Below are positions 1-64,000 of a stretch of DNA of 64,000 bases, one piece after another; position 1 is the stretch's first letter, and each line of letters starts with the position of its first letter. The DNA is taken from assembly GCA_965203315.1 (NCBI GenBank), contig CBDBCE010000004.1, positions 256,001 to 320,000 on the forward strand, written 5' to 3'. The stretch comes from Nitrosopumilus sp. (lineage in GTDB: Archaea; Thermoproteota; Nitrososphaeria; Nitrososphaerales; Nitrosopumilaceae). The notes under the pieces are model-generated. The model saw only the letters and a program-made list of their open reading frames with translations, made no database searches and had not been told where the DNA came from. A program made the translations under genes and the position numbers.

Positions 1-1
1 G

Positions 2-673
2 TACCTTAAACTAGAACGTAATATACCTCAACGTCAAAGTCCATGTCCAAACTGTTCTCGAAAGGGATGCCGTACATGTAACAATCATGGAATCAACAAG
101 TTTGATAGCGTTGAGGGTTTTATATCTAGACTCGTCTTTGAGCGACTCGGTGGAACTGTGGCCAAGTTTATTTGGGTTGGGGGCGAAGATAGGACTAGTC
201 TCGTACTTGCAAGACGTCCATTCTATATCAAATTATGTAATCCTCAGAGACGGACTCTCGAGTCAATCGATATGATCACCGACTCTATTCATGTCTATAA
301 TCTACGTACTATACCATCTCTCCCAAAACAACCGATACAGTTTCGATCAACTTGTCGTGCTCTTGTATGTACAAATGACATCATCGACTCTACAGTACTG
401 CAAAGACTCACTACCTTGACCAAGCAACAGATCATCGTATATTCAAGATCTGGCAAGCGTAAAACAAAGACCATTCACTCGTTACGTTACAGACGTAGAT
501 CTGATAGAGAGTTTCTACTCACAATCGACATAGATGGTGGACTATCAATCAAACGACTCATCACAGGTGATGATGTCTCGCCTAGCGTTAGTTCTATCTT
601 GGGCATGTCATGTCATGTAAAACACATTGATATCATTGGCACGAATATAATAGATAATAACAATTTTAACTAA
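2..673 (+). CDS. pus10: tRNA pseudouridine(54/55) synthase Pus10, 5' truncated by the window edge
   Basis: The frame is open from base 2: YLKLERNIPQ..CPNC..GCRTC..SVEG..GGED..RPF and C-terminal DGGLSIKRLITG..PSVS are Pus10 motifs. ORF 158..673 is only its distal part. Confidence 0.85.
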   Translation, partial: YLKLERNIPQRQSPCPNCSRKGCRTCNNHGINKFDSVEGFISRLVFERLGGTVAKFIWVGGEDRTSLVLARRPFYIKLCNPQRRTLESIDMITDSIHVYNLRTIPSLPKQPIQFRSTCRALVCTNDIIDSTVLQRLTTLTKQQIIVYSRSGKRKTKTIHSLRYRRRSDREFLLTIDIDGGLSIKRLITGDDVSPSVSSILGMSCHVKHIDIIGTNIIDNNNFN

Positions 674-691
674 TCTCAAGTAAAATACACT

Positions 692-784
692 ATGCCATTG
701 AGAAAGAAAGGTAAACATCAAAGACGCGCCGATCAACGTGCAAAGACGCGAAGAGTAAAAAAGACTGGCAAACCACGTTCATAA
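692..784 (+). CDS. 30-aa highly basic small protein (MPLRKKGKHQRRADQRAKTRRVKKTGKPRS)
   Basis: Clean ATG..TAA ORF filling the gap between two genes. Very K/R-rich and below the ORF-track cutoff. Confidence 0.6.
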   Translation: MPLRKKGKHQRRADQRAKTRRVKKTGKPRS

Positions 785-796
785 TCTCCAACTCTG

Positions 797-1513
797 GTGA
801 TGATACTGGATCCTCTAGCTCGACTCAAAGATGCTCATACAAAGGGAGTCATACCTAATACTATCTATGATACCATTACAGAACGTTTCTCTATAATGGT
901 TGGCGGTATCGATAGAATTGAAAAGGCTGCCAAGATGGCATACCCGATAGCATACGTAGAACCATCACTTATCATGTCTACTCCAAATCCTAACTCGTAT
1001 GGTTCTGCAATCTTTTTTGCACGAACCATTCCTATCATCCTCGATGAAAGGTTTAATGTTGTAGTACAAGTATCTGCTCCTCTCGTCTTGTGTGGTCTCA
1101 AAGGAACGATCCATGCAATTCTTGCTCACGAGTTTCTTCACTATCTTGAACTTGTACGCAAGATTGTAAAGATGGATATACTCTCTGATGAGATATCTGG
1201 AAATATCTTTGAGAATGTATATGCTGACGAGACAAGGCTCTTTGAACCCAGAGCAGTATTCTCGGATCAGACTCTGCTGTCACATATAACTAGACGATTT
1301 CCTGCTGGATTTAGAGATCATAAACTTGAAGACAAGGTCATAAAGCTTTGGTACGATCGAGGTCTTCCACGAACAGATATCGCTCTTGATACAAATACCA
1401 CTAGGATATCTGCTGACTCGATATCCAAGATAAGGTTCAAGCCAGAGATGGTTGCCAAGATCGACGAACTAGAGCAAAAGAGCATAAAGATTCGTAGGAG
1501 AAGACTCAGTTAA
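797..1513 (+). CDS. Conserved hypothetical protein with HExxH zincin-like motif
   Basis: ILAHEFLHY motif; 238-aa ORF. Confidence 0.7.
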   Translation: MMILDPLARLKDAHTKGVIPNTIYDTITERFSIMVGGIDRIEKAAKMAYPIAYVEPSLIMSTPNPNSYGSAIFFARTIPIILDERFNVVVQVSAPLVLCGLKGTIHAILAHEFLHYLELVRKIVKMDILSDEISGNIFENVYADETRLFEPRAVFSDQTLLSHITRRFPAGFRDHKLEDKVIKLWYDRGLPRTDIALDTNTTRISADSISKIRFKPEMVAKIDELEQKSIKIRRRRLS

Positions 1514-1676
1514 ATTCCGTCAGTCCACATCTCCCACAAGTGTGTCTGTCCTTGTGGTTTGACATGAATACTCCCTTTCCACAACGCGAGCATATCTTTC
1601 TTTGATGTGTGGTCGTCTCTCCTTCAACTTTGTAATACGTGTGGATCTTTGGACTGTATCCCTTTCTACCTGCCAT
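1506..1676 (-). CDS. rps27ae: 30S ribosomal protein S27ae (eS31)
   Basis: Manual translation MAGRKGYSPKIHTYYKVEGE..RKICSRCGKGVFMSNHKDRHTCGRCGLTEFN; directly downstream of S24e. Confidence 0.95.
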   Translation of the reverse strand: MAGRKGYSPKIHTYYKVEGETTTHQRKICSRCGKGVFMSNHKDRHTCGRCGLTEFN

Positions 1677-2008
1677 CATTTGGCCTCCTCTGTTTGAGGC
1701 GTCTCTTTGGACTCTGCTAGTTTTGCTTTGGATCTTTCTAGTCTTGTAAATACGGTTGGATTGACATGACGTTTTGCCAAAGCCTCGTCATCATATACAT
1801 AAAACGTTCCAGTAACACCTTGTTGTCCTACACGAGTTCGTAGGTTTATAGGAATCACAAACTTGCTAGCCAGATCAAACTCTTTTACAATCATGCTTAT
1901 GGCATCTAGCTTTCCGAGTTGTCCACCTAGACCAGCAAAGTTGCACACAATCTCTCTCCTTGAGAGAAAGGTATTGTTTACATCCGTTATGGTCTCAATC
2001 ATTGACAT
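1676..2008 (-). CDS. rps24e: 30S ribosomal protein S24e (eS24)
   Basis: NTFLSRREI motif; conserved S24e-S27ae gene pair. Confidence 0.9.
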   Translation of the reverse strand: MSMIETITDVNNTFLSRREIVCNFAGLGGQLGKLDAISMIVKEFDLASKFVIPINLRTRVGQQGVTGTFYVYDDEALAKRHVNPTVFTRLERSKAKLAESKETPQTEEAK

Positions 2009-2413
2009 GTACTCAAATTTTTTAGATATTTTATATAAATCTTGATTGATGATTCTAACGTGATCTGACGCACTAGATCATAGGACTTACACATCTCTAG
2101 TTTAGACGTTCATCTTACAATATGGAACAACTATTTTATATAGTCACGAACGGAATTGTTTTCTTGTTTACTCCTGCATATGTGTGGTCAGAGACGGAAT
2201 TTGCCTCTGGCAGAAGATGACACCAAATTGTGATACAACACTAGGAAAATTATTATGTTCACGACTATACAATCCATAATCTTGTACAATCCATGAATGT
2301 CTAAATCGCATATTGACGTTGATGTGCTAGTGTGTCTAAAAGTCAGTTTTGAAACTTTATGATTTGTATTGATTGCATTTGTCTTGTATGAACGTGTTAT
2401 ACTCCAATCTGAC

Positions 2414-3411
2414 TGTCTTAGACGGAAATCATTTCATATATAAACTCGAAATAAAACCATTGGTAAAGGATGCTGAATGAAAAACAAATAGCGTATATAA
2501 TTAGAGAAATGCGTAAAGGCACAAGCTCATCCATCATAGCAGAGAGAATGAAGGTAACTCCCAGACGTGTGTATCAAATTTATGAATATTATATTCAGAC
2601 AGGTTCAGTTCCAAAACAGCTCAATGCAGGAAGACCAAAGATAGAACCAACACCAAAACAGATTCAAATTGTAACTGCAGCATACAATGATGATCCTCGA
2701 GGTGCTATTTTTATTGCAAAACATCTGCGCTCTGCCCGCATACAAATAAGCTACAACACTGTAAAGAAGATCATGAAAGCAAAAGGTTTAGCATCTCCAG
2801 CATCTACAAACCGAACGCGTCACAAATGGATTCGCTTTGAACGAAAGTACTCTAACGCAATGTGGCATGTAGACTGGCATGTCATAAAAGACTCCAGATG
2901 GCAAAATCTATACCTAATTTGCTACCTAGATGATGCATCCAGATGTATTACGGGCTTTGGAGTCTTTCAACATCCCACAACAGAGAATGCACTACTTGTA
3001 TTAGACAAAGCAATTAAGACGTTTGGAAGACCTGCACAGATACTATCTGATCATGGCCCCCAGTTTACATCTAACAAAGAACCAAAGAAAGGTAAAAAGA
3101 AACCTACGCACTTTGAAAGAGCTTTACAAAAGCGTAAAATTACTCACATACTTGCAGGAGTGGGTCGTCCACAAACCAATGGTAAGATAGAGAGATTCTT
3201 TGGAACATTTGAAAATGAGGTTGAACATCATGCCAGAATTGATGAATACATTAGTCATTACAATGAAAAAAGACCACACTTTGCTCTAGATATCGATAAC
3301 GGAGAAACACCGCTTATTGCTTTTAGAGCAAAACAAGCTAGTGCTGAGATTAGAAAAAACCCAAAATGGGCAGATCTTGACTTATATATGAAATGATTTC
3401 CGTCTAAGACA
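2414..3411 (+). mobile_element. Intact IS481-family insertion sequence, 30-bp perfect TIRs, 15-bp TSD
   Basis: TIR TGTCTTAGACGGAAATCATTTCATATATAA at 2414-2443 and its reverse complement at 3382-3411. ATACTCCAATCTGAC is duplicated at 2399-2413 and 3412-3426. Confidence 0.95.
2470..3396 (+). CDS. IS481-family DDE transposase
   Basis: N-terminal HTH, then rve core: WHVD, LDDASR, SDHGPQF, PQTNGKIERFF, YNEKRPH. Confidence 0.95.
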   Translation: MLNEKQIAYIIREMRKGTSSSIIAERMKVTPRRVYQIYEYYIQTGSVPKQLNAGRPKIEPTPKQIQIVTAAYNDDPRGAIFIAKHLRSARIQISYNTVKKIMKAKGLASPASTNRTRHKWIRFERKYSNAMWHVDWHVIKDSRWQNLYLICYLDDASRCITGFGVFQHPTTENALLVLDKAIKTFGRPAQILSDHGPQFTSNKEPKKGKKKPTHFERALQKRKITHILAGVGRPQTNGKIERFFGTFENEVEHHARIDEYISHYNEKRPHFALDIDNGETPLIAFRAKQASAEIRKNPKWADLDLYMK

Positions 3412-3461
3412 ATACTCCAATCTGACGAAGAGATTTAAGAACTGTACATTGAACTAGAGAT

Positions 3462-4022
3462 ATGGAGCGATATATGGTCCATTTGAATAATACTAGCTAT
3501 CTACCATCTGATTCTCGTAAGATAGTGTACAAGGCAAGGGATCTTGTGTCTGGTATGTCTGCAACCATTAGAGTTGCTCGCATTGCTACAACGTTTGTAG
3601 AACTAGATGTGTCTGTTGCAGCTACAGACTTGGATGATCTATTGGAACATCTCTTGCCTATAGGTTCTGTCGATAATGTGCGACATGTAATGGAAGAAGA
3701 GATTGACAAGGAGCAAGGGATCAAAGATGGCGTCTATTACTTTAACAACGAGCGTTTCTGGGAGAGTCACGAGTCTTTTGAAGGAGTTTGGAAAAAGTGT
3801 TTTGGACGTGAGAAAGAGTTGGTTCAAGGAATAATTCTACTAGCTGTGGCATTTGCTCATGCGCAGAAAGACGAACCGGATATTGGTATGGGTGTGTTGA
3901 GGCGTGCATTAGAAAAGTTAGGTAACTCTCCTGCCGTATATCATAGTATCGATGTAGATCGTATACGAACCAAGACGCGTCACATGCAGCAATCCAACAA
4001 TCTAGCTATCTTTGAGATCTGA
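3462..4022 (+). CDS. DUF309 domain protein
   Basis: FNNERFWESHESFEGVW..QGII motif. Confidence 0.85.
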   Translation: MERYMVHLNNTSYLPSDSRKIVYKARDLVSGMSATIRVARIATTFVELDVSVAATDLDDLLEHLLPIGSVDNVRHVMEEEIDKEQGIKDGVYYFNNERFWESHESFEGVWKKCFGREKELVQGIILLAVAFAHAQKDEPDIGMGVLRRALEKLGNSPAVYHSIDVDRIRTKTRHMQQSNNLAIFEI

Positions 4023-5289
4023 TCAAATCTAAACTAGTCGACAAGACCTGAGAACCCTCCAAGAGCCCAATACTACCACGTTTTGCTTGTTGTTCCGTCA
4101 TTCTTGTTGTTCCGTCATTCTTGATATGATCAATTGATACTAGGATCGGTACTGGATCATCACTGTGTCCTTTGTTTATACATGGTGTAGAGTGATCTGC
4201 TGATACAACGATGGCAACCTTGTCTGTGTCAATATTGTCAACAAGTGTCTTAAAGAATCTCTTATCGATCTCTTCTATGTTTCGCATCTTGCCTACTGCA
4301 TCGCCGTCATGTCCAAATTCATCAGGACCTTTTAGATGCACATATATTGCATTCTGAGTCTGCATGGCATCTGCTGCAACCTTGGCCTTCGTCTCATAGT
4401 CTGTAAGGCCTCCTGCTTGAAACGTCTTCATCTTTAGGATCTTTGCTATTCCGATCTCTACTGGCATATCCACTATGCATGAAAATTCCATACCGTACTT
4501 TTCATTGATTGGAGTAACTCTTGGATAACTGTTTCCTGCATCTCTGAGTAGTATGCAGCTCAGTTCTTTCTTTCCTTGTAATCTACGCCTCTCATTTATC
4601 TTGCTGTTCTGTAGTATGGCCTTTGAGTGATCTGCAAACTCGTTTACTAGATCAGATGTCTGTTTTGCTTGAACAGAGTCTTCTAGGGGGAGACATCTCT
4701 CAATCTTTAAAAAGTCGCCTACTGCCTTTGCGACTCCCATTCCGCCAATGTTACTATATGCGGGATCGGTGTTTGTGATCTTGGAAGAGAGACGATTCTT
4801 ATTTCTAATTCTAACTGTTACTCTATGACCTATCGTTGGAGCAACCGCCACCCGAGTTGTATCGTCTGAGAATTTGATCTCTGACTCAATCTCTGTGGCA
4901 ACACTATGCGCATCATCTCGTTCAATATGTCTTCCTGCTCTTCTATCTGTGATTATATTTTGATCATCTAGCGTTGCAAAGTTTCCTCGAAGCGCAAGAT
5001 CACCATCTTTAAAGTCTATTCCAATCCCTACTGCCTCGATGACTCCACGACCTGAATATTCTGCATGATTAAACTTGTATCCCAACATGTTAAACACAGC
5101 AATATCTGATTCAGGAGCTATTCCTCTTCCAACCGATATGACTTGGCCTATGACACCATTGTTTGCAATCCTATCTAGCGTTGGAGTCGTAGCGGCAGCT
5201 AGTGGAGTCTTGCCATCTAGATCTGGATGAGCAAGATCACCCACTCCATCTAGCAGAACATAGATCATGTGGATGTCTTGATTACTCAT
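4006..5289 (-). CDS. apgM: 2,3-BPG-independent phosphoglycerate mutase, archaeal type
   Basis: LDGVGD..GKTPL, PESD, KGPDEFGHDG, SADHSTP..HSDDPVP. Confidence 0.92.
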   Translation of the reverse strand: MSNQDIHMIYVLLDGVGDLAHPDLDGKTPLAAATTPTLDRIANNGVIGQVISVGRGIAPESDIAVFNMLGYKFNHAEYSGRGVIEAVGIGIDFKDGDLALRGNFATLDDQNIITDRRAGRHIERDDAHSVATEIESEIKFSDDTTRVAVAPTIGHRVTVRIRNKNRLSSKITNTDPAYSNIGGMGVAKAVGDFLKIERCLPLEDSVQAKQTSDLVNEFADHSKAILQNSKINERRRLQGKKELSCILLRDAGNSYPRVTPINEKYGMEFSCIVDMPVEIGIAKILKMKTFQAGGLTDYETKAKVAADAMQTQNAIYVHLKGPDEFGHDGDAVGKMRNIEEIDKRFFKTLVDNIDTDKVAIVVSADHSTPCINKGHSDDPVPILVSIDHIKNDGTTRMTEQQAKRGSIGLLEGSQVLSTSLDLIRSQR

Positions 5290-5407
5290 AGCTGTTGTCC
5301 TGATCTGAATTGTATAAATCTTTGATCAAATTCTGCTTACTTGTCTTTGTATCTGCAATGTGATTCACATCTAGTAAACATTTTAACAGGTTGTACAAAA
5401 TTTAATC

Positions 5408-6421
5408 TTGATGGGGAATATTCGTAAGGATTATGTTTCAGAACGTTTTATGATTGTATCCAAGAGTGATGCTATCTATGATGCAAAACTATCTCCTTTT
5501 GCACCAGGACACGAATCCATGACAAATCCTTCTGTACTGTCTCTTGTAGCAAAAGATGGTATACTGAAACGACTTCAAGATAATGAAGACGCATATGTGA
5601 AGGATTGGTCAATCCGTGTCTTTGAGAGAAACGATCCGATTGTGTCTGTGGAAGCAGAAAACTTGTACGACGATAAACCGTTTTACAGTGAGCCAGCTTA
5701 TGGTTATCACTATATTGTAGTTACATCCACCAACATCGACGATACGTTTGCAAGCATCGATACTGAACAGTGGTCAAATATTCTAGTTGCGATTCAAGAT
5801 AGATATCGATGGCTCTACACACAAAGAGGAGTCAAATATGTATCCATATATGCAGATCATAATGCTGACGAGCACAACCATCTCCACCCAAACATCAATA
5901 TGATAGCTCTCTCTGTAGTCCCTCCCACAATCGAGGGAGAAGCAAACGCTTCAAACAAGATACTTAACGAGAGAGGTTTGTGTCCCATGTGTCAGATTGT
6001 AACTGATGAGACTAGAGGTCCTAGAGAGATTTTACAAACAGAGAGTTTTATTGCATTTTGTCCATGGTCTCCAACATATCAATACGAGTTTTGGATAGTA
6101 CCAAAGAGACATACTACTAGCTTCGCAAAGAGTAGTCAGAAAGAGATCAACGATCTAGCAATGATCCTCAGATCTACTCTTGGCGGGCTAGAACACACAA
6201 TAAAGAACGTCTCGTACAGCTTTGCATTCCATCTGTCTCCTGAAAAAAAGAACACACGTCAAATTCATTGGCACGTTGAGGTGTATCCTGTTACTCAGTC
6301 TTGGTCAGGCCTTGAACGTGGCTATGGAATCTACCTCAACTCTATCTCACCTGAACAAGCTGCAAAAAAACTAGGCTCTGCATGTAGACGTGAATTTGCA
6401 AATCTAGTTGGACTCACATAA
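5408..6421 (+). CDS. galT: Galactose-1-phosphate uridylyltransferase-like (HIT superfamily) protein
   Basis: PFAPGHE, AYGYH, CPMC, YEFWIVPKRH, HWHVE, GLERGYG. The HPH motif appears altered to HPN. Confidence 0.8.
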   Translation: MMGNIRKDYVSERFMIVSKSDAIYDAKLSPFAPGHESMTNPSVLSLVAKDGILKRLQDNEDAYVKDWSIRVFERNDPIVSVEAENLYDDKPFYSEPAYGYHYIVVTSTNIDDTFASIDTEQWSNILVAIQDRYRWLYTQRGVKYVSIYADHNADEHNHLHPNINMIALSVVPPTIEGEANASNKILNERGLCPMCQIVTDETRGPREILQTESFIAFCPWSPTYQYEFWIVPKRHTTSFAKSSQKEINDLAMILRSTLGGLEHTIKNVSYSFAFHLSPEKKNTRQIHWHVEVYPVTQSWSGLERGYGIYLNSISPEQAAKKLGSACRREFANLVGLT

Positions 6422-6489
6422 TTATTTCTGTATGATGTCAACCTGTCGAGATCTTTGATTTACGCGCAACAAATTATCAAAACAACTAG

Positions 6490-6768
6490 TTAGACACGAT
6501 CTGATCTCTGTTTTCTAAGAATGTATATGCCAGCAAGTAATATTGGAATACCTACTAGAGGTCTAACCAAAAAACTAAAGATATCAGTTTGTTCAAAATC
6601 TATGCTGTGTTTTATACTAGCTCTAAATAAAATATTATGCAATAAAACAAGAGCGATTAAAACATGCACCCATAAAAAATAACACGATAAAACTATCAGG
6701 CCACTGCCTATGATTTTTAATAGATTCATGGTATTGAAAAAATAAGGATTATGAGCCAAATGGCTCAA
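6490..6768 (-). CDS. Small membrane protein (about two TM segments)
   Basis: Hydrophobic stretches; lies immediately downstream of the 305-aa secreted protein. True start may be ATG 6729. Confidence 0.55.
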   Translation of the reverse strand: MSHLAHNPYFFNTMNLLKIIGSGLIVLSCYFLWVHVLIALVLLHNILFRASIKHSIDFEQTDIFSFLVRPLVGIPILLAGIYILRKQRSDRV

Positions 6769-7666
6769 CCCAAATAGTTCCCAATTGTGATGTTCTTTGG
6801 TCTGTAGATGAAGTGTATGTATTCATTATTGTAATCAGCGTGACTCGACTTGGACCAAATGCGTTACATTGTACTTCATCTGTGTCATGCGGAGTTGTTC
6901 CTGTAAGAGTACATGCCTGAGCCTTTACCTGACCTGATCCTGGAATAATATTCGCCAATACATCATGTCGTTTGATAGTCTTACTGTGCTCAAACTCGAC
7001 GCATTGGTGGTTTCTCCGATCAACAATTTTCTCATTAATTTCTGCCGGGTACGTAAAAGTTCCAGTAATCTTTGCTTTACCGTTTGTATATGATATGAGT
7101 GTAGATGATGCAGAACCGCTAACTACTTTCTTATGTTTACAATCCCATTGCTGTTGCTGGCCGTTATGAGTTTTGTACACATTTATGGATACGCTGTTGC
7201 TCATTGTATTTACTTCATTTACTTGATTACTTGTGGCAACATAATTTACTTTAATAGGTCTTGAATTGTCTACAGAACTATCAAGATCTTCTGATTCATA
7301 TGTTGCATCAAGAAGATCAAACAACTCTTCAATAGTTTTTTCTCGATATTGCTCTTCAATGTCAGACGAGTTTCTTGAAACTAAAAGTATTGCCTTGGCA
7401 ATCTCTAATCTCTCAACTACATTTTCCAAGTAATCTATGTCGTCAGAATCAGCTTCAAGTTCTAGGTATTCTTTATAGTCTTTAATTACTGATTCCATAA
7501 GTTCTATGCCTCCTGTATTTCCCACTGGTCCAATAGAGCCATCTTTTGGTTCAATCTCTGATTCGAGTTTATTTAACATATTTGTGTCGGTGTTTTGCGC
7601 CAATACTATGCCTGGAACTAAGAGTATAGTGACCAGACATGATGTGGCAATTTGTATCTTATTCAT
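6749..7666 (-). CDS. Secreted hypothetical protein
   Basis: N-terminal signal peptide, acidic helical N-half, Cys-containing beta-rich C-half. Confidence 0.7.
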   Translation of the reverse strand: MNKIQIATSCLVTILLVPGIVLAQNTDTNMLNKLESEIEPKDGSIGPVGNTGGIELMESVIKDYKEYLELEADSDDIDYLENVVERLEIAKAILLVSRNSSDIEEQYREKTIEELFDLLDATYESEDLDSSVDNSRPIKVNYVATSNQVNEVNTMSNSVSINVYKTHNGQQQQWDCKHKKVVSGSASSTLISYTNGKAKITGTFTYPAEINEKIVDRRNHQCVEFEHSKTIKRHDVLANIIPGSGQVKAQACTLTGTTPHDTDEVQCNAFGPSRVTLITIMNTYTSSTDQRTSQLGTIWVEPFGS

Positions 7667-7707
7667 GTTATTAATTGTTGCATAACTTTTTTACTATATG
7701 TGGAAGT

Positions 7708-7737
7708 CGTATCTATGATACGTATCTATGATACGTA
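7708..7737. promoter_or_regulatory. Tandem palindromic operator-like repeat
   Basis: CGTATCTATGATA twice plus CGTA. Each unit reads CGTATC-N3-GATACG. About 40-70 bp upstream of the 7666 start. Confidence 0.5.
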
Positions 7738-7854
7738 ATGTTTTTATATGTGCCCTAGACGAGCCGATTCAGTCCACTTGATTGATCTTGATGTGTCTAA
7801 TTATCAATAACTTTTGTAAACATTAGATGATTAAAGGTAAACGATTGTCCTTGT

Positions 7855-7973
7855 AGATCTTTTTAATTTACGTGGTATGTGGGCGGTTACAGAAAAAGCA
7901 CTACGAGATTCTATAAGTGAAAATTACAGAAAAAGCCTTGCGAAACACCATCCCACGCAAATCGAAGAGATCC
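7855..7973. mobile_element. MITE family B, solo copy
   Basis: AGATCTTTTTAATTTACGTGG ... CCCACGCAAATCGAAGAGATCC; similar to copies at 11378, 20951, 21825, 38087, 57729 and 62844. Confidence 0.75.
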
Positions 7974-8055
7974 CTGGTATCATCTCAAGCATTTACCGAG
8001 TTTGTATCTTGCAAAACCTTGAAGATTTAATTATAAACAGCACACGGTATAGACT

Positions 8056-8496
8056 GTGAGGCTAGAGTTTTGGCTTGCTATTGGTGGCATAGCTCTGTTT
8101 GGAATGTTTGTCGGTGAGATGTTGTCTGTATATTTTTTCATGACGTCTGTTCCTGATGACTTTGATTATGCACAGGCGTTCGCCCCAGAACCCAAGATAC
8201 TACAGTTTATCTCGATAGGTGTTGCACCTGCTGGAGTACTATCTGCCATCGCATTCATCATGTCAAAGAGATATGGCTCTAAAGTGGTTGGTACTCTGAT
8301 AATAGTTGGTGGAATCATCCTACTTGTCGGTATGTCTTACTGTTATACACTGGTATCTGATATTCCATCAGATTATGTATCATTTACTGTACAGAATATT
8401 CCTCTCTTGTTTGCTGGCTTGTCTTTTACTGTAATTGGAGTTGGTTCGTACCTCTTGCGACAGCGAAAGAGACGTCCAATAAAGGAGTACTTTTAG
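8056..8496 (+). CDS. Conserved membrane protein (4 TM)
   Basis: Four hydrophobic segments and a basic C-tail. Confidence 0.75.
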   Translation: MRLEFWLAIGGIALFGMFVGEMLSVYFFMTSVPDDFDYAQAFAPEPKILQFISIGVAPAGVLSAIAFIMSKRYGSKVVGTLIIVGGIILLVGMSYCYTLVSDIPSDYVSFTVQNIPLLFAGLSFTVIGVGSYLLRQRKRRPIKEYF

Positions 8497-8921
8497 TTGT
8501 GGTCAAACCGCATCTCTGTCCCATGTTCCACAAATCCAATCTTTTCATAAAACGGTTTCACGTCACTGCTGCAATCGAGAATGGTCTTGTAACATCCTCT
8601 ATCTGCTGCCTTGTTTAACAGATACTCTATGATCTCTCTTCCAATTCTCTTTCCTTGATAGTCTTGATCAACTACGACATCTTCTATGTGGCCGGCTATT
8701 CCTCCACCATGAATGAACTTTGGTTCTATGAGTAGTGTCGCAGCTCCAACAACTCTACCATCTACTTCGGCAACGGCTATGATGTGATTCTTGTTTACAT
8801 CAATATCCTCAAAGATCTCTTTAGCCAACTCTCTGCTGATATTGCTTGTAGTTCGTAACGTATCTAGCGAACTTAGAAATCCATTCCAGAGATCTCCTAG
8901 TTGTAACTCTCGGACTATCAT
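8493..8921 (-). CDS. GNAT acetyltransferase, glucosamine-6-phosphate N-acetyltransferase-like
   Basis: EPKFIHGGG.AGHIEDVVV..YQGKRIG, GCYKTILDC, FYEKIGF. Start moved to ATG 8921, next to the upstream stop. Confidence 0.85.
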   Translation of the reverse strand: MIVRELQLGDLWNGFLSSLDTLRTTSNISRELAKEIFEDIDVNKNHIIAVAEVDGRVVGAATLLIEPKFIHGGGIAGHIEDVVVDQDYQGKRIGREIIEYLLNKAADRGCYKTILDCSSDVKPFYEKIGFVEHGTEMRFDHN

Positions 8922-8922
8922 A

Positions 8923-9624
8923 CTAGATCTTGCCCAGTCTTCTAACGTACTTTTCATGTGCTTGCTTGTATGCTGCCTTGTTGCCGATATCCATGAATCC
9001 TGTCTTGACGACAAAACTATCTACACGCATCTTGTTCTTTATTGCTTGTTTGATGACATTGTCCATTCCATATGGTTTATTCGCTGGGATATATCCTAAA
9101 ATGTTTGGTTCCATTACATAACAGCCTGTATTGATCATCGCCTTGATCTCTGGCTTTTCATTCCAGCCTATAACTCGTCCTGACTTTGATGTCTCGATCA
9201 CTCCATATTGTAGATTTGATTTATACTCGTAAAGACTCATTGTTGCAAACGAGCGTTGTTTGATGTGTTGCTCTACCATCTCACGAAGTTTAAAGTTGTA
9301 TATCGAGTCTCCATACATACAAACAAAAGACTCGTCAAGCATCCGTTCAGCTGACTTTAACTGGCCAGCTGTTGCTAGTGGCTTGTTTGATGCAGCATAC
9401 TCTATCTCTACCCCAAATCTACTCCCGTCTTCGAAATAGTCTTCTATTGTCTTTCGTAGATAACTCACACACAAGACTATTGAACGGATTCCATTCTTTC
9501 TGGTCCAATCAATCAAGTGCTCTAGAATGGGCTTCTCGCCCAACGGCAACATGGGCTTTGGAAGAAACGTCGTATATGGCTGTAGTCTGGTTCCTAATCC
9601 TCCTGCTAGAATTACCGCTTTCAT
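8923..9624 (-). CDS. Sugar-phosphate nucleotidyltransferase
   Basis: MKAVILAGGLGTRLQPYT..PKPMLP signature. Confidence 0.9.
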   Translation of the reverse strand: MKAVILAGGLGTRLQPYTTFLPKPMLPLGEKPILEHLIDWTRKNGIRSIVLCVSYLRKTIEDYFEDGSRFGVEIEYAASNKPLATAGQLKSAERMLDESFVCMYGDSIYNFKLREMVEQHIKQRSFATMSLYEYKSNLQYGVIETSKSGRVIGWNEKPEIKAMINTGCYVMEPNILGYIPANKPYGMDNVIKQAIKNKMRVDSFVVKTGFMDIGNKAAYKQAHEKYVRRLGKI

Positions 9625-9665
9625 GTAAAACTGACCGGTGTGTTATTATTTATGTTCGATGTTGA

Positions 9666-10964
9666 TCATGTCTCTGTAATCAGCTTTGATAGTTTTTGTA
9701 GAACATTGTCTGGTCTAGTCCCAAATATTATGATCATGGGCTCTTTTCCCAAGTCTCCTGTATGGTATATGATATCTGGAGATTCGGTTGCATCGCGAAT
9801 TGCTTCTTGTACGCCCCAACTGATGCTAGAGCCTCCGACTCTGATATCTGTAGGCTCTGACTGTCGATCGTACTCTAGTACAACCATGCCGCTACTTGCT
9901 GCTCTCTTTATGATATCTATATTATACATGATGTTTATTGCAGATCGAATATCTGGAAATCTCTTATTGACAGTAACTATCGCTGTTGCAACATGTTTTG
10001 ATCCTCCATATACGATATCGCCTGCAATTACAACTCTCTTTCCAGACTTTACTATTCTGCCTCGGACTCCTACAACATCATTTAGACTCTGAGGTCTCTT
10101 TCTTGCATATACAAAGTTTGTCTGACATTCTGGAATATGGTTTGATACATGATCCATCTTGACAAGCTCTAGTATATTGTATGTGATATCTCTTGTGATA
10201 TCATCTACTAGACGAGTATTTGTTATGGGTATTCCTTGACCTAGATGTACTGCAGACTTTATTCCTTCCAGCGTCATCTTTTTTGCATAAAGAGCTGCAT
10301 CATATACTGTCATCTTTGATCCGAGACCGACTGCTATTGCTGTCGCAAAGTTACAACCGCTACCATGATTCTCACCAGGAACCTGTACCCCTGTGATGTA
10401 TCTGATCTGATCTCGTTCTGCAATCAGATCTACAATCTCGTCTCTAATGTGAATACCAGTAATGATGACGTTTGGCACTCTGGTGTCTAGTATTGACGTT
10501 GCAATCTCTTCTGGTGTACTGTGATCGAGTTTCATCCCTGCAAGTATCTCAGCTTCAGTTATGTTTGGCGTCACTATTGTACTATCTGCTACGAGCCGTC
10601 TGAGATCCTTGATTGCAGACTCTGTTATCAACATGCCCCCTGTGGTTGATCTGATTACTGGATCAACTATTATTGGTACATCAATCTCTGCTATGTAGTG
10701 TCGTATGATATCGATCGTCTCTGTATTGTATACCATTCCTATCTTTATCGCATCGATCTCAAAATCATCTGTTACTGCATCGAGTTGACTCTTGATCATT
10801 CTTGGTGATACTGTCTCGATCGTCGCAAACTGTCTTGTGTTCTGTCCAGTTATTGCAGTAACTATGCAAAGACAATGTACTCCTATATCTGATGTCGCTT
10901 TAATGTCTGCCTGTACTCCTGCACCAGATGTTGGATCAGATCCGCCTATAGTTAGGAGGTTCAT
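9666..10964 (-). CDS. thiD: Bifunctional HMP/HMP-P kinase and ThiN thiamine-phosphate synthase (ThiDN)
   Basis: GGSDPTSGAGVQAD, TPNITEA, HGSGC; C-terminal ThiN motifs IPECQTN, GGSKHVA, GKEPMI. Confidence 0.92.
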   Translation of the reverse strand: MNLLTIGGSDPTSGAGVQADIKATSDIGVHCLCIVTAITGQNTRQFATIETVSPRMIKSQLDAVTDDFEIDAIKIGMVYNTETIDIIRHYIAEIDVPIIVDPVIRSTTGGMLITESAIKDLRRLVADSTIVTPNITEAEILAGMKLDHSTPEEIATSILDTRVPNVIITGIHIRDEIVDLIAERDQIRYITGVQVPGENHGSGCNFATAIAVGLGSKMTVYDAALYAKKMTLEGIKSAVHLGQGIPITNTRLVDDITRDITYNILELVKMDHVSNHIPECQTNFVYARKRPQSLNDVVGVRGRIVKSGKRVVIAGDIVYGGSKHVATAIVTVNKRFPDIRSAINIMYNIDIIKRAASSGMVVLEYDRQSEPTDIRVGGSSISWGVQEAIRDATESPDIIYHTGDLGKEPMIIIFGTRPDNVLQKLSKLITET

Positions 10965-11009
10965 AGATCAAATCATGATCTCTGTATTAATCTGCCTTTC
11001 TAGTTGGAC

Positions 11010-11105
11010 TCATGATGCTTGTTTTGCACAATCAAATGAACAGAAATTATCTATGTCACTATGAAACTCTCGACCACAATGTTTACACTCTCTCACAGTT
11101 CTCAT
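11010..11105 (-). CDS. 31-aa TRASH/MYM-like zinc-finger peptide
   Basis: Manual translation MRTVRECKHCGREFHSDIDNFCSFDCAKQAS (CxxC..FCSxxC); TATA-like element upstream. Confidence 0.55.
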   Translation of the reverse strand: MRTVRECKHCGREFHSDIDNFCSFDCAKQAS

Positions 11106-11544
11106 ACTATAATATAATCACGATAGCATATAAGATCAATGCTGTCTCTCAAACCTGATACCAAGTATGTGGTATCTGATCTGTGCGCCTCTCCGCAACG
11201 TTATTACGCGATTTTGAGAGTTATGTACTGTCATGTCCCCGGCTGTGCATTGCAGAACCAACCATGATGAAAGATTGATGACTTTATCTAAACATCAATT
11301 TTGACACATGCTTTGCGATCTGCAATGAGAATTGTGTGAACACTTGTCAACATAGAATGTAACAAACCTCTGGTGATGTTCTCTTCGATTTATGTGGAAT
11401 GCATTTTACAAGACTTGTCCGTTCCTATGAAGTCTTGTACTTTTTTTCTGTCAAAATTCTATCTCAAGTAAACCGAAGAGATTCTCTCAAAATGCTCTCA
11501 TGCTTGTTACTTGAACTGGTGCCGTACTAGAACCTACAAGATAC

Positions 11545-11577
11545 TTTTATAAGATACGGGGGGGGGGGGAGTAATTA
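11545..11577 (+). promoter_or_regulatory. Archaeal promoter with G12 tract between TATA box and TTG start
   Basis: TTTTATAA 11545-11552, G12 11558-11569, TTG 11578. Confidence 0.75.
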
Positions 11578-14500
11578 TTGTATAAGCGTCATCTGATCCC
11601 TGTTCTAGCTTTGGCAATAATTGTACCATTCTTACTAGTTGATCTAGATGATGCGTTTGGGGCGGTTATACCTCCATACAACTATTTGAATCCTGGTTTA
11701 AATCCCTCAACAGGTTGGCGTACTGATACGGCGAGCTTTTCATCTCCTCTTACCATACATGACAACAATAGTGCAACTCTTGTTATTAGTACTAGTTTTA
11801 ATCACATTAGACATGGCGCCGCCTATCAACCTGAAGGAGACATCACCATAGATAAAGGAACAAAGATACTACCAAACTCTGTATTTGCATCAATTGGTTG
11901 TACAGTCCAGTTTGCAGTGACCAACGTTGGTTCCAATCCATCTAATGATGATTCCCTTCATGACTATGCTACTCTACCTACTAACGTATATAGCAACATC
12001 TGGACTAATTTACCTGGCAGTGATGTTAAAGTAATAGGTGTAGACTTTAAAGAATACACCTCTAGTACTTGTGACGTCTCTGCTCTTACCACTAAAAACT
12101 CTACCAATGAACCACTACTCACAGACAAATCGATGAGAGTTACCCTTTATGGTCAGGCTGGCAAAAAGGCGTTCTTTACCTCACACTTTGAAAATATCAC
12201 CACGGCTCAACTGATCCCAGAATGTACTAGTGCAAACTTTGACAACACTACCAAGCAACTCAAAGGACAAACTCGTATGTGTTATGGTACCTATGTTGAT
12301 AGTACTACTAATAATTCTATCTTACCTTATAAGCGTGGTAATCATCTGATTATAATAACAACACAGATTGGAGAGTATGGTGCTACTAGTACAATTCTTC
12401 CACCAGATACACTGCCTATACTACCGCCTAGTGGTTTTCCTACTTCACTCATTACTAATGACGTCCCATACCTGAAAAGCAGTCCTAATATAGACAATGG
12501 AACAATTGGTGCTACCAGTGGCAATCGATATCAGATAGACGGTACTCAGGCCGGTGCACTGGTTAAGGCAGGTGATATCCATATACAAGGTACGACAACG
12601 ATACTCTCAAATCCGATACTCTTAGGTCTCTCAACAACATGCGCTTTTAATATAATGTCACTTCCTACTCTAAGTACTGCTTTTCCGACCAACGCACAAC
12701 CGGCAGGCAACGCAACCAATCCGGCTTCGATGACATTTCGTGGACAATCCAGTTGTGCAAACTGGTCTCCTACACATCCAATGATAACAGACAAAGAGAT
12801 GCGAATCACTCTAACCAATAAAACGGGCAGTAAGGCATGGTATGCATCACCTCGTCAGGGTATAACCGAAGCGCAACCAATTCCTGCGTGTACTACAGAT
12901 ATGATATATCTGAACAATGGTACCCTCAAAGGCAACACAAAGATGTGTTATGGTGTGTATAGTGATCATTTAATAATTATCACAAAGAGATTCTTTGGAC
13001 AATATGGATCTGCTGACACAATCACAACTCCACAGAATCCGGTAGATCTTGATTCAGACAAACCTATGCAAACTATGCCTCCATCCACTACATCACTAGC
13101 TCCTCCACAAAACTTTGCAAGTCTGTCGCCACAGTTTACGGCATTTGGGATCATCCCACGTGGCGCAAGCATAGGTGGCGATATCAACGTGAACACTGAT
13201 ACTCGATTTGGTCCACCAAACAGCAAAGGTGACGTGGTGATACAGGCCAATACAAAGATAAAGCCTGCAGCTCTATTTGACACTGACGTCGGAAGACCTT
13301 GCATCAGCGTCAACTTTAGAGATCCCGCAATCTTGATAACTCCTCCTACTGTTCTACGAGGTGCAGATGCAATGGGATTTGACTTGTCAACATCTACTGG
13401 TCTGACTCCTGTATGTACGATAAATCCTACAGCATTCAACGGAACTCTATTAACAGACAAAGAGCTGCGTATAACACTATATCCAAACGCAACCACCGAT
13501 ACAATAGCGCCGCACTTTTTCTCACAAGAACAAGGTAACTCTGCCACCAAGCCGATACCTCTGTGTACTAGTACGAACATGCACGCCAACCAGACTCTGA
13601 TAGGCGACACAGAGATGTGCTATGGCACACACGACAACAACACCATAATCATATCAAAGCGCATTGGCATATACAGTGCAAATGCACCAACAGGAACTAT
13701 TGTTCCAGATCCTGTATCTACACCAGTAAATACGGTCAACGGTACAATATCGTTCACAGTATCAGGCGCATGGACACCAGGTGAGCAAGCTACAGTATCA
13801 ATATCTGATGCAGATCAAAACAAGAACAGTGCAGCAGACGACGATCAAACTATATCGAATGCAAAATCTAGAATTCCAACACTGATAACAGGTGATCCAC
13901 ATACGCTAAAAGATGGCGATACAGATCAAATATACGCATATACGGGACGAGGCAGCACATGGATACCATTCCTTCAAGATCCCAGTCAAAGCTACATACA
14001 TCAATTAAACTATAAAACAGATGACAGTCATCGTGGTATAATATCGTGGACTGGTGGTGATCTATCAAACAACGCAGAGACTCTATCACTTGGAGGTGCT
14101 GGAGTAGGACCAATGCTTGCGATACCTCTGGGTACGCTAGGTGATCTCCGCGACTCCATAAACGACGACGACCTCAACGGTACAGGCAACTTTACAGGAC
14201 GAAACCTGATAAACTATGACTTTGGTTCACTGACCCCAAACATCCGAAAGAGTCAACTTACCATAGTGAATAGTGCTGGAACTTATTTGTACAGTGGCGT
14301 ATTTGCAAGTGATGATACGAGATTCCCAAACCATAATGCTAAATCTGACATACTAGATATTACCGGTTTTACAGTTGCGCATCAGACTGGTACCGACTAT
14401 GTACTGACAGGCCCTGATCTATTATCTCAACCTAATGTAAACGACAACAGTCAAGTTTTATGGATAATAGAGTTCAGCGAGAGTCTAGTGCTTACAGAAG

Positions 14501-17500
14501 GTATAGAATATCCAATCGTACTGGACTTTATCTCGTACGGATTCTATGGTGATGGTGACAGTACAGATGAGCGTATAGCCAACCAGATAATACGAATACA
14601 AGCAGAAGAGACCGGTGTAAACACTGGTACATTTACAGGTACGATATCATATATCCTGATAAATCAACTAGACACTATAGTACACGATGACATTTACTGG
14701 AATTCAGGACAGACTCAGATACTAGAGACTCCTTACATCTATGAAACAATCACACCAACAGGCAAGGATGCAACATTTATCGCATTTGAAGGCATGACAG
14801 CTCAAGTAAACTATACAGATATCAACTCTAACGGTGTCGATACCGTACTGTCTGCTCAGCAAGATATCATTACAAACACAGGTACGGTATCTCTCAATAA
14901 TACAAGCTATGATACAGGCGATGCAGTAACTATAACACTCGTCGATCCCGATCTAGACAGAGATACTAGCACAGCTGACGTCTATAATGTATTTCAGGAT
15001 AGTACAGATCCCGATAGAGATCTAGTAGGCAAGAACGCACAGGGTTCACAAGAGACTCTACTGTCTGGCAGATCGTTGGGAATGTTACTCGAGGTAACAC
15101 TAAATGGCACAAAATGGCAGTCTGGTACGTGTACTTTATCTGGTGGTACACCAAACGGACTAGGCGGTACAACCTTTGCATTACAAGAGACTGGCCCCAA
15201 TACAGGTACCTTTACGGGTACATTCTATGTACCGGCCCAGTTTTGTGATGGTGCTGATACCGTATATACAAACGGTACAAATATCGGTGTAACATATCTA
15301 GACTTTAGAAATGCTACCGGTAGTATCGTCACAGCTAGTGATACAGCTAGTATCGCTGCAGCTGTGACCACTCCAACTCCCCATGTGACTCCGCCCCCAA
15401 TCACAATTCCTAATAATCTATTAACAATACCGCCACTAACCAATTCGAGCAGTTCTGCTGGAATGAATTTTGATTCAGACACAGAACACGATGGTTCGAT
15501 ATACTATGATGGCGACACTAGGAGATACACAGACGACAGTGGCAACGACGCCACTGCTGATCTCTATCTGGCACGAGGTACTGAAACACTACCACGTGCT
15601 ATGTTTGAAGGCACTGGTGATTATCAGTGTACTGGAAATTTTGAACGTGTTAAATTCCTCGACAAAAAACGTGTTCCAGGCTTTGCTATCCCAGATAATG
15701 TAACTCCTACTAAAAAGGGTAAACTAGCTGCATATGGACTAGATTTTTACAACAAGAGTTCAACAATATCGTGCTCACCAAATCCTGAAGCCGTCTCTGA
15801 TCAAACACTGATAACCGACACTGCACTGCGAATCACCATATATGGCAAGGCAGACAAAAAGCCTATCTACTTTTCACCGCGTGACGGAATACTCAAGGCT
15901 CAACCAATTCCAATGTGTACAACTGATATGATCGACACGAGCAACAACAATGCTCTCAAGGGTAACAATACTGTATGTTATGGCGTACACGGTAATGACA
16001 TGGTCATCGTTACAAAACGACTGACTGGGTTTTATGGTGCAGCAGACAGCGTTACAACACCCGCAAATCCGATAGACCTCAATCCAACTACAGTCATTAA
16101 TATCGATCCAAACATATTGTCTATACCATCAATAATCGAAACGAAACGTGCTGGTCAAGCGACTTTTGAGTCAAATTCAGCTAATGACGGCAAGATATTC
16201 TATGCCGGACCCTCTTCTAGACTCACCGATCATGGTACAAAACCAACTGGTGATATCTATCTCGTACAAGATACTACAACACTCGTACATCCGCTGTTCA
16301 GAGGCGCCGGCGACTATAGATGTTTTGCAAGTTTAGCACATGTTGTAACTCTCAACACAACCATGGTCCCAGGCTTTGCCCTGCCAGATAATATCGTTCC
16401 TAAGACACCTCTGCGTAGTGTATATGCATACGGACTAGACTTTTTTAACAGCATTAGTAATAAAACAGCAAAATGTTCACCCGATCCCGAGGCTGTACAT
16501 AGCCAACCACTAGTAACCGACAAAGAGATGCGATATACGATATATGGCAAGGCAGACAAAAAACCCTACTACTTTTCTCCACGTGACGGAATAACAGAGG
16601 CTCAACCAATTCCAATGTGTACCACCGATATGATCGACACAAGCAATAATGCTCTCAAGGGTAACAATACTGTATGTTTTGGTAGAAACGGCACAGATAT
16701 GGTCATTATCACAAAACGACTGACTGGGTTTTATGGCGTAGCAGACAGCGTTACAACACCTACAGATCCAACAGATCTCAATGCCGCTATACCTGTTGTA
16801 TCTCTTACCAATTCCATAACCGGTAAAATACAAACACACGAATACTATACTGAAAAGATAAACAGTACATCTCTGATAGAATATCCCAACCCTGTCTTTT
16901 TGTACAACACATTACCTCTTTGCGAGGACTCTGTTCATGGCACACATCAGACAATACAAATGACAACAAAAGGAGATATTTTGTTCAAGTATGCTCTAAA
17001 CGGAGTACAGTTTGACGGCAGGCTATTCCTGACTCTGACAGATCATACTCCCAAAAAGACCATATCGCTAGACTCTAACTTTGTCCAACAGCGTGGTAAT
17101 TGGTACAACTATAACAGTACTCTTCCAAAGAGTATACTGGATCAGTTTGGCAACTTTACCAGCATAAACGCCAGACTGTTTGTGACCAATGACACCATAC
17201 CAAACAAAAACATATTCAGCAACAGCTCTACAGGTTCACCTCTATACTATAAAAGCCAGAAAAAGGCTATCATGGAGTTGCCAGATGCTGCAGATACAGT
17301 AACCTTTGTACCTGGTAAAGTACCAGGTGTCCGTGGTAATGTACATGTTCCACAAGGTGATACCGTACCACTAACCGCAGAGATACTGTGCCAGTTTGGT
17401 CATATACAACCATCCCCATCAGCTCAGGTATTTGATCTAGGTATATCTGCAGATAACGCAACAAACGGTCTCGAGATAAAGTATGAATTTACATCAAAGA

Positions 17501-20500
17501 CGTTCTATCAAGGTGCAAAGGAACAGAAACCGACAAAGTTCTTTTGGATTGCAACCGACTCTGACGGCAACTCTGTCAACGGTGATACAACTCGTACCAT
17601 AACCAATTCATACAACTTTGTCATTCCTCAAAGTACATCTGGTACATATGATATAGTGATATACGGCTCTGATGCTGAACGTACACTAATAGGTACACAT
17701 GCAGGTTCGTACACGTTTGCAGCTGCATCTGCACCAGTGACCAACCCTCCATCAACATCTGGTATACTAACGATACCCAAGCCTGACAACCTTGAGATAT
17801 CTACTGATTATGATCTACAGACCATAACCACTACTAATGGTGATCGGCAGACTACGTTCATGGTCCGAGATGAAGCCAATGAAAAGTATGTATTTACTCC
17901 TGTGGCATTTGAGAACGAACCTAATGGCAAGGTAGGTGATGTGTACATACCCACTCCTACACGTACAGAGTCCAACCCAATATTTTTCAACTCTGTAACC
18001 AACTCTTATGCTAATACTGACTGTGATGTAGATGTCTGGTCTATAACAGAGCTGGCCAAGACTACTAACGTTCCATCGTTTACCATACCAAACAACATAA
18101 ACACAACTAGTCCAAACGGTATAATCGGACTGGCACTCGACTTTGGTCCTGTTGGCGGTAGTTGTGCTGTAGATATGGACGTCAAATCACCAAATCCTAT
18201 ATTCACAGAGAAAGAGATGAGATTCACAATATACGACACAACCAAACAACCGTACTATTTCTCACCTCGTGACGATATCACCACAGCTGTCCAGATACCT
18301 GCATGTACCACCGATATGATCCATCTGAACAACCAATCTCTCAAAGGTGACACAAAGATGTGTTATGGCAAGAACGGTGACGATATCGTAATTATAACAA
18401 AGAGAGTTGCATTCTATGCAGTCGCGGGTGTACCACGGGACTCAACTCCGACCAAGGTTATAGATCCAACTCTACTAACAATACCACCACTAGACAACTC
18501 TGTAGTTTTTGGTGCTCTGAACTTTAATTCAGACAGCGCTAATGACGGTCGTCTATTTAGTTCACATCCTGATAATCGATACAGAGATGCTGACAGTACA
18601 GGTGATCTATACATAAAACAGGATACTCGTACACTCGTAACCAAGCTATTCACCGGTGTTGGTGATTATAGTTGTAGTGCAGGAGTTGATAATGTCCCCA
18701 CTTTGATCAATGACAACCGTGTTCCAAATCTTGCAATACCAAATAACATTAACCCCAATACTGCTGAAAGTATAGTTACAGTTGGATTGGACTTTTACAA
18801 CGGCTCTGATAGGACATCATCATGTTCACCAGATATAGAGGCTACTTCTGACCAACCGCTAATAACCGACAAGGATATGAGAATCACCATATACAACAAT
18901 ATAGACAAAAAGCCATACTATTTCTCACCACGTGACGGAATACTAGAGGCACAACCAATTCCTGCATGTACAACTGATATAGTAGATATAAACAACAACC
19001 ATGCCCTCAAAAGTAACAATTCAATGTGTTATGGCGTAAATGGAACTGGAAATACTGCATCTATTGTTATAGTTACAAAACATTTGACTGGATTTTATGG
19101 CGTTGCAGACTCTATCACTCCCCCAACAAATCCTATGAAATTTCAGTATGGCGGAGCAACTGTACCTCCTGTAGATAAAAGTACACTGGTATCAATACCG
19201 CCAATAAGCAGCTTGACACCCAAATTTGGTACTATGCAATTTAGATCAGACACTAGTAATGACGGTCAGATATATCAGGCGCAGCCCACCGCTAGATACT
19301 TCAATTCTGATAAAAAATATGATATCTATATGGAACAGAATGCGCGTACACTCGTAACCGATCTATTCACAGGTGTTGATGATCTTAGTTGCCTTGCAAT
19401 GCTTACTCATATTCCAGGCTTGATCACTGACAACAAGGTTCCAAATCTTGCAGCTCCTTCCAACATACAACCTAGACTTGTTAGCAGTCTAGATGCAGTT
19501 GGACTAGACTTTTACAACGCTACTGGTTCATCATCATGTTTACCAAATATAGAGACTCCTTCTAAACAACCGCTAGTACTCGACAAGGATATGCGAATCA
19601 CCCTTCCTGACACCGGCAACAGTCTCTACTATTTCTCACCACGTGACGGAATAACCGAGGCTCAACCAATTCCTGCATGTACATCTGATATAATCGATAC
19701 AGACAACAACAATGCTCTCAAAGATGGCAATACAATGTGTTACGGCGTAAATGTAACCACAGGTCCGCAATCTTTTGTTGTAATCACAAAGTGTCTGACT
19801 GGATTTTATGGTACAACTGATACACTCTTTGTACCTACAAGATCTGTAAATCCTAACAACATGTGTGGAAGCGGTGACCCTAAAGACAGCGATGATTATC
19901 TGGCCACTGCACCAACCTTTGGCGTCTCACAACTCACAGGTGAACAGCTGGTAACATGTGGTTATAAAATGGACGACACTTGCCGTGATATCACTGCATA
20001 TCATGTCCAGTACGAACGCGACACGATACAAACTAACACGACACACACATTTGCAATAAAGACACTGGCACCAAACATGTTGCACAATGTTATACTGGCA
20101 TTTAGTGTACCAAATGTGGGCGCTCCAGTGAGTACAGCAGAAGCATACATCTCTGTACATCTTGGAATAAACTATAGCGAACCGTCACACCACTATATCA
20201 CAGATGTTACTATACATGACCCAAACAACATCATCGACTATGACACACAAAACACAACAGTATCTGCTGCATCTTGTTCTGGTACCGAGCTACAATGTAC
20301 GCAAATAACACTCCCAGACGTACTATTCCGTGATGTAATGAACCATGAACCATTTGCAATACAAGTAACTGATACTCTACGATTCACATCCATAAACTAC
20401 ATGAACGAAGGTGTCTTTGTTAAAGGTACATCACTAAACGCACCACCAACTGCACAGCCAGGACTCACACTATCTGGTGACGATGGTCGACCAATAAACT

Positions 20501-20835
20501 TGGTGTTGGTCCGTACAGACAAGGTCTCTGATCTATGGGCAGACGCATTCGGCAATACGTGGAGTCGCAACTCGTTTGGTCATTTCATAATAGTACAGTA
20601 TGCACCATACGCAGGTACTACTCCCGTATGTACAGACATCAACGATAGAATATGTGCACCATTCAAGGCTAAACTCGATTGGCACAATCAAAAGATGATC
20701 GAACTACGTGACTCGCTATACGATGCATACAAGACAAAAGCATACGCCGAGATCGACAATATCTTTACCTACGAGTTTGGTGATGTAGACTCTCGCACTA
20801 GAACACTGATCAATCTAGGCTGGCTAACAGAGTAG
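11578..20835 (+). CDS. Giant secreted modular surface protein, 3085 aa
   Basis: Signal peptide; about 8 copies of a Cys-containing ~200-aa module (TDKEMRITIY..YFSPRDGI..AQPIP.CT..CYG..IITKR); an S-layer-like segment; C-terminal domain shared with 57943..62718. Confidence 0.9.
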   Translation: MYKRHLIPVLALAIIVPFLLVDLDDAFGAVIPPYNYLNPGLNPSTGWRTDTASFSSPLTIHDNNSATLVISTSFNHIRHGAAYQPEGDITIDKGTKILPNSVFASIGCTVQFAVTNVGSNPSNDDSLHDYATLPTNVYSNIWTNLPGSDVKVIGVDFKEYTSSTCDVSALTTKNSTNEPLLTDKSMRVTLYGQAGKKAFFTSHFENITTAQLIPECTSANFDNTTKQLKGQTRMCYGTYVDSTTNNSILPYKRGNHLIIITTQIGEYGATSTILPPDTLPILPPSGFPTSLITNDVPYLKSSPNIDNGTIGATSGNRYQIDGTQAGALVKAGDIHIQGTTTILSNPILLGLSTTCAFNIMSLPTLSTAFPTNAQPAGNATNPASMTFRGQSSCANWSPTHPMITDKEMRITLTNKTGSKAWYASPRQGITEAQPIPACTTDMIYLNNGTLKGNTKMCYGVYSDHLIIITKRFFGQYGSADTITTPQNPVDLDSDKPMQTMPPSTTSLAPPQNFASLSPQFTAFGIIPRGASIGGDINVNTDTRFGPPNSKGDVVIQANTKIKPAALFDTDVGRPCISVNFRDPAILITPPTVLRGADAMGFDLSTSTGLTPVCTINPTAFNGTLLTDKELRITLYPNATTDTIAPHFFSQEQGNSATKPIPLCTSTNMHANQTLIGDTEMCYGTHDNNTIIISKRIGIYSANAPTGTIVPDPVSTPVNTVNGTISFTVSGAWTPGEQATVSISDADQNKNSAADDDQTISNAKSRIPTLITGDPHTLKDGDTDQIYAYTGRGSTWIPFLQDPSQSYIHQLNYKTDDSHRGIISWTGGDLSNNAETLSLGGAGVGPMLAIPLGTLGDLRDSINDDDLNGTGNFTGRNLINYDFGSLTPNIRKSQLTIVNSAGTYLYSGVFASDDTRFPNHNAKSDILDITGFTVAHQTGTDYVLTGPDLLSQPNVNDNSQVLWIIEFSESLVLTEGIEYPIVLDFISYGFYGDGDSTDERIANQIIRIQAEETGVNTGTFTGTISYILINQLDTIVHDDIYWNSGQTQILETPYIYETITPTGKDATFIAFEGMTAQVNYTDINSNGVDTVLSAQQDIITNTGTVSLNNTSYDTGDAVTITLVDPDLDRDTSTADVYNVFQDSTDPDRDLVGKNAQGSQETLLSGRSLGMLLEVTLNGTKWQSGTCTLSGGTPNGLGGTTFALQETGPNTGTFTGTFYVPAQFCDGADTVYTNGTNIGVTYLDFRNATGSIVTASDTASIAAAVTTPTPHVTPPPITIPNNLLTIPPLTNSSSSAGMNFDSDTEHDGSIYYDGDTRRYTDDSGNDATADLYLARGTETLPRAMFEGTGDYQCTGNFERVKFLDKKRVPGFAIPDNVTPTKKGKLAAYGLDFYNKSSTISCSPNPEAVSDQTLITDTALRITIYGKADKKPIYFSPRDGILKAQPIPMCTTDMIDTSNNNALKGNNTVCYGVHGNDMVIVTKRLTGFYGAADSVTTPANPIDLNPTTVINIDPNILSIPSIIETKRAGQATFESNSANDGKIFYAGPSSRLTDHGTKPTGDIYLVQDTTTLVHPLFRGAGDYRCFASLAHVVTLNTTMVPGFALPDNIVPKTPLRSVYAYGLDFFNSISNKTAKCSPDPEAVHSQPLVTDKEMRYTIYGKADKKPYYFSPRDGITEAQPIPMCTTDMIDTSNNALKGNNTVCFGRNGTDMVIITKRLTGFYGVADSVTTPTDPTDLNAAIPVVSLTNSITGKIQTHEYYTEKINSTSLIEYPNPVFLYNTLPLCEDSVHGTHQTIQMTTKGDILFKYALNGVQFDGRLFLTLTDHTPKKTISLDSNFVQQRGNWYNYNSTLPKSILDQFGNFTSINARLFVTNDTIPNKNIFSNSSTGSPLYYKSQKKAIMELPDAADTVTFVPGKVPGVRGNVHVPQGDTVPLTAEILCQFGHIQPSPSAQVFDLGISADNATNGLEIKYEFTSKTFYQGAKEQKPTKFFWIATDSDGNSVNGDTTRTITNSYNFVIPQSTSGTYDIVIYGSDAERTLIGTHAGSYTFAAASAPVTNPPSTSGILTIPKPDNLEISTDYDLQTITTTNGDRQTTFMVRDEANEKYVFTPVAFENEPNGKVGDVYIPTPTRTESNPIFFNSVTNSYANTDCDVDVWSITELAKTTNVPSFTIPNNINTTSPNGIIGLALDFGPVGGSCAVDMDVKSPNPIFTEKEMRFTIYDTTKQPYYFSPRDDITTAVQIPACTTDMIHLNNQSLKGDTKMCYGKNGDDIVIITKRVAFYAVAGVPRDSTPTKVIDPTLLTIPPLDNSVVFGALNFNSDSANDGRLFSSHPDNRYRDADSTGDLYIKQDTRTLVTKLFTGVGDYSCSAGVDNVPTLINDNRVPNLAIPNNINPNTAESIVTVGLDFYNGSDRTSSCSPDIEATSDQPLITDKDMRITIYNNIDKKPYYFSPRDGILEAQPIPACTTDIVDINNNHALKSNNSMCYGVNGTGNTASIVIVTKHLTGFYGVADSITPPTNPMKFQYGGATVPPVDKSTLVSIPPISSLTPKFGTMQFRSDTSNDGQIYQAQPTARYFNSDKKYDIYMEQNARTLVTDLFTGVDDLSCLAMLTHIPGLITDNKVPNLAAPSNIQPRLVSSLDAVGLDFYNATGSSSCLPNIETPSKQPLVLDKDMRITLPDTGNSLYYFSPRDGITEAQPIPACTSDIIDTDNNNALKDGNTMCYGVNVTTGPQSFVVITKCLTGFYGTTDTLFVPTRSVNPNNMCGSGDPKDSDDYLATAPTFGVSQLTGEQLVTCGYKMDDTCRDITAYHVQYERDTIQTNTTHTFAIKTLAPNMLHNVILAFSVPNVGAPVSTAEAYISVHLGINYSEPSHHYITDVTIHDPNNIIDYDTQNTTVSAASCSGTELQCTQITLPDVLFRDVMNHEPFAIQVTDTLRFTSINYMNEGVFVKGTSLNAPPTAQPGLTLSGDDGRPINLVLVRTDKVSDLWADAFGNTWSRNSFGHFIIVQYAPYAGTTPVCTDINDRICAPFKAKLDWHNQKMIELRDSLYDAYKTKAYAEIDNIFTYEFGDVDSRTRTLINLGWLTE

Positions 20836-20950
20836 GTTTGTATTCGAGATATGTGATATCAAAAATTGTTCATCATTCATCTGACGTGACATTTACTTTG
20901 TATTGACTATTCAATTTGCTTCTTTTGGCATTTTTAGATAACGTCTCAGC

Positions 20951-21208
20951 GGATCTTTTCGATTTATGTGGAGTGGCGTTTTGTAAGGTTTTTTATAATA
21001 GACTGTATGCGTATTATTAAGAGTACCCATACCAATCATCAAATATGACAACAATGAATCAATTCGCCTCTAGAAATCATGCCTGTGTTTTATTGTACCT
21101 TAAAATGTGCATATGATAAGAAATACGCATATAGTCTAATCTTTCATTATAGAATCTCGTAGTGCTTTTTCTGCAACAATTCGTATCTCATGTAAACCGG
21201 AAAGATCC
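20951..21208. mobile_element. MITE family B copy interrupted by a nested MITE
   Basis: Left half GGATCTTTTCGATTTATGTGG.. and right half ..GTAAACCGGAAAGATCC rejoin into a normal B copy once 21000-21137 is removed. Confidence 0.7.
21000..21137. mobile_element. MITE family C (nested)
   Basis: TIRs AGACTGTATGCGTATT and AATACGCATATAGTCT (1 mismatch), flanked by a short AAT (or TA) duplication. Confidence 0.7.
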
Positions 21209-21335
21209 GTAGACTGTGCTAATTATGTACAAAAAATCGTTGACCGGGAGGTATTCTGAGAAACGTATTGGGTTTAATTATTCTGCAAATCAGAATAAAT
21301 TGATGGCATGTATTACTGATATTATGATAAAAAAC

Positions 21336-21509
21336 ATGGAGTGTTCAACCGATCAAGAATTAGCATTACCTGCAATAATATTTGAAGGTGAAGATGCAAA
21401 ATTTTTTGATGAATATAACAAGAGGCCTAGGACAGAACATGAAAAGGCATTGTTAGTAGAAGCAGATAGAATATATGCTTCTATGTGCAACGTAGATGGA
21501 AACGATTAA
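21336..21509 (+). CDS. Small putative antitoxin-like protein
   Basis: PAIIFEGEDAKFFDEY resembles small antitoxins found before GNAT toxins; overlaps the next ORF. Confidence 0.4.
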   Translation: MECSTDQELALPAIIFEGEDAKFFDEYNKRPRTEHEKALLVEADRIYASMCNVDGND

Positions 21510-21619
21510 TACGATTTCAAAAACGCGCTGACATAAGAGCGTACAAACCCGATGACAAAATCTCAAGTTTGGACTTCACAGTAGACGGCTCGGATCCACT
21601 ACATGTAGATGCTTTTTTT
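21485..21619 (+). pseudogene. Truncated gene, possibly the N-terminus of a GNAT toxin, cut by MITE-A
   Basis: ..DDKISSLDF..DPLHVDAFF stops where the MITE-A TIR begins; the remainder of the ORF is MITE sequence. Confidence 0.4.
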
Positions 21620-21796
21620 GGTTCTGTTCAATTGACGGGGGTTGAGATCGTGATGACGTTATCTCAAAGAACGTACAATATGAGACTCAAAACAGCAACA
21701 ATTTGCGATAGCCCATATGAGGCCGTTTCCATATTTTGCAAAATTTTTCGAGAATTTTATGCAGAAAATGCCAACCACCATTAATTGAACAGATCC
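21620..21796. mobile_element. MITE family A (IS6-like ends)
   Basis: GGTTCTGTTCAATTG ... AATTGAACAGATCC; reverse orientation relative to the copies at 35902, 38362 and 41300. Confidence 0.85.
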
Positions 21797-21983
21797 AAAA
21801 AGGACGACTTTGATATTCTATCTAGTGTCTCTTCGGTGTACGTGGGATAAAACTTTACAGAAAAAAATACTATGGAATTCTGTAGGGAAAATTTAGTGAC
21901 AAGTCTTGTAAAATACCATCCCACGTAAACCAAAAAGATCCTCCGGTGATGATATTTAAATCAGGCAAGTTGTTGTATATATT

Positions 21984-23300
21984 ATGGCAACACAGATGAG
22001 TGCAGCACGTAGGGGTGTGGCAACCGATGAGATGCGTCAAGTTGCGAGAGATGAAGATGTCTCATTAGATTGGTTGATCCCAAAGATTGCTAACGGTTCG
22101 ATAATAATTCCTAGTAACAACTCTAGGCCTCAAGAGATCCACAATGTAGGTATAGGCAAAGGACTAAAGACAAAGGTAAACGTCAACATTGGTACATCTA
22201 CTAACAACATAGATCTGGATGCTGAGATAGAGAAAGCAAAGGTTGCTGTAAAGTATGATGCTGACACTATAATGGATCTGAGTGATGGTGGTGACGTTAA
22301 ACATATACGTCGCACACTACTTGCTACTGCGCCAATAACCTTTGGAACGGTTCCGATATACGAAGCATACAACTATGCGACCACGCCACCTAGAACCAAT
22401 CCTCTAGACCTTACTGAAGACGACTATCTTGACGCATTTGAGAACAATGCCAAAGATGGTGTTGATTATACTACAATTCACTGTGGAATAACCAAAGATA
22501 TCGCAAAACGAATCTTAAAAGTTCGTCGTCATGGCGGAATCGTAAGCAAAGGTGGAACGATCACTGCCGCGTGGATGTTGAAACATGATAAAGAGAACCC
22601 GTATCTCACACACTATGACTATCTTGTAGAGATTGCCAAGAAATACGATGTAACGTTCAGTCTAGGTGATGCACTGCGACCAGGCTCTATACTCGACTCA
22701 CACGATGAACTCCAGGTACAAGAGATGATCAACGTTGCTCAATTAACAAAACGTGCACATGAGCAAGATATTCAGGTGATGGTAGAGGGTCCTGGACATG
22801 TTCCATTAAACGAGGTTGCCGCAAATGTTCGCTTGGCAAAGTCACTCATAGGTGATGTTCCTTACTATGTCTTGGGTCCACTAGTAACTGATGTTGCATC
22901 TGGTCATGATCATATCGCAAGTGCAATAGGTGCTGCAGTCTCTGCAAGTGAGGGCGTAGACCTCTTGTGCTATCTGACTCCTGCTGAACACCTCGCGCTT
23001 CCTAACGCCGAAGAGGTCAAAGATGGATTGATCGCGTATAGGATTGCAGCACATGCTGCAGATCTTGTAAAGATCAGAGACAAGGCAATAAAATGGGATG
23101 CTGAGATGAGTGAAGCTAGACGCACTCTGGATTGGGAACGCCAACTTGCACTGTCTATAGATCCAGAACGGGCTGCTCTAATTCATAGCCGAACTGGTCA
23201 ACATCCTGGAAATAACGTTCCATGTACAATGTGTGGTGGCGCGTGTGTGTATATGGTATTTCCACAACAAAAGAACTATCAACTAGAGCATACTGTCTAG
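21984..23300 (+). CDS. thiC: Phosphomethylpyrimidine synthase ThiC
   Basis: KVNVNIGTS, DTIMDLS, GTVPIY, SLGDALRPG, EGPGH, C-terminal CTMCG..C. Confidence 0.97.
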   Translation: MATQMSAARRGVATDEMRQVARDEDVSLDWLIPKIANGSIIIPSNNSRPQEIHNVGIGKGLKTKVNVNIGTSTNNIDLDAEIEKAKVAVKYDADTIMDLSDGGDVKHIRRTLLATAPITFGTVPIYEAYNYATTPPRTNPLDLTEDDYLDAFENNAKDGVDYTTIHCGITKDIAKRILKVRRHGGIVSKGGTITAAWMLKHDKENPYLTHYDYLVEIAKKYDVTFSLGDALRPGSILDSHDELQVQEMINVAQLTKRAHEQDIQVMVEGPGHVPLNEVAANVRLAKSLIGDVPYYVLGPLVTDVASGHDHIASAIGAAVSASEGVDLLCYLTPAEHLALPNAEEVKDGLIAYRIAAHAADLVKIRDKAIKWDAEMSEARRTLDWERQLALSIDPERAALIHSRTGQHPGNNVPCTMCGGACVYMVFPQQKNYQLEHTV

Positions 23301-23681
23301 TATCTCATAGAGTTTGGGTACTGTGTCATATTTGATGATATCTCTTGCAGGTACCCACCTATACTCATCATTCTCCCAGTTGAGGCGTATATTTTTGTGT
23401 CTTACATTGAACAGAAAGGGATGTATCATCCACGTATCTCCGTAATCTGGGGTATCGGCTAGAGTGATCTGACCTGAACCTGCCAAAGTTATCTCTTTTG
23501 AACTAACTTTGGTCTCTTCGTATATCTCGATCATGGCTCGTTCTAGTGGGGACTCGCCAGGCTCGATCGTACCACTAACAGCTGACCACAAACCTCTCAT
23601 CGTTTTGACACTAGCACTACGCTTGAGTATCAAGATGTCTCTTTTGTATCTCAAAAACGATGTAGCTACTCTGTGTTGCAT
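23283..23681 (-). CDS. NUDIX hydrolase
   Basis: Nudix box GTIEPGESPLERAMIEIYEET; LNWEN. Confidence 0.85.
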   Translation of the reverse strand: MQHRVATSFLRYKRDILILKRSASVKTMRGLWSAVSGTIEPGESPLERAMIEIYEETKVSSKEITLAGSGQITLADTPDYGDTWMIHPFLFNVRHKNIRLNWENDEYRWVPARDIIKYDTVPKLYEILDSML

Positions 23682-24533
23682 TTACTTTTCAATAACTTTG
23701 AACATTCGAGTCATATTCTTGTATGAACGATCAAGGTCTGCATGTTCACCCAATCGTTCTTGGCACTCTTTGATATAACTTGTCACCTCTTCTGTCTTGG
23801 ACTCTTGGACCGCAGTGAGTAGTCTGCCGATATCTTTCCACAACTCTTCTGCAACCTTTCGTATCTCGGGATTTGCTATGATTGTCTCGATCAACTCTGG
23901 TGATTCCGTCATTATGCTCTCGGCAAGCGTCTTTTGAATCTTGAATGTCGTTCCAGACATCTTTTCAGTGAGTAACACCTTTTCATCTTTTGATATAATA
24001 TTTGCAAATACTAGGTTCATCAAATGTACTAGTCCAAGTATCACTGCAATCTTTTTGTCATGTTCTGCTGAATCAATAGTCACAAAGTTTGCACCTTCAA
24101 AGAGCGACTTTGTGGTGGCAAGCTCTTTCTTTGCGTCCTTTATTGGAACTGATATTATGTTCTGACCTTTGATCGTCTTGATACCTGGTCCAAACATTGG
24201 ATGTATACATATTGGGTTGATCTTTGCAGGCATCTTTGATAGTGATGTCGAAACTTTGGATTTCTCAGATGATATCTCGATCAGATGTGTGCCTCGTTTC
24301 ATCTCTTTTGCAATGAGTCTGATTATCTCGGGTGTTCGTCTAGTTGGCGTACACAACACCACATAGTCTGCTTTGAGGATCGAACCTACCAGTGACTCTG
24401 ATACGATGATGTTTCTTCCAGGTACCTTGTTCTCAGAGTCGTAGCCAGTAACCTCATATCCTTTGTTTGCAAAGTATCTTGCAAACCATTGGCCCATCTG
24501 ACCACCGGCTCCTATTACGGTTACTTTTTTCAT
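23682..24533 (-). CDS. tyrA: Prephenate/arogenate dehydrogenase
   Basis: GAGGQMG Rossmann motif, HPMFGP, EHDK. Confidence 0.9.
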   Translation of the reverse strand: MKKVTVIGAGGQMGQWFARYFANKGYEVTGYDSENKVPGRNIIVSESLVGSILKADYVVLCTPTRRTPEIIRLIAKEMKRGTHLIEISSEKSKVSTSLSKMPAKINPICIHPMFGPGIKTIKGQNIISVPIKDAKKELATTKSLFEGANFVTIDSAEHDKKIAVILGLVHLMNLVFANIISKDEKVLLTEKMSGTTFKIQKTLAESIMTESPELIETIIANPEIRKVAEELWKDIGRLLTAVQESKTEEVTSYIKECQERLGEHADLDRSYKNMTRMFKVIEK

Positions 24534-25876
24534 ACTGTACTCTCCATTATACTCTCTAGTATATTCATTCCCTCAATTAGTGTCTTTTCATTCTGACAAG
24601 CTGATAATCTGACAAATTTATCATAATCTCCAAATCCTTCGCCTGGCGCAACCGCTAGTCCATGTTCAAGTGCATCTTTGGCAATCTTTGTACCACTGTC
24701 TTTGGTTCGTACAAATAGATACATGGCACCACTTGGTGGAACAAACTCTAGCTTCATATCTGTTGCCATCTTGGTTAATAGATCCAATCTCCTCTTGATT
24801 ATGTTGGCATAGTCTACATTTACATCTAGTGCTTTAACTGCTGCATATTGGATCGGCGACGAGACGCTTGTCAGACATAGCGCTGCAAGTTTTGACATAC
24901 GTTGTATGATATCGGGACTGGACACCGCATATCCTATACGAAGTCCGGTCATCGCATGAGATTTGGAGAATGACTGGGTTATGATACTCTTTGGATATCC
25001 ATAACTCAAGATACTCTTGTGTCTGACCGACGTATATGTAGAGTATATCTCATCACTGAGAAGATACAGTTGGTTGTCTCTTGCAATGTCTGCTATTCCG
25101 TCTTGTGTCTCTATGGGCAAGACTTTTCCTGTAGGGTTGTTTGGATAGTTTAGCACGATCATCTTTGTATGTTGGTTTATCAGACTCTGTATCTGATCTA
25201 GTGACGGTTCCCATCCGTCCTCAAGTGTTGTGTGAACTATACGTACCTTGACTCCTGACTCAAATGCACAGCTCTTGTACGCAGGCCATGCAGGTTCGAT
25301 CACGATCATCTCGTCGCCAGGATTGAGTAGTGTCTTTATTGCAGAGAATACTGCAAACCTAGCTCCTGGACTTGCCATGATGTTATCTGCTGTTGTGTCG
25401 TATCCCAACTTTGTTGCAACGCTCTCTCGAAACTCTTTCGTACCTGTGGGTGATCCATACTTTACATGTCCCAGGTCTACGGCTGATGACAGTCCTTGTT
25501 GTACTACACTAGGTGGGGCAAAGTCAGGCTCGCCTACTTCCATGTGTATTATCTCTCTGCCTTGTTGCTCAAGCTCTTTTGCTTTGAGAAATATTCCGAG
25601 GTGCGTCTGTTTATTGGCAGATTGGATCTTTATTGACTCGTTTAGAAGAATATTTAGGAATCTTGTTGCAGTCGACTCGTCCATATCTATCTCTTTACAC
25701 AATGCTAAGACTTTGCTGCGTAAACTATGCTCTCTTGACTCGTCTGTCACTCCTTTACCTATGTGCTCTTTTACCTTGCCAATGTCTGCGGCCAAAGTAT
25801 TACGAGTCTTGAGTAATCGGATCATACTGAGTGTAGTCTGATCCATCTTGTCTCTGAGATCTCTGATATCTGACAT
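24530..25876 (-). CDS. Chorismate mutase-like domain fused to a class I/II aminotransferase
   Basis: N-terminal AroQ-like helix bundle; GEPDF, NYPNNPTG, SDEIY, SFSKSHAMTGLRIGY. Confidence 0.9.
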   Translation of the reverse strand: MSDIRDLRDKMDQTTLSMIRLLKTRNTLAADIGKVKEHIGKGVTDESREHSLRSKVLALCKEIDMDESTATRFLNILLNESIKIQSANKQTHLGIFLKAKELEQQGREIIHMEVGEPDFAPPSVVQQGLSSAVDLGHVKYGSPTGTKEFRESVATKLGYDTTADNIMASPGARFAVFSAIKTLLNPGDEMIVIEPAWPAYKSCAFESGVKVRIVHTTLEDGWEPSLDQIQSLINQHTKMIVLNYPNNPTGKVLPIETQDGIADIARDNQLYLLSDEIYSTYTSVRHKSILSYGYPKSIITQSFSKSHAMTGLRIGYAVSSPDIIQRMSKLAALCLTSVSSPIQYAAVKALDVNVDYANIIKRRLDLLTKMATDMKLEFVPPSGAMYLFVRTKDSGTKIAKDALEHGLAVAPGEGFGDYDKFVRLSACQNEKTLIEGMNILESIMESTV

Positions 25877-26973
25877 TATAGTACTGGCTTGATAACTCCT
25901 GCCATTAATGCGTGGTCTGCTAGTGTTAGAGATACAAGAGCGTCAACCACCGGTGGCGCTCTAGGGACGACACATGGATCATGTCTTCCTTTGACCTCTA
26001 GCGTGGTGATCTCTCTTGTTTTTATATCTACAGTACTCTGACTCTGTGGTATTGATGATACCGGTTTGAATGCAACTCGCATAACTATGGGCATTCCATT
26101 TGATATGCCTCCTAGTATTCCTCCTGCGTTGTTTGTTTTAGTTATGATCTTGTCTTGTTCTATTGTGTATAGATCGTTGTTCTCTGATCCAAACAACTCT
26201 GAACCACGAAATCCGGATCCAAACTCGACTCCTTTGACAGAAGGTATAGAAAATATTGCTCTACTCAGATCAGACTCTAGCGAGTTAAATATCGGTTCGC
26301 CAAGTCCTACTGGAACGTTGGTTGTGGTAGACTCGATTATTCCACCTAGAGAATCTCCTGCCTTCTTTGCAGCAAGAATATCGTCATGCATAACTTTTGC
26401 CGTCTTGGTATCTGGACATCGTGTATCACTATTGTATATTCTATCTATCATTGTATCATCAAAACTTTGTAACATCTTGGTCTTGCCGATCTGTATCGTA
26501 TACGCATGAGTTTCCATGTTGAGAACTTGTTTGACAAGCTTGCGTGCTATTGCTCCACCCAATACATGAGTTGCAGTTAATCTACCGGAGAATCGTCCTC
26601 CTCCACGATAGTCATTTTGATAATTGTATTTTATCATTGCAGTATAATCAGCATGTCCGGGTCTGAGTTTTGTTCTAAGGGCATCATAATCTTTTGATCT
26701 ATGATCACTGTTGCGTATCATCATCGTTATTGGAGCTCCAGTTGTATGTCCACGAAACGTACCTGATACTATCTCTACTGTATCCCCCTCTCTCCTCTGT
26801 GTTGAGATGATGCTCTGACCAGGTCTACGCTGATCCAACATTGGTTGTATGTCGTGTTCGTCAATACTCAATCCTGCAGGACACCCATCTAGTACCGCAC
26901 CTATAGCTATACCATGACTCTCACCGAAACTTGTCAAGACCAGTCGTTGACCAATAGAACTACCAAACAACAT
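25876..26973 (-). CDS. aroC: Chorismate synthase
   Basis: FGESHG, RPGHAD, GGGRFSGR, GRHDPC. Start reassigned to ATG 26973, with TTATAAAC about 21 bp upstream. Confidence 0.95.
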   Translation of the reverse strand: MLFGSSIGQRLVLTSFGESHGIAIGAVLDGCPAGLSIDEHDIQPMLDQRRPGQSIISTQRREGDTVEIVSGTFRGHTTGAPITMMIRNSDHRSKDYDALRTKLRPGHADYTAMIKYNYQNDYRGGGRFSGRLTATHVLGGAIARKLVKQVLNMETHAYTIQIGKTKMLQSFDDTMIDRIYNSDTRCPDTKTAKVMHDDILAAKKAGDSLGGIIESTTTNVPVGLGEPIFNSLESDLSRAIFSIPSVKGVEFGSGFRGSELFGSENNDLYTIEQDKIITKTNNAGGILGGISNGMPIVMRVAFKPVSSIPQSQSTVDIKTREITTLEVKGRHDPCVVPRAPPVVDALVSLTLADHALMAGVIKPVL

Positions 26974-27181
26974 TATGTCTCGTGTATGATCACGTTTATA
27001 ATTCCTCATTATTTCGTAGATTCTGTCAATGTCGTACGGTTTACAGTTTTTCTCCTTTACAAAATTCTTGATTTTGCAAAATGTAAAATGATTACAGGCG
27101 ATCTAGTTTGTTGTTTTGAATCAGATTGTATACACTCAGATATCATCTAAATCTCACTTTTCATCAGATTAATGTAACCGA

Positions 27182-28036
27182 CTAGTCGTCGATCTGAACA
27201 ACTGCCTTTTGATTGTTGATCTTTGATACGATTATTCTCCCATCCATCTCACGAAATACACTCTCTACTGCACTAGTGTCATGTTGTTTTACAATTGCAG
27301 CTAATGCGGGACCGTTACCGGATACCGACGCAGCTATTGCTCCTGCCTCTAGGAGATCAGTTACTATCTTTGGCTCAGAGCCTAGTATTTTAGCAGCTGC
27401 AAGGCCGTTTATGTTCATCGCCTTCCAGTATCTTTGATCTCGTGCTAGATGCCACGCACTTTCAAACGCCGGTCTCAGTACCTCTAACTCTTTGACCTTT
27501 CCACGTCTCCTGTTCCTTGGCAGAAATATTACCGAAAGCATATCTGTTGGTCCAGGCTCCTGTCTGACTCTCTCACATCTTTCGTTATCTGTTACGTTGA
27601 ATCCTCCGTAATAACAAGAACAAGCATCATCATATGCTCCTGTAATGCTGACGCCAGCTGATATTGACGCTCTGACACCGGCAACGAGTATCTCTTGATC
27701 TGTCATATTTGGTTTAAAGATCTTGGCTGTCGCCATTGCAATTGCCGATGATATCGCGCTAGAACTCTTTAGACCGTATCCTGCTGGAATCTCTGAGTCT
27801 AGTTCAACTAGTATCTCGTTTGACTCTATCTCTGAACTAGAAACTATCTCTGATATTGTACTCTGTACCAACCGTAGACTCGTACTCTTGTCATCGGATT
27901 GTATGGTGATACCGTGCCCTCTGGTCTTTGTTACTGTTGCCCTCACAGTCAGATCTATGCCCAGAGTTGCTCCTCGTCTAGCAGCTATGGCATTTACTAT
28001 TGATATTGCCCCATGTACTGTACTGGTCGCCTTCAT
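27182..28036 (-). CDS. aroK: Archaeal (GHMP-type) shikimate kinase
   Basis: GAISIVNAIA, GLKSSSA, SITGAYDD, SGNGP. Confidence 0.93.
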   Translation of the reverse strand: MKATSTVHGAISIVNAIAARRGATLGIDLTVRATVTKTRGHGITIQSDDKSTSLRLVQSTISEIVSSSEIESNEILVELDSEIPAGYGLKSSSAISSAIAMATAKIFKPNMTDQEILVAGVRASISAGVSITGAYDDACSCYYGGFNVTDNERCERVRQEPGPTDMLSVIFLPRNRRRGKVKELEVLRPAFESAWHLARDQRYWKAMNINGLAAAKILGSEPKIVTDLLEAGAIAASVSGNGPALAAIVKQHDTSAVESVFREMDGRIIVSKINNQKAVVQIDD

Positions 28037-28855
28037 TCACACTCCTCCCAACAATGCACGTCTCATAGCTTTGTAGGGTGCTTTGATGCCGTGCCATATC
28101 TCAAATGCCCGCACAGCTTGTCCCAACAACATCTCGTATCCTAGTATGACTGTGGCACCGTTTGCTTTTGCTTTCTGTACAAAGTCGGTGTTCATCGGCA
28201 TATACACAATATCATACGCTATGATCCCTGACGCGTGCTCAAACTTTACTAGGCTGGGCTCGTTTTGTAGCCCAAGCGGTGTTGCATTGATTACAATATC
28301 ATATCCGTTTACATTTGACACATCAGATATGTTTGATACTGTTGCATCTAGATCCAACTTTGTAGCAAACTCTGCAAGTACATCTGCATTATGTTGAGTT
28401 TTATTTGCAATTGTTATACTAGATATGTTCTCCATAGCTAGTCCTGCAACTATTGCTCGCGCCGCTCCACCCGCACCTAGTATCAACACTCTCTTGTTCT
28501 TTAGATCAATCTCTCTCTGCTTGAATGGTGCCAAAAAACCATCCATGTCTGTGTTGTACCCTTTTAGTATTCCATCTTGATTTACAACTGTATTGACCGC
28601 ACCGATGAGACTCGCTGACTCGTCCGTGATGTCTATGTATCGCATCATATCGATCTTGTGTGGGATGGTAACATTGAATCCACTTATTCTGATCTTCTTT
28701 AGTCCTTCTATTCCCAATGCGAGTTCGCCTCGAGGAATCCTATACGCAATATATGAGCAATCTAGATCCAATTCACGAAATGCAGCACTATGGATGTTTG
28801 GTGATAGTGAGTGATTTATCGGATCGCCAATCACAGCAAATGTCTTGGACATCAT
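28037..28855 (-). CDS. aroE: Shikimate dehydrogenase
   Basis: HSLSP, NVTIPHK, GAVNT, NTD, GAGGAA. Confidence 0.95.
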   Translation of the reverse strand: MMSKTFAVIGDPINHSLSPNIHSAAFRELDLDCSYIAYRIPRGELALGIEGLKKIRISGFNVTIPHKIDMMRYIDITDESASLIGAVNTVVNQDGILKGYNTDMDGFLAPFKQREIDLKNKRVLILGAGGAARAIVAGLAMENISSITIANKTQHNADVLAEFATKLDLDATVSNISDVSNVNGYDIVINATPLGLQNEPSLVKFEHASGIIAYDIVYMPMNTDFVQKAKANGATVILGYEMLLGQAVRAFEIWHGIKAPYKAMRRALLGGV

Positions 28856-28871
28856 CTCGTATGTTATGAGA

Positions 28872-29546
28872 TTAGCGATTTAAATCAAGAGTTATTATCT
28901 TGTTCATCTCGTCTAAACTAAACTGGCCTGGTGCAACTGGTTTACCTTGTGACACATATGTGTACGGGCTGCCCAAATACAAACTCAAGATCCTTGTGAT
29001 TCGACCTTGATCCCCCATCGCAAATGATATGAGATTTATCGAGTTGTCTCTATACAGAGATAGCATCTTTGTTGCGTCGTGTATGGTTCTAGCATTGCAT
29101 ACGATTTTTACATAGTTTGAGAATAGTTTCATCTGTTCCAATCTTCTTTTGAGTATATTGATACTGGGTGTAGATTTAAAGTTGTGCCAAGATATCAACA
29201 TGTTTGTTCTGGTTGTCTTTATGTAATCTGCAAGACTCTTGTCTCTTCGTATTGTGTTGTATTCTATATCTAGTAAAAACGGTTCATACTCTGCCACCAG
29301 TTTCAATATGGATGTGCGTTCTCTCTCACTGCCTGCAAACTCTCCTCCTTCATATTTAGATCTGACTGTACAAACCGTTCTAGGTAGATACTCTTTGATC
29401 ATCTCCAAGGCTGTCGGAATGTCTTTTGGTCTTAAGAAATCCAGTCTCGCCTCAACATATGTTGATCTCTGCAGTACTTTGGATGCAATCTGTCTAATTA
29501 TAGACGGACTAGTCTCTGCAATCGTTACACAAGTCTTGTATCTCAT
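28872..29546 (-). CDS. aroD: Type I 3-dehydroquinate dehydratase
   Basis: EARLD, EGG, SWHNF..TP, MG..G, APGQ. Confidence 0.9.
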   Translation of the reverse strand: MRYKTCVTIAETSPSIIRQIASKVLQRSTYVEARLDFLRPKDIPTALEMIKEYLPRTVCTVRSKYEGGEFAGSERERTSILKLVAEYEPFLLDIEYNTIRRDKSLADYIKTTRTNMLISWHNFKSTPSINILKRRLEQMKLFSNYVKIVCNARTIHDATKMLSLYRDNSINLISFAMGDQGRITRILSLYLGSPYTYVSQGKPVAPGQFSLDEMNKIITLDLNR

Positions 29547-30592
29547 TTCTCTAGTATGTACTCGTCTGATACTTGCATTCCAAAATGTCTTCCTGCAGCA
29601 GGTTTTGCATGAACCATTACCATGTCACCTCTCTTTAGGTGTGTTACCGAGACTAGATCGCCATCTGGTCTCACAAAACGTATCGTCTCTGCATCTTGTG
29701 CTATAATTCCCCCCACCTCTGATTTTACAACTGCCTTGATCATCAACATTGGTCTACGTTCTATCTTTGATCTGCCTACTGCTGCTCGCCGTGCTTGACC
29801 CTTTGCGTTCAAGATCAATACCTCGGATCCAGTCTCTATCTCTGATAGATAACTAGTTGTTCCATCTGGTAGTAGAGTGTAGCAGTGAACTGCACCTGCA
29901 TTCACTCGAAAAGGTCGCGGTGATGTAAATGATGAACCGACTGCTTCGTTGTGTACTAGGAACATAAAGTTTGATCTACTGCCCACAAGCATTCCTTCAC
30001 CTATACGTAACATCGAAGCTGTATCTACACATACGCGCTCACCGTCACCTACCTCTTTTATCTCGGTTATCTCTGCTGGTGTCATCTCAAAGTCTCTACT
30101 GCCCATGTATGTCATAGCTTCTCTAACTTGATCTATGGATGTTGCTGTGAATATTACCCCATCTACTCCTACCTCTAATATCGAGAACATCTTTCTGACC
30201 TCTTTTGGAGTATCTGCTATGGCAAATATCTTGGTGTGAATCTTGTGTAGTTTCGCAATGATATTCTCGAGTGGGATTATCTTCCAATCTTTAACATCTA
30301 CTATTACAAAACTGAGACCGCTCTCTGCCGCATCGTACAGTCCTTGAATGTCTGTATTTGATGATATCGAAAACCGTCTACCGATGTTTCTGTTTTTTGA
30401 TCTAGATGATCCATCTAGTACAATCATATCTGCTTTGTTTGATGTGTACATTGTTTGTAGTTTGGTCTTTTGGAGTCTTTTGGGATCTAGATATATCATC
30501 TCTATTCCCTCTGATTCAAGTTGTGCAAGGAACTTTGGCAACTGTGATTGAGGTACTTTGGGTACAATAACCAACTCTTTTGTCTTACTCAA
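29543..30592 (-). CDS. 3-dehydroquinate synthase II (archaeal AroB')
   Basis: WKIIPLEN, RVCVDT, RPFRVNAG, QDAETI. Confidence 0.93.
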   Translation of the reverse strand: MSKTKELVIVPKVPQSQLPKFLAQLESEGIEMIYLDPKRLQKTKLQTMYTSNKADMIVLDGSSRSKNRNIGRRFSISSNTDIQGLYDAAESGLSFVIVDVKDWKIIPLENIIAKLHKIHTKIFAIADTPKEVRKMFSILEVGVDGVIFTATSIDQVREAMTYMGSRDFEMTPAEITEIKEVGDGERVCVDTASMLRIGEGMLVGSRSNFMFLVHNEAVGSSFTSPRPFRVNAGAVHCYTLLPDGTTSYLSEIETGSEVLILNAKGQARRAAVGRSKIERRPMLMIKAVVKSEVGGIIAQDAETIRFVRPDGDLVSVTHLKRGDMVMVHAKPAAGRHFGMQVSDEYILEK

Positions 30593-31367
30593 ATCTCTTC
30601 ATTGCTTCCTTTGCTGAATGTCTTCTAAATACTATCTCGGATAGAGCTTCGACCATCTTTTCTGGTCTCTTGTGTGCAAATATGTTTCGACCATAAGTAA
30701 CTCCTTTAGCACCTGCTGCCATCACATCTTCGGTCATCTGTAAAATATCCATATCTGTCTCTGTCTTTGGTCCCCCCGCGACAACTATTGGTACGGGTGT
30801 ACTCTTTACAATATTTGTAAACGAGTCAATATCTCCTGTGTATACCGTCTTTACAATGTCTGCCCCACACTCTGCACCTATGCGTGCAACATGACCTACT
30901 ATGTCTGGATCATGTGGATTTGAGACATTCTCGCCTCTAGGATACATCATTGCCAAGAGTGGCATTCCCCACTGATGGCACTGTGTTGATATTGTTCCTA
31001 GCTGTTCTAACATCTCTGGTTCTTCCTTGCCTCCTATATTGATGTGGAGTGATACGCCATCTGCTCCCATCGCAACTGCCTCTTTTACAGTTCCAGTTAG
31101 CATCTTCCGATTGGGTGATACTGATAGTGATGTACTAGTAGAAAAATGGATCAAGACTCCTGCACGTATGGGTCTTGGTAGTGCTTTCAACACGCCTTTG
31201 TTTATTATTATGCTAGATAGTCCATGTCCGTCACATCTCTGAATCATCGATACAGGATCTTCAAGACCTTTTATGGGACCGTTTGATATTCCGTGATCCA
31301 TAGGGATGCAGAGCATCTTTCCTCTCCGCATTATGCGATCAAGTCTTATCTGATTCCCTGACACCAT
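30585..31367 (-). CDS. 2-amino-3,7-dideoxy-D-threo-hept-6-ulosonate synthase (AroA', class I aldolase family)
   Basis: PMDHG, MMYPRG, GADIVKT, AGGPK, GRNIF; first gene of the shikimate cluster. Confidence 0.92.
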   Translation of the reverse strand: MVSGNQIRLDRIMRRGKMLCIPMDHGISNGPIKGLEDPVSMIQRCDGHGLSSIIINKGVLKALPRPIRAGVLIHFSTSTSLSVSPNRKMLTGTVKEAVAMGADGVSLHINIGGKEEPEMLEQLGTISTQCHQWGMPLLAMMYPRGENVSNPHDPDIVGHVARIGAECGADIVKTVYTGDIDSFTNIVKSTPVPIVVAGGPKTETDMDILQMTEDVMAAGAKGVTYGRNIFAHKRPEKMVEALSEIVFRRHSAKEAMKRFE

Positions 31368-31750
31368 GAATACTCTGATTTGATATATCCTATTTAAAAA
31401 TAGGCGATTAGCTACCTGGGACCCCTAACAGATACTGGATCATCGAATCAGAGCACGATCTTGGTTATCGTATTTCCACTCCATCTCCTAGATGATTGCC
31501 GGTACTAGTTTTCGTTCAACGTCATTATAAAATATCTATTCCTGAAATATCCGCCTCGTACTAGAACTACAGTTAGGACACTTTCAATAGGACATAGAAC
31601 ACATCATAACTAAATCAAAATAAAAAGAGGGCTAGCTCAAAGGTAGAACTAACTTTGTTGTCAGCAATGTATTCTACACATATACCATAATTAAAGGTCG
31701 TGGACCGGAAGGGATTCTGTGGGATGTTATTTGTTGCTCATACTCAGATT

Positions 31751-32434
31751 CTACCATAGTTGTTTGATTAGCGGTTCTGCGAAATAAGCTTTATCGTCGC
31801 AGTAGAGATCAATTAATGTTCGCAGTCGAGTTGTTAATTTAATATCGTCAATCTTGTTGACGTTGTCTTTTCTATCTGGTTTGAAGAGATATAGATATAC
31901 TCGTACTCGTCCATCATTGATATTATTTGCCATCGAATCCCATAGATCTTGTTCTACATAAGCATGAATAGCAAGATCTCGTACATAGTCAGAATATCAC
32001 TCCAAGGCGGTGGTTAAACAAAAAACAGAATCTTTCTTTTTAAGATACTCTAAAACCTTTGATCGATCTTCACCTACATCGATCTGAAGTCGTAAATCGC
32101 GCATATGTCGAAAGTTACTAAAGAATTTTACAAGACTCGGTGGTGACGAGACATAGTATTGGTGAGTTTTATCAACTAGATTGCGAGAGCGAGCAACATA
32201 TCCTAGTTGTTGCAACCATGTTACAAAGTTATGGATACTACCTCCGTGCTGATAACCCAACGCTCTTGCCATTGATCTCTGTGTGAATGATTTATGACTC
32301 AGCATATAGTACATCAGAGGATATGCATACTTTGATCTAAAGCTTGCCATGTTATGTGGTGCCTGGTCATCTTTTATGTGTTTGAGCATGAATTCTTGAC
32401 CGCATACGGTCAGAAAAACATGAACAAACATCAA
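31751..32434 (-). pseudogene. wHTH / AbiEi-like antitoxin gene split by an in-frame TGA
   Basis: ORFs 31997..32434 and 31751..31933 share one frame. Read-through gives ..CLTTALE*YSDYVRDLAIHAYV..TTRLRTLIDLY. Confidence 0.6.
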
Positions 32435-33207
32435 ATAGTTGACCTTAATACAAAATCATATCAGATTTGTCGCTATTTACACGATACAAATTCGGACATT
32501 TTTAACTTGCAGAGGATATCAAGTTTGTGTACGACTTTAGACCACTTTCAAATAGGATGTGTTGTGCAAATAACATCTCGTGTCTGATGGTGGCAATAAA
32601 GGTAGAATGAGATTTTAGATGAGACAATCAAAAACTATGGGAAAATCCACTACATTACAAAGATCATGGACTAGTCATACGCGAGTCAAAAACCAAGAAA
32701 AAAACCATAACCAAATTTTAGATGAGACAGATAGAATCAGACATTAGACACATCTTACACATGTAAATCATCTACAGATCAATGGTGAAGAGACGATTCA
32801 ACAATCTCATCTCAGATTGTTTTTGCAACAGTCAGAGAACTAGCGATCCATAGTATGACGTTAGGTCAACATGTTGTTTAGGCATGAAAAACAAACTTTA
32901 ATAAAAGATCATGCCTGACATCTATGACAACCGAACATCATACATCTTGTATCTCCATGAGCGGTACAACTAAATGACCACACATGTCTTTAAAGAGCTG
33001 TCGTGAAAGCATCACAGACACATTTGTCTAGAAACAGCTTCTAAAAGGAGCAGTTATCGACGAGTAATCAGGAGATGAATATCATGTCGAATGTTGGGAA
33101 TGCTATTCATATTCTACAACAACTGAACAAATCGTTCATAGTCTTTAAATACAAACTTTTGAAAGTTCTATCAAGAATTAAATAGAATTTACCTAGACTT
33201 GTACTAG

Positions 33208-34323
33208 TTGAGTCAAGCGATTACACAAATACATAGTGATATTGATGATATTCTAGAAGACTCGTTAAGTGGTAAGATGCCTGGACCAGATGAATGTCTG
33301 AGACTCTTGGAATCCGATGACGTTCATCTTATGGGTCTGGTCTCTGGGCATCTGGCACGAAGACGCTTTGGCCGCAAAGTATCATTTGTAAATAACATCA
33401 TTCTCAATTATACTAATGTCTGTATAACCGACTGCAAATTTTGTGCGTTTTATAGATCTCCTGGTACCCCCGAATCTTATACACTTACTCTTGATCAGAT
33501 AGAGTCTAGAGTGGCTGCAGCATGGTCTATGTTTAAGATACGACAAGTCTTGTTTCAAGGCGGACATAGCCCAAATCTAGGAATAGAATACTATGAAAAT
33601 GTCTTTTCTATGATCCGTAACAAATTTCCCAAAGTTGGCGTACATGGATTGTCCGCATCAGAGATTGATATGATTGCCAAAGTTGAAAAGTCATCAACAC
33701 GCGAAGTTTTGTCAAGACTCACAGCTGCTGGTTTGCAATCAATCCCTGGAGCGGGAGCCGAGATTCTAGTCGACTCTGTAAAAGATGTAATCAGTCCTAA
33801 AAAGATAACCAGTGATCGATGGTTACAAATCATGCGTGAAGCCTACTCTCTCGGTCTCTCTGCATCGGCCACAATGATGTATGGACACGTTGAATCAAAT
33901 CGCGATATTGTTGATCACTTGTACAAACTAGTAGATCTTCAAGAGCGCACTCCTGTATTCATGGCATTCATACCGTGGAACTTTGAACCTAATAACACTC
34001 TGCTACAAAAAGAGAAGACTGTACAGTATGGCACAGGAGGTACAACTCTCTTAAAGATGATCGCAATATCTAGATTGGTCTTTGACGGACTGATCTCACA
34101 TATTCAATCTTCGTGGCTTACCAATGGTGTTGGTATGGCACAGCTTGCACTACGATATGGTGCAGATGACTTTGGCGGTACCCTTATCGGGGAAGAGGTT
34201 GTATCATGTACGGGTGCTCGTTCTACCGAACTCACAGACAAGATAATCATAAATGCTGTCCATCAAATGGGTTATTCGATCCAAGAGCGTGACAACTTTT
34301 ACAATCCTGTATCGATCTTGTAG
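33208..34323 (+). CDS. mqnC: Radical SAM cyclic dehypoxanthine futalosine synthase (MqnC/CofH family)
   Basis: NYTNVCITDCKFCAFYR, QGG, PGAGAEIL, ATMMYGH, FIPWNF; adjacent to a UbiD-family gene. Confidence 0.85.
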   Translation: MSQAITQIHSDIDDILEDSLSGKMPGPDECLRLLESDDVHLMGLVSGHLARRRFGRKVSFVNNIILNYTNVCITDCKFCAFYRSPGTPESYTLTLDQIESRVAAAWSMFKIRQVLFQGGHSPNLGIEYYENVFSMIRNKFPKVGVHGLSASEIDMIAKVEKSSTREVLSRLTAAGLQSIPGAGAEILVDSVKDVISPKKITSDRWLQIMREAYSLGLSASATMMYGHVESNRDIVDHLYKLVDLQERTPVFMAFIPWNFEPNNTLLQKEKTVQYGTGGTTLLKMIAISRLVFDGLISHIQSSWLTNGVGMAQLALRYGADDFGGTLIGEEVVSCTGARSTELTDKIIINAVHQMGYSIQERDNFYNPVSIL

Positions 34324-35750
34324 TCTTGCCATCTAGAGTCTACTAGATTCTTGGTGTTGATATCTACAGATACTTGCTCTTGAATCTCGCGTGTATATCC
34401 TTCTTCTGCCGTCTTTTGCGTCGCATCGATCCCCATCTTTGAACCTAGATTGACCAGTGGTGATGCGGGATCGAGTGTATCTGTTGGTGTATGATTGATT
34501 ATGATTGTATCTCGTGCTGCGTCAGATCTAGTTGTAACTGCCCATATCACGTCATTGATATCATGTACATTGATATCATCGTCTACTATTATTATGATCT
34601 TTGTAAGCGCAAGCTGTCCTATACTCCATGCCCCCATCATGACCTTTTTTGCCTGACCAGGGTAACGTTTCTTGATGGATATGATCGCAAATCCTTGAAA
34701 CCATCCTGCGGGTGGCATCGAAAAGTCAACAACTTCGGGATGAATCATCTTCATCAATGGTAGAAATGAACGTTCGATGACTTTGCCAATGTACGCATCT
34801 TCGAGAATGGGTTTACCTACTATTGTTGTTATGTATATAGGATCTCTCCGTCGCATAACCCCCGTCAGTGTAAATGTTGGGTATGGTTCTACTGGAGTGT
34901 AATATCCTGTATGATCTCCAAAGGGACCCTCATCTCTCAAGTCATTAGGATCTACATATCCCTCTAATACAATCTCGGCGTTTGCTGGGACATCTAGATC
35001 AACAGTCTTGCATCTAACCGTCTTGATCCCTGTTCTCTGTGTGATTCCTGCAAAGAGATATTTGTCTAGCCCTTCAGGTACGGGAGCAATCGACGAGAAT
35101 ATGGTGGCTGGTTCGCCTCCTAGTATTATGGCAACGGGTATCTTTTCTCCCGCCTCTTTAGTTATCTCGCTGTGTTGTGCACCTCGTTTGTGCTTTTGCC
35201 AATGCATCAACGCATGAGTCTCATCGATGATCTGAATCCTATACACTCCTAGGTTTCTTACTTTGGTCTCTGGATGTCTGGTCGCAACCATTCCTAATGT
35301 TATGAATCTCCCCGCGTCCTTGGGCCATGAACGCAGTATCGGTAGATCGTTAAACGTCTCTTTGGTTGATACCGCTTGAGTTACCGGACCTGATGACTCT
35401 TTTGGAAACGCTTCTCCCATCTTTGAGATCTCTGGAAGTTTCTTTATCTTGCTTAGTATTCCAGAAGGCATCTCCATCTTTGTCATCTCTACTATTCTTT
35501 GACCAATATCTGTAAAGTCGGTCATCTCTAACCCTATCTCTAGTCGTCTCATAGATCCAAAGGCATTTCCCAAGACTGGTATGTTGTGACCTTTTACTTT
35601 CTCGAAGAGTAATGCAGGACCATTAGCATACATGCTCCTTCTCATTATCTCTGCAATCTCCAAGTCGGGGTCTACCTCAACCGACACTCGTCTCAATTCA
35701 TTACTCTCTTCTAATCTAGTAACAAGTTCGTGTATGTCGTTTATTGGCAT
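34299..35750 (-). CDS. ubiD: UbiD-family (menaquinone pathway) decarboxylase
   Basis: RNLGVYR, EGPFGDHTGYY, DTLDPAS, SKMGIDAT. Confidence 0.9.
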   Translation of the reverse strand: MPINDIHELVTRLEESNELRRVSVEVDPDLEIAEIMRRSMYANGPALLFEKVKGHNIPVLGNAFGSMRRLEIGLEMTDFTDIGQRIVEMTKMEMPSGILSKIKKLPEISKMGEAFPKESSGPVTQAVSTKETFNDLPILRSWPKDAGRFITLGMVATRHPETKVRNLGVYRIQIIDETHALMHWQKHKRGAQHSEITKEAGEKIPVAIILGGEPATIFSSIAPVPEGLDKYLFAGITQRTGIKTVRCKTVDLDVPANAEIVLEGYVDPNDLRDEGPFGDHTGYYTPVEPYPTFTLTGVMRRRDPIYITTIVGKPILEDAYIGKVIERSFLPLMKMIHPEVVDFSMPPAGWFQGFAIISIKKRYPGQAKKVMMGAWSIGQLALTKIIIIVDDDINVHDINDVIWAVTTRSDAARDTIIINHTPTDTLDPASPLVNLGSKMGIDATQKTAEEGYTREIQEQVSVDINTKNLVDSRWQDYKIDTGL

Positions 35751-35901
35751 AAAGGCTGTTGTGGCGATTTAGGTATTATGTCTTAGCTGTATAAGGCTCT
35801 GCAAGCTATCAGGATAAAGATGACAAAGGTACAAATTATGATCTATTTGAATACACTTCATACTGTTACACTTCAAATTGTCACTTGCCATGTTCATTGT
35901 T

Positions 35902-36070
35902 GGTTTTGTTCAATTGAAAGAGTTGCATTTTCTGCACAAAATTCTCGAAACTTTGCAAAATATGGAAGCGGTATCATATCGACTATAGTAAATTACTGCT
36001 GTTTTGAGTCTCAAGTTGTGCGTTGAGATGACGTCATAAAGATCTCAACCCCCGTCAACTGAACAAAACC
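35902..36070. mobile_element. MITE family A
   Basis: GGTTTTGTTCAATTG ... CAACTGAACAAAACC. Confidence 0.85.
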
Positions 36071-36184
36071 CGTTGATCACATCCTGACTTTTAGATCCTA
36101 ATTGTCATCCTTGCAAGATTTCATACTTTACATGTCTAAGATCATAAAGATCTACATCATCGAGTCTAGCTTGATCAATACACT

Positions 36185-36556
36185 TTACAGTGGAGGCAAC
36201 TCTGTTTTTTTATCAAATCCGCCAGAACCAAACTTGCAGTAGAAACATAATTCGGATTCCATGTACTTTACTACATCGATCTTGATCGCGCCCATCTTGA
36301 GTGCAATCTTTGTGAGAAATCTGTGTTTGAGTGGCATTGAAGGAATGACCTCTTCTTTGTATACTCTGTAGTGATCTGGACAAAACTTTAGTGTTATACA
36401 TGCTGTCTTGTCACTTGAATCTATGCTCTTTGTAATATTGATCTGTTCTCTCACATACTCGTGTTTCGGACATGGGCAGTTCTTTCCACCAGGATGTTTG
36501 TATGCTGGTGTATTCTTCCAATCAAAGTCTGGATACTCTCTCTCAAATTCGTCCAT
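36185..36556 (-). CDS. Conserved hypothetical Cys/His-rich protein
   Basis: CPCPKH, FCPDH, CFYC. Confidence 0.7.
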   Translation of the reverse strand: MDEFEREYPDFDWKNTPAYKHPGGKNCPCPKHEYVREQINITKSIDSSDKTACITLKFCPDHYRVYKEEVIPSMPLKHRFLTKIALKMGAIKIDVVKYMESELCFYCKFGSGGFDKKTELPPL

Positions 36557-36790
36557 GTATTGTGGAGAATTACATTGAATATAAAACTTGATTATTAGTG
36601 GTATATGTCATCAATTTACAATAACCATCTCCGTTACCCAACATTCGTATGTATCTAGTTCAAACTAATTTGATGCTTTCAAATTATCATCACGCTGTTC
36701 TTGTTTTCATACTGCTATTTCTTGTAGTGTACATGTTTCAATATTATGAATCACAATATACATAAACCCTAGATCATGAATCCTTGAACA

Positions 36791-37777
36791 TTGACAAAGA
36801 GACAAACCAAGAAAGATCTAGAAGATAAAATTGCTGAACTTGAGGCGCGATTAGAGACGCTTAGCGTAATTGCAAATCAGACACAACACGAATCCAAACA
36901 TACACAAAAACATTCGTCACAAGATAAGACACAACAATCCACAAAACCCAAAGGTACACTACCAAAGGGGTTTGAAGCCAAATCTGAACCAAAGTCAGAA
37001 CCAACCAAATCTGAACCTACAAAACCCAAAGGTACACTACCAAAGGGGTTTGAAGCCAAATCTGAACCAAAGTCAGAACCAACCAAATCTGAACCTACAA
37101 AACCCAAAGGTACACTACCAAAGGGGTTTGAAGCCAAATCTGAACCAAAGTCAGAACCAACCAAATCTGAACCTACAAAACCCAAAGGTACACTACCAAA
37201 GGGGTTTGAAGCCAAATCTGAACCAAAGTCAGAACCAACCAAATCTGAACCTACAAAACCCAAAGGTACACTACCAAAGGGGTTTGAAGCCAAATCTGAA
37301 CCAAAGTCAGAACCAACCAAATCTGAACCTACAAAACCCAAAGGTACACTACCAAAGGGGTTTGAAGCCAAATCTGAACCACCAAAGCCAACTCCTAAAG
37401 AAGATACTGCACAACCTCCAGTGACATATCAAGCAGCACTAGAAGACGCGTACTATAACTCGCCACAGACAGACTTTCATCAATACCGAGCAAAAGTTAC
37501 AGGATACTCTCCTGCACCAAACCGCTACTTTGTTAGACGAACAGCTCCTGTGGGAAAAGTTCCGACAACTAACTGGAATGAACAAAAGGCAACCGTTACC
37601 GGATACACACAATCATCAAACCAATACTTTGCAACTCGTCCTCGTCTAGCATATCATCCACCTGATAAGACCTTTGGTGGATTTAGTGGTGTGAATATGA
37701 TGGTTGAAGACATTGCACATGTCCAACCACAAACTGTATCTACAAAACCTAAAGGAACACTCCCGAAAGGATTCTAA
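36791..37777 (+). CDS. Low-complexity repeat protein with N-terminal coiled coil (PKGTLPKG repeats)
   Basis: TKKDLEDKIAELE N-terminus; 26-aa tandem repeats; T-rich terminator-like tract after the stop. Confidence 0.8.
   Translation: MTKRQTKKDLEDKIAELEARLETLSVIANQTQHESKHTQKHSSQDKTQQSTKPKGTLPKGFEAKSEPKSEPTKSEPTKPKGTLPKGFEAKSEPKSEPTKSEPTKPKGTLPKGFEAKSEPKSEPTKSEPTKPKGTLPKGFEAKSEPKSEPTKSEPTKPKGTLPKGFEAKSEPKSEPTKSEPTKPKGTLPKGFEAKSEPPKPTPKEDTAQPPVTYQAALEDAYYNSPQTDFHQYRAKVTGYSPAPNRYFVRRTAPVGKVPTTNWNEQKATVTGYTQSSNQYFATRPRLAYHPPDKTFGGFSGVNMMVEDIAHVQPQTVSTKPKGTLPKGF
36941..37381 (+). repeat. 78-bp intragenic tandem repeat, 5 full copies plus one partial
   Basis: Units start at 36941, 37019, 37097, 37175, 37253 and 37331; they look identical and encode TKPKGTLPKGFEAKSEPKSEPTKSEP. 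Confidence 0.95.
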
Positions 37778-37811
37778 ATAATTTCTTTTTTATTTTCACC
37801 GTAATATTATT

Positions 37812-38027
37812 TTGTTGGATGTTTTTGATAATTGTATGTCTCCGAGAATTCGTTGCCCTAACTGTCAGCAAAAAGAATGGCTCGAAAATCCATACATACA
37901 TCATCTTCCTCGTGCTCTACAGCTAAGTGATGGCAAATATGTGGTTGACGTCAACAATGGTATTAACATCAAGATTTGGCGATGTGATAACTGTATGTAT
38001 GTTATGCAATTTTGGGAACCTGATTAG
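37812..38027 (+). CDS. Small zinc-ribbon protein
   Basis: RCPNC and WRCDNC; the true start is probably the internal Met (MSPRIRC). Confidence 0.7.
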   Translation: MLDVFDNCMSPRIRCPNCQQKEWLENPYIHHLPRALQLSDGKYVVDVNNGINIKIWRCDNCMYVMQFWEPD

Positions 38028-38086
38028 CAAACAGCATTTATCACTTTCCTAAATGCTCGATACATTTTTTATTGCATTGACGGTTT

Positions 38087-38197
38087 AGATGTCTTCGATT
38101 TACATGGGATTGAATTTTACACAACTTTTCCATAATTTTCCCTTATAGAATCTTGTAATGTTTTCTAATTCTATCCTAACGTAAATCGAAGAGATCC
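38087..38197. mobile_element. MITE family B, solo copy
   Basis: AGATGTCTTCGATTTACATGGG ... GTAAATCGAAGAGATCC. Confidence 0.75.
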
Positions 38198-38224
38198 TCC
38201 AATAGATCTCCACAAACATAAAAT

Positions 38225-38651
38225 CATCTACATACTTTGGGTCGGTCACAAACTCATCACAAGATAGAGAGATTCTTTGGAACATTTGAAAATGATGTTG
38301 TACACTACACTTGAGTGAATGAATGTATTGGATACTGTAATGAGCAAAGATTGCATTTTGTGGTTCTGTTCAATTGACGGGGATGGGCATTTTCTGCACA
38401 AAATTCTTGAAAAATTTCGCAAATGTGGAAAAGGTCTCATCTGCTATCGTAAATTGCTACTGTTTTGAGTCACATATTGTACATTCTTTGAGATAGCGTC
38501 ACAACGATTTCAACCCCCCGTAAATTGAACAGAACCCTAGACTCTTCTCAAAGCGTTTAGAGCAACAAAACAAGCCAGTGCTAAAATTTGACAAGACTTC
38601 TAATGAGCAGACCAGACTTCTGAAAGTGTGAAATAATTCTCATTTAAGACA
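38225..38651 (+). pseudogene. Degenerate IS481 remnant (3' end) interrupted by MITE-A
   Basis: GATAGAGAGATTCTTTGGAACATTTGAAAATGA matches the transposase near 3186. TTTAGAGCA..AAACAAGC.AGTGCT and the TIR-like end GAAATAATTCTCATTTAAGACA also match. Confidence 0.8.
38362..38536. mobile_element. MITE family A
   Basis: GGTTCTGTTCAATTG ... AATTGAACAGAACC. Confidence 0.9.
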
Positions 38652-38703
38652 AAGTTGTCTATCAGATCTCAATGTTTATTAATACCCTGTATATCTAAAC
38701 ATT

Positions 38704-41118
38704 ATGGTTTCAAGAAATGTCGGTATTGGCATAGGCATTGCTGTAGCCGTTGCTATTGTAATTAGTGTATCACTTACAATGTCTCCACAACCTGCTGACA
38801 TTACTGATGTTGCTGACACACCTATCGAACCCGTCTCTGGTTCTCTTAGTGGCGAGGTTGAGGTAGGATTTCTTGTAGCATTATCTGGCGATCTATCATC
38901 TACTGGTGAACAAGTACATAGTGCTGCTAAAATTGCACAATCTGACTTTAATGCTTATCTTGCTGAATCTGGTCAAGACTGGACTATGAAACTAGTCATA
39001 GAAGACACTCAAACGAATCCCGTCGTCGCGCTAGAGAAAGCTACATCACTCAACTCTAAAGGTATTGGTGTCATAGTTGGCCCAGGTGCTAGTGCGAGCG
39101 TCAAGAATATCAAGGGATATGCTGACGCAAACAATCTCTTGTTACTAAGTTATAGCAGTACCGCACCTTCTCTTGCACTGCCTGATGACAGCGTATACAG
39201 AACAGTACCTGACGATGAGAAACAAGGACCTGCTATTGCAAATGTACTGTATGATCAAGGAATTCGTGCTGTTGCAATTGTATATCGAGCAGATGCATGG
39301 GGTGATGGTCTACAAAAGACCACGTCTGAGGGTTTTCAAGCGCTAGGTGGTGTTGTAGCTGAGCCAATCAGATATAATCCAACAACTAGTGAGTTTTCAG
39401 CTTCTGTATCTCTACTAGCTGAACAAGTAAGAACTCTGATTGAAGAACACGGCGAAGACAAGGTTGGTGTATCGATAATCGGTTTTGCCGAGACGCTACA
39501 AATAATGCAGTCTGCAGCAAATGAAGATGTTTTAAATGATGTAAGATGGTTTGGTACTGATGCCAATACCAATGATGTTAAAATTACCGATGATCCAATC
39601 GGTAAAGAGTTTGCAACAGCAACTCAATTTACCACTGTACAATTCGCAACAGCAGACAATCCGATAACTGCAATGGTCAGAGATTATGTGGCAGAAGATA
39701 TTGGACGCACACCTGCTGTATATGCATACACTGGATATGATGCCGTATGGCTTGCAGGTCTATCGATACTAGAAGCACAGAGTACAGATCCAGCTGATGT
39801 CAAATCTGTAATAATGTCAGTCGCAGCAGACAGAATAGGAGCATCTGGCTCAAACAAGCTAAACGCAGCAGGTGATCTAGATGCAGCAGACTATGACATT
39901 TGGGGTGTACCTGGAGGCGAATGGTCAATAGTTGGTAAATATGTAGCAGCTGAAAAGTCTGTCAATTGGGACACCTCTGGTGAACTGAATGGAGAGGTTT
40001 CCATAGGTGCGATCGTTGGTATATCTGGTGCTGTATCCTCTATCGCAGAAGAGGTAGTCAGCGCTTTCAAATTGGCAGAAGCAGACTTTAATGAATACCT
40101 GGCAGAATCTGGCCAAGATTGGACTCTGAATCTAGTTCTTGAAGATACTCAAACAAATCCAGTCATTTCGTTAGAAAAGACAGGATCATTACATGCTAAA
40201 GGAATTAGCGTAATTGTTGGTCCTTTTGCTAGTGCTAATTTACAAAATATTAGAGGATATGTTGATGCTAACGATATACTGGTAATAAGTCCAGGTAGTA
40301 CAGCTCCTTCTCTTGCACTGCCTGATGACAACATATATCGAACTGTGCCTGACGATGAAAAGCAAGGACCTGCTATTGCTCATGTAATGAACGATCAAGG
40401 AATAGGCGCAATTGTAATTATGTATAGAGGAGATGCATGGGGTGATGGGCTACAAAAGACAACATCTGAAAGCTTTACCGCACTAGGTGGCACCGTGGGC
40501 GATCCTATACGCTACAATCCCATGACTCGTGAATTCTCTGCATCTATATCTCTGTTGGCTAATCAAGTACAGTCTCTCGTAGATAAAAATGGTGAAGATC
40601 AAGTCGGTGTTGTTCTAATTGGCTTTGCTGAATCTCTACAAGTAATGCAAGCTGCAAATGAACATGAAATACTAAAACAAGTGAGATGGTTCGGTACAGA
40701 TGCCAATACAAATGATGCAAAGATAACTGGTGATCCAATTGGACTCGGCTTTGCAACAACAACCCAATTCACTACAGTTCAATTTGCAACAGCTGATAAC
40801 CAAATAACTACAAGAGTTAAAGATCTAGTTGCTGAGGATATTGGGCGGACACCATCTGTTTACGCATATACGTCTTATGACGCTGTTTGGCTTGCGGGAC
40901 TCTCTATAGAGTCTACTCAGAGCACAGATCCTACAGCACTTAAATCAGTTATTATGTCAATTGCAGCAGACCGAGTTGGAGCATCTGGTTCTAACAGATT
41001 AAACGAAGCAGGTGATTTGGCATCTGCTGATTATGACATTTGGGGAGTACCAGGTGGCGAATGGGCCATAGTTGGTAAATATATCGCTGACGAACAGTCT
41101 GTAAATTGGGATAGTTAA
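38704..41118 (+). CDS. Tandem-duplicated branched-chain amino acid ABC substrate-binding protein (LivK-like)
   Basis: N-terminal anchor plus two homologous type-1 PBP domains (EDTQTNPV, STAPSLA, DAWGDGL, YDAVW). Confidence 0.88.
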   Translation: MVSRNVGIGIGIAVAVAIVISVSLTMSPQPADITDVADTPIEPVSGSLSGEVEVGFLVALSGDLSSTGEQVHSAAKIAQSDFNAYLAESGQDWTMKLVIEDTQTNPVVALEKATSLNSKGIGVIVGPGASASVKNIKGYADANNLLLLSYSSTAPSLALPDDSVYRTVPDDEKQGPAIANVLYDQGIRAVAIVYRADAWGDGLQKTTSEGFQALGGVVAEPIRYNPTTSEFSASVSLLAEQVRTLIEEHGEDKVGVSIIGFAETLQIMQSAANEDVLNDVRWFGTDANTNDVKITDDPIGKEFATATQFTTVQFATADNPITAMVRDYVAEDIGRTPAVYAYTGYDAVWLAGLSILEAQSTDPADVKSVIMSVAADRIGASGSNKLNAAGDLDAADYDIWGVPGGEWSIVGKYVAAEKSVNWDTSGELNGEVSIGAIVGISGAVSSIAEEVVSAFKLAEADFNEYLAESGQDWTLNLVLEDTQTNPVISLEKTGSLHAKGISVIVGPFASANLQNIRGYVDANDILVISPGSTAPSLALPDDNIYRTVPDDEKQGPAIAHVMNDQGIGAIVIMYRGDAWGDGLQKTTSESFTALGGTVGDPIRYNPMTREFSASISLLANQVQSLVDKNGEDQVGVVLIGFAESLQVMQAANEHEILKQVRWFGTDANTNDAKITGDPIGLGFATTTQFTTVQFATADNQITTRVKDLVAEDIGRTPSVYAYTSYDAVWLAGLSIESTQSTDPTALKSVIMSIAADRVGASGSNRLNEAGDLASADYDIWGVPGGEWAIVGKYIADEQSVNWDS

Positions 41119-41299
41119 TCTTCTCTTCAGTCTAGAATAGAAACAAGATCATAGTCGTATTCATATCTCAAAAATGTTGTGATTGCTAGATTCATGATTC
41201 ATTAATCGCCGAATAAAATTACTAGACGTAATGGGAAATTACGAATAGCTATGATTTTTGTTTATGTCATCTGACATTCTATGGCTGTTATCTATTGTG

Positions 41300-41474
41300 G
41301 ATTCTATTCAATTGACGGGGATGGGCATTCTCTGCACAAAATTCTTGAAAAATTTTGCAAATATGGAAAAGGTCTCATATTATCTATCGTAAATTGCTAC
41401 TGTTTTGAGTCACATATTGTGCATTCTTTGGGATAACGTCACAGCGATTTCAACCCCGTAAATTGAACAGAACC
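41300..41474. mobile_element. MITE family A
   Basis: GATTCTATTCAATTGACGGGG ... AATTGAACAGAACC; closely similar to and co-oriented with the 38362 copy. Confidence 0.88.
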
Positions 41475-41816
41475 GCTTTGAGTACTGTCTTGTGCGATAT
41501 CTCGGTTTGTTTTGCTGCAACATTTGCAGATACTGGTGGTTCGAACAACTCGATTAAGCTAAATCATTTCAAATATGAGATCTTGATCGATGAGAAAGCA
41601 GATATCTCAAAATGGATTAAAGTCTCTCCTACAGGAGCTACAGCGTAGGCGACCTCTATTTTTCATAGCATAGAATTGCTTGTTTTTACAAAACTTGCAG
41701 ACGATATTTGCTCCCGACTTTGATTCGAGATACTTTATCGCAGATATCTCATCATGCGTAGTGACTATTAACGACGACAGATCCATTCACGGCTTCTGCC
41801 AAATTGTTCAATAAAA

Positions 41817-41870
41817 GTTTGGGGGCTCGATATCCCACAGCTCGATATCCCTAATCGCCAAAGTTAATAT
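41817..41870 (+). promoter_or_regulatory. Promoter block shared with 45107-45146, containing a duplicated GCTCGATATCCC
   Basis: GTTTGGGGGCTCGATATCCC[ACAGCTCGATATCCC]TAATCGCCAAAGTTA. Confidence 0.6.
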
Positions 41871-41897
41871 GCGTGCCCAAGTTTATGCTTAACGTTA

Positions 41898-44411
41898 ATG
41901 CAATTATCAGCGTTTGTGTTATTATTTAGTCTAGCATTACTCATTCCTGTCAATATCGGTATCTCTCAAACGGTAAACGAAGAATCTGATTCACTAGATG
42001 TGTCTGATATTACTCCCAACAATAACACAATTGGTCCACTTGCGACAGTAAACGAGTTGTATGCAGCTCAGAGCAAAGTAACAGAGAGAATGATCGACAA
42101 CTCTGAAGCAATAAAACATACAGGATACGGTGATGAAGAGTTATATCTAGAAGCTGTCTATGTAGATGAACAAAAACAGACTCTTGTTATTTGGTTAGAG
42201 CCAATTCATACATTTGATCCAGTTGATACTGACGATCTACAAGAAGAGTTAGGATTGGGAATTATACCTGTAGAGATAATATATGGATATTACATATCCG
42301 AAGCATTACCTTCTCAGGCTACCTCGTGCCCTGGATCTCCAACATCCTTGGCGTGTTACTATTGGTCTAGATACGTACAACAATGTCTTCCAACTCACAC
42401 TCATACTAGCTGCAGTCTCTATGGACAAATCATCACCGTTTCTGGATATTCACTTCCAACATTATTGAACTCTAGACCTGTAGATACTGATCGAGATGGC
42501 ATATACGATAATGTTGATCAATGCCCGACTCGAGCCGAGAACAAAAATGGTTATCAAGATTCTGATGGATGTCCAGATACACCTCCAGCATCATCTACAT
42601 CACGTTCAGGAGTAATATTTCAAGACAACTTTGAGAACGGACTAGGCAAATGGACTGTAAGCGGACAACGAGAATGGCAGACAGGAACATTGGACGAGAG
42701 TGCTGTTATCTCTGGATACACTACAAGCAACAAAGTAGCAGAAGCAGATGACTGTGACGATCAAGCATGCATACTATCTATGAGATCATCAATTGATCTA
42801 TCTAGATACTCTAGTGCAAAATTAGAGTTTGATAGATTCGTAGACACCTCATTAGACGCTGGAGAGTATCTGGCAGTCCAAGTAGGAAATAATGGTGCAT
42901 ATACTCAAGTTTTAAGATGGACACACGGTAGTGGCGATGACGACAGATGGCACCACGAGACAGTAGATCTGGGTAGCTATCTTCGCTCAGGATTTAATGT
43001 ACGATTTGTAACGGAACAAAGTTCCAGTCTTGAAGACGTTGCAATAGATAATGTAAAGATCACAGCATCATCTACATCATCACCACAGTGTACACTACGA
43101 GTATCTGCTGCACTACAGAGTGATGGCTCTATTCGTACCACTTGGAATTCATGTAGTGGAGTACAACAGTACAAGGTGTATGCAAGTGAGAATGGTGGCT
43201 CCAACACATACAAAGGCGCCACAACAAGTACTAGTTTTACATTCTCTAACCCCACAGAAGGAAAGAGCTATGTAATGTCGGTTAGAGCACAAAAGAGTGA
43301 CAATACTTACACAGAATACTTTACAAGCAATACAATTAATGTGCCTGTACCTGACAGAACGCCACCAGTAATCATAACACCAGGTACCGCATCATACACA
43401 ACTACCAACTCCACCGGCGGAATAGTATACTATCCGATAACTGCTACAGATACTAATGATGGTACTGTTGATGTATCGTGTAATCCTAAACCAGGCACAA
43501 AGTTTCCTGTAGGCAGTACTAGAGTCACATGTAGTGCAACAGACAAATCTGGAAACACCGCAACTGCAAGATTTACCATAACTCTGGCGTATTCCAAAAT
43601 ATGTACTTCTGACACTATTCGAGAATCTGGATCGCAATGTCTCCTCGATTATACCACAACTACGTTTAATCAGACATACATTTATGGTGGACAATTGGTT
43701 ATTGTACACTACGAAGAATTAATCGATGGCAAACGCGAGGGCAACACCGTTATGGCCACAGCAACTATTGGTGCTGAACTTTTAGACGGCACACAGGTAT
43801 TGGTCGGAGTTGGACATATGGTTGAGCAAGCAAATCCTGCACCCGATACGAAAACCAAATTGAAAATTCATGTTAATCAAAGTGATATCGAAATTACCAA
43901 TCCAGGACTTAGAAATATAGGCTTTTCTCCAAGCACTATTCATCGTGCAGATGCAATATATGTAAAGTTGTTAGACGGATTTGAAGCTAAAAAGGATCAA
44001 GTAATCACTAAAAATGGTACTATAGTAAACATTATTGGTAAAGGCGGATTGTACAATTATGGACAATATCCGATTGTTGACATTTTAGGTTCGCAAACAA
44101 ATTCCCAGGGTAGCGTATCTTATGTAAACGTGACTACTCGCGATCCATATGGAATATTAATAGAACATGCAATCGCTACATACAATTCGGTTTATGGTGA
44201 TAGTGGCGCGCCTATAATCCATTATCATCAAAATGGAACTGCAAATCTATTTGGACAACACGTGGGCAAATTATGTGCCTTTAGTTTTGGGGATGATCCA
44301 CATCATACAAAATATCAGGCTCCACATGACTCATACTGTGATCGACAACATTTAAACATGAATGTGTTCACCCCATGGGAAAACGTCGATTTCTTTCTTG
44401 GTTTAAAATGA
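41898..44411 (+). CDS. Secreted multidomain trypsin-like (S1) serine protease
   Basis: Signal peptide, prodomain-like segment, TSP3-like DTDRDGIYDNVDQCP, beta-sandwich, FN3-like and HYR (DRTPPVI..FPVGSTRVTCSATD) modules. Triad candidates GVGH, RADA, GDSGAP. Confidence 0.8.
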   Translation: MQLSAFVLLFSLALLIPVNIGISQTVNEESDSLDVSDITPNNNTIGPLATVNELYAAQSKVTERMIDNSEAIKHTGYGDEELYLEAVYVDEQKQTLVIWLEPIHTFDPVDTDDLQEELGLGIIPVEIIYGYYISEALPSQATSCPGSPTSLACYYWSRYVQQCLPTHTHTSCSLYGQIITVSGYSLPTLLNSRPVDTDRDGIYDNVDQCPTRAENKNGYQDSDGCPDTPPASSTSRSGVIFQDNFENGLGKWTVSGQREWQTGTLDESAVISGYTTSNKVAEADDCDDQACILSMRSSIDLSRYSSAKLEFDRFVDTSLDAGEYLAVQVGNNGAYTQVLRWTHGSGDDDRWHHETVDLGSYLRSGFNVRFVTEQSSSLEDVAIDNVKITASSTSSPQCTLRVSAALQSDGSIRTTWNSCSGVQQYKVYASENGGSNTYKGATTSTSFTFSNPTEGKSYVMSVRAQKSDNTYTEYFTSNTINVPVPDRTPPVIITPGTASYTTTNSTGGIVYYPITATDTNDGTVDVSCNPKPGTKFPVGSTRVTCSATDKSGNTATARFTITLAYSKICTSDTIRESGSQCLLDYTTTTFNQTYIYGGQLVIVHYEELIDGKREGNTVMATATIGAELLDGTQVLVGVGHMVEQANPAPDTKTKLKIHVNQSDIEITNPGLRNIGFSPSTIHRADAIYVKLLDGFEAKKDQVITKNGTIVNIIGKGGLYNYGQYPIVDILGSQTNSQGSVSYVNVTTRDPYGILIEHAIATYNSVYGDSGAPIIHYHQNGTANLFGQHVGKLCAFSFGDDPHHTKYQAPHDSYCDRQHLNMNVFTPWENVDFFLGLK

Positions 44412-44779
44412 ATAGGCCAGAATCCACTGTTTTTCTTATTCCTTTAACTTGTCTTGCACTATTAATATTGTTCTTTCCATTTCATGTAGTAAATTGGGCA
44501 TTTACTGATAAGACAGATTATGAGTGTATTTCTAGATGTGTGATCAAGTATAGTTGGAGAATGGAGTTTGTTTACACTAATCTATTCTTTGATAGAGTAT
44601 TATGTGTCGAATTGTGGGACAAAGAAGGAGATACTCCGCCTGGTGTACCAAACTATGGAGATAATATTGAGGATCAGAATGGTGTGGACAATAATCGCGT
44701 TGGTTTATTTCATCGGCACAATCAACACTATCCTTCATGCCCCTTCAAACTTGACATAACGTCACATGATCAAACATGA
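44375..44779 (+). CDS. Small membrane-anchored Cys-containing protein
   Basis: One TM segment; likely start ATG 44408 overlapping the protease stop. Confidence 0.55.
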   Translation: MGKRRFLSWFKMNRPESTVFLIPLTCLALLILFFPFHVVNWAFTDKTDYECISRCVIKYSWRMEFVYTNLFFDRVLCVELWDKEGDTPPGVPNYGDNIEDQNGVDNNRVGLFHRHNQHYPSCPFKLDITSHDQT

Positions 44780-45161
44780 ATACGAATTTCCCGCATAATG
44801 ATCAGATTAACAACGTTTTGTTGTATCTCAAATCAGATATAACGTGAGGTTGTCCGATGAATATCTCATAAAATCTATGCATTTTATGATCTTTTAAACA
44901 AAATACAACAAATTAACTCCATTTGCTATTAATTTTCGGCGATTAGGCATCCATTGCTCCCAAATGACCATTGAACTACGTACGAATTTAATGTTCGAAA
45001 TCAGTCAAAAAATGAAGAGATACATCAGAAACTGATTGAAAGTCAATCGATTCTATCTCAATATGCTCGAATTTCGTATCTGTTTTACCATGTTATCGAT
45101 CAGCAGGTTTGGTGGCTTGATATCACTAATCGCCAAAGTTATTTACGTTGACAGTTAATTT

Positions 45162-46472
45162 TTGGTAATGGGTTACTATAGTACTGCTATCGTCTCTACT
45201 GTACTGGTGTTGCTTGTTGTTGCTTACTATGCCTTCTTGCCTGATGAGATGCCTGCCCCAAAGTTATCAACTACGACCAATCAATCAGAAGTATGGGAGA
45301 GGCTAGGAGCATTACCTAGTACTGTTAAACCTAACTCTGGTCTTAGAGATGATATATCTATAGGCGTCCTCTTGCCTCTTACAGGAAGTCTTGCTGCACA
45401 TGGCGAAGAGAACTTGGAAGGAACTAGGCTTGGGACAAATGACTTTAACGAATATCTGGAGAGACACGGAGTACCATGGCGAATGAATCTAGTTGTAGAA
45501 AACACCGAGACAAATCCGGTGGTTGCTCTAGAAAAAACAGCTGCACTCAAAGCTAAAGGAATAGACATAATCATAGGTCCAGAATCTAGTAGTAGTCTTC
45601 GAAATATCAAAGGTTATGTTGATTCAAACCACATGATCTCAATCTCGTGTTGTTCTAGCGCTCCATCACTATCGATACCAAACGATCTCATCTTTAGGTT
45701 AGTTCCTGATGACAGCAATCAAAGTACTGCACTAGCACGACTGTTAGATCAGATTGGCATCAAAGTTATAGTTCCAATCTGGCGAGATGATCCGTGGGGT
45801 AATGGTTTAGGTAGTGCTACGGTATCCAAGTTTACTAGCTATGGTGGAATCTCAAACGAGCCTATTCACTACAATCCCGCAACTCCTGATTTTTCATCGT
45901 CATCTTCTCTCCTAGCAGATCATGTGAAGAGATATGTTGACGAGTACGGTGAAGACAAGGTCGCGATATTGACATTCTCGTTTTACGAAGTATTACAGCT
46001 TGTACAATCTGCATCAGAACATGATGTTCTAGATGATGTGAGATGGTTTGCGCCGGCATCGATTGCAAAGAATCATGATCTGGTGGACGATCCTATAGCA
46101 TCTAGGTTTACATCTAGTACCAATTTTACCGCGATAGCCATGGGCGTACCAGATAGTATCATCTCTGATCGCGTATACGATCACGTATTTAACACACTGG
46201 GACGTGCCCCTAGTTCCTTTGTCCAAACATCCTACGATGCTCCGTGGCTTGTTGGTCTGTCGATACTATTTGCACAGACTACTGATCCTGATGAGGTGGG
46301 ATACGTTCTTCCTGACGTTATGGCGTCACATGTTGGAGCTACCGGCAGTGGTACCTTCAATGATGCTGGAGATCGCGCTCAAGCAAACTATGATATCTGG
46401 GTAGTTCACAACGGTACCTGGAGTCGAGATGGTCAATACTTGTACGAGAGTGACACTGTAAATTTCTATTGA
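45162..46472 (+). CDS. livK: Branched-chain amino acid ABC substrate-binding protein
   Basis: IGVLLPLTG, ENTETNPV, SAPSLS, YDAPW; paralogue of 38704. Confidence 0.85.
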   Translation: MVMGYYSTAIVSTVLVLLVVAYYAFLPDEMPAPKLSTTTNQSEVWERLGALPSTVKPNSGLRDDISIGVLLPLTGSLAAHGEENLEGTRLGTNDFNEYLERHGVPWRMNLVVENTETNPVVALEKTAALKAKGIDIIIGPESSSSLRNIKGYVDSNHMISISCCSSAPSLSIPNDLIFRLVPDDSNQSTALARLLDQIGIKVIVPIWRDDPWGNGLGSATVSKFTSYGGISNEPIHYNPATPDFSSSSSLLADHVKRYVDEYGEDKVAILTFSFYEVLQLVQSASEHDVLDDVRWFAPASIAKNHDLVDDPIASRFTSSTNFTAIAMGVPDSIISDRVYDHVFNTLGRAPSSFVQTSYDAPWLVGLSILFAQTTDPDEVGYVLPDVMASHVGATGSGTFNDAGDRAQANYDIWVVHNGTWSRDGQYLYESDTVNFY

Positions 46473-46474
46473 GT

Positions 46475-47179
46475 CTAGTTCAATCCTAGATACATCTTTC
46501 CTAATGCCTTTCGTTGTAACAGCTCTTCTGGTTTGCCTTCAAATATGTTCTTTCCATTTGCCAACAAGTACACTTTATCGGCAATAGTTAGAGCACGTTG
46601 TATATTCTGTTCTACTAGGATGACTGTTATTCCAAAATCGTCTCGCATCTCTCGCACTTTGTCTAGTACTTCATTTGCAAGTTTTGGAGACAAGCTAGCT
46701 GTAGGTTCATCAAATAGCATGATCTCTGGTTTTCTGATCAACGCCATCCCCATCCCTAACATCTGACGCTGTCCACCTGACATCGTCTCGGCTTTTGCAT
46801 GTTCAAACTTTCTAAGTATGGGGAATATCTCATATATCTCTGGCATTCTGTCTCTGGTAGTCTTTCTGTCTAGTGTATATCCTGCCATGATCAAATTCTC
46901 TTTTATTGTGAGATTTGTAAATACATTCTTTACTTGAGACATGTACGCGATGCTCTTTGCGACTTGATGTGGTTGTAAATTTGTGATGTTGGTGTCTTTG
47001 TACAATATCTGTCCCGAATATACTGTAGTTAACCCGAATATACTCTTCAGTAATGTACTCTTGCCTGAACCATTTGGTCCAATGATTGCCGTGATCTCGT
47101 TCTTTTTTGCATCAAAGTTTACGCCAAATATTATCTTGCTTTTATTGTATCCGGCATGAATTCCTCTAATCTCAATCAT
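46475..47179 (-). CDS. livF: Branched-chain amino acid ABC ATPase
   Basis: GPNGSGKST, MSGGQRQML, DEPTASLSP, LVEQN. Confidence 0.9.
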   Translation of the reverse strand: MIEIRGIHAGYNKSKIIFGVNFDAKKNEITAIIGPNGSGKSTLLKSIFGLTTVYSGQILYKDTNITNLQPHQVAKSIAYMSQVKNVFTNLTIKENLIMAGYTLDRKTTRDRMPEIYEIFPILRKFEHAKAETMSGGQRQMLGMGMALIRKPEIMLFDEPTASLSPKLANEVLDKVREMRDDFGITVILVEQNIQRALTIADKVYLLANGKNIFEGKPEELLQRKALGKMYLGLN

Positions 47180-47182
47180 TGT

Positions 47183-47935
47183 TTATTTACCTATGTATGA
47201 CTCGATGACTTTGGGATCCTTTAAAATCGCTTCTGAATCCCCTTCTGCAATTATTGTACCTCCATCCATCGCAAATACATGATGGGTATACTGGAGTGAT
47301 ATGTCTAGTCTGTGCTCTACTATTAGAAAAGTAATATTCTCTTTACTGCACATGTCTGCTATCTGTTCAAATATCTCATGAGCGAGAGTAGGGTTTACAC
47401 CTGCTATTGGTTCGTCCATGAGGATGAGTTTCACGTTGGTCATTATGGCCCGACCCAACTCTAACAACTTTTGTTGTCCGCCACTCAAACCCTTACTTTG
47501 TATTCCTTGTTTTTTAATCAAATTTATCATTGTTAATACGTTGGTAGAACTGATATTGTTTGATGACTCTTCCCCACTCCATCTTGTCGGTAACATCACT
47601 GTGCCGAACGACTCACCCTTGGCATTCTTTGATACCATCATGTTCTCTCTTGTGGTGAGTTCGATAAATGGTTGAGGGATTTGCCATGTTCTGACTAGCC
47701 CTGCCATGAACGTCTTGTACGGATCTGTGTTCGTAATGTCAGTATCTTTGAACATGATCTTGCCACTATTTGGTTTATACATTCCAGCTATGGTGTTGAT
47801 CAGTGTAGTCTTGCCAGATCCATTAGGACCGATCAACTGATAAATTTTGCCTTCCTCTAACTCTAACGAACAACCCTTTAGTACTGTATTTCCGCCAAAT
47901 CGCTTCACAACATCTTGTACTCTTAAAATTATCAC
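47183..47935 (-). CDS. livG: Branched-chain amino acid ABC ATPase
   Basis: KRFGG, GPNGSGKTT, LSGGQQKLLE, DEPIAGVNP, VEH, VIESY.G. Confidence 0.9.
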   Translation of the reverse strand: MIILRVQDVVKRFGGNTVLKGCSLELEEGKIYQLIGPNGSGKTTLINTIAGMYKPNSGKIMFKDTDITNTDPYKTFMAGLVRTWQIPQPFIELTTRENMMVSKNAKGESFGTVMLPTRWSGEESSNNISSTNVLTMINLIKKQGIQSKGLSGGQQKLLELGRAIMTNVKLILMDEPIAGVNPTLAHEIFEQIADMCSKENITFLIVEHRLDISLQYTHHVFAMDGGTIIAEGDSEAILKDPKVIESYIGK

Positions 47936-47988
47936 GATCTCTTGTGATTATAAAAATTAATTAAGTCTTACTATGGGTTCAAGTTAGT

Positions 47989-48912
47989 GTGGCGCTAGAC
48001 CCAATAATCTCTGATGCAATAATCTTTGCTAGTCTCTTATCTCTTTTAGCAATAGGTCTAACATTGACCTATCTTACAACGCGGATACCAAACTTTGCAC
48101 ATGGGTCATTTGCAGCCATTGGCGTATATGTCTCTCTTACAGTAACACGCGTATGGGAAGTATCTCCATATGTTGCATTGCCTATCGCATTTGTAATCTC
48201 TGGACTAGTTGCAGTAGCACTTTACCAGTTTGTCTTAAAGCCTCTCATTCAGAAACGCGCAACATATGCAATTCAAATGATTGCGACTCTGGCATATGAC
48301 TTGATCATAATCGCAGTTCTTAACATCTTTGCTGATCTGTTGACTAGATCATATCATGTACCTGCACGCGAATTTTCGTTACGTAGTTATGACGGTACCT
48401 TTATGGGACTACCTCTGGTGGTTGTAGTTGCGCCCGTTGCGATAACACTCTTGATTCTAGTCTTACATCTTGCACTAAAGAAGACCAAGTTTGGTATTGC
48501 GATGAAGGCATCAACCGTAAATCCAGATCTCGCAGAGACTGTTGGTGTAAATGTGAACCTAGTATATTTGGTATCCTGGATGGTGGCAGGCGGACTAGCT
48601 GGTATTGCAGGCGTAATGATATCTCTGTGGTTCTTGGGTGATCCTGGAATGGGCACATTTATCTTGACGAGTGTATTTGCTGCGTCTATCGTTGGTGGCT
48701 TTCTCAATCTTTATGGTGCAGTTATAGGCGCAGTCTTGGTTGGTATGACTGAGATTCTTGGAACTAGATTTTTAGCAGGCGAGATTGGTTCATGGGTGAT
48801 CTCGTATAGACCATTGATTCCACTGATCTTTATAGTCGTCACTCTGTTCTTTGCGCCCAAGGGTCTTGCTGGATTGGATTGGAGTAGGATAAGGAGATAT
48901 GTTCGGCTCTGA
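47989..48912 (+). CDS. livH: Branched-chain amino acid ABC permease
   Basis: AIGLTL..NFAHG, TKFGIAMKA, PKGL. Confidence 0.9.
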   Translation: MALDPIISDAIIFASLLSLLAIGLTLTYLTTRIPNFAHGSFAAIGVYVSLTVTRVWEVSPYVALPIAFVISGLVAVALYQFVLKPLIQKRATYAIQMIATLAYDLIIIAVLNIFADLLTRSYHVPAREFSLRSYDGTFMGLPLVVVVAPVAITLLILVLHLALKKTKFGIAMKASTVNPDLAETVGVNVNLVYLVSWMVAGGLAGIAGVMISLWFLGDPGMGTFILTSVFAASIVGGFLNLYGAVIGAVLVGMTEILGTRFLAGEIGSWVISYRPLIPLIFIVVTLFFAPKGLAGLDWSRIRRYVRL

Positions 48913-49951
48913 GTTTATCTTTTTTATTGATCTGCTTGCGATATTTGCAGTCTATCTTATTGTTAATCTATCGTTGAATCTGGAGTTTGGTTATGCTGGA
49001 ATTCCCAACTTTGGTAAAGTTTTAGCAGTTGGTGCTGGTGCATTCGTCGCTGCGTCTGTACCTGGACGAATATTTGCTAGTCTCGCAGGGATCGAAGGTG
49101 ACTATATCGAAGAGAATCTGTTGATCGTATCCCAGATCAATGTATGGCTTGTAGATAATGTTGGAATCGGCTTTGCTGTATTCTTTTTAACTCTTGGAGT
49201 TGCAGCTCTTGTTGGTGGCGGAATTGGAATTCTCACATCATATCCTGTAGTTAGATTACGTGGCGACTATCTCGCGATGACGCTCTTGGCATTTGGTGAG
49301 AGCATTAGAATAATTGGAAACAACTTTTCTCCTATTGCGGGTGGCACTCTGGGCGTTCAAGTTCCTGATCCGTTGTCATTTCTACCTGATGAACTACGTT
49401 TTCCAGTATCGACTCTGGGCCTAGTTCTGATCGCATTCTTTGTATTTTTGTATAGTGAAAAGTTGGTTCGTTCTCCTCTTGGAAGAACACTGCGAGCTAT
49501 ACGCGATAATGACGTCGCTGCAGCCACGCTTGGCAAGCACATCAACCATATGCGTATCAAAGTTATCATGGTATCTGCTGGGCTTGCAGCAATCGGAGGT
49601 GCACTGTATTCGTTCTATGTGGCTGGAACCATTGCATTTGCCTATGACAGTATTAGCTGGACGTATTGGCCGTTCTTGATGATCTTGATAGGCGGATTAG
49701 CTAATAATCGTGGCGTACTGGCAGGAACACTAATCTTTGTCTTGATTCGTAAACTCATCATATACTTTAAAGACTCGTTTGAAGACTTTGTTCCATTTGA
49801 TGTAGTCTGGCTTGACTTTTTGCTCTTGGGTTCGATCCTACTCTTGATACTCTTGTATCGTCCTCAAGGGATATTCGTCGAAAAGCCCACTCCTTCGATA
49901 CCTGAAAATGTAGGCAAGTTTAGAAAGTTTGTACACATCTTCTTTAGATGA
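48899..49951 (+). CDS. livM: Branched-chain amino acid ABC permease
   Basis: SLNLEFGYAG, RLRGDYLAM.TLAFGE, SPLGRTLRAIRDN, RPQGI. Confidence 0.9.
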   Translation: MFGSEFIFFIDLLAIFAVYLIVNLSLNLEFGYAGIPNFGKVLAVGAGAFVAASVPGRIFASLAGIEGDYIEENLLIVSQINVWLVDNVGIGFAVFFLTLGVAALVGGGIGILTSYPVVRLRGDYLAMTLLAFGESIRIIGNNFSPIAGGTLGVQVPDPLSFLPDELRFPVSTLGLVLIAFFVFLYSEKLVRSPLGRTLRAIRDNDVAAATLGKHINHMRIKVIMVSAGLAAIGGALYSFYVAGTIAFAYDSISWTYWPFLMILIGGLANNRGVLAGTLIFVLIRKLIIYFKDSFEDFVPFDVVWLDFLLLGSILLLILLYRPQGIFVEKPTPSIPENVGKFRKFVHIFFR

Positions 49952-50075
49952 TGATTGTTGTACAGAATTGTGATCTAGAGATCTGCATTGTCCTTGATAT
50001 TTTGGACATTTCATGTAAGACACATTTTATGTTGACACAACATGTTTTTATTGCATAACAAACAAAGTAAACATT

Positions 50076-50690
50076 ATGGCAATAGATACTACAACACTAG
50101 AGATTAGTGAGCTTGAAAAGTATATTATTCTACTTGTATATGTTGGCGACGAGCCAATATACGGTAGACAGAAACTACAGCTATTGATGTACATGTTGGG
50201 TGACTCATATTCAGAGATACACGATTGGTGTAACTATGCAATAAGAGACGATGGTCCATACAGCGCAGTTTTAGATAATGCTTTGGAGCGTCTAGTACAA
50301 ATGGAACTAGTACAAGAAAAAGACGACACCATTCAATTAACCGATCAAAGCATAGAGTATGCTAGAGTCATTGGAGAAGAGAAAGGTGGATTTCCGGAAA
50401 TTCAAGATATGTTTAACCGAACGATGACATGGGTGTTTGGTAATCATAAAAGAATGCTTAACGATGTAACGCTCCCAGAGATGTTGTCGTATATGTACTG
50501 TGATTATCCAGATATGGCCAAAGGTTCAGCAACTTATAAAAAACTCAAGCCAGATATCAAGGAAAATATAATTTCCATGTACACAAAGGAAAAGATGAGT
50601 TTTGGCAGAGCTGGGGAATTACTCGGAATGCACAAGCACGTAATAATGGATGAGTTGGCCAAGAGAGGATTACTTCGGTTTGGACATTGA
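50076..50690 (+). CDS. wHTH protein with C-terminal UPF0175-like antitoxin domain
   Basis: GRQKLQ..Y..GPYS (SocA/YwgA-like) and MSFGRAGELLGM..ELAKRG. Confidence 0.7.
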   Translation: MAIDTTTLEISELEKYIILLVYVGDEPIYGRQKLQLLMYMLGDSYSEIHDWCNYAIRDDGPYSAVLDNALERLVQMELVQEKDDTIQLTDQSIEYARVIGEEKGGFPEIQDMFNRTMTWVFGNHKRMLNDVTLPEMLSYMYCDYPDMAKGSATYKKLKPDIKENIISMYTKEKMSFGRAGELLGMHKHVIMDELAKRGLLRFGH

Positions 50691-50863
50691 AGATATTTGA
50701 CTCTTCGCCATTGATTGCGATATTTAATCAGTTCCGATACCAATGATCATTTGATTATATTCTGCAACTGAAACATAAAATAACAATGACAAATTTTGTA
50801 TGGGGCGAATTACAAGATGATAAGACACATCTAATTTCATTGATCCGATTCACAATCTGCTGA
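50687..50863 (+). pseudogene. PIN-domain (DUF3368/VapC-like) toxin pseudogene
   Basis: TTG overlaps the antitoxin stop: MKIFDSSPLIAIF..*..ITMTNFVWGEL. In-frame TGA at 50744-50746, then truncated. Confidence 0.7.
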
Positions 50864-50943
50864 TGTAGCACCAACTTTTTGTACTACGTAGCAATTTGGT
50901 ATCAAAAACAAGGCTTAATTACTATCCAATCTGGGTATAGTCT

Positions 50944-52125
50944 ATGAAGGTTCTAATCTTGAGTCTTACTGCAGTATCTATTATCATGTTGTTTGGGTTA
51001 GTAGACTATTCCAATGCACATAGTAATGGTAAAGGCTCATACGGAGATCCTCATTGGCATGATTTTGGTGAACATAAAGTAAAACATACTATTGACTGTG
51101 AATCTCAACAATGGATATTTGAAGGAATAGTAAATCGCAGTGTATCTAGTTATACAATGATCTTTATTACTAGTCATGGAAATATTTTGTATTACGAACC
51201 AATGAATTTTATAAATTCAACATATTTTCGTAACACAATAGACATATCAGGTAAAGAATGGCTTCTAGGATCTAAGTCGTATAAAGGAAAAATTCTTGAT
51301 GATAATTATGAGTTTAATTTTGCCGTTGCCAGTAATGATACATATCCTGCTAGTTTTGGTTCTAACATATACTTCATAAAATGCCCTACACTATATGACC
51401 TTAGAAATTCATACAAACTATTAGAAGACTATAAACAACAATACAATAATCTTAACAGTCAATACCAAGAACTATTGAATCAACCACAGAATCAACATCA
51501 GATTATAGAAACAAGAACTCCAAACGGAACACATGCAAACGGAACTATACATTATGATTATAATTACACTACAAAGACTGGTTATGAACTTGCCAATGAA
51601 CAGATAGATAAACTAGAAACCAAGAAAGATAACCTCAAAGACAAGAAAGACCAATGGAAAGAGAAATTTAAGCAATGCAAAGATGATAGAAAGGAACTTG
51701 AGTCTAGATACCAGCTACTAGAAACCAATCACAACACCACCTTAACTGAACTATCTGAATCTCAAAACAATCTGTATAGAGAACTGGAAATTGATACAAG
51801 ACAAGAACTATACAAACAAGAGTTAGAATTCACAGTATCTTATCTGGAAGCATGTATGAAAGGAAATATGACTGATTCTAAAATCATGTTAGATGATGGA
51901 AACTATGAAGTTGATTTAGAACGATATACTGACCTTTGCAGAACAACAACTAATCTATATGAACTGCAGGATAGGTATGATTATTTAGAAAGAATGTTTT
52001 GGAGACAGAACACCACATCTTCTGAACAACTACAAACCATATTTGAACAACAACTTACCATAGAGAAACTTACTCAAGAACTGAATGAAGCAAAGAAAAA
52101 GATTGAAGAGTTAGAATCACCATGA
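50944..52125 (+). CDS. Secreted coiled-coil protein
   Basis: Signal peptide, globular N-domain, long E/K/Q-rich heptad C-half. Confidence 0.7.
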   Translation: MKVLILSLTAVSIIMLFGLVDYSNAHSNGKGSYGDPHWHDFGEHKVKHTIDCESQQWIFEGIVNRSVSSYTMIFITSHGNILYYEPMNFINSTYFRNTIDISGKEWLLGSKSYKGKILDDNYEFNFAVASNDTYPASFGSNIYFIKCPTLYDLRNSYKLLEDYKQQYNNLNSQYQELLNQPQNQHQIIETRTPNGTHANGTIHYDYNYTTKTGYELANEQIDKLETKKDNLKDKKDQWKEKFKQCKDDRKELESRYQLLETNHNTTLTELSESQNNLYRELEIDTRQELYKQELEFTVSYLEACMKGNMTDSKIMLDDGNYEVDLERYTDLCRTTTNLYELQDRYDYLERMFWRQNTTSSEQLQTIFEQQLTIEKLTQELNEAKKKIEELESP

Positions 52126-52222
52126 CTAGGAAGACTAATCTAGATCACTCAACAGAACTGGATGGTACTAGAACTAGAATGATGGATGCCATTCTTAGCT
52201 ATTTTAACTCGAAACTTTTCCT

Positions 52223-52233
52223 GGGGGGGGGGG
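52223..52233 (+). repeat. G11 homopolymer upstream of mod
   Basis: G11 ends 9 nt before TTG 52243. Confidence 0.9.
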
Positions 52234-52242
52234 CGATTCTAA

Positions 52243-54852
52243 TTGGCAGAACGCAAAAAACCTTCCAAAAAGAAAGTCGAACACTATACACATCCAAATG
52301 AAAAACGACCAAACAATCCCCAAGTTGGACTAGTCACTCCAGATACTGATCCAGATCAGCCGCGCAAAAGATATTCCTTTGATCCTAGAATTGATCCACA
52401 ACTACAATGGTCTGGAAAACAAGAAAATTCCGAGTTTGACGTGGATACTGTTTCATTACATGTTCATGAGAGAATCGATCCAATCACAATTCTTGAAAAA
52501 GTGTTGAAGAAAGAACCACATCAACAACAGTCCATATTTGCATACTTTGAAACACCCGAAAATAATCCTCCTTTACGGGAAGCCATTGAATTTTACAAGC
52601 ATGAGCATGGTTGGGCTAATCGGTTGATTGCAGGCGACTCATTAATTGTCATGAATTCTCTGCTAGAGAAAGAAGGAATGGTGGGGAAAGTTCAAATGAT
52701 CTATATAGATCCACCGTATGGAATCAAATATGGTTCTAACTTTCAACCCTTTGTCAACAAGTATGATGTCAAAGATGGTAAAGATGAAGATTTGACTTCA
52801 GAACCTGAAACACTCAAAGCATTTAGAGACACATGGGAATTAGGCATACATTCCTATCTATCCTATTTGAGACAGAGACTTTTGCTTGTAAGAGAACTCT
52901 TAACTGACTCTGGAAGTTGTTTTGTTCAGATTTCGGACGAAAATGTACATCTAGTAAGAGTGATAATGGACGAAATATTTGGTAGAAGTAATTTTATAAG
53001 CTTGATCACATTTAGACGAAAACCAAATTCAATGGGAGCAAAAATAATGGGTTCAGTTTCAGACCATATAATTTGGTATGCTAAGGATAAAAAACACATT
53101 AAATCACATAAACTGTTTGAGAGCCGTAATCCAGAATTAGGCAAAACATGGAGTTTTATAGAACTATCTAATGGTATAAGAAGGAAATTAACAAAAGAAG
53201 AAATAGAAAAACCAAATTCAATTCCACCTATGAGTAAAATTTTCACGTCGTATAAATTAGCACCATCTGCATTTAGTCAGGAATACACATTTCCTGTTAT
53301 GTATAAAGACAAAAAATATTTACCACCATACACAGGTGGGGGAAGATGCTGGAAAACTACCAAGGAAGGGATGGATGCACTGATAAAGAAAGATAGAGTA
53401 TTGCCATCTGGAGATACACTAAGATTTGTAGGGTATTGGAATGATTTTCCATATGTTGAGATAGATAATTTATGGTATAAAATATCTACAACAGGTAACA
53501 AAATATATGTTGTTGAGACATCTTCTAATACTATTTCACGATGTATATTGATGACTACAGATCCTGGAGATTTAGTTTTAGACATTACATGTGGAAGTGG
53601 AACTACAGCATACACGTCAGAAAAATTAGGAAGGCGTTGGATTACCTGTGATACTTCACGACTTGCAATTACACTAGCTAAACAACGCCTAATGACAGGA
53701 AAATTTGACTATTATGAAATTATGGAACCTACAGAAGGTGTGTCTTCCGGTTTTAAATATGATACGGCACCACACATTACACTTGGAACAATAGCAAATA
53801 ATGAACCACCACTTGAGGAAATTCTTTATGACAAACCAAAAATAGATAAATCAAAAGTACGAATAACTGGTCCATTTACAGTCGAGGCGGTACCATCACC
53901 CACTGTCAAATCGTTAGATGTCTTATCACATGATGGCAATTCACAAAATGTACAACACAGTAACAACTCACCACAAGAGTATTGGCGAGACGAACTGCTC
54001 AAGACAGGAATTAGAGGAAAGAATAAACAAAAGATCGAATTTACTCATGTCGAATCTCATCCTGCAACAAAATGGCTACACGCAGATGCAGAGACAAAAG
54101 AAGACAAACCAAAACGAGTAATGATATCATTTGGACCAGAACATGCGCCACTAGAACAACGTCAGGTCGCATCAGCTATCGAAGAAGCACAATCCATAGT
54201 CCCAAAACCAAAGATGATAATCTTTGCCGCAATGCAGTTTGATCCTGAAGCTGCAAAAGATATCGACGAATTAAAATGGCCAGGAGTCACAGTTCTCAAG
54301 GTGGAGATGAATAAAGATCTCTTGACTAAGGATCTAAAGAAGAAACGTTCCACCAATGAATCCTTTTGGTTAGTGGGGCAACCCGATGTTGAACTAGATC
54401 TAGTCAATGATGTAGATGATGGTGGTAAAAACAGTAGCAAAAAAGATAGTAAAAAGTCTAGTAAAAACGGTAAAGCGAATAGCAAGTCTAGCCACAAAGA
54501 TGACGATGAATCAAAAAGATACATAATTCGTGTTAATGGCTTTGACTATTACAATACAAATACAGACGAAATAGAGTCTGGGGATTCATCAAAGATTGCA
54601 ATGTGGATGCTCGATACTGACTATGATGGACGCAGTGTATATCCGCAACAAGTATTCTTTCCAATGGAAGGAGATAAAGGAGGATGGAGCAAACTAGCAA
54701 AGACACTACAAGCACAAATAGACGATGAATTAATCTCAAAGTATCATGGAACTGTATCGATTCCATTTACAGCAGGACCAAACAAGAGAGCAGCCGTCAA
54801 GATCATCGACGACCGAGGCATAGAGTCACTAAAGATCATACAGTTGGAATAA
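52243..54852 (+). CDS. mod: Type III-like RM N6-adenine methyltransferase (Mod, beta class)
   Basis: YIDPPY precedes LDITCGSGTT; variable TRD region between them; C-terminal AVKIIDDRG.E. Confidence 0.9.
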   Translation: MAERKKPSKKKVEHYTHPNEKRPNNPQVGLVTPDTDPDQPRKRYSFDPRIDPQLQWSGKQENSEFDVDTVSLHVHERIDPITILEKVLKKEPHQQQSIFAYFETPENNPPLREAIEFYKHEHGWANRLIAGDSLIVMNSLLEKEGMVGKVQMIYIDPPYGIKYGSNFQPFVNKYDVKDGKDEDLTSEPETLKAFRDTWELGIHSYLSYLRQRLLLVRELLTDSGSCFVQISDENVHLVRVIMDEIFGRSNFISLITFRRKPNSMGAKIMGSVSDHIIWYAKDKKHIKSHKLFESRNPELGKTWSFIELSNGIRRKLTKEEIEKPNSIPPMSKIFTSYKLAPSAFSQEYTFPVMYKDKKYLPPYTGGGRCWKTTKEGMDALIKKDRVLPSGDTLRFVGYWNDFPYVEIDNLWYKISTTGNKIYVVETSSNTISRCILMTTDPGDLVLDITCGSGTTAYTSEKLGRRWITCDTSRLAITLAKQRLMTGKFDYYEIMEPTEGVSSGFKYDTAPHITLGTIANNEPPLEEILYDKPKIDKSKVRITGPFTVEAVPSPTVKSLDVLSHDGNSQNVQHSNNSPQEYWRDELLKTGIRGKNKQKIEFTHVESHPATKWLHADAETKEDKPKRVMISFGPEHAPLEQRQVASAIEEAQSIVPKPKMIIFAAMQFDPEAAKDIDELKWPGVTVLKVEMNKDLLTKDLKKKRSTNESFWLVGQPDVELDLVNDVDDGGKNSSKKDSKKSSKNGKANSKSSHKDDDESKRYIIRVNGFDYYNTNTDEIESGDSSKIAMWMLDTDYDGRSVYPQQVFFPMEGDKGGWSKLAKTLQAQIDDELISKYHGTVSIPFTAGPNKRAAVKIIDDRGIESLKIIQLE

Positions 54853-57701
54853 TGACCGGCATAGACAATCTAATCATCTGCAATCCGTATAAAGTGCCAT
54901 CAAAGCACTGGAGATATGATCGTACAAAACGCAAGTTTGATCTAGTACCCGGCAGACGTCCAGCTGGATTTTTGATTGCATCCCAAGACAGTAAATCATT
55001 TGATGATCCTGGTGAATTTAAAGAACTGGGACTAGTAAACAATATTCGTGATAGAGTAGACTCGTGGCGAGAGAGAGGCTACCCAAACATCACCGGTATC
55101 ACAAAACAACTCTTGGAGTTTTGGAACGATGAAACAAAACGTGAAGATAGACTATTCTTTTGTCAACTCGAAGCAATAGAGACTCTGATCTGGTTGGTCG
55201 AAGGTCCAGACTCTGACAAACAAGGCATAGACGTTCCATCAGATGGAGGAGAATTTCAGAGACTATGTTGCAAGATGGCGACTGGTACAGGTAAAACAAT
55301 CGTGATGGCAATGTTGATTGCATGGCAGATACTCAACAAGATCACCTATCCAAGAGATACGAGATTCTCAAAGAATGTATTGATCATGGCGCCAGGTCTG
55401 ACTGTAAAGTCCCGACTACAAGTCTTGTATCCAACAGATCCAAACAACTTTTACGAACAATTTAACCTAGTTCCAGAGTCTCTACTGGATAGACTATACC
55501 GTGGAAACCTCATTATCCACAACTGGCATACATTGATGCCAGAGACAGACGCACCTAGAAGTGTAGTAAAGCTGGGCAAAGAGAGTAACACTGTATTTTC
55601 AAAAAGAATACTGAACCACGATCTAAAGAACATCCTAGTTATCAACGATGAGGCACACCATGCATATCGCGCAAGTACAGATCAAGCAAAAAAGATATCC
55701 AACAGAGATCTAGAACGAGACAAACGTTGGATCGAAGGTCTAGACAAGATACACAACGCAAGAAATATTGTACACTGTTTTGATTTCTCTGCAACGCCTT
55801 TTATTCCGTCAGGCAAGAATGTCAGTGAAGATACTCTGTTTGAATGGATAGTCTCTGACTTTTCACTAAACGATGCAATAGAGTCAGGACTTACCAAGAC
55901 ACCGCGAATAGCGATTCGTGACGACAGTGGCAAATTTACCAAAGAGTATCGTTCTAGATTCTATCACATATACAAAGACGACGAGGTAAAACCAGATCTC
56001 AACCGTAACTCTAAGCCACACGAAGAGCTACCAGATCTCGTATCAAACGCCTACAAGATTCTGGGTCAAGACTGGATAGAGACCAAAAAACTCTGGGATG
56101 AAAAGGGCTCCAAGATTCCTCCTGTAATGATCACAGTATGCAACAAGACAAACGCAGCTGCGCGAGTAACATACTCGTTTGAGAAGAATCGTTTTGATCT
56201 ACCAGAACTATCTGTGCCAGAGTATCTGCTACATATCGACTCGACAACGATAGACAAGGCCGAGTCAAAGAGTGCAATAGATATCAGTTCCACAAAACTA
56301 GAAGACAACTTGCGTGTAAAGGTCGACACAGTTGGTAAAGAGGGCGAGGTAGGTGAGCAGATACGAAATATCGTTGCTGTACAGATGCTCTCTGAAGGCT
56401 GGGATGCACGAAACGTCACACATATCATGGGTCTACGAGCATTCTCTAGCCAACTATTATGTGAACAGGTGGTGGGACGAGGTCTCAGGAGAACGTCATA
56501 CGAGATCGATCCAGAGACTCAACTCTTCTCACCCGAGTATGTGAACGTCTTTGGTGTACCATTTACGTTTCTGCCGCACGAGGGTGGTGACGGTACACCT
56601 CCGCCTCCAACCGCCCCAACCACATCTATATTTCCAGATCCAGAAAAGATACAGCACGAGATATCGTGGCCTAACATCGAACGAATCGATATCGATTACA
56701 CAACCAAACTTGAAGTAGATTGGAGCAAGACTAGTAACATCGAACTATACAGTAGTGGTACAGCTACTAGTGTTGATGTGGCAGATGTGATAGAAGGAAA
56801 ACCTCACACAGACAAGATGACAAATATCAGTCTACATAAACAAGAGCGATTGCAGAGGATCATCTTTCTAGCTGCAAAACATGTCTATGAAGAGATGAGA
56901 CCAAACTGGAAAGGTAACAAAGAGCTACTCTTGATTCAGATCGTAAAGCTAGTCGAAGAGTTTATTCATCTAGACAAGATCATCGTGACCGATGTGATAC
57001 ACGATGAGAAACGTAAAAGGATGACGATACTATTCAATATGCAAAAGATAGTGTCACATGTATGCAAAAGCATCAAAGACAACAACATCGATTCAAGACG
57101 TATTCACTTGAACTCCAAAAAACCAATAAAATCTACGTCTGATATGCGTCCTTGGTCTACAAAAAAGCCTGCCGAGTATACTACAAAATCACACATCAAC
57201 ATGGCAGTATACGACTCTACATGGGAGATGAGCACAGGACAAGAGCTAGAGAGAAACAAGAGTGTGGTATCTTGGGTTCGAAACGCTAGGATCGGCTTTA
57301 ACATAAAGTATCTCTTCAACGGCATAACACATGACTATTATCCAGATTTCATGATCAGATTAAAGAACAACATTACACTAGTTTTAGAGATAAAGGGAAA
57401 AGATGATGCACAGAATAAAGAGAAACGCAAGTATCTTGCAGAGTGGATCGATATTGTAAACGCAACTGGTGTATATGGAACATGGTCGTGGGACGTAGCG
57501 TTTAGTCCAGGTGAGGTTCGTGGAATCATTGCCAAACATAGTTCGTCTAGCGTATCTGCAAACGAGTATACTAGGTGCCCAAAGTGTCACAAATCAGCAG
57601 AGTCTAGACAAGATATCGAGCGAGATTTTGGATTTCGAAACATTGACGGAATCATCAGACCGCAATCATGGTGCAGGTCTTGCAGACGATCAAATGTATA
57701 G
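54852..57701 (+). CDS. res: Type III-like restriction endonuclease/helicase (Res)
   Basis: MATGTGKT, DEAHH, SAT, EGWDA, QVVGRGLR, YPDF..LEIKG nuclease motif; overlaps the mod stop. Confidence 0.9.
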   Translation: MTGIDNLIICNPYKVPSKHWRYDRTKRKFDLVPGRRPAGFLIASQDSKSFDDPGEFKELGLVNNIRDRVDSWRERGYPNITGITKQLLEFWNDETKREDRLFFCQLEAIETLIWLVEGPDSDKQGIDVPSDGGEFQRLCCKMATGTGKTIVMAMLIAWQILNKITYPRDTRFSKNVLIMAPGLTVKSRLQVLYPTDPNNFYEQFNLVPESLLDRLYRGNLIIHNWHTLMPETDAPRSVVKLGKESNTVFSKRILNHDLKNILVINDEAHHAYRASTDQAKKISNRDLERDKRWIEGLDKIHNARNIVHCFDFSATPFIPSGKNVSEDTLFEWIVSDFSLNDAIESGLTKTPRIAIRDDSGKFTKEYRSRFYHIYKDDEVKPDLNRNSKPHEELPDLVSNAYKILGQDWIETKKLWDEKGSKIPPVMITVCNKTNAAARVTYSFEKNRFDLPELSVPEYLLHIDSTTIDKAESKSAIDISSTKLEDNLRVKVDTVGKEGEVGEQIRNIVAVQMLSEGWDARNVTHIMGLRAFSSQLLCEQVVGRGLRRTSYEIDPETQLFSPEYVNVFGVPFTFLPHEGGDGTPPPPTAPTTSIFPDPEKIQHEISWPNIERIDIDYTTKLEVDWSKTSNIELYSSGTATSVDVADVIEGKPHTDKMTNISLHKQERLQRIIFLAAKHVYEEMRPNWKGNKELLLIQIVKLVEEFIHLDKIIVTDVIHDEKRKRMTILFNMQKIVSHVCKSIKDNNIDSRRIHLNSKKPIKSTSDMRPWSTKKPAEYTTKSHINMAVYDSTWEMSTGQELERNKSVVSWVRNARIGFNIKYLFNGITHDYYPDFMIRLKNNITLVLEIKGKDDAQNKEKRKYLAEWIDIVNATGVYGTWSWDVAFSPGEVRGIIAKHSSSSVSANEYTRCPKCHKSAESRQDIERDFGFRNIDGIIRPQSWCRSCRRSNV

Positions 57702-57908
57702 TGCGAGTCTTTTTAACTTGCGGTGTACAGATCTCTCCGATTTACATGGGGTGGCATTTTACAAGACTTGTCCGCCCCTATCAAGACTTGTACTTTTTTT
57801 TTCTGTTAAAATTCTATCTCAAACCGAAGGGATTCTCTCAAAGCGTTTTTGTGTTTGTTTCTTGAATTGATGCCGTACCAGAACAGTGTACTAGAACCTA
57901 CAAGATAC

Positions 57909-57942
57909 TTTTATAAGATACATGGGGGGGGGGGAGTAATTA
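57909..57942 (+). promoter_or_regulatory. Archaeal promoter with G11 tract between TATA box and TTG start
   Basis: TTTTATAA 57909-57916, G11 57924-57934, TTG 57943; homologous to 11545-11577. Confidence 0.75.
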
Positions 57943-60900
57943 TTGAGTAAGTGTCATCTGTTCTTTCTGCTATCCTTGATAGCAGTTGTACCGTTTTTGA
58001 TATTCTATGCACCTGATGCATATGCAGCACCCATTACCATTCCTGAACCCTCTGGTTATCCTACTACTACTAACCTAGATTATTTTGGCTACAATGAAAT
58101 ATACAATAATCGTAGCGCGATTTTAGATTCAGAACTCTTTAGTCCAGAAAACAACAATGACAAGGGAGAGATATACATACAATCAAACACACGTGTACTG
58201 CCCCATCCACAATTTACACCTGGTGAACGTCTTATTTCTGTATTCGATGTTCTGACTAACAATCCTGCTAATATCACAAAGCCTAGTAATGTGGTTGGTA
58301 ATCACAACATTTTGCTAATTCACAGCACTGTTACTACTCCTCCAGGACCTCACACCTACTCTCGTATTCTTAGTGGTAACACTGGAACTGCACCTCTATT
58401 GCTTGATAAAGAGGTGCGAGTCTCGATCAACAGTACAGGGATCTCTTCTCCCAAACCCTTCTTCTTTTCTACCTTTGAGAATATAACTCAGGGGCATCCA
58501 ATACCTGAATGTAGTGCTACCAACTTTGACAGCTCTGCTCAAACTCTAAAAGATAACTACAAGATGTGTTTTGGCATTTTAAATGACTATGTTGTTGTAA
58601 TCACAAAACGCCTTGGACACTTTGGCGTAACGACCACACTGAATGCGCCTAGTACTCCTATAGATATACACGCTCGTACACTATCCATACCACCACTAAC
58701 CAACAAGGACCCGACTGGTACTGCTTTGGTATTTAGATCAGACATCCATAATGACGGTCAGGTATATGCTGCATATGATGCTCGAGCTAGAGTATCCAAT
58801 GTTCTTCCAACTAATTCTCCAGGTGATATTCATATACAGAGTGAAACTTTTACACTCGTAAACGATCTATTCAAGGGTACCGGTGCCTATTCTTGCAGTG
58901 CACATTTTGAGAGTGTTTCATCTATAAACGGACGTGGTACTTATGGTGATTCAAGGATTGAAATGCCAAATAACACATCTCCAGACACAACTGCTGCATA
59001 CGGGCTAGACTTTTACAACGATACTAGTAAAACAACACCGTGCTCACCAGATCCAGAAGCCACCTCTACTGAGCCACTGATAACCAACAAAGAGATACGC
59101 ATTACCATATACAGCGCGACAGACAAAAAACCATTCTACTTTTCACCACGTGACAATATAACCGACGCACAACCAATTCCTGCATGTACAACTGATATGA
59201 TCGACACAAGCAACAACAATGTTCTCAAAGGCGGCAATACTGTATGTTATGGTGTACACGGTAATGACGTGGTCATCATTACAAAACGACTGGTTGGGTT
59301 TTACGGTGCAGCCGACAGCGTCACCACACCTACAAATCCGGTAGACCTCAATCCTGTATCACAGACTCCGTCTCCCACGCCTATTGCTCCACCTGACCTT
59401 TCATCTCTACTAACAATACAACCACTAACTACCGCAAAACCACTTGGCGCTGCTATGCAATTTCTTTCAAACAGTAATACTGACGGTCAGATATATCACT
59501 TACCTAATACTCGAGCTGGTGTAGCCATCGCTTATCAAGGTGACATTTCTCCAGGTGATATTCATCTCCAGGGCAATATTTTCACACTCGTAACCGATCT
59601 ATTCAAGGGTGCTGGTGATTATTCTTGCTGGACACAATTTGAGCGTGTTTCAGGTATAAACACATACGGTAATTACGGTGATTCAGTGCTTGAGATGCCA
59701 AATAACACTTCTCCAAACGCTCAAGCATACGGACTAGACTTTTTTTCCGACGTTCGCAACAAAACAGCAAAATGTTCACCAGATCCAGAAGCTGTACATA
59801 GCCAACCACTAGTAACCGACAAAGAGATACGCATTACCATATACAACGCGACAGACAAATGGCCATTCTACTTTTCACCACGTGACAATATAACTACTGC
59901 TCAACTCATACCTGCATGTACAACTGGTATGATCGATACAAGCAACAACAATGCTCTCAAAGGCGACAATACTCTATGTTATGGTAGAAACGGCGCAGAC
60001 GTAGTCATTATAACAAAACGACTGACTGGGTTTTATGGCGTAGCAGACAGCGTTACAACACCTGCAGATCCAACAGATCTCAATGCCGCCATACCTGTTG
60101 TATCTCTTACCAATCCCGTAACCGGTAAAATACAAACACACGAATACTATACTGAAAAGATAAACAGTACATCTCTGATAGAATATCCCAACCCTGTCTT
60201 TTTGTACAACACATTACCTCTTTGCGAGGACTCTGTTCGTGGCACACATCAGACAATACAAATGACAACAAAAGGAGATATTTTGTTCAAGTATGCTCTA
60301 AATGGAGTACAATTTGACGGCAGGCTATTCCTGACTCTGACAGATCACACTCCCAAAAAGACCATATCGCTAGACTCTAACTTTGTCCAACAGCGTGGTC
60401 ATTGGTACAACTATAACAGTACTCTTCCAAAGAGTATACTGGATCAGTTTGGCAACTTTACCAGCATAAACGCCAGACTGTTTGTGACCAATGACACCAT
60501 ACCAAACAAAAACATATTCAGCAACAGCTCTACAGGTTCACCTCTATACTATAAAAGCCAGAAAAAGGCTATCATGGAGTTGCCAGATGCTGCAGATACA
60601 GTAACCTTTGTACCTGGTAAAGTACCAGGTGTCCGTGGCAATGTACATGTTCCACAGGGTGATACTGTACCACTAACCGCAGAGATACTGTGCCAGTTTG
60701 GTCATATACAACCATCTCCATCAGCTCAGGTATTTGATCTAGGTATATCTGCAGATAACGCAACAAACGGTCTCGAGATCAAGTATGAATTTACATCAAA
60801 GACGTTCTATCAAGGTGCAGAGGAACAGAAACCGACAAAGTTCTTTTGGATTGCAACCGACTCTGACGGCAACTCTGTCAACGGTGATACAACTCGTACC

Positions 60901-62718
60901 ATAACCAATTCATACAACTTTGTCATTCCTCAAAGTACATCCGGTACATATGATATAGTGATATACGGCTCTGATGCTGAACGTACACTAATAGGTACAC
61001 ATGCCGGTTCGTACACGTTTGCAGCTGCATCTGGTACCAACCAAACTGTACCCACACCTGTGACCAATCAAACCACGCCCACAACACATGGCCAAACACT
61101 AACGATAACCATACCAAATACCACTCCGTCTACTGCAACTATTGGTCTCAATACTCAGACAGCAAACGAAATAAAGTTCATCACTAGAGAGACCTCTCAA
61201 GGAAACGGTACTAGATATCATCACCACGATGATGATTCTGATGATACTAGGGCCGATATTACCATCCATTATAACACAAAGATAACCAGCAAAACATTCA
61301 ATGTCACATCAAATTCATTCTGTTATAATGCCGAATTGCAAGTTGGTGATGATATTACGATACCAAAGTTGAACAACTATACGGCATTGGCACTAGAGAT
61401 CACAGACTTTACTCCCAAATGTACCAACTATCCCAATATATCATTTGACGGTAAACTGGTATTAAACAAAGAGGTCTATATACGACTAAACAACACGGAC
61501 GGTCAAAACATCTTTTATCATGTGAACGGTACAAACGACATTGTACAGATACCAAAGTGTACCAGTACCAACTTTAATTCTACCAACAATACACTAAGGG
61601 GCAGTACGGAAATATGTTACGGCAAAGACGGTACAGACACCGTCATCGTATCCAAGATACTTGCAATCTTTGGAGCGACAACAGAGTCTATTCCAAAGCC
61701 TGGTACTTCGACTGGTCCAGGTACAACAAAACCTACGACTGGAGATGATCAAGACGACAAAGACTCTGACACATCAAGAGATCTAGCAAATGCGCCAACC
61801 TTTGGCATCTCACAACTCACGGGTGAACAGCTGGTAACATGTGGCTATAAAATGGACGACACTTGCCGTGATATTACGGGCTATCATGTCCAGTACGAAC
61901 GAGACACGATACAAACCAACACGACACACACATTTGCAATAAAGACACTAGCACCAAACATGTTGCACAACGTTATACTGGCATTTAGTGTACCAAACGT
62001 AGGCTCTCCAGTGAGTGCAGCAGAAGCATACATTTCTGTACATCTTGGAATAAACTATAGTGAACCATCACACCACTATATCACAGATGTTACTATACAC
62101 GATCCAAACAACATCATAGCCTATAATACACAAAACACAACAGTATCTGCTGCATCTTGTTCTGGTACCGAGCTACAATGTACGCAAATAACACTCCCAG
62201 ATGTGCTGTTCCGTGATATGATGAACCATGAACCATTTGCAATACAAGTAACTGATACTCTACGATTCACATCCATAAACTACATGAACGAAGGTGTCTT
62301 TGTCACTGGTACATCCCTAAACGCACCACCAACTGTACAACCAGGACTGACACTATCTAGTGACGATGGTAGACCAGTAAATCTCATTCTAGTCCGTACA
62401 GACAAGGTCTCTGATCTATGGGCAGACGCATTTGGCAACACGTGGAGTCGCAACTCGTTTGGCAACTTTGTCATTGTACAATATGCACCATACGCAGGTA
62501 CCACTCCCGTATGTACAGACATCAACGACAGAATATGTGCACCATTCAAGGCTAAACTCGACTGGCACAATCAAAAGATGATAGAACTACGTGACTCGTT
62601 ATACGATGCATACAAGACAAAGGCATACGCCGAGATCGACAACATCTTCACATACGAGTTTGGTGACATGGACTCTCGCACTAGAACACTGATCAATCTA
62701 GGCTGGCTAACCGAGTAG
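57943..62718 (+). CDS. Large secreted modular surface protein, 1591 aa (paralogue of 11578..20835)
   Basis: Signal peptide; about 4 copies of the same Cys module; near-identical ~1-kb internal block and C-terminal domain. Confidence 0.9.
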   Translation: MSKCHLFFLLSLIAVVPFLIFYAPDAYAAPITIPEPSGYPTTTNLDYFGYNEIYNNRSAILDSELFSPENNNDKGEIYIQSNTRVLPHPQFTPGERLISVFDVLTNNPANITKPSNVVGNHNILLIHSTVTTPPGPHTYSRILSGNTGTAPLLLDKEVRVSINSTGISSPKPFFFSTFENITQGHPIPECSATNFDSSAQTLKDNYKMCFGILNDYVVVITKRLGHFGVTTTLNAPSTPIDIHARTLSIPPLTNKDPTGTALVFRSDIHNDGQVYAAYDARARVSNVLPTNSPGDIHIQSETFTLVNDLFKGTGAYSCSAHFESVSSINGRGTYGDSRIEMPNNTSPDTTAAYGLDFYNDTSKTTPCSPDPEATSTEPLITNKEIRITIYSATDKKPFYFSPRDNITDAQPIPACTTDMIDTSNNNVLKGGNTVCYGVHGNDVVIITKRLVGFYGAADSVTTPTNPVDLNPVSQTPSPTPIAPPDLSSLLTIQPLTTAKPLGAAMQFLSNSNTDGQIYHLPNTRAGVAIAYQGDISPGDIHLQGNIFTLVTDLFKGAGDYSCWTQFERVSGINTYGNYGDSVLEMPNNTSPNAQAYGLDFFSDVRNKTAKCSPDPEAVHSQPLVTDKEIRITIYNATDKWPFYFSPRDNITTAQLIPACTTGMIDTSNNNALKGDNTLCYGRNGADVVIITKRLTGFYGVADSVTTPADPTDLNAAIPVVSLTNPVTGKIQTHEYYTEKINSTSLIEYPNPVFLYNTLPLCEDSVRGTHQTIQMTTKGDILFKYALNGVQFDGRLFLTLTDHTPKKTISLDSNFVQQRGHWYNYNSTLPKSILDQFGNFTSINARLFVTNDTIPNKNIFSNSSTGSPLYYKSQKKAIMELPDAADTVTFVPGKVPGVRGNVHVPQGDTVPLTAEILCQFGHIQPSPSAQVFDLGISADNATNGLEIKYEFTSKTFYQGAEEQKPTKFFWIATDSDGNSVNGDTTRTITNSYNFVIPQSTSGTYDIVIYGSDAERTLIGTHAGSYTFAAASGTNQTVPTPVTNQTTPTTHGQTLTITIPNTTPSTATIGLNTQTANEIKFITRETSQGNGTRYHHHDDDSDDTRADITIHYNTKITSKTFNVTSNSFCYNAELQVGDDITIPKLNNYTALALEITDFTPKCTNYPNISFDGKLVLNKEVYIRLNNTDGQNIFYHVNGTNDIVQIPKCTSTNFNSTNNTLRGSTEICYGKDGTDTVIVSKILAIFGATTESIPKPGTSTGPGTTKPTTGDDQDDKDSDTSRDLANAPTFGISQLTGEQLVTCGYKMDDTCRDITGYHVQYERDTIQTNTTHTFAIKTLAPNMLHNVILAFSVPNVGSPVSAAEAYISVHLGINYSEPSHHYITDVTIHDPNNIIAYNTQNTTVSAASCSGTELQCTQITLPDVLFRDMMNHEPFAIQVTDTLRFTSINYMNEGVFVTGTSLNAPPTVQPGLTLSSDDGRPVNLILVRTDKVSDLWADAFGNTWSRNSFGNFVIVQYAPYAGTTPVCTDINDRICAPFKAKLDWHNQKMIELRDSLYDAYKTKAYAEIDNIFTYEFGDMDSRTRTLINLGWLTE

Positions 62719-63148
62719 GTTTGTATTCTGGATGTGATGTATCAAGTACACCATTCATCTGGCATAATATTCAATTCCTGTTGATTATTAGGGTTGAGTT
62801 GAAATGTACACAAAAAGGACAACTTTGTGATATTCTATCTTGAGGATCTCTTCGATTTGTGTCGGATATGATTTTACAGAAAAAGTACTAGGATTCTATA
62901 AGGAAAATTTAGTGAGGACAGTCTTATAAAATCTAATCATACGTAAACCAAAAAGATCTGCGGTGGATGAAGCAATGATAAAAAATTAGAAAATTTACCT
63001 ATTTCAAGATCCAAATACCAAAACAGAGTTTTTAAAATGCCATCTCAACCAATCAACAAAATTTTTGGATAATTATGTACGATCTTGCATTCTACTACAA
63101 ATTACAAAGACTGATGGTATAGCATTTGAAAAGACTGATAACTAGTGA

Positions 63149-63979
63149 ATGCATAGCAATGCAGAGTTGAATAAAAGACGAATAGATAATCTACTAGACG
63201 AAGCGACTGCTTTATTATCCAAGGGAAGAAATAAAGAAGCGCTAGTAGTTTGTGATGAGGTACTGAGTATAGATCCAACAGATCAATATGCACATGTTTT
63301 TAAAACTACGATATATAGCAGATTACGACTATACGAAAAAGGACTCAAAAGTATTGGACTAGCGTTAAAGTATGGAGATCCTGATTTAAGACTAGATCAC
63401 ATAATCGTAAAGATCGAGATATTGTATAATTGTGGTAGATTTGAAGAATCGTTAGCACTAATAGATGAAGCGATAAAAGATGGTGTAGAGCCTTCAGAAT
63501 TGGCATTCTTGAAGGGTCTATCATTACACGGAAAGTACACCATGATCATGGATTATACTATTGCAAAGCAGATATTACATTGTTACAAGGAAGCGTTAAA
63601 AACCGGTCATGATCGTCATGATATTTTCTATAATATGGGGAGACTATTCAGTAATATTAAAAGATATGACACCTCAGTAAAATATTTTGATCGTTCACTA
63701 TCAATTAATCCAACAAATAGCCAAGTCATGGTAGAGAAGGCAGTTGCACTCTATCATGGCGACAGAACAGAAGAAGCAGCAGAGTGTTGCATGGATCTAG
63801 TACGACTCGAACCAAATGATGCTGGTGTACAATACAAACTCTGTTACGTACTCTTTAGTCTTGGTCTAGTCCATGAGGCATTAGATGCAGTAAACATAGC
63901 ATACCGTCTAGACCCTTCTCTTCCAGGTATCGAAAAAACTAGAAAAGTAATAAGAACAGAATTCGAATCTCCAACCTAA
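63149..63979 (+). CDS. TPR repeat protein
   Basis: Repeated A..C....L...P helical TPR-like motifs. Confidence 0.85.
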   Translation: MHSNAELNKRRIDNLLDEATALLSKGRNKEALVVCDEVLSIDPTDQYAHVFKTTIYSRLRLYEKGLKSIGLALKYGDPDLRLDHIIVKIEILYNCGRFEESLALIDEAIKDGVEPSELAFLKGLSLHGKYTMIMDYTIAKQILHCYKEALKTGHDRHDIFYNMGRLFSNIKRYDTSVKYFDRSLSINPTNSQVMVEKAVALYHGDRTEEAAECCMDLVRLEPNDAGVQYKLCYVLFSLGLVHEALDAVNIAYRLDPSLPGIEKTRKVIRTEFESPT

Positions 63980-64000
63980 TTTCACCACTTAACCATGGAT

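Follow-up and report, generated by a model that had tools for sequence, protein, structure and literature searches.

How giant secreted-protein genes come to lie where they do in an archaeal genome is the question raised by a 64,000-nt stretch of Nitrosopumilus sp. DNA (hereafter the window; plain coordinates are window positions, and the prefixes C1 and C5 denote genome contigs), in which two giant genes each have inverted copies of one ~118-bp MITE on their two sides. The original prediction was that each gene sits in a non-autonomous composite transposon of 5-10 kb, and this idea is supported by a third cassette elsewhere in the genome, by an IS with matching ends and by loci that are unoccupied in relatives. 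We consider it quite probable that each cassette is such a composite transposon, inserted as a whole block via its MITE outer ends.

In cassette 1, the outer left end is MITE A (11377-11484, minus strand), which nhmmer scores at 70.0 bits on that strand versus 23.9 on the opposite one, and the outer right end is MITE B (21825-21941, plus strand), at 96.8 bits versus 33.5. Between them lie an upstream spacer and promoter (11485-11577, plus strand; TATA box TTTATAA at 11546-11552, run of 12 G at 11558-11569), a giant secreted-protein gene of 3085 aa with a TTG start (11578-20835, plus strand), a post-stop spacer (20836-20950, plus strand) common to cassettes 2 and 3 and one further paralogue, and two nested elements: a long form (258 bp) of this MITE family that lacks its own duplication (20951-21208), and a MITE of a second family (21620-21800; tips GGTTCTGTTCAA) with 84 BLAST hits genome-wide. 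The left neighbour is thiDN (9666-10964, minus strand; Pfam Phos_pyr_kin and ThiN) and the right neighbour is thiC (21984-23300, plus strand; Pfam ThiC_Rad_SAM, E 8.9e-177). Cassette 2 follows a type III restriction res gene (54852-57701, plus strand; Pfam ResIII) and comprises MITE C as its outer left end (57729-57835, minus strand, 59.4 bits), a spacer and promoter (57836-57942, plus strand; TATA box at 57910-57916, run of 11 G at 57924-57934), a second giant secreted-protein gene of 1591 aa (57943-62718, plus strand) and MITE D as its outer right end (62844-62959, plus strand, 80.3 bits). Because A and B, and likewise C and D, are hit on opposite strands, each giant gene lies between an inverted MITE pair. 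Both the bracketing by inverted copies and the identity of the flanking genes had been predicted, and both hold, with res now assigned to type III. A solo MITE of the same family (7855-7973, plus strand) lies outside any cassette.

The non-coding DNA inside the two cassettes is homologous and that outside is not, as had been claimed, and the homology ends at the outer MITE tips. MITEs A and C are 83% identical and, in a tree built from 134 full-length MITEs, group exclusively with each other (support 0.93); from their inner ends the sequence is colinear as far as the TTG start. Downstream, the post-stop spacers are homologous and a junction motif beside B and D is held in common; cassette 1 additionally carries ~0.9 kb of nested insertions, the two elements described above, which are absent from cassette 2. 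Further cassettes with duplications had been anticipated, and a third one of the same architecture does occupy C1:1060769-1065753, flanked by genes for a VWA-domain protein and a PLP enzyme. Its downstream MITE has the same position after the common spacer as B and D; the three form an exclusive clade with support of only 0.47, within which B and the cassette 3 copy pair at 0.86. The upstream MITE of cassette 3 lies ~60 bp further out, does not group with A and C in the tree, and is a different insertion from these two.

An autonomous IS with terminal inverted repeats of the GGATCTTTTCG type, which the composite idea called for, is found elsewhere in the genome in six intact copies (1500-1504 bp, 97-100% mutually identical). 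It encodes an intact 372-aa ORF that combines a SWIM zinc finger at the N-terminus with a DDE_Tnp_IS240 domain; the Pfam match to DDE_Tnp_IS240 reaches 57.6 bits (cut-off 27), SWIM is also matched, and the best NCBIfam hit, transpos_IS6, reaches 98.5 bits, below its cut-off of 125. The terminal repeat starts GGATCTTTTCGATTTACG, the element tips are GG, and the duplications are 8 bp, such as GGATAGAG and GACGTGTA. The MITEs are ~118 bp long, have terminal inverted repeats and no ORF, are present in many copies and have ends like those of the IS, and the outermost terminal repeats of the cassette MITE pairs are the same sequence as the 24-26-bp ends of the 1504-bp IS. From one cassette to another the end MITEs differ by 16-22%, against near identity among the IS copies, so the moves are old. 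At the IS copies C1:430005 and C1:578127 the flanks are swapped as reverse complements, a sign that recombination between IS copies has rearranged the genome.

The outer flanks of the cassettes carry direct repeats. Cassette 1 lies between TCTGGTGA (11369-11376) and TCCGGTGA (21942-21949, directly 5' of the thiC TATA box), which match at 7/8 in register; cassette 2 lies between GCGGTGTA (57720-57727) and GCGGTGGA (62960-62967), which match at 7/8 only with a 1-nt offset (-1), one extra base (57728) preceding MITE C; and cassette 3 has a perfect 8/8 repeat, GTTAAAAG. These repeats had been described as 9 bp long; they do exist, but with a unit of 8 bp, because clean solo MITEs (e.g., ACTAGGAT and TGCCATTG) and IS copies of the family show 8 bp. 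Among 194,993 random unlinked left/right MITE end pairs used as a control, 0.069% match at ≥7/8 in register, 0.42% do so when nine offset combinations are allowed, and 0.0056% match at 8/8, which sets the chance of the three outer repeats at 6.9e-4, 4.2e-3 and 5.6e-5, respectively. All three cassettes thus carry a repeat of ≥7/8, in contrast to solo MITEs, of which only 8/123 do.

The expectation that relatives would have empty sites is borne out for cassettes 1 and 3, whose flanking genes are adjacent without a cassette. thiDN and thiC are divergent neighbours ~750 bp apart with no giant gene in 10/10 informative same-genus loci (11 were taken, one of them cut by a contig end), and the VWA and PLP-enzyme genes lie <100 bp apart, again with no giant gene, in 11/11. 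These loci come from different species, with ThiC 86-90% identical, and so the empty sites are not base-for-base comparable with the occupied ones. For the right neighbour of cassette 2, a TPR protein, a search of 30 further genomes in the genus gave nothing at E≤1e-30. A BLAST search for the MITE in 60 other species of the genus returned nothing save one 32-nt hit (E 2.6e-4). The structure at cassette 1 is not an assembly artefact: the junction from thiDN to MITE A is spanned by contigs from three public runs (two studies), and that from MITE B to thiC by contigs from two runs. Among the joints listed for 10800-22300 in contigs of four runs (X1, X2, X4 and X5), which are blind to rare forms, there is no 11376-21942 joint or circle junction; those listed fall between repeats, MITE to MITE or module to module.

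We propose that cassettes arise as follows. The unit opens with a MITE and a promoter, continues with the giant secreted-protein gene and a spacer, and closes with another MITE that is inverted relative to the first. Acting in trans, the IS transposase would recognise the outermost tips as if they delimited a single long element, and make an 8-bp staggered cut at the target, so that the whole block of 5-10.6 kb would be inserted and 8 bp duplicated. In this way complete expression units were placed between thiDN and thiC (cassette 1), after res (cassette 2) and, as cassette 3, between the VWA and PLP-enzyme genes. Both cassette 1 and cassette 3 sit immediately 5' of the TATA box of an adjacent gene, 42-44 bp upstream of where its coding sequence starts. 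Later, nested MITE insertions and recombination with other paralogues may have remodelled the cargo. The further claim that such cassettes spread the surface-protein genes stands for part of the family: 3/14 paralogues are bounded by a MITE pair with outer repeats and the other 11 are not, so transposition explains some of the family's spread but not all of it. A candidate fourth cassette at C1:1917975-1923824, whose post-stop spacer is 95% identical to that of cassette 1 over 115 bp, has nearby MITE-like elements at other positions and no outer repeat that we could find, and is not counted here.

It is also conceivable, though in our judgement improbable, that the cassettes were built by an IS26-style route, in which a circular unit of MITE plus gene, or a cointegrate, joined a pre-existing solo MITE; the outer repeat would then be the solo MITE's old duplication, and the block would never have been moved by two outer ends. 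The transposase is indeed IS6-like, and a review of the IS6/IS26 family describes 8-bp duplications, GG tips and a capacity for building compound transposons (PMC7986276); the IS here shares the duplication length and the tips, together with the DDE_Tnp_IS240 domain. A locus at C1:807812-811826, where an IS66-type transposase and two ORFs lie within the same ends, shows a directly oriented pair of nearly identical MITEs and outer repeats matching at 8/8, as in a cointegrate or pseudo-compound structure. A 204-aa ORF at C1:1691504-1692961 likewise lies within the same ends, with outer repeats of 8/8; that these ends bound other cargo in this manner at two loci also speaks for composite transposition. 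Moreover, only 8/123 solo MITEs keep a repeat of ≥7/8, and the 115/123 that match at ≤6/8 would suit replicative or recombinational histories. However, in canonical IS6 compound transposons the flanking copies are direct repeats and movement is through cointegrates (PMC7986276), and IS26-type pseudo-compound transposons likewise have directly oriented flanking copies, whereas the MITEs of cassettes 1-3 are inverted and direct ones occur only at C1:807812-811826. An IS26-style route yields direct element repeats and, for these cassettes, is refuted if the inverted orientation is accepted; the inverted ends do not fit the textbook IS6 cointegrate route. In addition, the two MITEs within each cassette belong to different MITE lineages and are not copies of one element. 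The IS itself departs from canonical members, which are ~800 bp long with cTGTt/caaa motifs in their terminal repeats (PMC7986276): it is 1504 bp long, has the N-terminal SWIM zinc finger and lacks those motifs. The review places zinc-finger forms mainly in Clostridia and gives only two IS6 MITEs (PMC7986276).

Alternatively, MITEs might have inserted independently beside a recombining gene family, favouring the long AT-rich intergenic DNA around giant genes, with the outer repeats arising by chance and the common junctions by gene conversion. The MITE family is certainly abundant, with 207 loci (135 of them full-length) in the 2.47-Mb genome and six copies in the window, and 19/1025 long ORFs (1.9%) are flanked on each side by a MITE at ≤500 bp. 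Taken by itself, bracketing is therefore weak evidence. MITEs are also enriched near the giant-gene family: one lies ≤500 bp upstream of 5/14 family genes and downstream of 7/14, compared with 8.3% and 9.6% of the 1025 long ORFs. Two other paralogues have nearby MITEs (C5:81133 and C5:208508) that carry duplications of their own and thus represent independent insertions, and around 4/14 paralogues the 1 kb to each side is free of MITEs. Furthermore, cargo similarity does not track cassette architecture, as the C-terminal domain closest to that of cassette 1 (97%) belongs to an unbounded paralogue and that of cassette 3 is among the most distant (81-83%). Against independent insertion, outer 8-bp repeats accompany each of the three bracketed paralogues, with the low chance levels given above; A, B, C, D and the end MITEs of cassette 3 have no repeat of their own across their two sides; and homology stops exactly at the outer MITE tips. 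When we scanned 368 non-MITE, non-IS end pairs, only six matched at ≥7/8, and all were composites (four, two of them the window's cassettes) or interrupted IS copies (two). The latter are 3.0-kb elements with 8/8 repeats (C1:1578002 and C5:248423) in which an IS4/IS5-type IS interrupts the IS, and are not composites. We regard independent insertion as very unlikely to account for the cassettes. Finally, the idea that segmental duplication, or inversion by intramolecular replicative transposition, made the inverted MITE pairs without any composite having transposed is hardly credible, even in a genome that recombination between the two IS copies with swapped flanks has rearranged, because an inversion should leave one copy of the duplication inside as a reverse complement, where here both copies are outside and direct and the inner flank of cassette 1 (TCTCAAAA) does not match the reverse complement of its outer flank (TCACCGGA), and because segmental duplication would neither create target repeats nor end exactly at MITE tips three times.

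Returning to composite transposition, TIMEs derive from Tn3 and have a 5-bp duplication. TIME-COMP ends are Tn3-derived, whereas the cassette ends match an IS6-like IS with an 8-bp duplication, so the cassettes are not TIME-COMPs. The MITE-bounded composites of bacteria include TIME-COMPs and MITE-flanked class 1 integrons in Acinetobacter (PMC13367494, PMC4133298) and the MITE-297 pair on pA297-3 (PMC6382973). They resemble the cassettes in having two non-autonomous MITE copies around passenger genes, mobilised in trans as a composite transposon. They differ in being mostly plasmid-borne and carrying resistance genes, where the cassettes lie on an archaeal chromosome, carry a promoter and a giant secreted-protein gene, and number three units per genome. 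MITE-bounded composites are therefore known in bacteria, and what we describe here is an archaeal variant, IS6-like and with inverted ends. Supplements aside, we found no description of such MITEs or of this IS in the literature on ammonia-oxidizing archaea and Thaumarchaeota.

What the cassettes carry is less clear-cut. Giant protein 1 has a signal peptide, ~235-aa modules and a conserved C-terminal domain of ~320 aa, and neither giant protein has a Pfam match at E≤0.001. A 339-aa structural model of the C-terminal region is of medium confidence (pLDDT 68), with core residues 30-260 mostly >75, and in the PDB it matches nothing but generic two-domain Ig-like chains, at TM 0.2-0.3; such generic matches support no more than a predicted beta-sandwich, surface-protein-like fold. 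The TATA-plus-poly-G arrangement seen upstream of both genes in the window is present at 17 loci. We can imagine, as a tentative and rather doubtful extension, that the cassettes are mobile contingency loci in which the IS6-like transposase moves units and poly-G slippage switches the surface-protein repertoire; the putative unit, on this equally tentative proposal, would combine a TATA box and a G11-15 tract with a leaderless TTG start and the gene for a giant Ig-like secreted protein. No indel in poly-G length is among the differences listed for the public contigs, of which those of X1 and X2 end at the tract and one from X4 crosses it without gaps. If the contingency reading is true, the cassettes would be an archaeal counterpart of the phase-variable surface-antigen families of bacteria, spread by transposition, and an IS6-type enzyme would be able to move a segment whose ends are inverted, bypassing the canonical cointegrate route with its direct repeats.

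Having identified one transposase, ends of 24-26 bp and a duplication of 8 bp, we now have enough for a transposition assay, and the system is testable. Shuttling of genes between MITE pairs is known in bacteria and little documented in archaea, and composite transposition of the kind proposed here, if true, would extend MITE-bounded mobility from bacterial resistance plasmids to archaeal chromosomes. Ammonia-oxidising archaea are usually portrayed as having compact, stable genomes; in the genome here, one MITE alone is present in at least 207 copies, another MITE family gives 84 hits, some IS copies look active, and blocks 5-10.6 kb long appear to have moved as units. Giant surface-protein genes in archaea are often strain-variable and are candidates for interactions with viruses or partners. 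If MITE pairs do shuttle promoter-plus-gene units, they would provide a concrete mechanism by which a family of giant surface proteins may expand and relocate.

The window is C5:256001-320000 in a genome of 2.47 Mb (7 contigs, G+C about 39%), whose archaeal AmoA marks its owner as an ammonia-oxidising archaeon. As originally noted, copies of a single MITE flank each giant gene of the window. A profile drawn from 44 full-length copies, with large score margins between strands at all four ends, places MITEs A (11377-11484) and C (57729-57835), the left ends of cassettes 1 and 2, on the minus strand, and MITEs B (21825-21941) and D (62844-62959), the right ends, on the plus strand, so each pair is inverted. 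The predicted locations also agree with the flanking genes: cassette 1 lies between thiDN and thiC, and cassette 2 follows res of a type III mod/res pair. The MITE family is large (260 nhmmer hits genome-wide at 207 merged loci, of which 135 are full-length; six copies in the window), and among the 1025 ORFs of 250 aa or longer a copy lies within 500 bp upstream of 8.3%, downstream of 9.6% and on both sides of 1.9% (19 ORFs). Bracketing alone therefore proves little, and the flanks have to decide. Clean solo MITEs and copies of an autonomous insertion sequence (IS) with the same terminal repeats show 8-bp target duplications, for example ACTAGGAT, TGCCATTG, GGATAGAG and GACGTGTA. The outer flanks of cassette 1, TCTGGTGA on the left and TCCGGTGA on the right, match at 7/8 positions in register; those of cassette 2, GCGGTGTA and GCGGTGGA, match at 7/8 once a single extra base at the left junction is allowed for. 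Direct repeats had been proposed at these positions as 9-bp units; the repeats stand, and the register is 8 bp. No repeat spans a single MITE at A, B, C or D (0/4). When unlinked left and right MITE ends were paired at random (194,993 pairings), at least 7/8 positions matched in 0.069% of pairs in register and in 0.42% with nine offset combinations allowed, and 8/8 in 0.0056%.

The search for further cassettes recovered a third (C1:1060769-1065753; C1, C5 and C6 are contigs of the source genome), in which a paralogue at C1:1061012-1065478 on the minus strand has the same architecture, with inverted MITEs 131 and 157 bp away and a perfect outer duplication (GTTAAAAG/GTTAAAAG). Outer duplications are thus present in 3/3 cassettes, as against at least 7/8 in register kept at 8/123 solo MITEs genome-wide with both terminal repeats. 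Non-coding homology that ends with the cassettes had likewise been foreseen: cassettes 1 and 2 align colinearly over the whole stretch between the upstream MITE's inner end and the start codon, the post-stop spacer and downstream-MITE junction are common to all three cassettes, and homology stops at the outer MITE tips. Nested insertions of about 0.9 kb are found in cassette 1 and are missing from the others. A tree of 134 full-length MITEs sets A and C in an exclusive clade (support 0.93), and B, D and the downstream MITE of cassette 3 in another (support 0.47), within which B joins the cassette 3 copy (support 0.86). Cassette 3's upstream MITE clusters elsewhere in the tree and lies about 60 bp further from its gene. 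Tree and junction alignments together indicate that cassettes 1 and 2 are copies of one composite, with which cassette 3 shares only the right end. The moves are old, given a divergence of 16-22% between the end MITEs of different cassettes.

The predicted autonomous partner was found outside the window. When all terminal-repeat occurrences were paired and their sizes tallied, a peak at about 1504 bp corresponded to six IS copies (C1:430005, 578127, 1017539, 1510541 and 1924551; C6:38562) with the terminal repeats of the MITE and an intact ORF, 97-100% identical among copies. The transposase combines a SWIM zinc finger with a DDE_Tnp_IS240 domain (57.6 bits; Pfam cut-off 27), and its best NCBIfam match is the IS6 model, at 98.5 bits below the cut-off of 125. 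IS6 family members make 8-bp duplications and have GG tips, are typically about 800 bp long with cTGTt/caaa motifs in the terminal repeats, and are noted for compound transposons whose ends are direct repeats (PMC7986276). The IS shares the duplications and the tips but not the length or the motifs, and we therefore regard it as a long, zinc-finger-bearing, IS6-like variant. Relatives of the transposase occur in 27/61 genomes of the genus, the nearest foreign one only 41-43% identical, and a search of 60 other species of the genus did not turn up the MITE. Two of the IS copies (C1:430005-431508 and C1:578127-579630) are inverted, with flanking 8-mers swapped as reverse complements, the signature of an inversion of about 148 kb via recombination between them. 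A further two copies of this IS, besides the six intact ones, lie at C1:1578002-1580995 and C5:248423-251424, the latter just upstream of the window; each is split by an IS4/IS5-type IS (DDE_Tnp_1) and retains perfect 8-bp outer duplications.

Comparison with relatives gives the polarity of insertion for cassettes 1 and 3, cassette 2 sitting in variable DNA. At 10/11 same-genus loci thiDN is the divergent neighbour of thiC, with roughly 750 bp and no giant gene between them, and the eleventh locus ends at a contig edge; in the source genome the right duplication of cassette 1 directly precedes the conserved thiC TATA region (TTTAAATCAGG). Around cassette 3, the VWA-domain and PLP-enzyme genes are less than 100 bp apart in 11/11 relatives' loci and 5.2 kb apart here. 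Empty sites are present among the relatives for these two cassettes; the relatives are other species (ThiC 86-90% identical in those compared), so the sites are syntenic and not matched to the base. Assembled contigs bridge the thiDN-MITE A junction in public sequencing runs X1 and X2 (one study) and X4 (another), and the MITE B-thiC junction in X1 and X2, so the structure is real and common to at least two sampled populations. Cassettes 1 and 3 end 42-44 bp before the neighbour's start codon (window 21942-21983; locus L018:6754-6797), the duplication abutting its TATA box (TTTAAAT for thiC, TTTTATAA for the PLP-enzyme gene). Such placement suggests a promoter-proximal target preference, or else survival of those insertions that spared a promoter.

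We think it quite probable that each block was mobilised whole and in trans: the two outer terminal repeats of a MITE pair would be recognised together, and a target cut staggered by 8 bp would leave the duplication around the block. An IS26-like circle or cointegrate joining a resident MITE would have left directly repeated ends, whereas the cassette ends are inverted and of different MITE lineages. Replicative and recombinational rearrangement is known for IS26-like elements; duplications at solo MITEs are far scarcer than sequence decay alone suggests, which fits frequent rearrangement of this kind. Intramolecular replicative inversion predicts a reverse-complement copy of the duplication inside the segment, and none is seen. 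Bracketing by chance does not fit the three outer repeats or the exact homology boundaries. Trans-mobilisation of whole blocks would account for few family members, since only 3/14 paralogues are bounded. The C-terminal domain closest to that of cassette 1 (97%) belongs to an unbounded paralogue; cargo similarity does not track architecture, which points to recombination among paralogues.

Among all 368 end pairs neither MITE-sized nor IS-sized, the outer repeat matches 8/8 in four and 7/8 in two, the latter being the window's cassettes. Two 8/8 pairs were rejected as composites, being IS copies split by an IS4/IS5-type IS. The unit at C1:807812-811826 (L013) has a perfect outer CAACGAAT repeat and, between two direct MITEs that are almost the same in sequence, an IS66-family transposase gene, a 204-aa ORF (weak UPF0175 match) and a 158-aa ORF; an IS6-type cointegrate or pseudo-compound transposon would be expected to look like this. 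The cargo of C5:228724-230859 (8/8 outer repeat) is small uncharacterised ORFs only, and the inverted MITE pair at C1:1691504-1692961 (L017), whose outer repeat AGTCGATA has its register shifted by 1 at each end, surrounds a 204-aa ORF for which Pfam gives no match. Mobilisation between MITE ends is therefore not peculiar to the giant genes. Members of a second MITE family are about 180 bp long, with tips (GGTTCTGTTCAA) resembling classical IS6 ends; this family has 84 BLAST matches in the genome, 62 of at least 150 nt, and lies in the window at 21620-21800, 35948-36070, 38357-38518 and 41303-41457. Contigs C1 and C5 are identical over bases 1-17739, either a large exact repeat where the assembly broke or an assembly duplication. 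The ORF 36791-37777 contains, at 36858-37459, a tandem array of at least six 78-bp units with identities of up to 99%, and the type III res protein (54852-57701) has a weak, sub-cut-off Pfam match to a TnsA-like endonuclease N-terminal domain at residues 803-859.

The giant genes (11578-20835, 3085 aa; 57943-62718, 1591 aa) both start with TTG; each product has a signal peptide, modules of about 235 aa that repeat and, at the C-terminus, a conserved domain of about 320 aa, through which 14 paralogues were found in the genome. Neither protein matches Pfam. The C-terminal domain is predicted to form beta-sandwiches followed by helices (pLDDT 68), the model matching only generic Ig-like folds in the PDB. 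Its family is patchy in the genus, with matches in 14/61 genomes and multiple copies in few (18 in G017 and 13 in G043, with G007 and G048 also among the genomes noted), where open frames reach 6655 aa. The promoter plus signal-peptide region and the gene 3' end are common to all 14 paralogues. Each of 17 promoters of this type (TATA-to-TTG stretches at 11546-11580 and 57910-57945 in the window, and at 15 further loci) has a run of G residues after TTTATAA and before the start codon, of 11-15 G at 16 loci and 7 G at one; the cassette 1 tract is spanned without a gap by one contig from a second study. G tracts are slippage-prone, and the run may be a phase-variation switch or else a conserved promoter element.

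MITE pairs enclosing passenger genes, as in these cassettes, are already known as composites: bacterial TIME-COMPs act as composite transposons (PMC4133298, PMC13367494), and MITE-flanked integrons and a MITE-297 pair in bacteria are likewise composite-like (PMC6382973). The archaeal MITEs named in a review come only from Sulfolobus, Halobacterium, Haloquadratum, Desulfurococcus and a few others (PMC10969869), and literature searches on ammonia-oxidising archaea gave no relevant description of such elements. Against these systems, the composite proposed here is archaeal, chromosomal and IS6-like with inverted non-autonomous ends, and its cargo, present in three copies, is a promoter together with a giant secreted-protein gene.

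Follow-up and report, generated by a model that had tools for sequence, protein, structure and literature searches.

Slippage-prone repeats that lie in the core promoter, outside the coding sequence, change transcription of porA and opc in Neisseria, fim in Bordetella and hif in Haemophilus, and such bacterial promoter-spacer repeats alter the distance between the -35 and -10 elements recognised by sigma-70. Among archaea, Pyrobaculum aerophilum reportedly lacks mismatch repair and carries G/C runs that vary in length; a 2002 PNAS article by Fitz-Gibbon et al. is said to have read these runs as a mutator phenotype and not as promoter switches linked to particular kinds of genes. Multi-locus slippage phase variation is regarded as a characteristic trait of host-adapted bacterial pathogens, and poly-G/C contingency loci of Campylobacter jejuni and Helicobacter are described in passages of PMC6321876, PMC8437040 and PMC2823697. 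Parts of a 2025 review call multi-locus phase-variable genomes apparently restricted to pathogens and ask for archaeal surveys (PMC11868660). No archaeal phase-variable Type III mod gene appears in excerpts of PMC10609329 and PMC13076061, and a limited literature collection yielded no paper tying ammonia-oxidising archaea or Nitrososphaer* to phase variation or homopolymers.

Here, three poly-G tracts are described in one stretch of 64,000 nucleotides (the window) from the 2.47 Mb genome of an amoA-positive archaeon. We consider it fairly probable from the sequence that they are members of a set of slippage-prone poly-G/C contingency loci spread over the genome, in which tract length at promoters would gate expression. 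In this genome, the majority of tracts are associated with genes whose products are secreted surface-type proteins, DNA methylases or glycosyltransferases. Compared with the on/off slippage switching known from bacterial pathogens, the position of a slippage tract in the spacer between TATA box and start looks like the new element.

Three poly-G tracts in the window

A G12 tract is located at 11558-11569 and G11 tracts at 52223-52233 and 57924-57934, all on the + strand like every other window feature named below. The first begins 5 nt past a TATA box (TTTTATAA, 11545..11552) and ends 8 nt before a TTG at 11578, the second ends 9 nt before the TTG of a mod gene at 52243, and the third lies 7 nt past another TTTTATAA box (57909..57916) and 8 nt before a TTG at 57943. 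The open reading frames started by these codons comprise 3085, 869 and 1591 aa, respectively, and because an in-frame TAA separates each tract from its TTG, all three tracts are outside the coding sequence at any length. Scanning both strands for runs of at least eight G or C returned these three tracts alone (0.08 expected); the 13 overlapping 8-mer matches in the window all fall inside them, and 0 of 100 shuffles reached 13. The preliminary description had presented them as the only long G runs of the window, ending 8-9 nt before a TTG, and this holds for coordinates, uniqueness (no other run of at least 8) and distances (8, 9 and 8 nt).

Two of the downstream genes encode giant secreted proteins of one family, hereafter family A. 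The 3085-aa protein (11578..20835), with TTG start and signal peptide, contains a conserved domain of roughly 350 aa at its C-terminus and was assigned no family in a Pfam search; its 1591-aa paralogue spans 57943..62718. The window also encodes a secreted coiled-coil protein of 393 aa (50944..52125) without poly-G upstream, which resembles class C when compared with the N- and C-termini of that class and likewise obtained no Pfam family. Related genes at other places in the genome do bear tracts.

Sequencing artefacts had been raised beforehand as a possible origin of the runs. In favour of a sequencing or assembly artefact, homopolymers are error-prone in most sequencing chemistries, and contigs of some relatives (genome G015) stop at tracts. 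Against this, G11 at 52223 (samples X1 and X4) and at 57924 (record 5 of X1 and record 25 of X6) is found gap-free in contigs from runs of three studies, and tracts recur within fixed sequence contexts. The reappearance in contigs of independent public runs means that they are not assembly artefacts, and we regard an artefactual origin as next to impossible.

Tracts across the genome and in relatives

Lengths of G/C homopolymers in the genome are bimodal, declining to 7-8 nt and showing a second mode at 9-17 nt, which comprises 38 tracts. A genome scan for long G runs had been proposed in the preliminary description, and it revealed strongly non-random tracts at phase-variable gene classes. 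In 22 of the 38 cases the tract occupies the interval from a TATA-like box to the start codon of a gene with a signal-peptide-like N-terminus, and 14 of these genes belong to the 15-member family A. One is located upstream of mod in the window, five are intragenic with a frameshift signature (split reading frames), eight sit in MITE ends and the other two have no assignment. The placement expected of contingency loci is thus seen for the 22 promoter tracts, the five intragenic ones and the mod tract, and not for the eight MITE tracts and the remaining two; as promoter features, which is how tracts had been interpreted beforehand, the 22 stand, while the eight in MITE ends and the five frameshift tracts do not. 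The pattern TTATAA-N0-8-G9 occurs at 18 sites genome-wide, its reversed control at none.

The intragenic tracts reside in a second N6_N4 methylase gene (C10, C1:697399, 151.5 bits), in genes for a GT2 (123.7 bits) and a GT1 (34.3 bits) glycosyltransferase and in one gene of unknown function, all with split frames, as well as in a 1766-codon frame for a giant secreted protein that is out of frame at G12. In the second methylase the repeat is located within the reading frame, as in a phasevarion. The earlier assignment of the targets (surface antigens, Mod) to the classic phase-variable classes is borne out by signal peptides and by matches to PF01555 (twice), PF00535 and PF00534.

Several of these features would also be expected if the tracts were mutational by-products without adaptive role: in the absence of mismatch repair, G runs beyond a threshold would expand with a strand bias, be spread by MITEs and gene duplication, and persist where they do little harm, i.e. 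in intergenic DNA and at gene ends. MutS (MutS_V) and NucS were not found in this 99.98% complete genome, while control genomes gave matches, which speaks for such an origin as it does for contingency loci. In favour of a mutational origin are also the eight tracts in MITE ends, where runs are usually G4-6, the arrangement of tract strand in blocks on contig C1 (12 G, then 12 C), and the tract strand in relatives, which follows the position of orc1 in 22/23 (G017), 13/13 (G009) and 13/16 (G002) cases. Additionally, poly-G of at least 11 occurs in 55 of 201 genomes sampled across the phylum, and the family-A tracts may have a single origin; if all 14 share one ancestral promoter, about nine independent origins are to be counted instead of 22. 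On the other hand, 29 of the 38 tracts are located at or in few gene classes (23 secreted proteins, two methylases, two glycosyltransferases and two methylase- or glycosyltransferase-linked split genes) and do not represent a random intergenic sample. Only one of two equivalent MITE ends expands, for which strand bias alone offers no explanation, the replichore rule fits just 6 of 11 tracts in genome G018, and complete genomes of the same genus (G003, G012, G014, G023) contain no tract of at least 10. Moreover, the sister species G017 carries tracts in the same gene family at a different position. Hence, a purely mutational origin appears quite unlikely.

Among 100 further genomes of the genus, 12 encode the C-terminal domain of family A. 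In G017, nine of the 20 tract regions examined lie in the 5' coding region of giant genes (seven in frame, two out of frame) and two more in DNA methylase genes. The replichore-like blocks of tract strand and the eight gene-less MITE tracts do point to a mutational component.

Promoter geometry and the mod locus

The archaeal host inferred in the preliminary description was confirmed by matches to archaeal SSU (1437 bits) and archaeal amoA (387 bits). Genome-wide, TATA 7-mers are concentrated 20-26 nt upstream of the first ATG in long open reading frames and are nearly absent elsewhere; for TTTTAA[ACT] the peak is at 21-25 nt, and amoA itself has a spacing of 24 nt. The leaderless promoters assumed beforehand agree with this geometry, and in a GeneMarkS-2 analysis 11 of 11 Thaumarchaeota fell into the leaderless group, according to a passage of PMC6028130. 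Seventeen of the 22 tract promoters have spacings inside this leaderless window (20-26 nt). The TTG follows the end of the box after 25 nt (GATAC, G12 and AGTAATTA) at the 3085-aa gene and after 26 nt (GATACAT, G11 and AGTAATTA) at the 1591-aa gene, exactly the spacers claimed earlier. Throughout family A, the TATA box is flanked by AAGATAC on both sides (15/15 paralogues), and spacings amount to 24 nt (two genes), 25 nt (five), 26 nt (five), 27 nt and 31 nt, with 19 nt in the G7 member. Compensation between flank and tract length in this family was not significant (r = -0.32, p = 0.26; permutation p = 0.14).

At the two giant genes of the window and 20 others, the tract fills the spacer between TATA box and start codon of a probably leaderless mRNA. 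Archaeal RNA polymerase initiates at a set distance from the TATA box; gain or loss of a G would therefore displace the start codon with respect to the point of initiation, and it would also alter the G:C share of the melted region. Expression would then be confined to a narrow span of tract lengths. An effect of tract length on expression, and the step at which it would act, are what we infer from this arrangement. The direction proposed in the preliminary description, switching by loss of Gs, fares less well: starting from 25 or 26 nt, six to seven Gs would have to be lost, while a gain of one to two leaves the leaderless window sooner.

The distance between tract and start codon is compatible with another role as well. 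The 3' ends of tracts lie 5-13 nt (mostly 6-9) before the start codon, which is also Shine-Dalgarno spacing, so that a tract transcribed from an upstream promoter might act in the mRNA leader, either Shine-Dalgarno-like or as a small-RNA target. In that case, translation would depend little or not at all on how long the tract is, and transcription would make no use of the neighbouring TATA-like box. A G-repeat in the tlpB leader of H. pylori, described as target of the sRNA RepG in part of PMC8295292, is a precedent. GGGGG could pair with CCUCC of the 16S 3' end, which reads ...GATCACCTCCT; GGAG is formed by the tract end plus AG in 8 of 15 family-A genes, and one more contains GGAG inside an extra AGGGAG between tract and TTG. 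The genome displays weak Shine-Dalgarno use (GGAG peak at -12), and about 170 nt of upstream sequence are conserved between the two family-A copies of the window. Tract-bearing genes begin with TTG or GTG, again in favour of a leader, and TTG starts, as used by family A, reportedly perform poorly on leaderless mRNAs in haloarchaea. Against these points, a TATA-like box stands 0-7 nt before the tract in 22 promoters of at least six unrelated sequence families, at a box-to-start distance in accordance with the leaderless window of the genome, amoA included. A start about 23 nt past the box would be downstream of the tract, which would consequently be absent from the mRNA. Furthermore, a change in tract length leaves the distance between Shine-Dalgarno motif and start codon as it is, so a leader function gives no reason for tracts of 11-15 nt. 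We therefore judge a role in the mRNA leader unlikely.

The register mechanism favoured for the giant genes fits their geometry, as far as can be inferred from sequence, but poorly that of mod. This gene (52243..54852) encodes an N6/N4 DNA methylase of 869 aa (PF01555, 114.5 bits) and adjoins a res-like gene (54852..57701) for a ResIII helicase of 949 aa (PF04851, 41.1 bits), which additionally gave a weak TnsA-like endonuclease match below cut-off (PF08722, 21.6 bits). The pairing of a methylase with a res gene in the next open reading frame is that of a phasevarion. A phasevarion-type mod with in-frame repeat was nevertheless rejected, as the TAA at 52240..52242 separates tract and TTG and, whatever the length of the tract, the mod frame cannot be entered from a start further upstream. 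The closest TATA-like motif, TTTTAAC (52202..52208), lies 34 nt before the TTG of mod, a distance at odds with leaderless geometry; a TATA box at the fixed distance is a property of the surface genes of the window (25 and 26 nt). Transcription of mod is predicted to start in or just after the tract, by a mechanism less clear than at the giant genes. The same TAA-TTG arrangement is present in a paralogue at C1:666080.

It is the mod tract that differs in length between samples, being G8 in X3 and G11 in X1 and X4. X3 lacks three letters at 52223 (depth 350.9 of 350.9), X1 and X4 lack none, and across 5.7 kb this is the sole difference of X3 from X1 and X4. At the contig level, length thus differs between samples in one of the two tracts compared in public runs, namely the mod tract.

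This difference also bears on a reading in which the tract works by its presence, whatever its exact length, either as a fixed structural element of the promoter (a G-quadruplex, for example, or a rigid G:C block) or as a site bound by a regulator. Promoters of different families do place the tract at a conserved position with respect to the TATA box, and palindromes upstream of several family-A promoters suggest conventional regulation too. However, near-identical paralogous promoters have tract lengths from 11 to 15, with one member at G7, and the mod tract varies by 3 nt between samples and is lacking at this site in all eight Mod homologues examined (0/8). Intragenic tracts, both here and in G017, have no sensible explanation other than frameshift switching. 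A fixed element is hence very unlikely.

Significance and comparison with known systems

Taken further, the data tentatively suggest a phasome of at least 30 loci in a free-living nitrifier, with a main switch peculiar to archaea: poly-G between TATA box and initiator would set the register of start site and start codon, a single slipped G would be enough to switch giant surface proteins on or off or to turn them down, and the retention of tracts on one strand relative to replication may tune their slippage; we hold this extended version to be possible, yet short of an even chance. Ammonia-oxidising archaea are of central importance in the global nitrogen cycle, and the genome of this one displays the complete signature: the long-G class, the classic targets, a tract length that differs between samples, mismatch repair that was not recognised, and a sister species that switches the same gene family in a different way. 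If true, nitrifier populations would stochastically diversify their cell surface and DNA methylation, with a bearing on virus-host dynamics and on the reading of metagenomic 'strain variation', and multi-locus phase variation would no longer be confined to host-associated bacteria; its most plausible benefit would be protection from viruses or grazers. The promoter tracts would, moreover, be natural spacer-length alleles for measuring TATA-to-start requirements of archaeal and, by extension, Pol II-type transcription.

With Pyrobaculum aerophilum, the present genome has in common an archaeal background in which mismatch repair was not found and a lineage with leaderless mRNAs. Like the Campylobacter jejuni and Helicobacter phasomes, it holds tens of G/C tracts standing out from background lengths; MutS/MutL-type repair is missing there and MutS was not found here. 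Surface structures, glycosyltransferases and restriction-modification genes are common targets, and paralogues in and out of frame are mixed in both. In contrast, tracts of C. jejuni and Helicobacter are mostly located in coding regions, whereas 22 of 38 lie in the TATA-to-start spacer here, and the host is a free-living nitrifying archaeon instead of a host-associated bacterium. As in phasevarions of the Type III mod class, an N6/N4 methylase gene with a 5' repeat adjoins a ResIII helicase gene and shows a length difference between samples, but the tract of the window is outside the reading frame, with a TAA before the TTG. Compared to the promoter spacers of Neisseria, Bordetella and Haemophilus, finally, the tract is placed between TATA box and start site, where a change in length would leave promoter recognition unchanged and would instead shift the start relative to the start codon and change the base composition of the melted region.

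Poly(G) tracts and the genes behind them

Exactly three G or C runs of at least 8 nt occur in the window, against 0.08 expected by chance on both strands of the 64 kb: G12 at 11558-11569, G11 at 52223-52233 and G11 at 57924-57934. All lie on the + strand, and each is followed after 8 or 9 nt by the TTG of a long ORF (3085, 869 and 1591 aa, respectively). The sequence TTTTATAA precedes both outer tracts, with a distance from box end to TTG of 25 nt for the gene of the 11558 tract and 26 nt for that of the 57924 tract. Tracts, uniqueness in the window, TTG distances and spacers are thus as the preliminary description had given them, and the observation could be much extended genome-wide. Since each of the three genes has an in-frame TAA after the tract and before the TTG, the tracts are located outside the coding sequences whatever their length, and an upstream start reading through any of them was rejected. 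The gene behind the 52223 tract (ORF 52243-54852, here Mod) encodes, according to a profile search, an N6/N4 DNA methylase, and the next gene codes for a ResIII helicase. A secreted coiled-coil protein is encoded at 50944-52125, without poly(G) upstream; in signal peptide style and its C-terminal ...KKKIEELESP it resembles class C, the coiled-coil secreted family described below, and one contig of sequencing run X1 skips 604 nt within this ORF (50996 to 51601). An IS481-family transposase ORF is found at 2470-3396 (181 bits against NF033577, under the model cut-off of 224).

Both outer tracts precede members of a family of 15 giant secreted-protein paralogues (family A; 583-3085 aa), with conserved signal peptides and C-terminal domains (about 350 aa) and a variable middle. 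A Pfam search with family A matched no family, and a homologue search returned only unnamed proteins, from this genome itself and from ENA contigs at 72-75% identity. CBM96, proposed by ESM Atlas clusters, scored 0.83, below the 0.9 level, and was taken as no evidence; a pattern search with the C-terminal domain for related loci gave 53 matches, none of them confirmed. Inside the 1591-aa gene (58500-62500), contigs of the public runs follow alternative paths whose differences are clustered; 10 changes at 58537-58620, for instance, are shared by part of X1 and the whole of X3 and X4. This could reflect paralogue cross-mapping or recombination between family members sharing their ends.

The window corresponds to C5:256001-320000 of its genome. 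This genome (2.47 Mb in 7 contigs, 99.98% complete, 39% G+C) carries archaeal SSU rRNA (1437 bits) and archaeal amoA (387 bits), and hence belongs to an ammonia-oxidising archaeon. Its counts of G and C homopolymers drop steadily to a length of 7-8 nt and then climb again, giving 38 tracts of 9-17 nt. For this census, each tract was oriented as G, and flanks and downstream frames were read before sorting. The scan for runs of at least nine G with classification of the downstream genes, as proposed earlier, thereby places the majority of tracts at secreted-protein genes and further ones at methylases, glycosyltransferases and MITEs. Upstream positions comprise 14 family-A genes (the fifteenth member has only G7), three genes of class C, two of class D (small secreted proteins), three other secreted-protein genes (one with poly(C) on the sense strand) and the window's mod. 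Five tracts are intragenic and split a reading frame. One of these frames, of 1766 codons, codes for a secreted protein and has its ATG out of frame at G12; the others belong to a second N6_N4 methylase (151.5 bits), a family-2 glycosyltransferase (123.7 bits), a group-1 glycosyltransferase, at its 5' end (34.3 bits), and one gene without assigned function. Eight tracts occupy one end of a MITE-like element (about 170 nt), and two were given no class. In the same genome, MutS domain V is absent from the matches of a search which matched 11 of 14 control genomes, and NucS/EndoMS gave no match while being found in 6 of the 14.

Promoter geometry and a candidate switch

At 22 tracts of secreted-protein genes, a TATA-like box (TTTATAA, GTTATAA or TTTATAT) is located 0-7 nt 5' of the tract. 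The strict pattern TTATAA-N0-8-G9 occurs at 18 sites in this genome, the reversed control pattern at none, and among other genomes of the genus the strict pattern was found in 1 of 80, at a single site. Searches for the promoter pattern, which may have left out the genome itself, gave no match in metagenome_contigs and two unrelated ones in genome_contigs, from Shewanella surugensis and Helicobacter rodentium. Across 1563 long ORFs of the genome, TATA-like 7-mers cluster 20-26 nt before the first ATG, with hardly any closer in or further out, a pile-up which we read as the signature of leaderless mRNAs; the amoA promoter has a spacing of 24 nt. A Shine-Dalgarno signal is present too, weaker than the TATA signal. 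GeneMarkS-2 is reported to place 11 of 11 Thaumarchaeota in its leaderless group (PMC6028130), in agreement with this geometry. For 17 of the 22 tract promoters the spacing likewise amounts to 20-26 nt, the remaining five having 27, 27, 29, 31 and 40 nt.

The poly(G) tracts are likely to be contingency loci. Given this, a promoter-register mechanism is our tentative preference for the 22 spacer tracts. TBP and TFB would set the start site about 23-24 nt past the box, the tract would span roughly positions -19 to -8, and the A/T-rich 6-9 nt behind it would serve as melted region and initiator. Slippage would then alter the offset between start site and start codon, and might also change how many G:C pairs the melted region contains. 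The leading alternative places the tract within the mRNA leader, as a Shine-Dalgarno mimic or small-RNA target, which would suit the TTG starts and the position of the tracts 5-13 nt from the start but not the adjoining TATA box and its spacing. Flank length compensating for tract length in family A was not significant, and this argument was dropped.

The preliminary description had proposed that losing Gs would switch expression. At 25 and 26 nt, however, the window genes stand at the upper edge of the leaderless window (20-26 nt), so that adding one or two G would take them out of it sooner than losing G. In case of Mod, the nearest TATA-like box lies 34 nt from the TTG, outside the leaderless window, and a start about 23 nt past this box would land at the tract end. 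The earlier reading of the tracts as phase-variation switches is borne out in part: by the non-random genome-wide distribution, by the gene classes, by the leaderless geometry at the surface genes and by the length difference between samples at Mod, but not by the geometry at Mod.

Tract length, strand blocks and repeat elements

Public sequencing runs were available as contigs, none of them RNA, and four runs from three studies were compared over 48001-64000. The Mod tract has the window length in X1 (5716-nt contig) and X4, while X3, a second sample from the same study as X1, has three G fewer on an otherwise identical contig (5713 nt, depth 351). The 57924 tract is G11 in X1 and X6. Other contigs there are indistinguishable from paralogous promoters. 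The X3 contig begins inside the tract, and record 23 of X4 differs by 16 letters and 20 gaps. One-letter omissions at 57923 or 57936 in minority contigs were not counted as variation, as they probably stem from paralogous promoters (about 14 near-identical copies). At the level of contigs, length thus differs between samples at one of the two tracts examined, that of Mod.

A purely mutational origin of the tracts finds support in their occurrence in MITEs and in strand blocks, but leaves the gene classes and the cross-species pattern unexplained. From 37 to 697 kb, contig C1 carries 12 tracts with G on the + strand; the 12 at 708-1254 kb have C on +, and a mixed set follows. The overall gene orientation bias is only about 53-54%; MITE-borne tracts obey the same blocks, and orc1/cdc6 at C1:1.28 Mb marks the end of one. 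If replication starts at orc1 alone and terminates opposite it, the G-bearing strand runs 5'-3' away from orc1 at 22 of 23 tracts in the sister species (G017) and at 13 of 13, 13 of 16 and 6 of 11 in the relatives G009, G002 and G018. The blocks may reflect gene co-orientation with replication or strand-specific slippage. One simple replication origin behind the blocks of the present genome was rejected, as the switch at about 700 kb is just 0.58 Mb from orc1 in 2.47 Mb and only 4 of 7 tracts right of orc1 fit.

The MITE-like elements number about 100 copies genome-wide, in families with 17-nt terminal inverted repeats followed by G4-6; copies in the window lie at 21620, 38362-38536 and 41474 (C5:277620, 294362-294536 and 297474). 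Within the terminal repeat, a TATA-like TTTTAAC precedes the G run by 5 nt, a layout as in the family-A promoter, and eight copies have this run extended to G11-17 at one particular end. Further perfect simple-repeat arrays are found at C1:243863, C1:723163, C5:239172, C1:1264231 and C1:1677323 as well as on C2 and C3, with units such as TATCCAT x10-22 (three loci), a second 13-mer x16 and CTGTC x68, besides long (TG)n arrays on small contigs. A mod paralogue (68% identity to the window's mod), whose TTG start also follows a TAA, is preceded at about 80 nt by a perfect 13-nt tandem repeat, x16.3 (C1:665779-665990; locus L112:1200-1411), and 5'-terminal repeats of 12 nt and 11 nt occur in Mod homologues of other species.

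Relatives and known systems

Of 24 genomes sampled within the genus, 13 contain tracts of at least 10 nt, as do 2 of 16 other families of the order. Counts are 23 in G017, 16 in G002, 13 in G009, 11 in G018 and 4 in a further relative, G021. Among 200 further genomes sampled from the phylum, 54 have tracts of at least 11 nt; the genome under study holds 33 such tracts, the next highest 14. In another family of the phylum (f25, genus g38), 14 of the 17 genomes sampled carry such tracts, several of them 5-13 each; genomes with many tracts hence occur beyond this genus. Of 100 other genomes in the genus, 12 have the family-A C-terminal domain; G017 gives 18 matches, with open frames reaching 6655 aa. 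Of 20 tract regions taken from the 23 of G017, 11 were interpreted: nine place the tract in the 5' coding region of giant genes bearing this domain, between a short upstream frame (ATG or TTG start) and the signal-peptide segment, seven in frame and two out of frame; two more lie within DNA methylase genes with a TSPPYY motif. G009 has a small secreted-protein family with tracts directly after an ATG, and none of eight Mod homologues examined has a G/C run upstream. Poly(G) is thus found at the same gene classes but at different positions in different species, a pattern which is hard to explain without selection for switching.

The closest archaeal precedent known to us are, reportedly, the unstable G/C runs of Pyrobaculum aerophilum. 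A search of the available literature for links of ammonia-oxidising archaea or Nitrososphaer* to phase variation or homopolymers found nothing relevant, and the accessible portions of reviews on phase variation and archaeal restriction-modification mention no archaeal case. According to a 2025 preprint, contingency loci have already been described in archaea (its references 13-15). Short A/T tracts in coding genes were the subject of Orsi et al. (2010).
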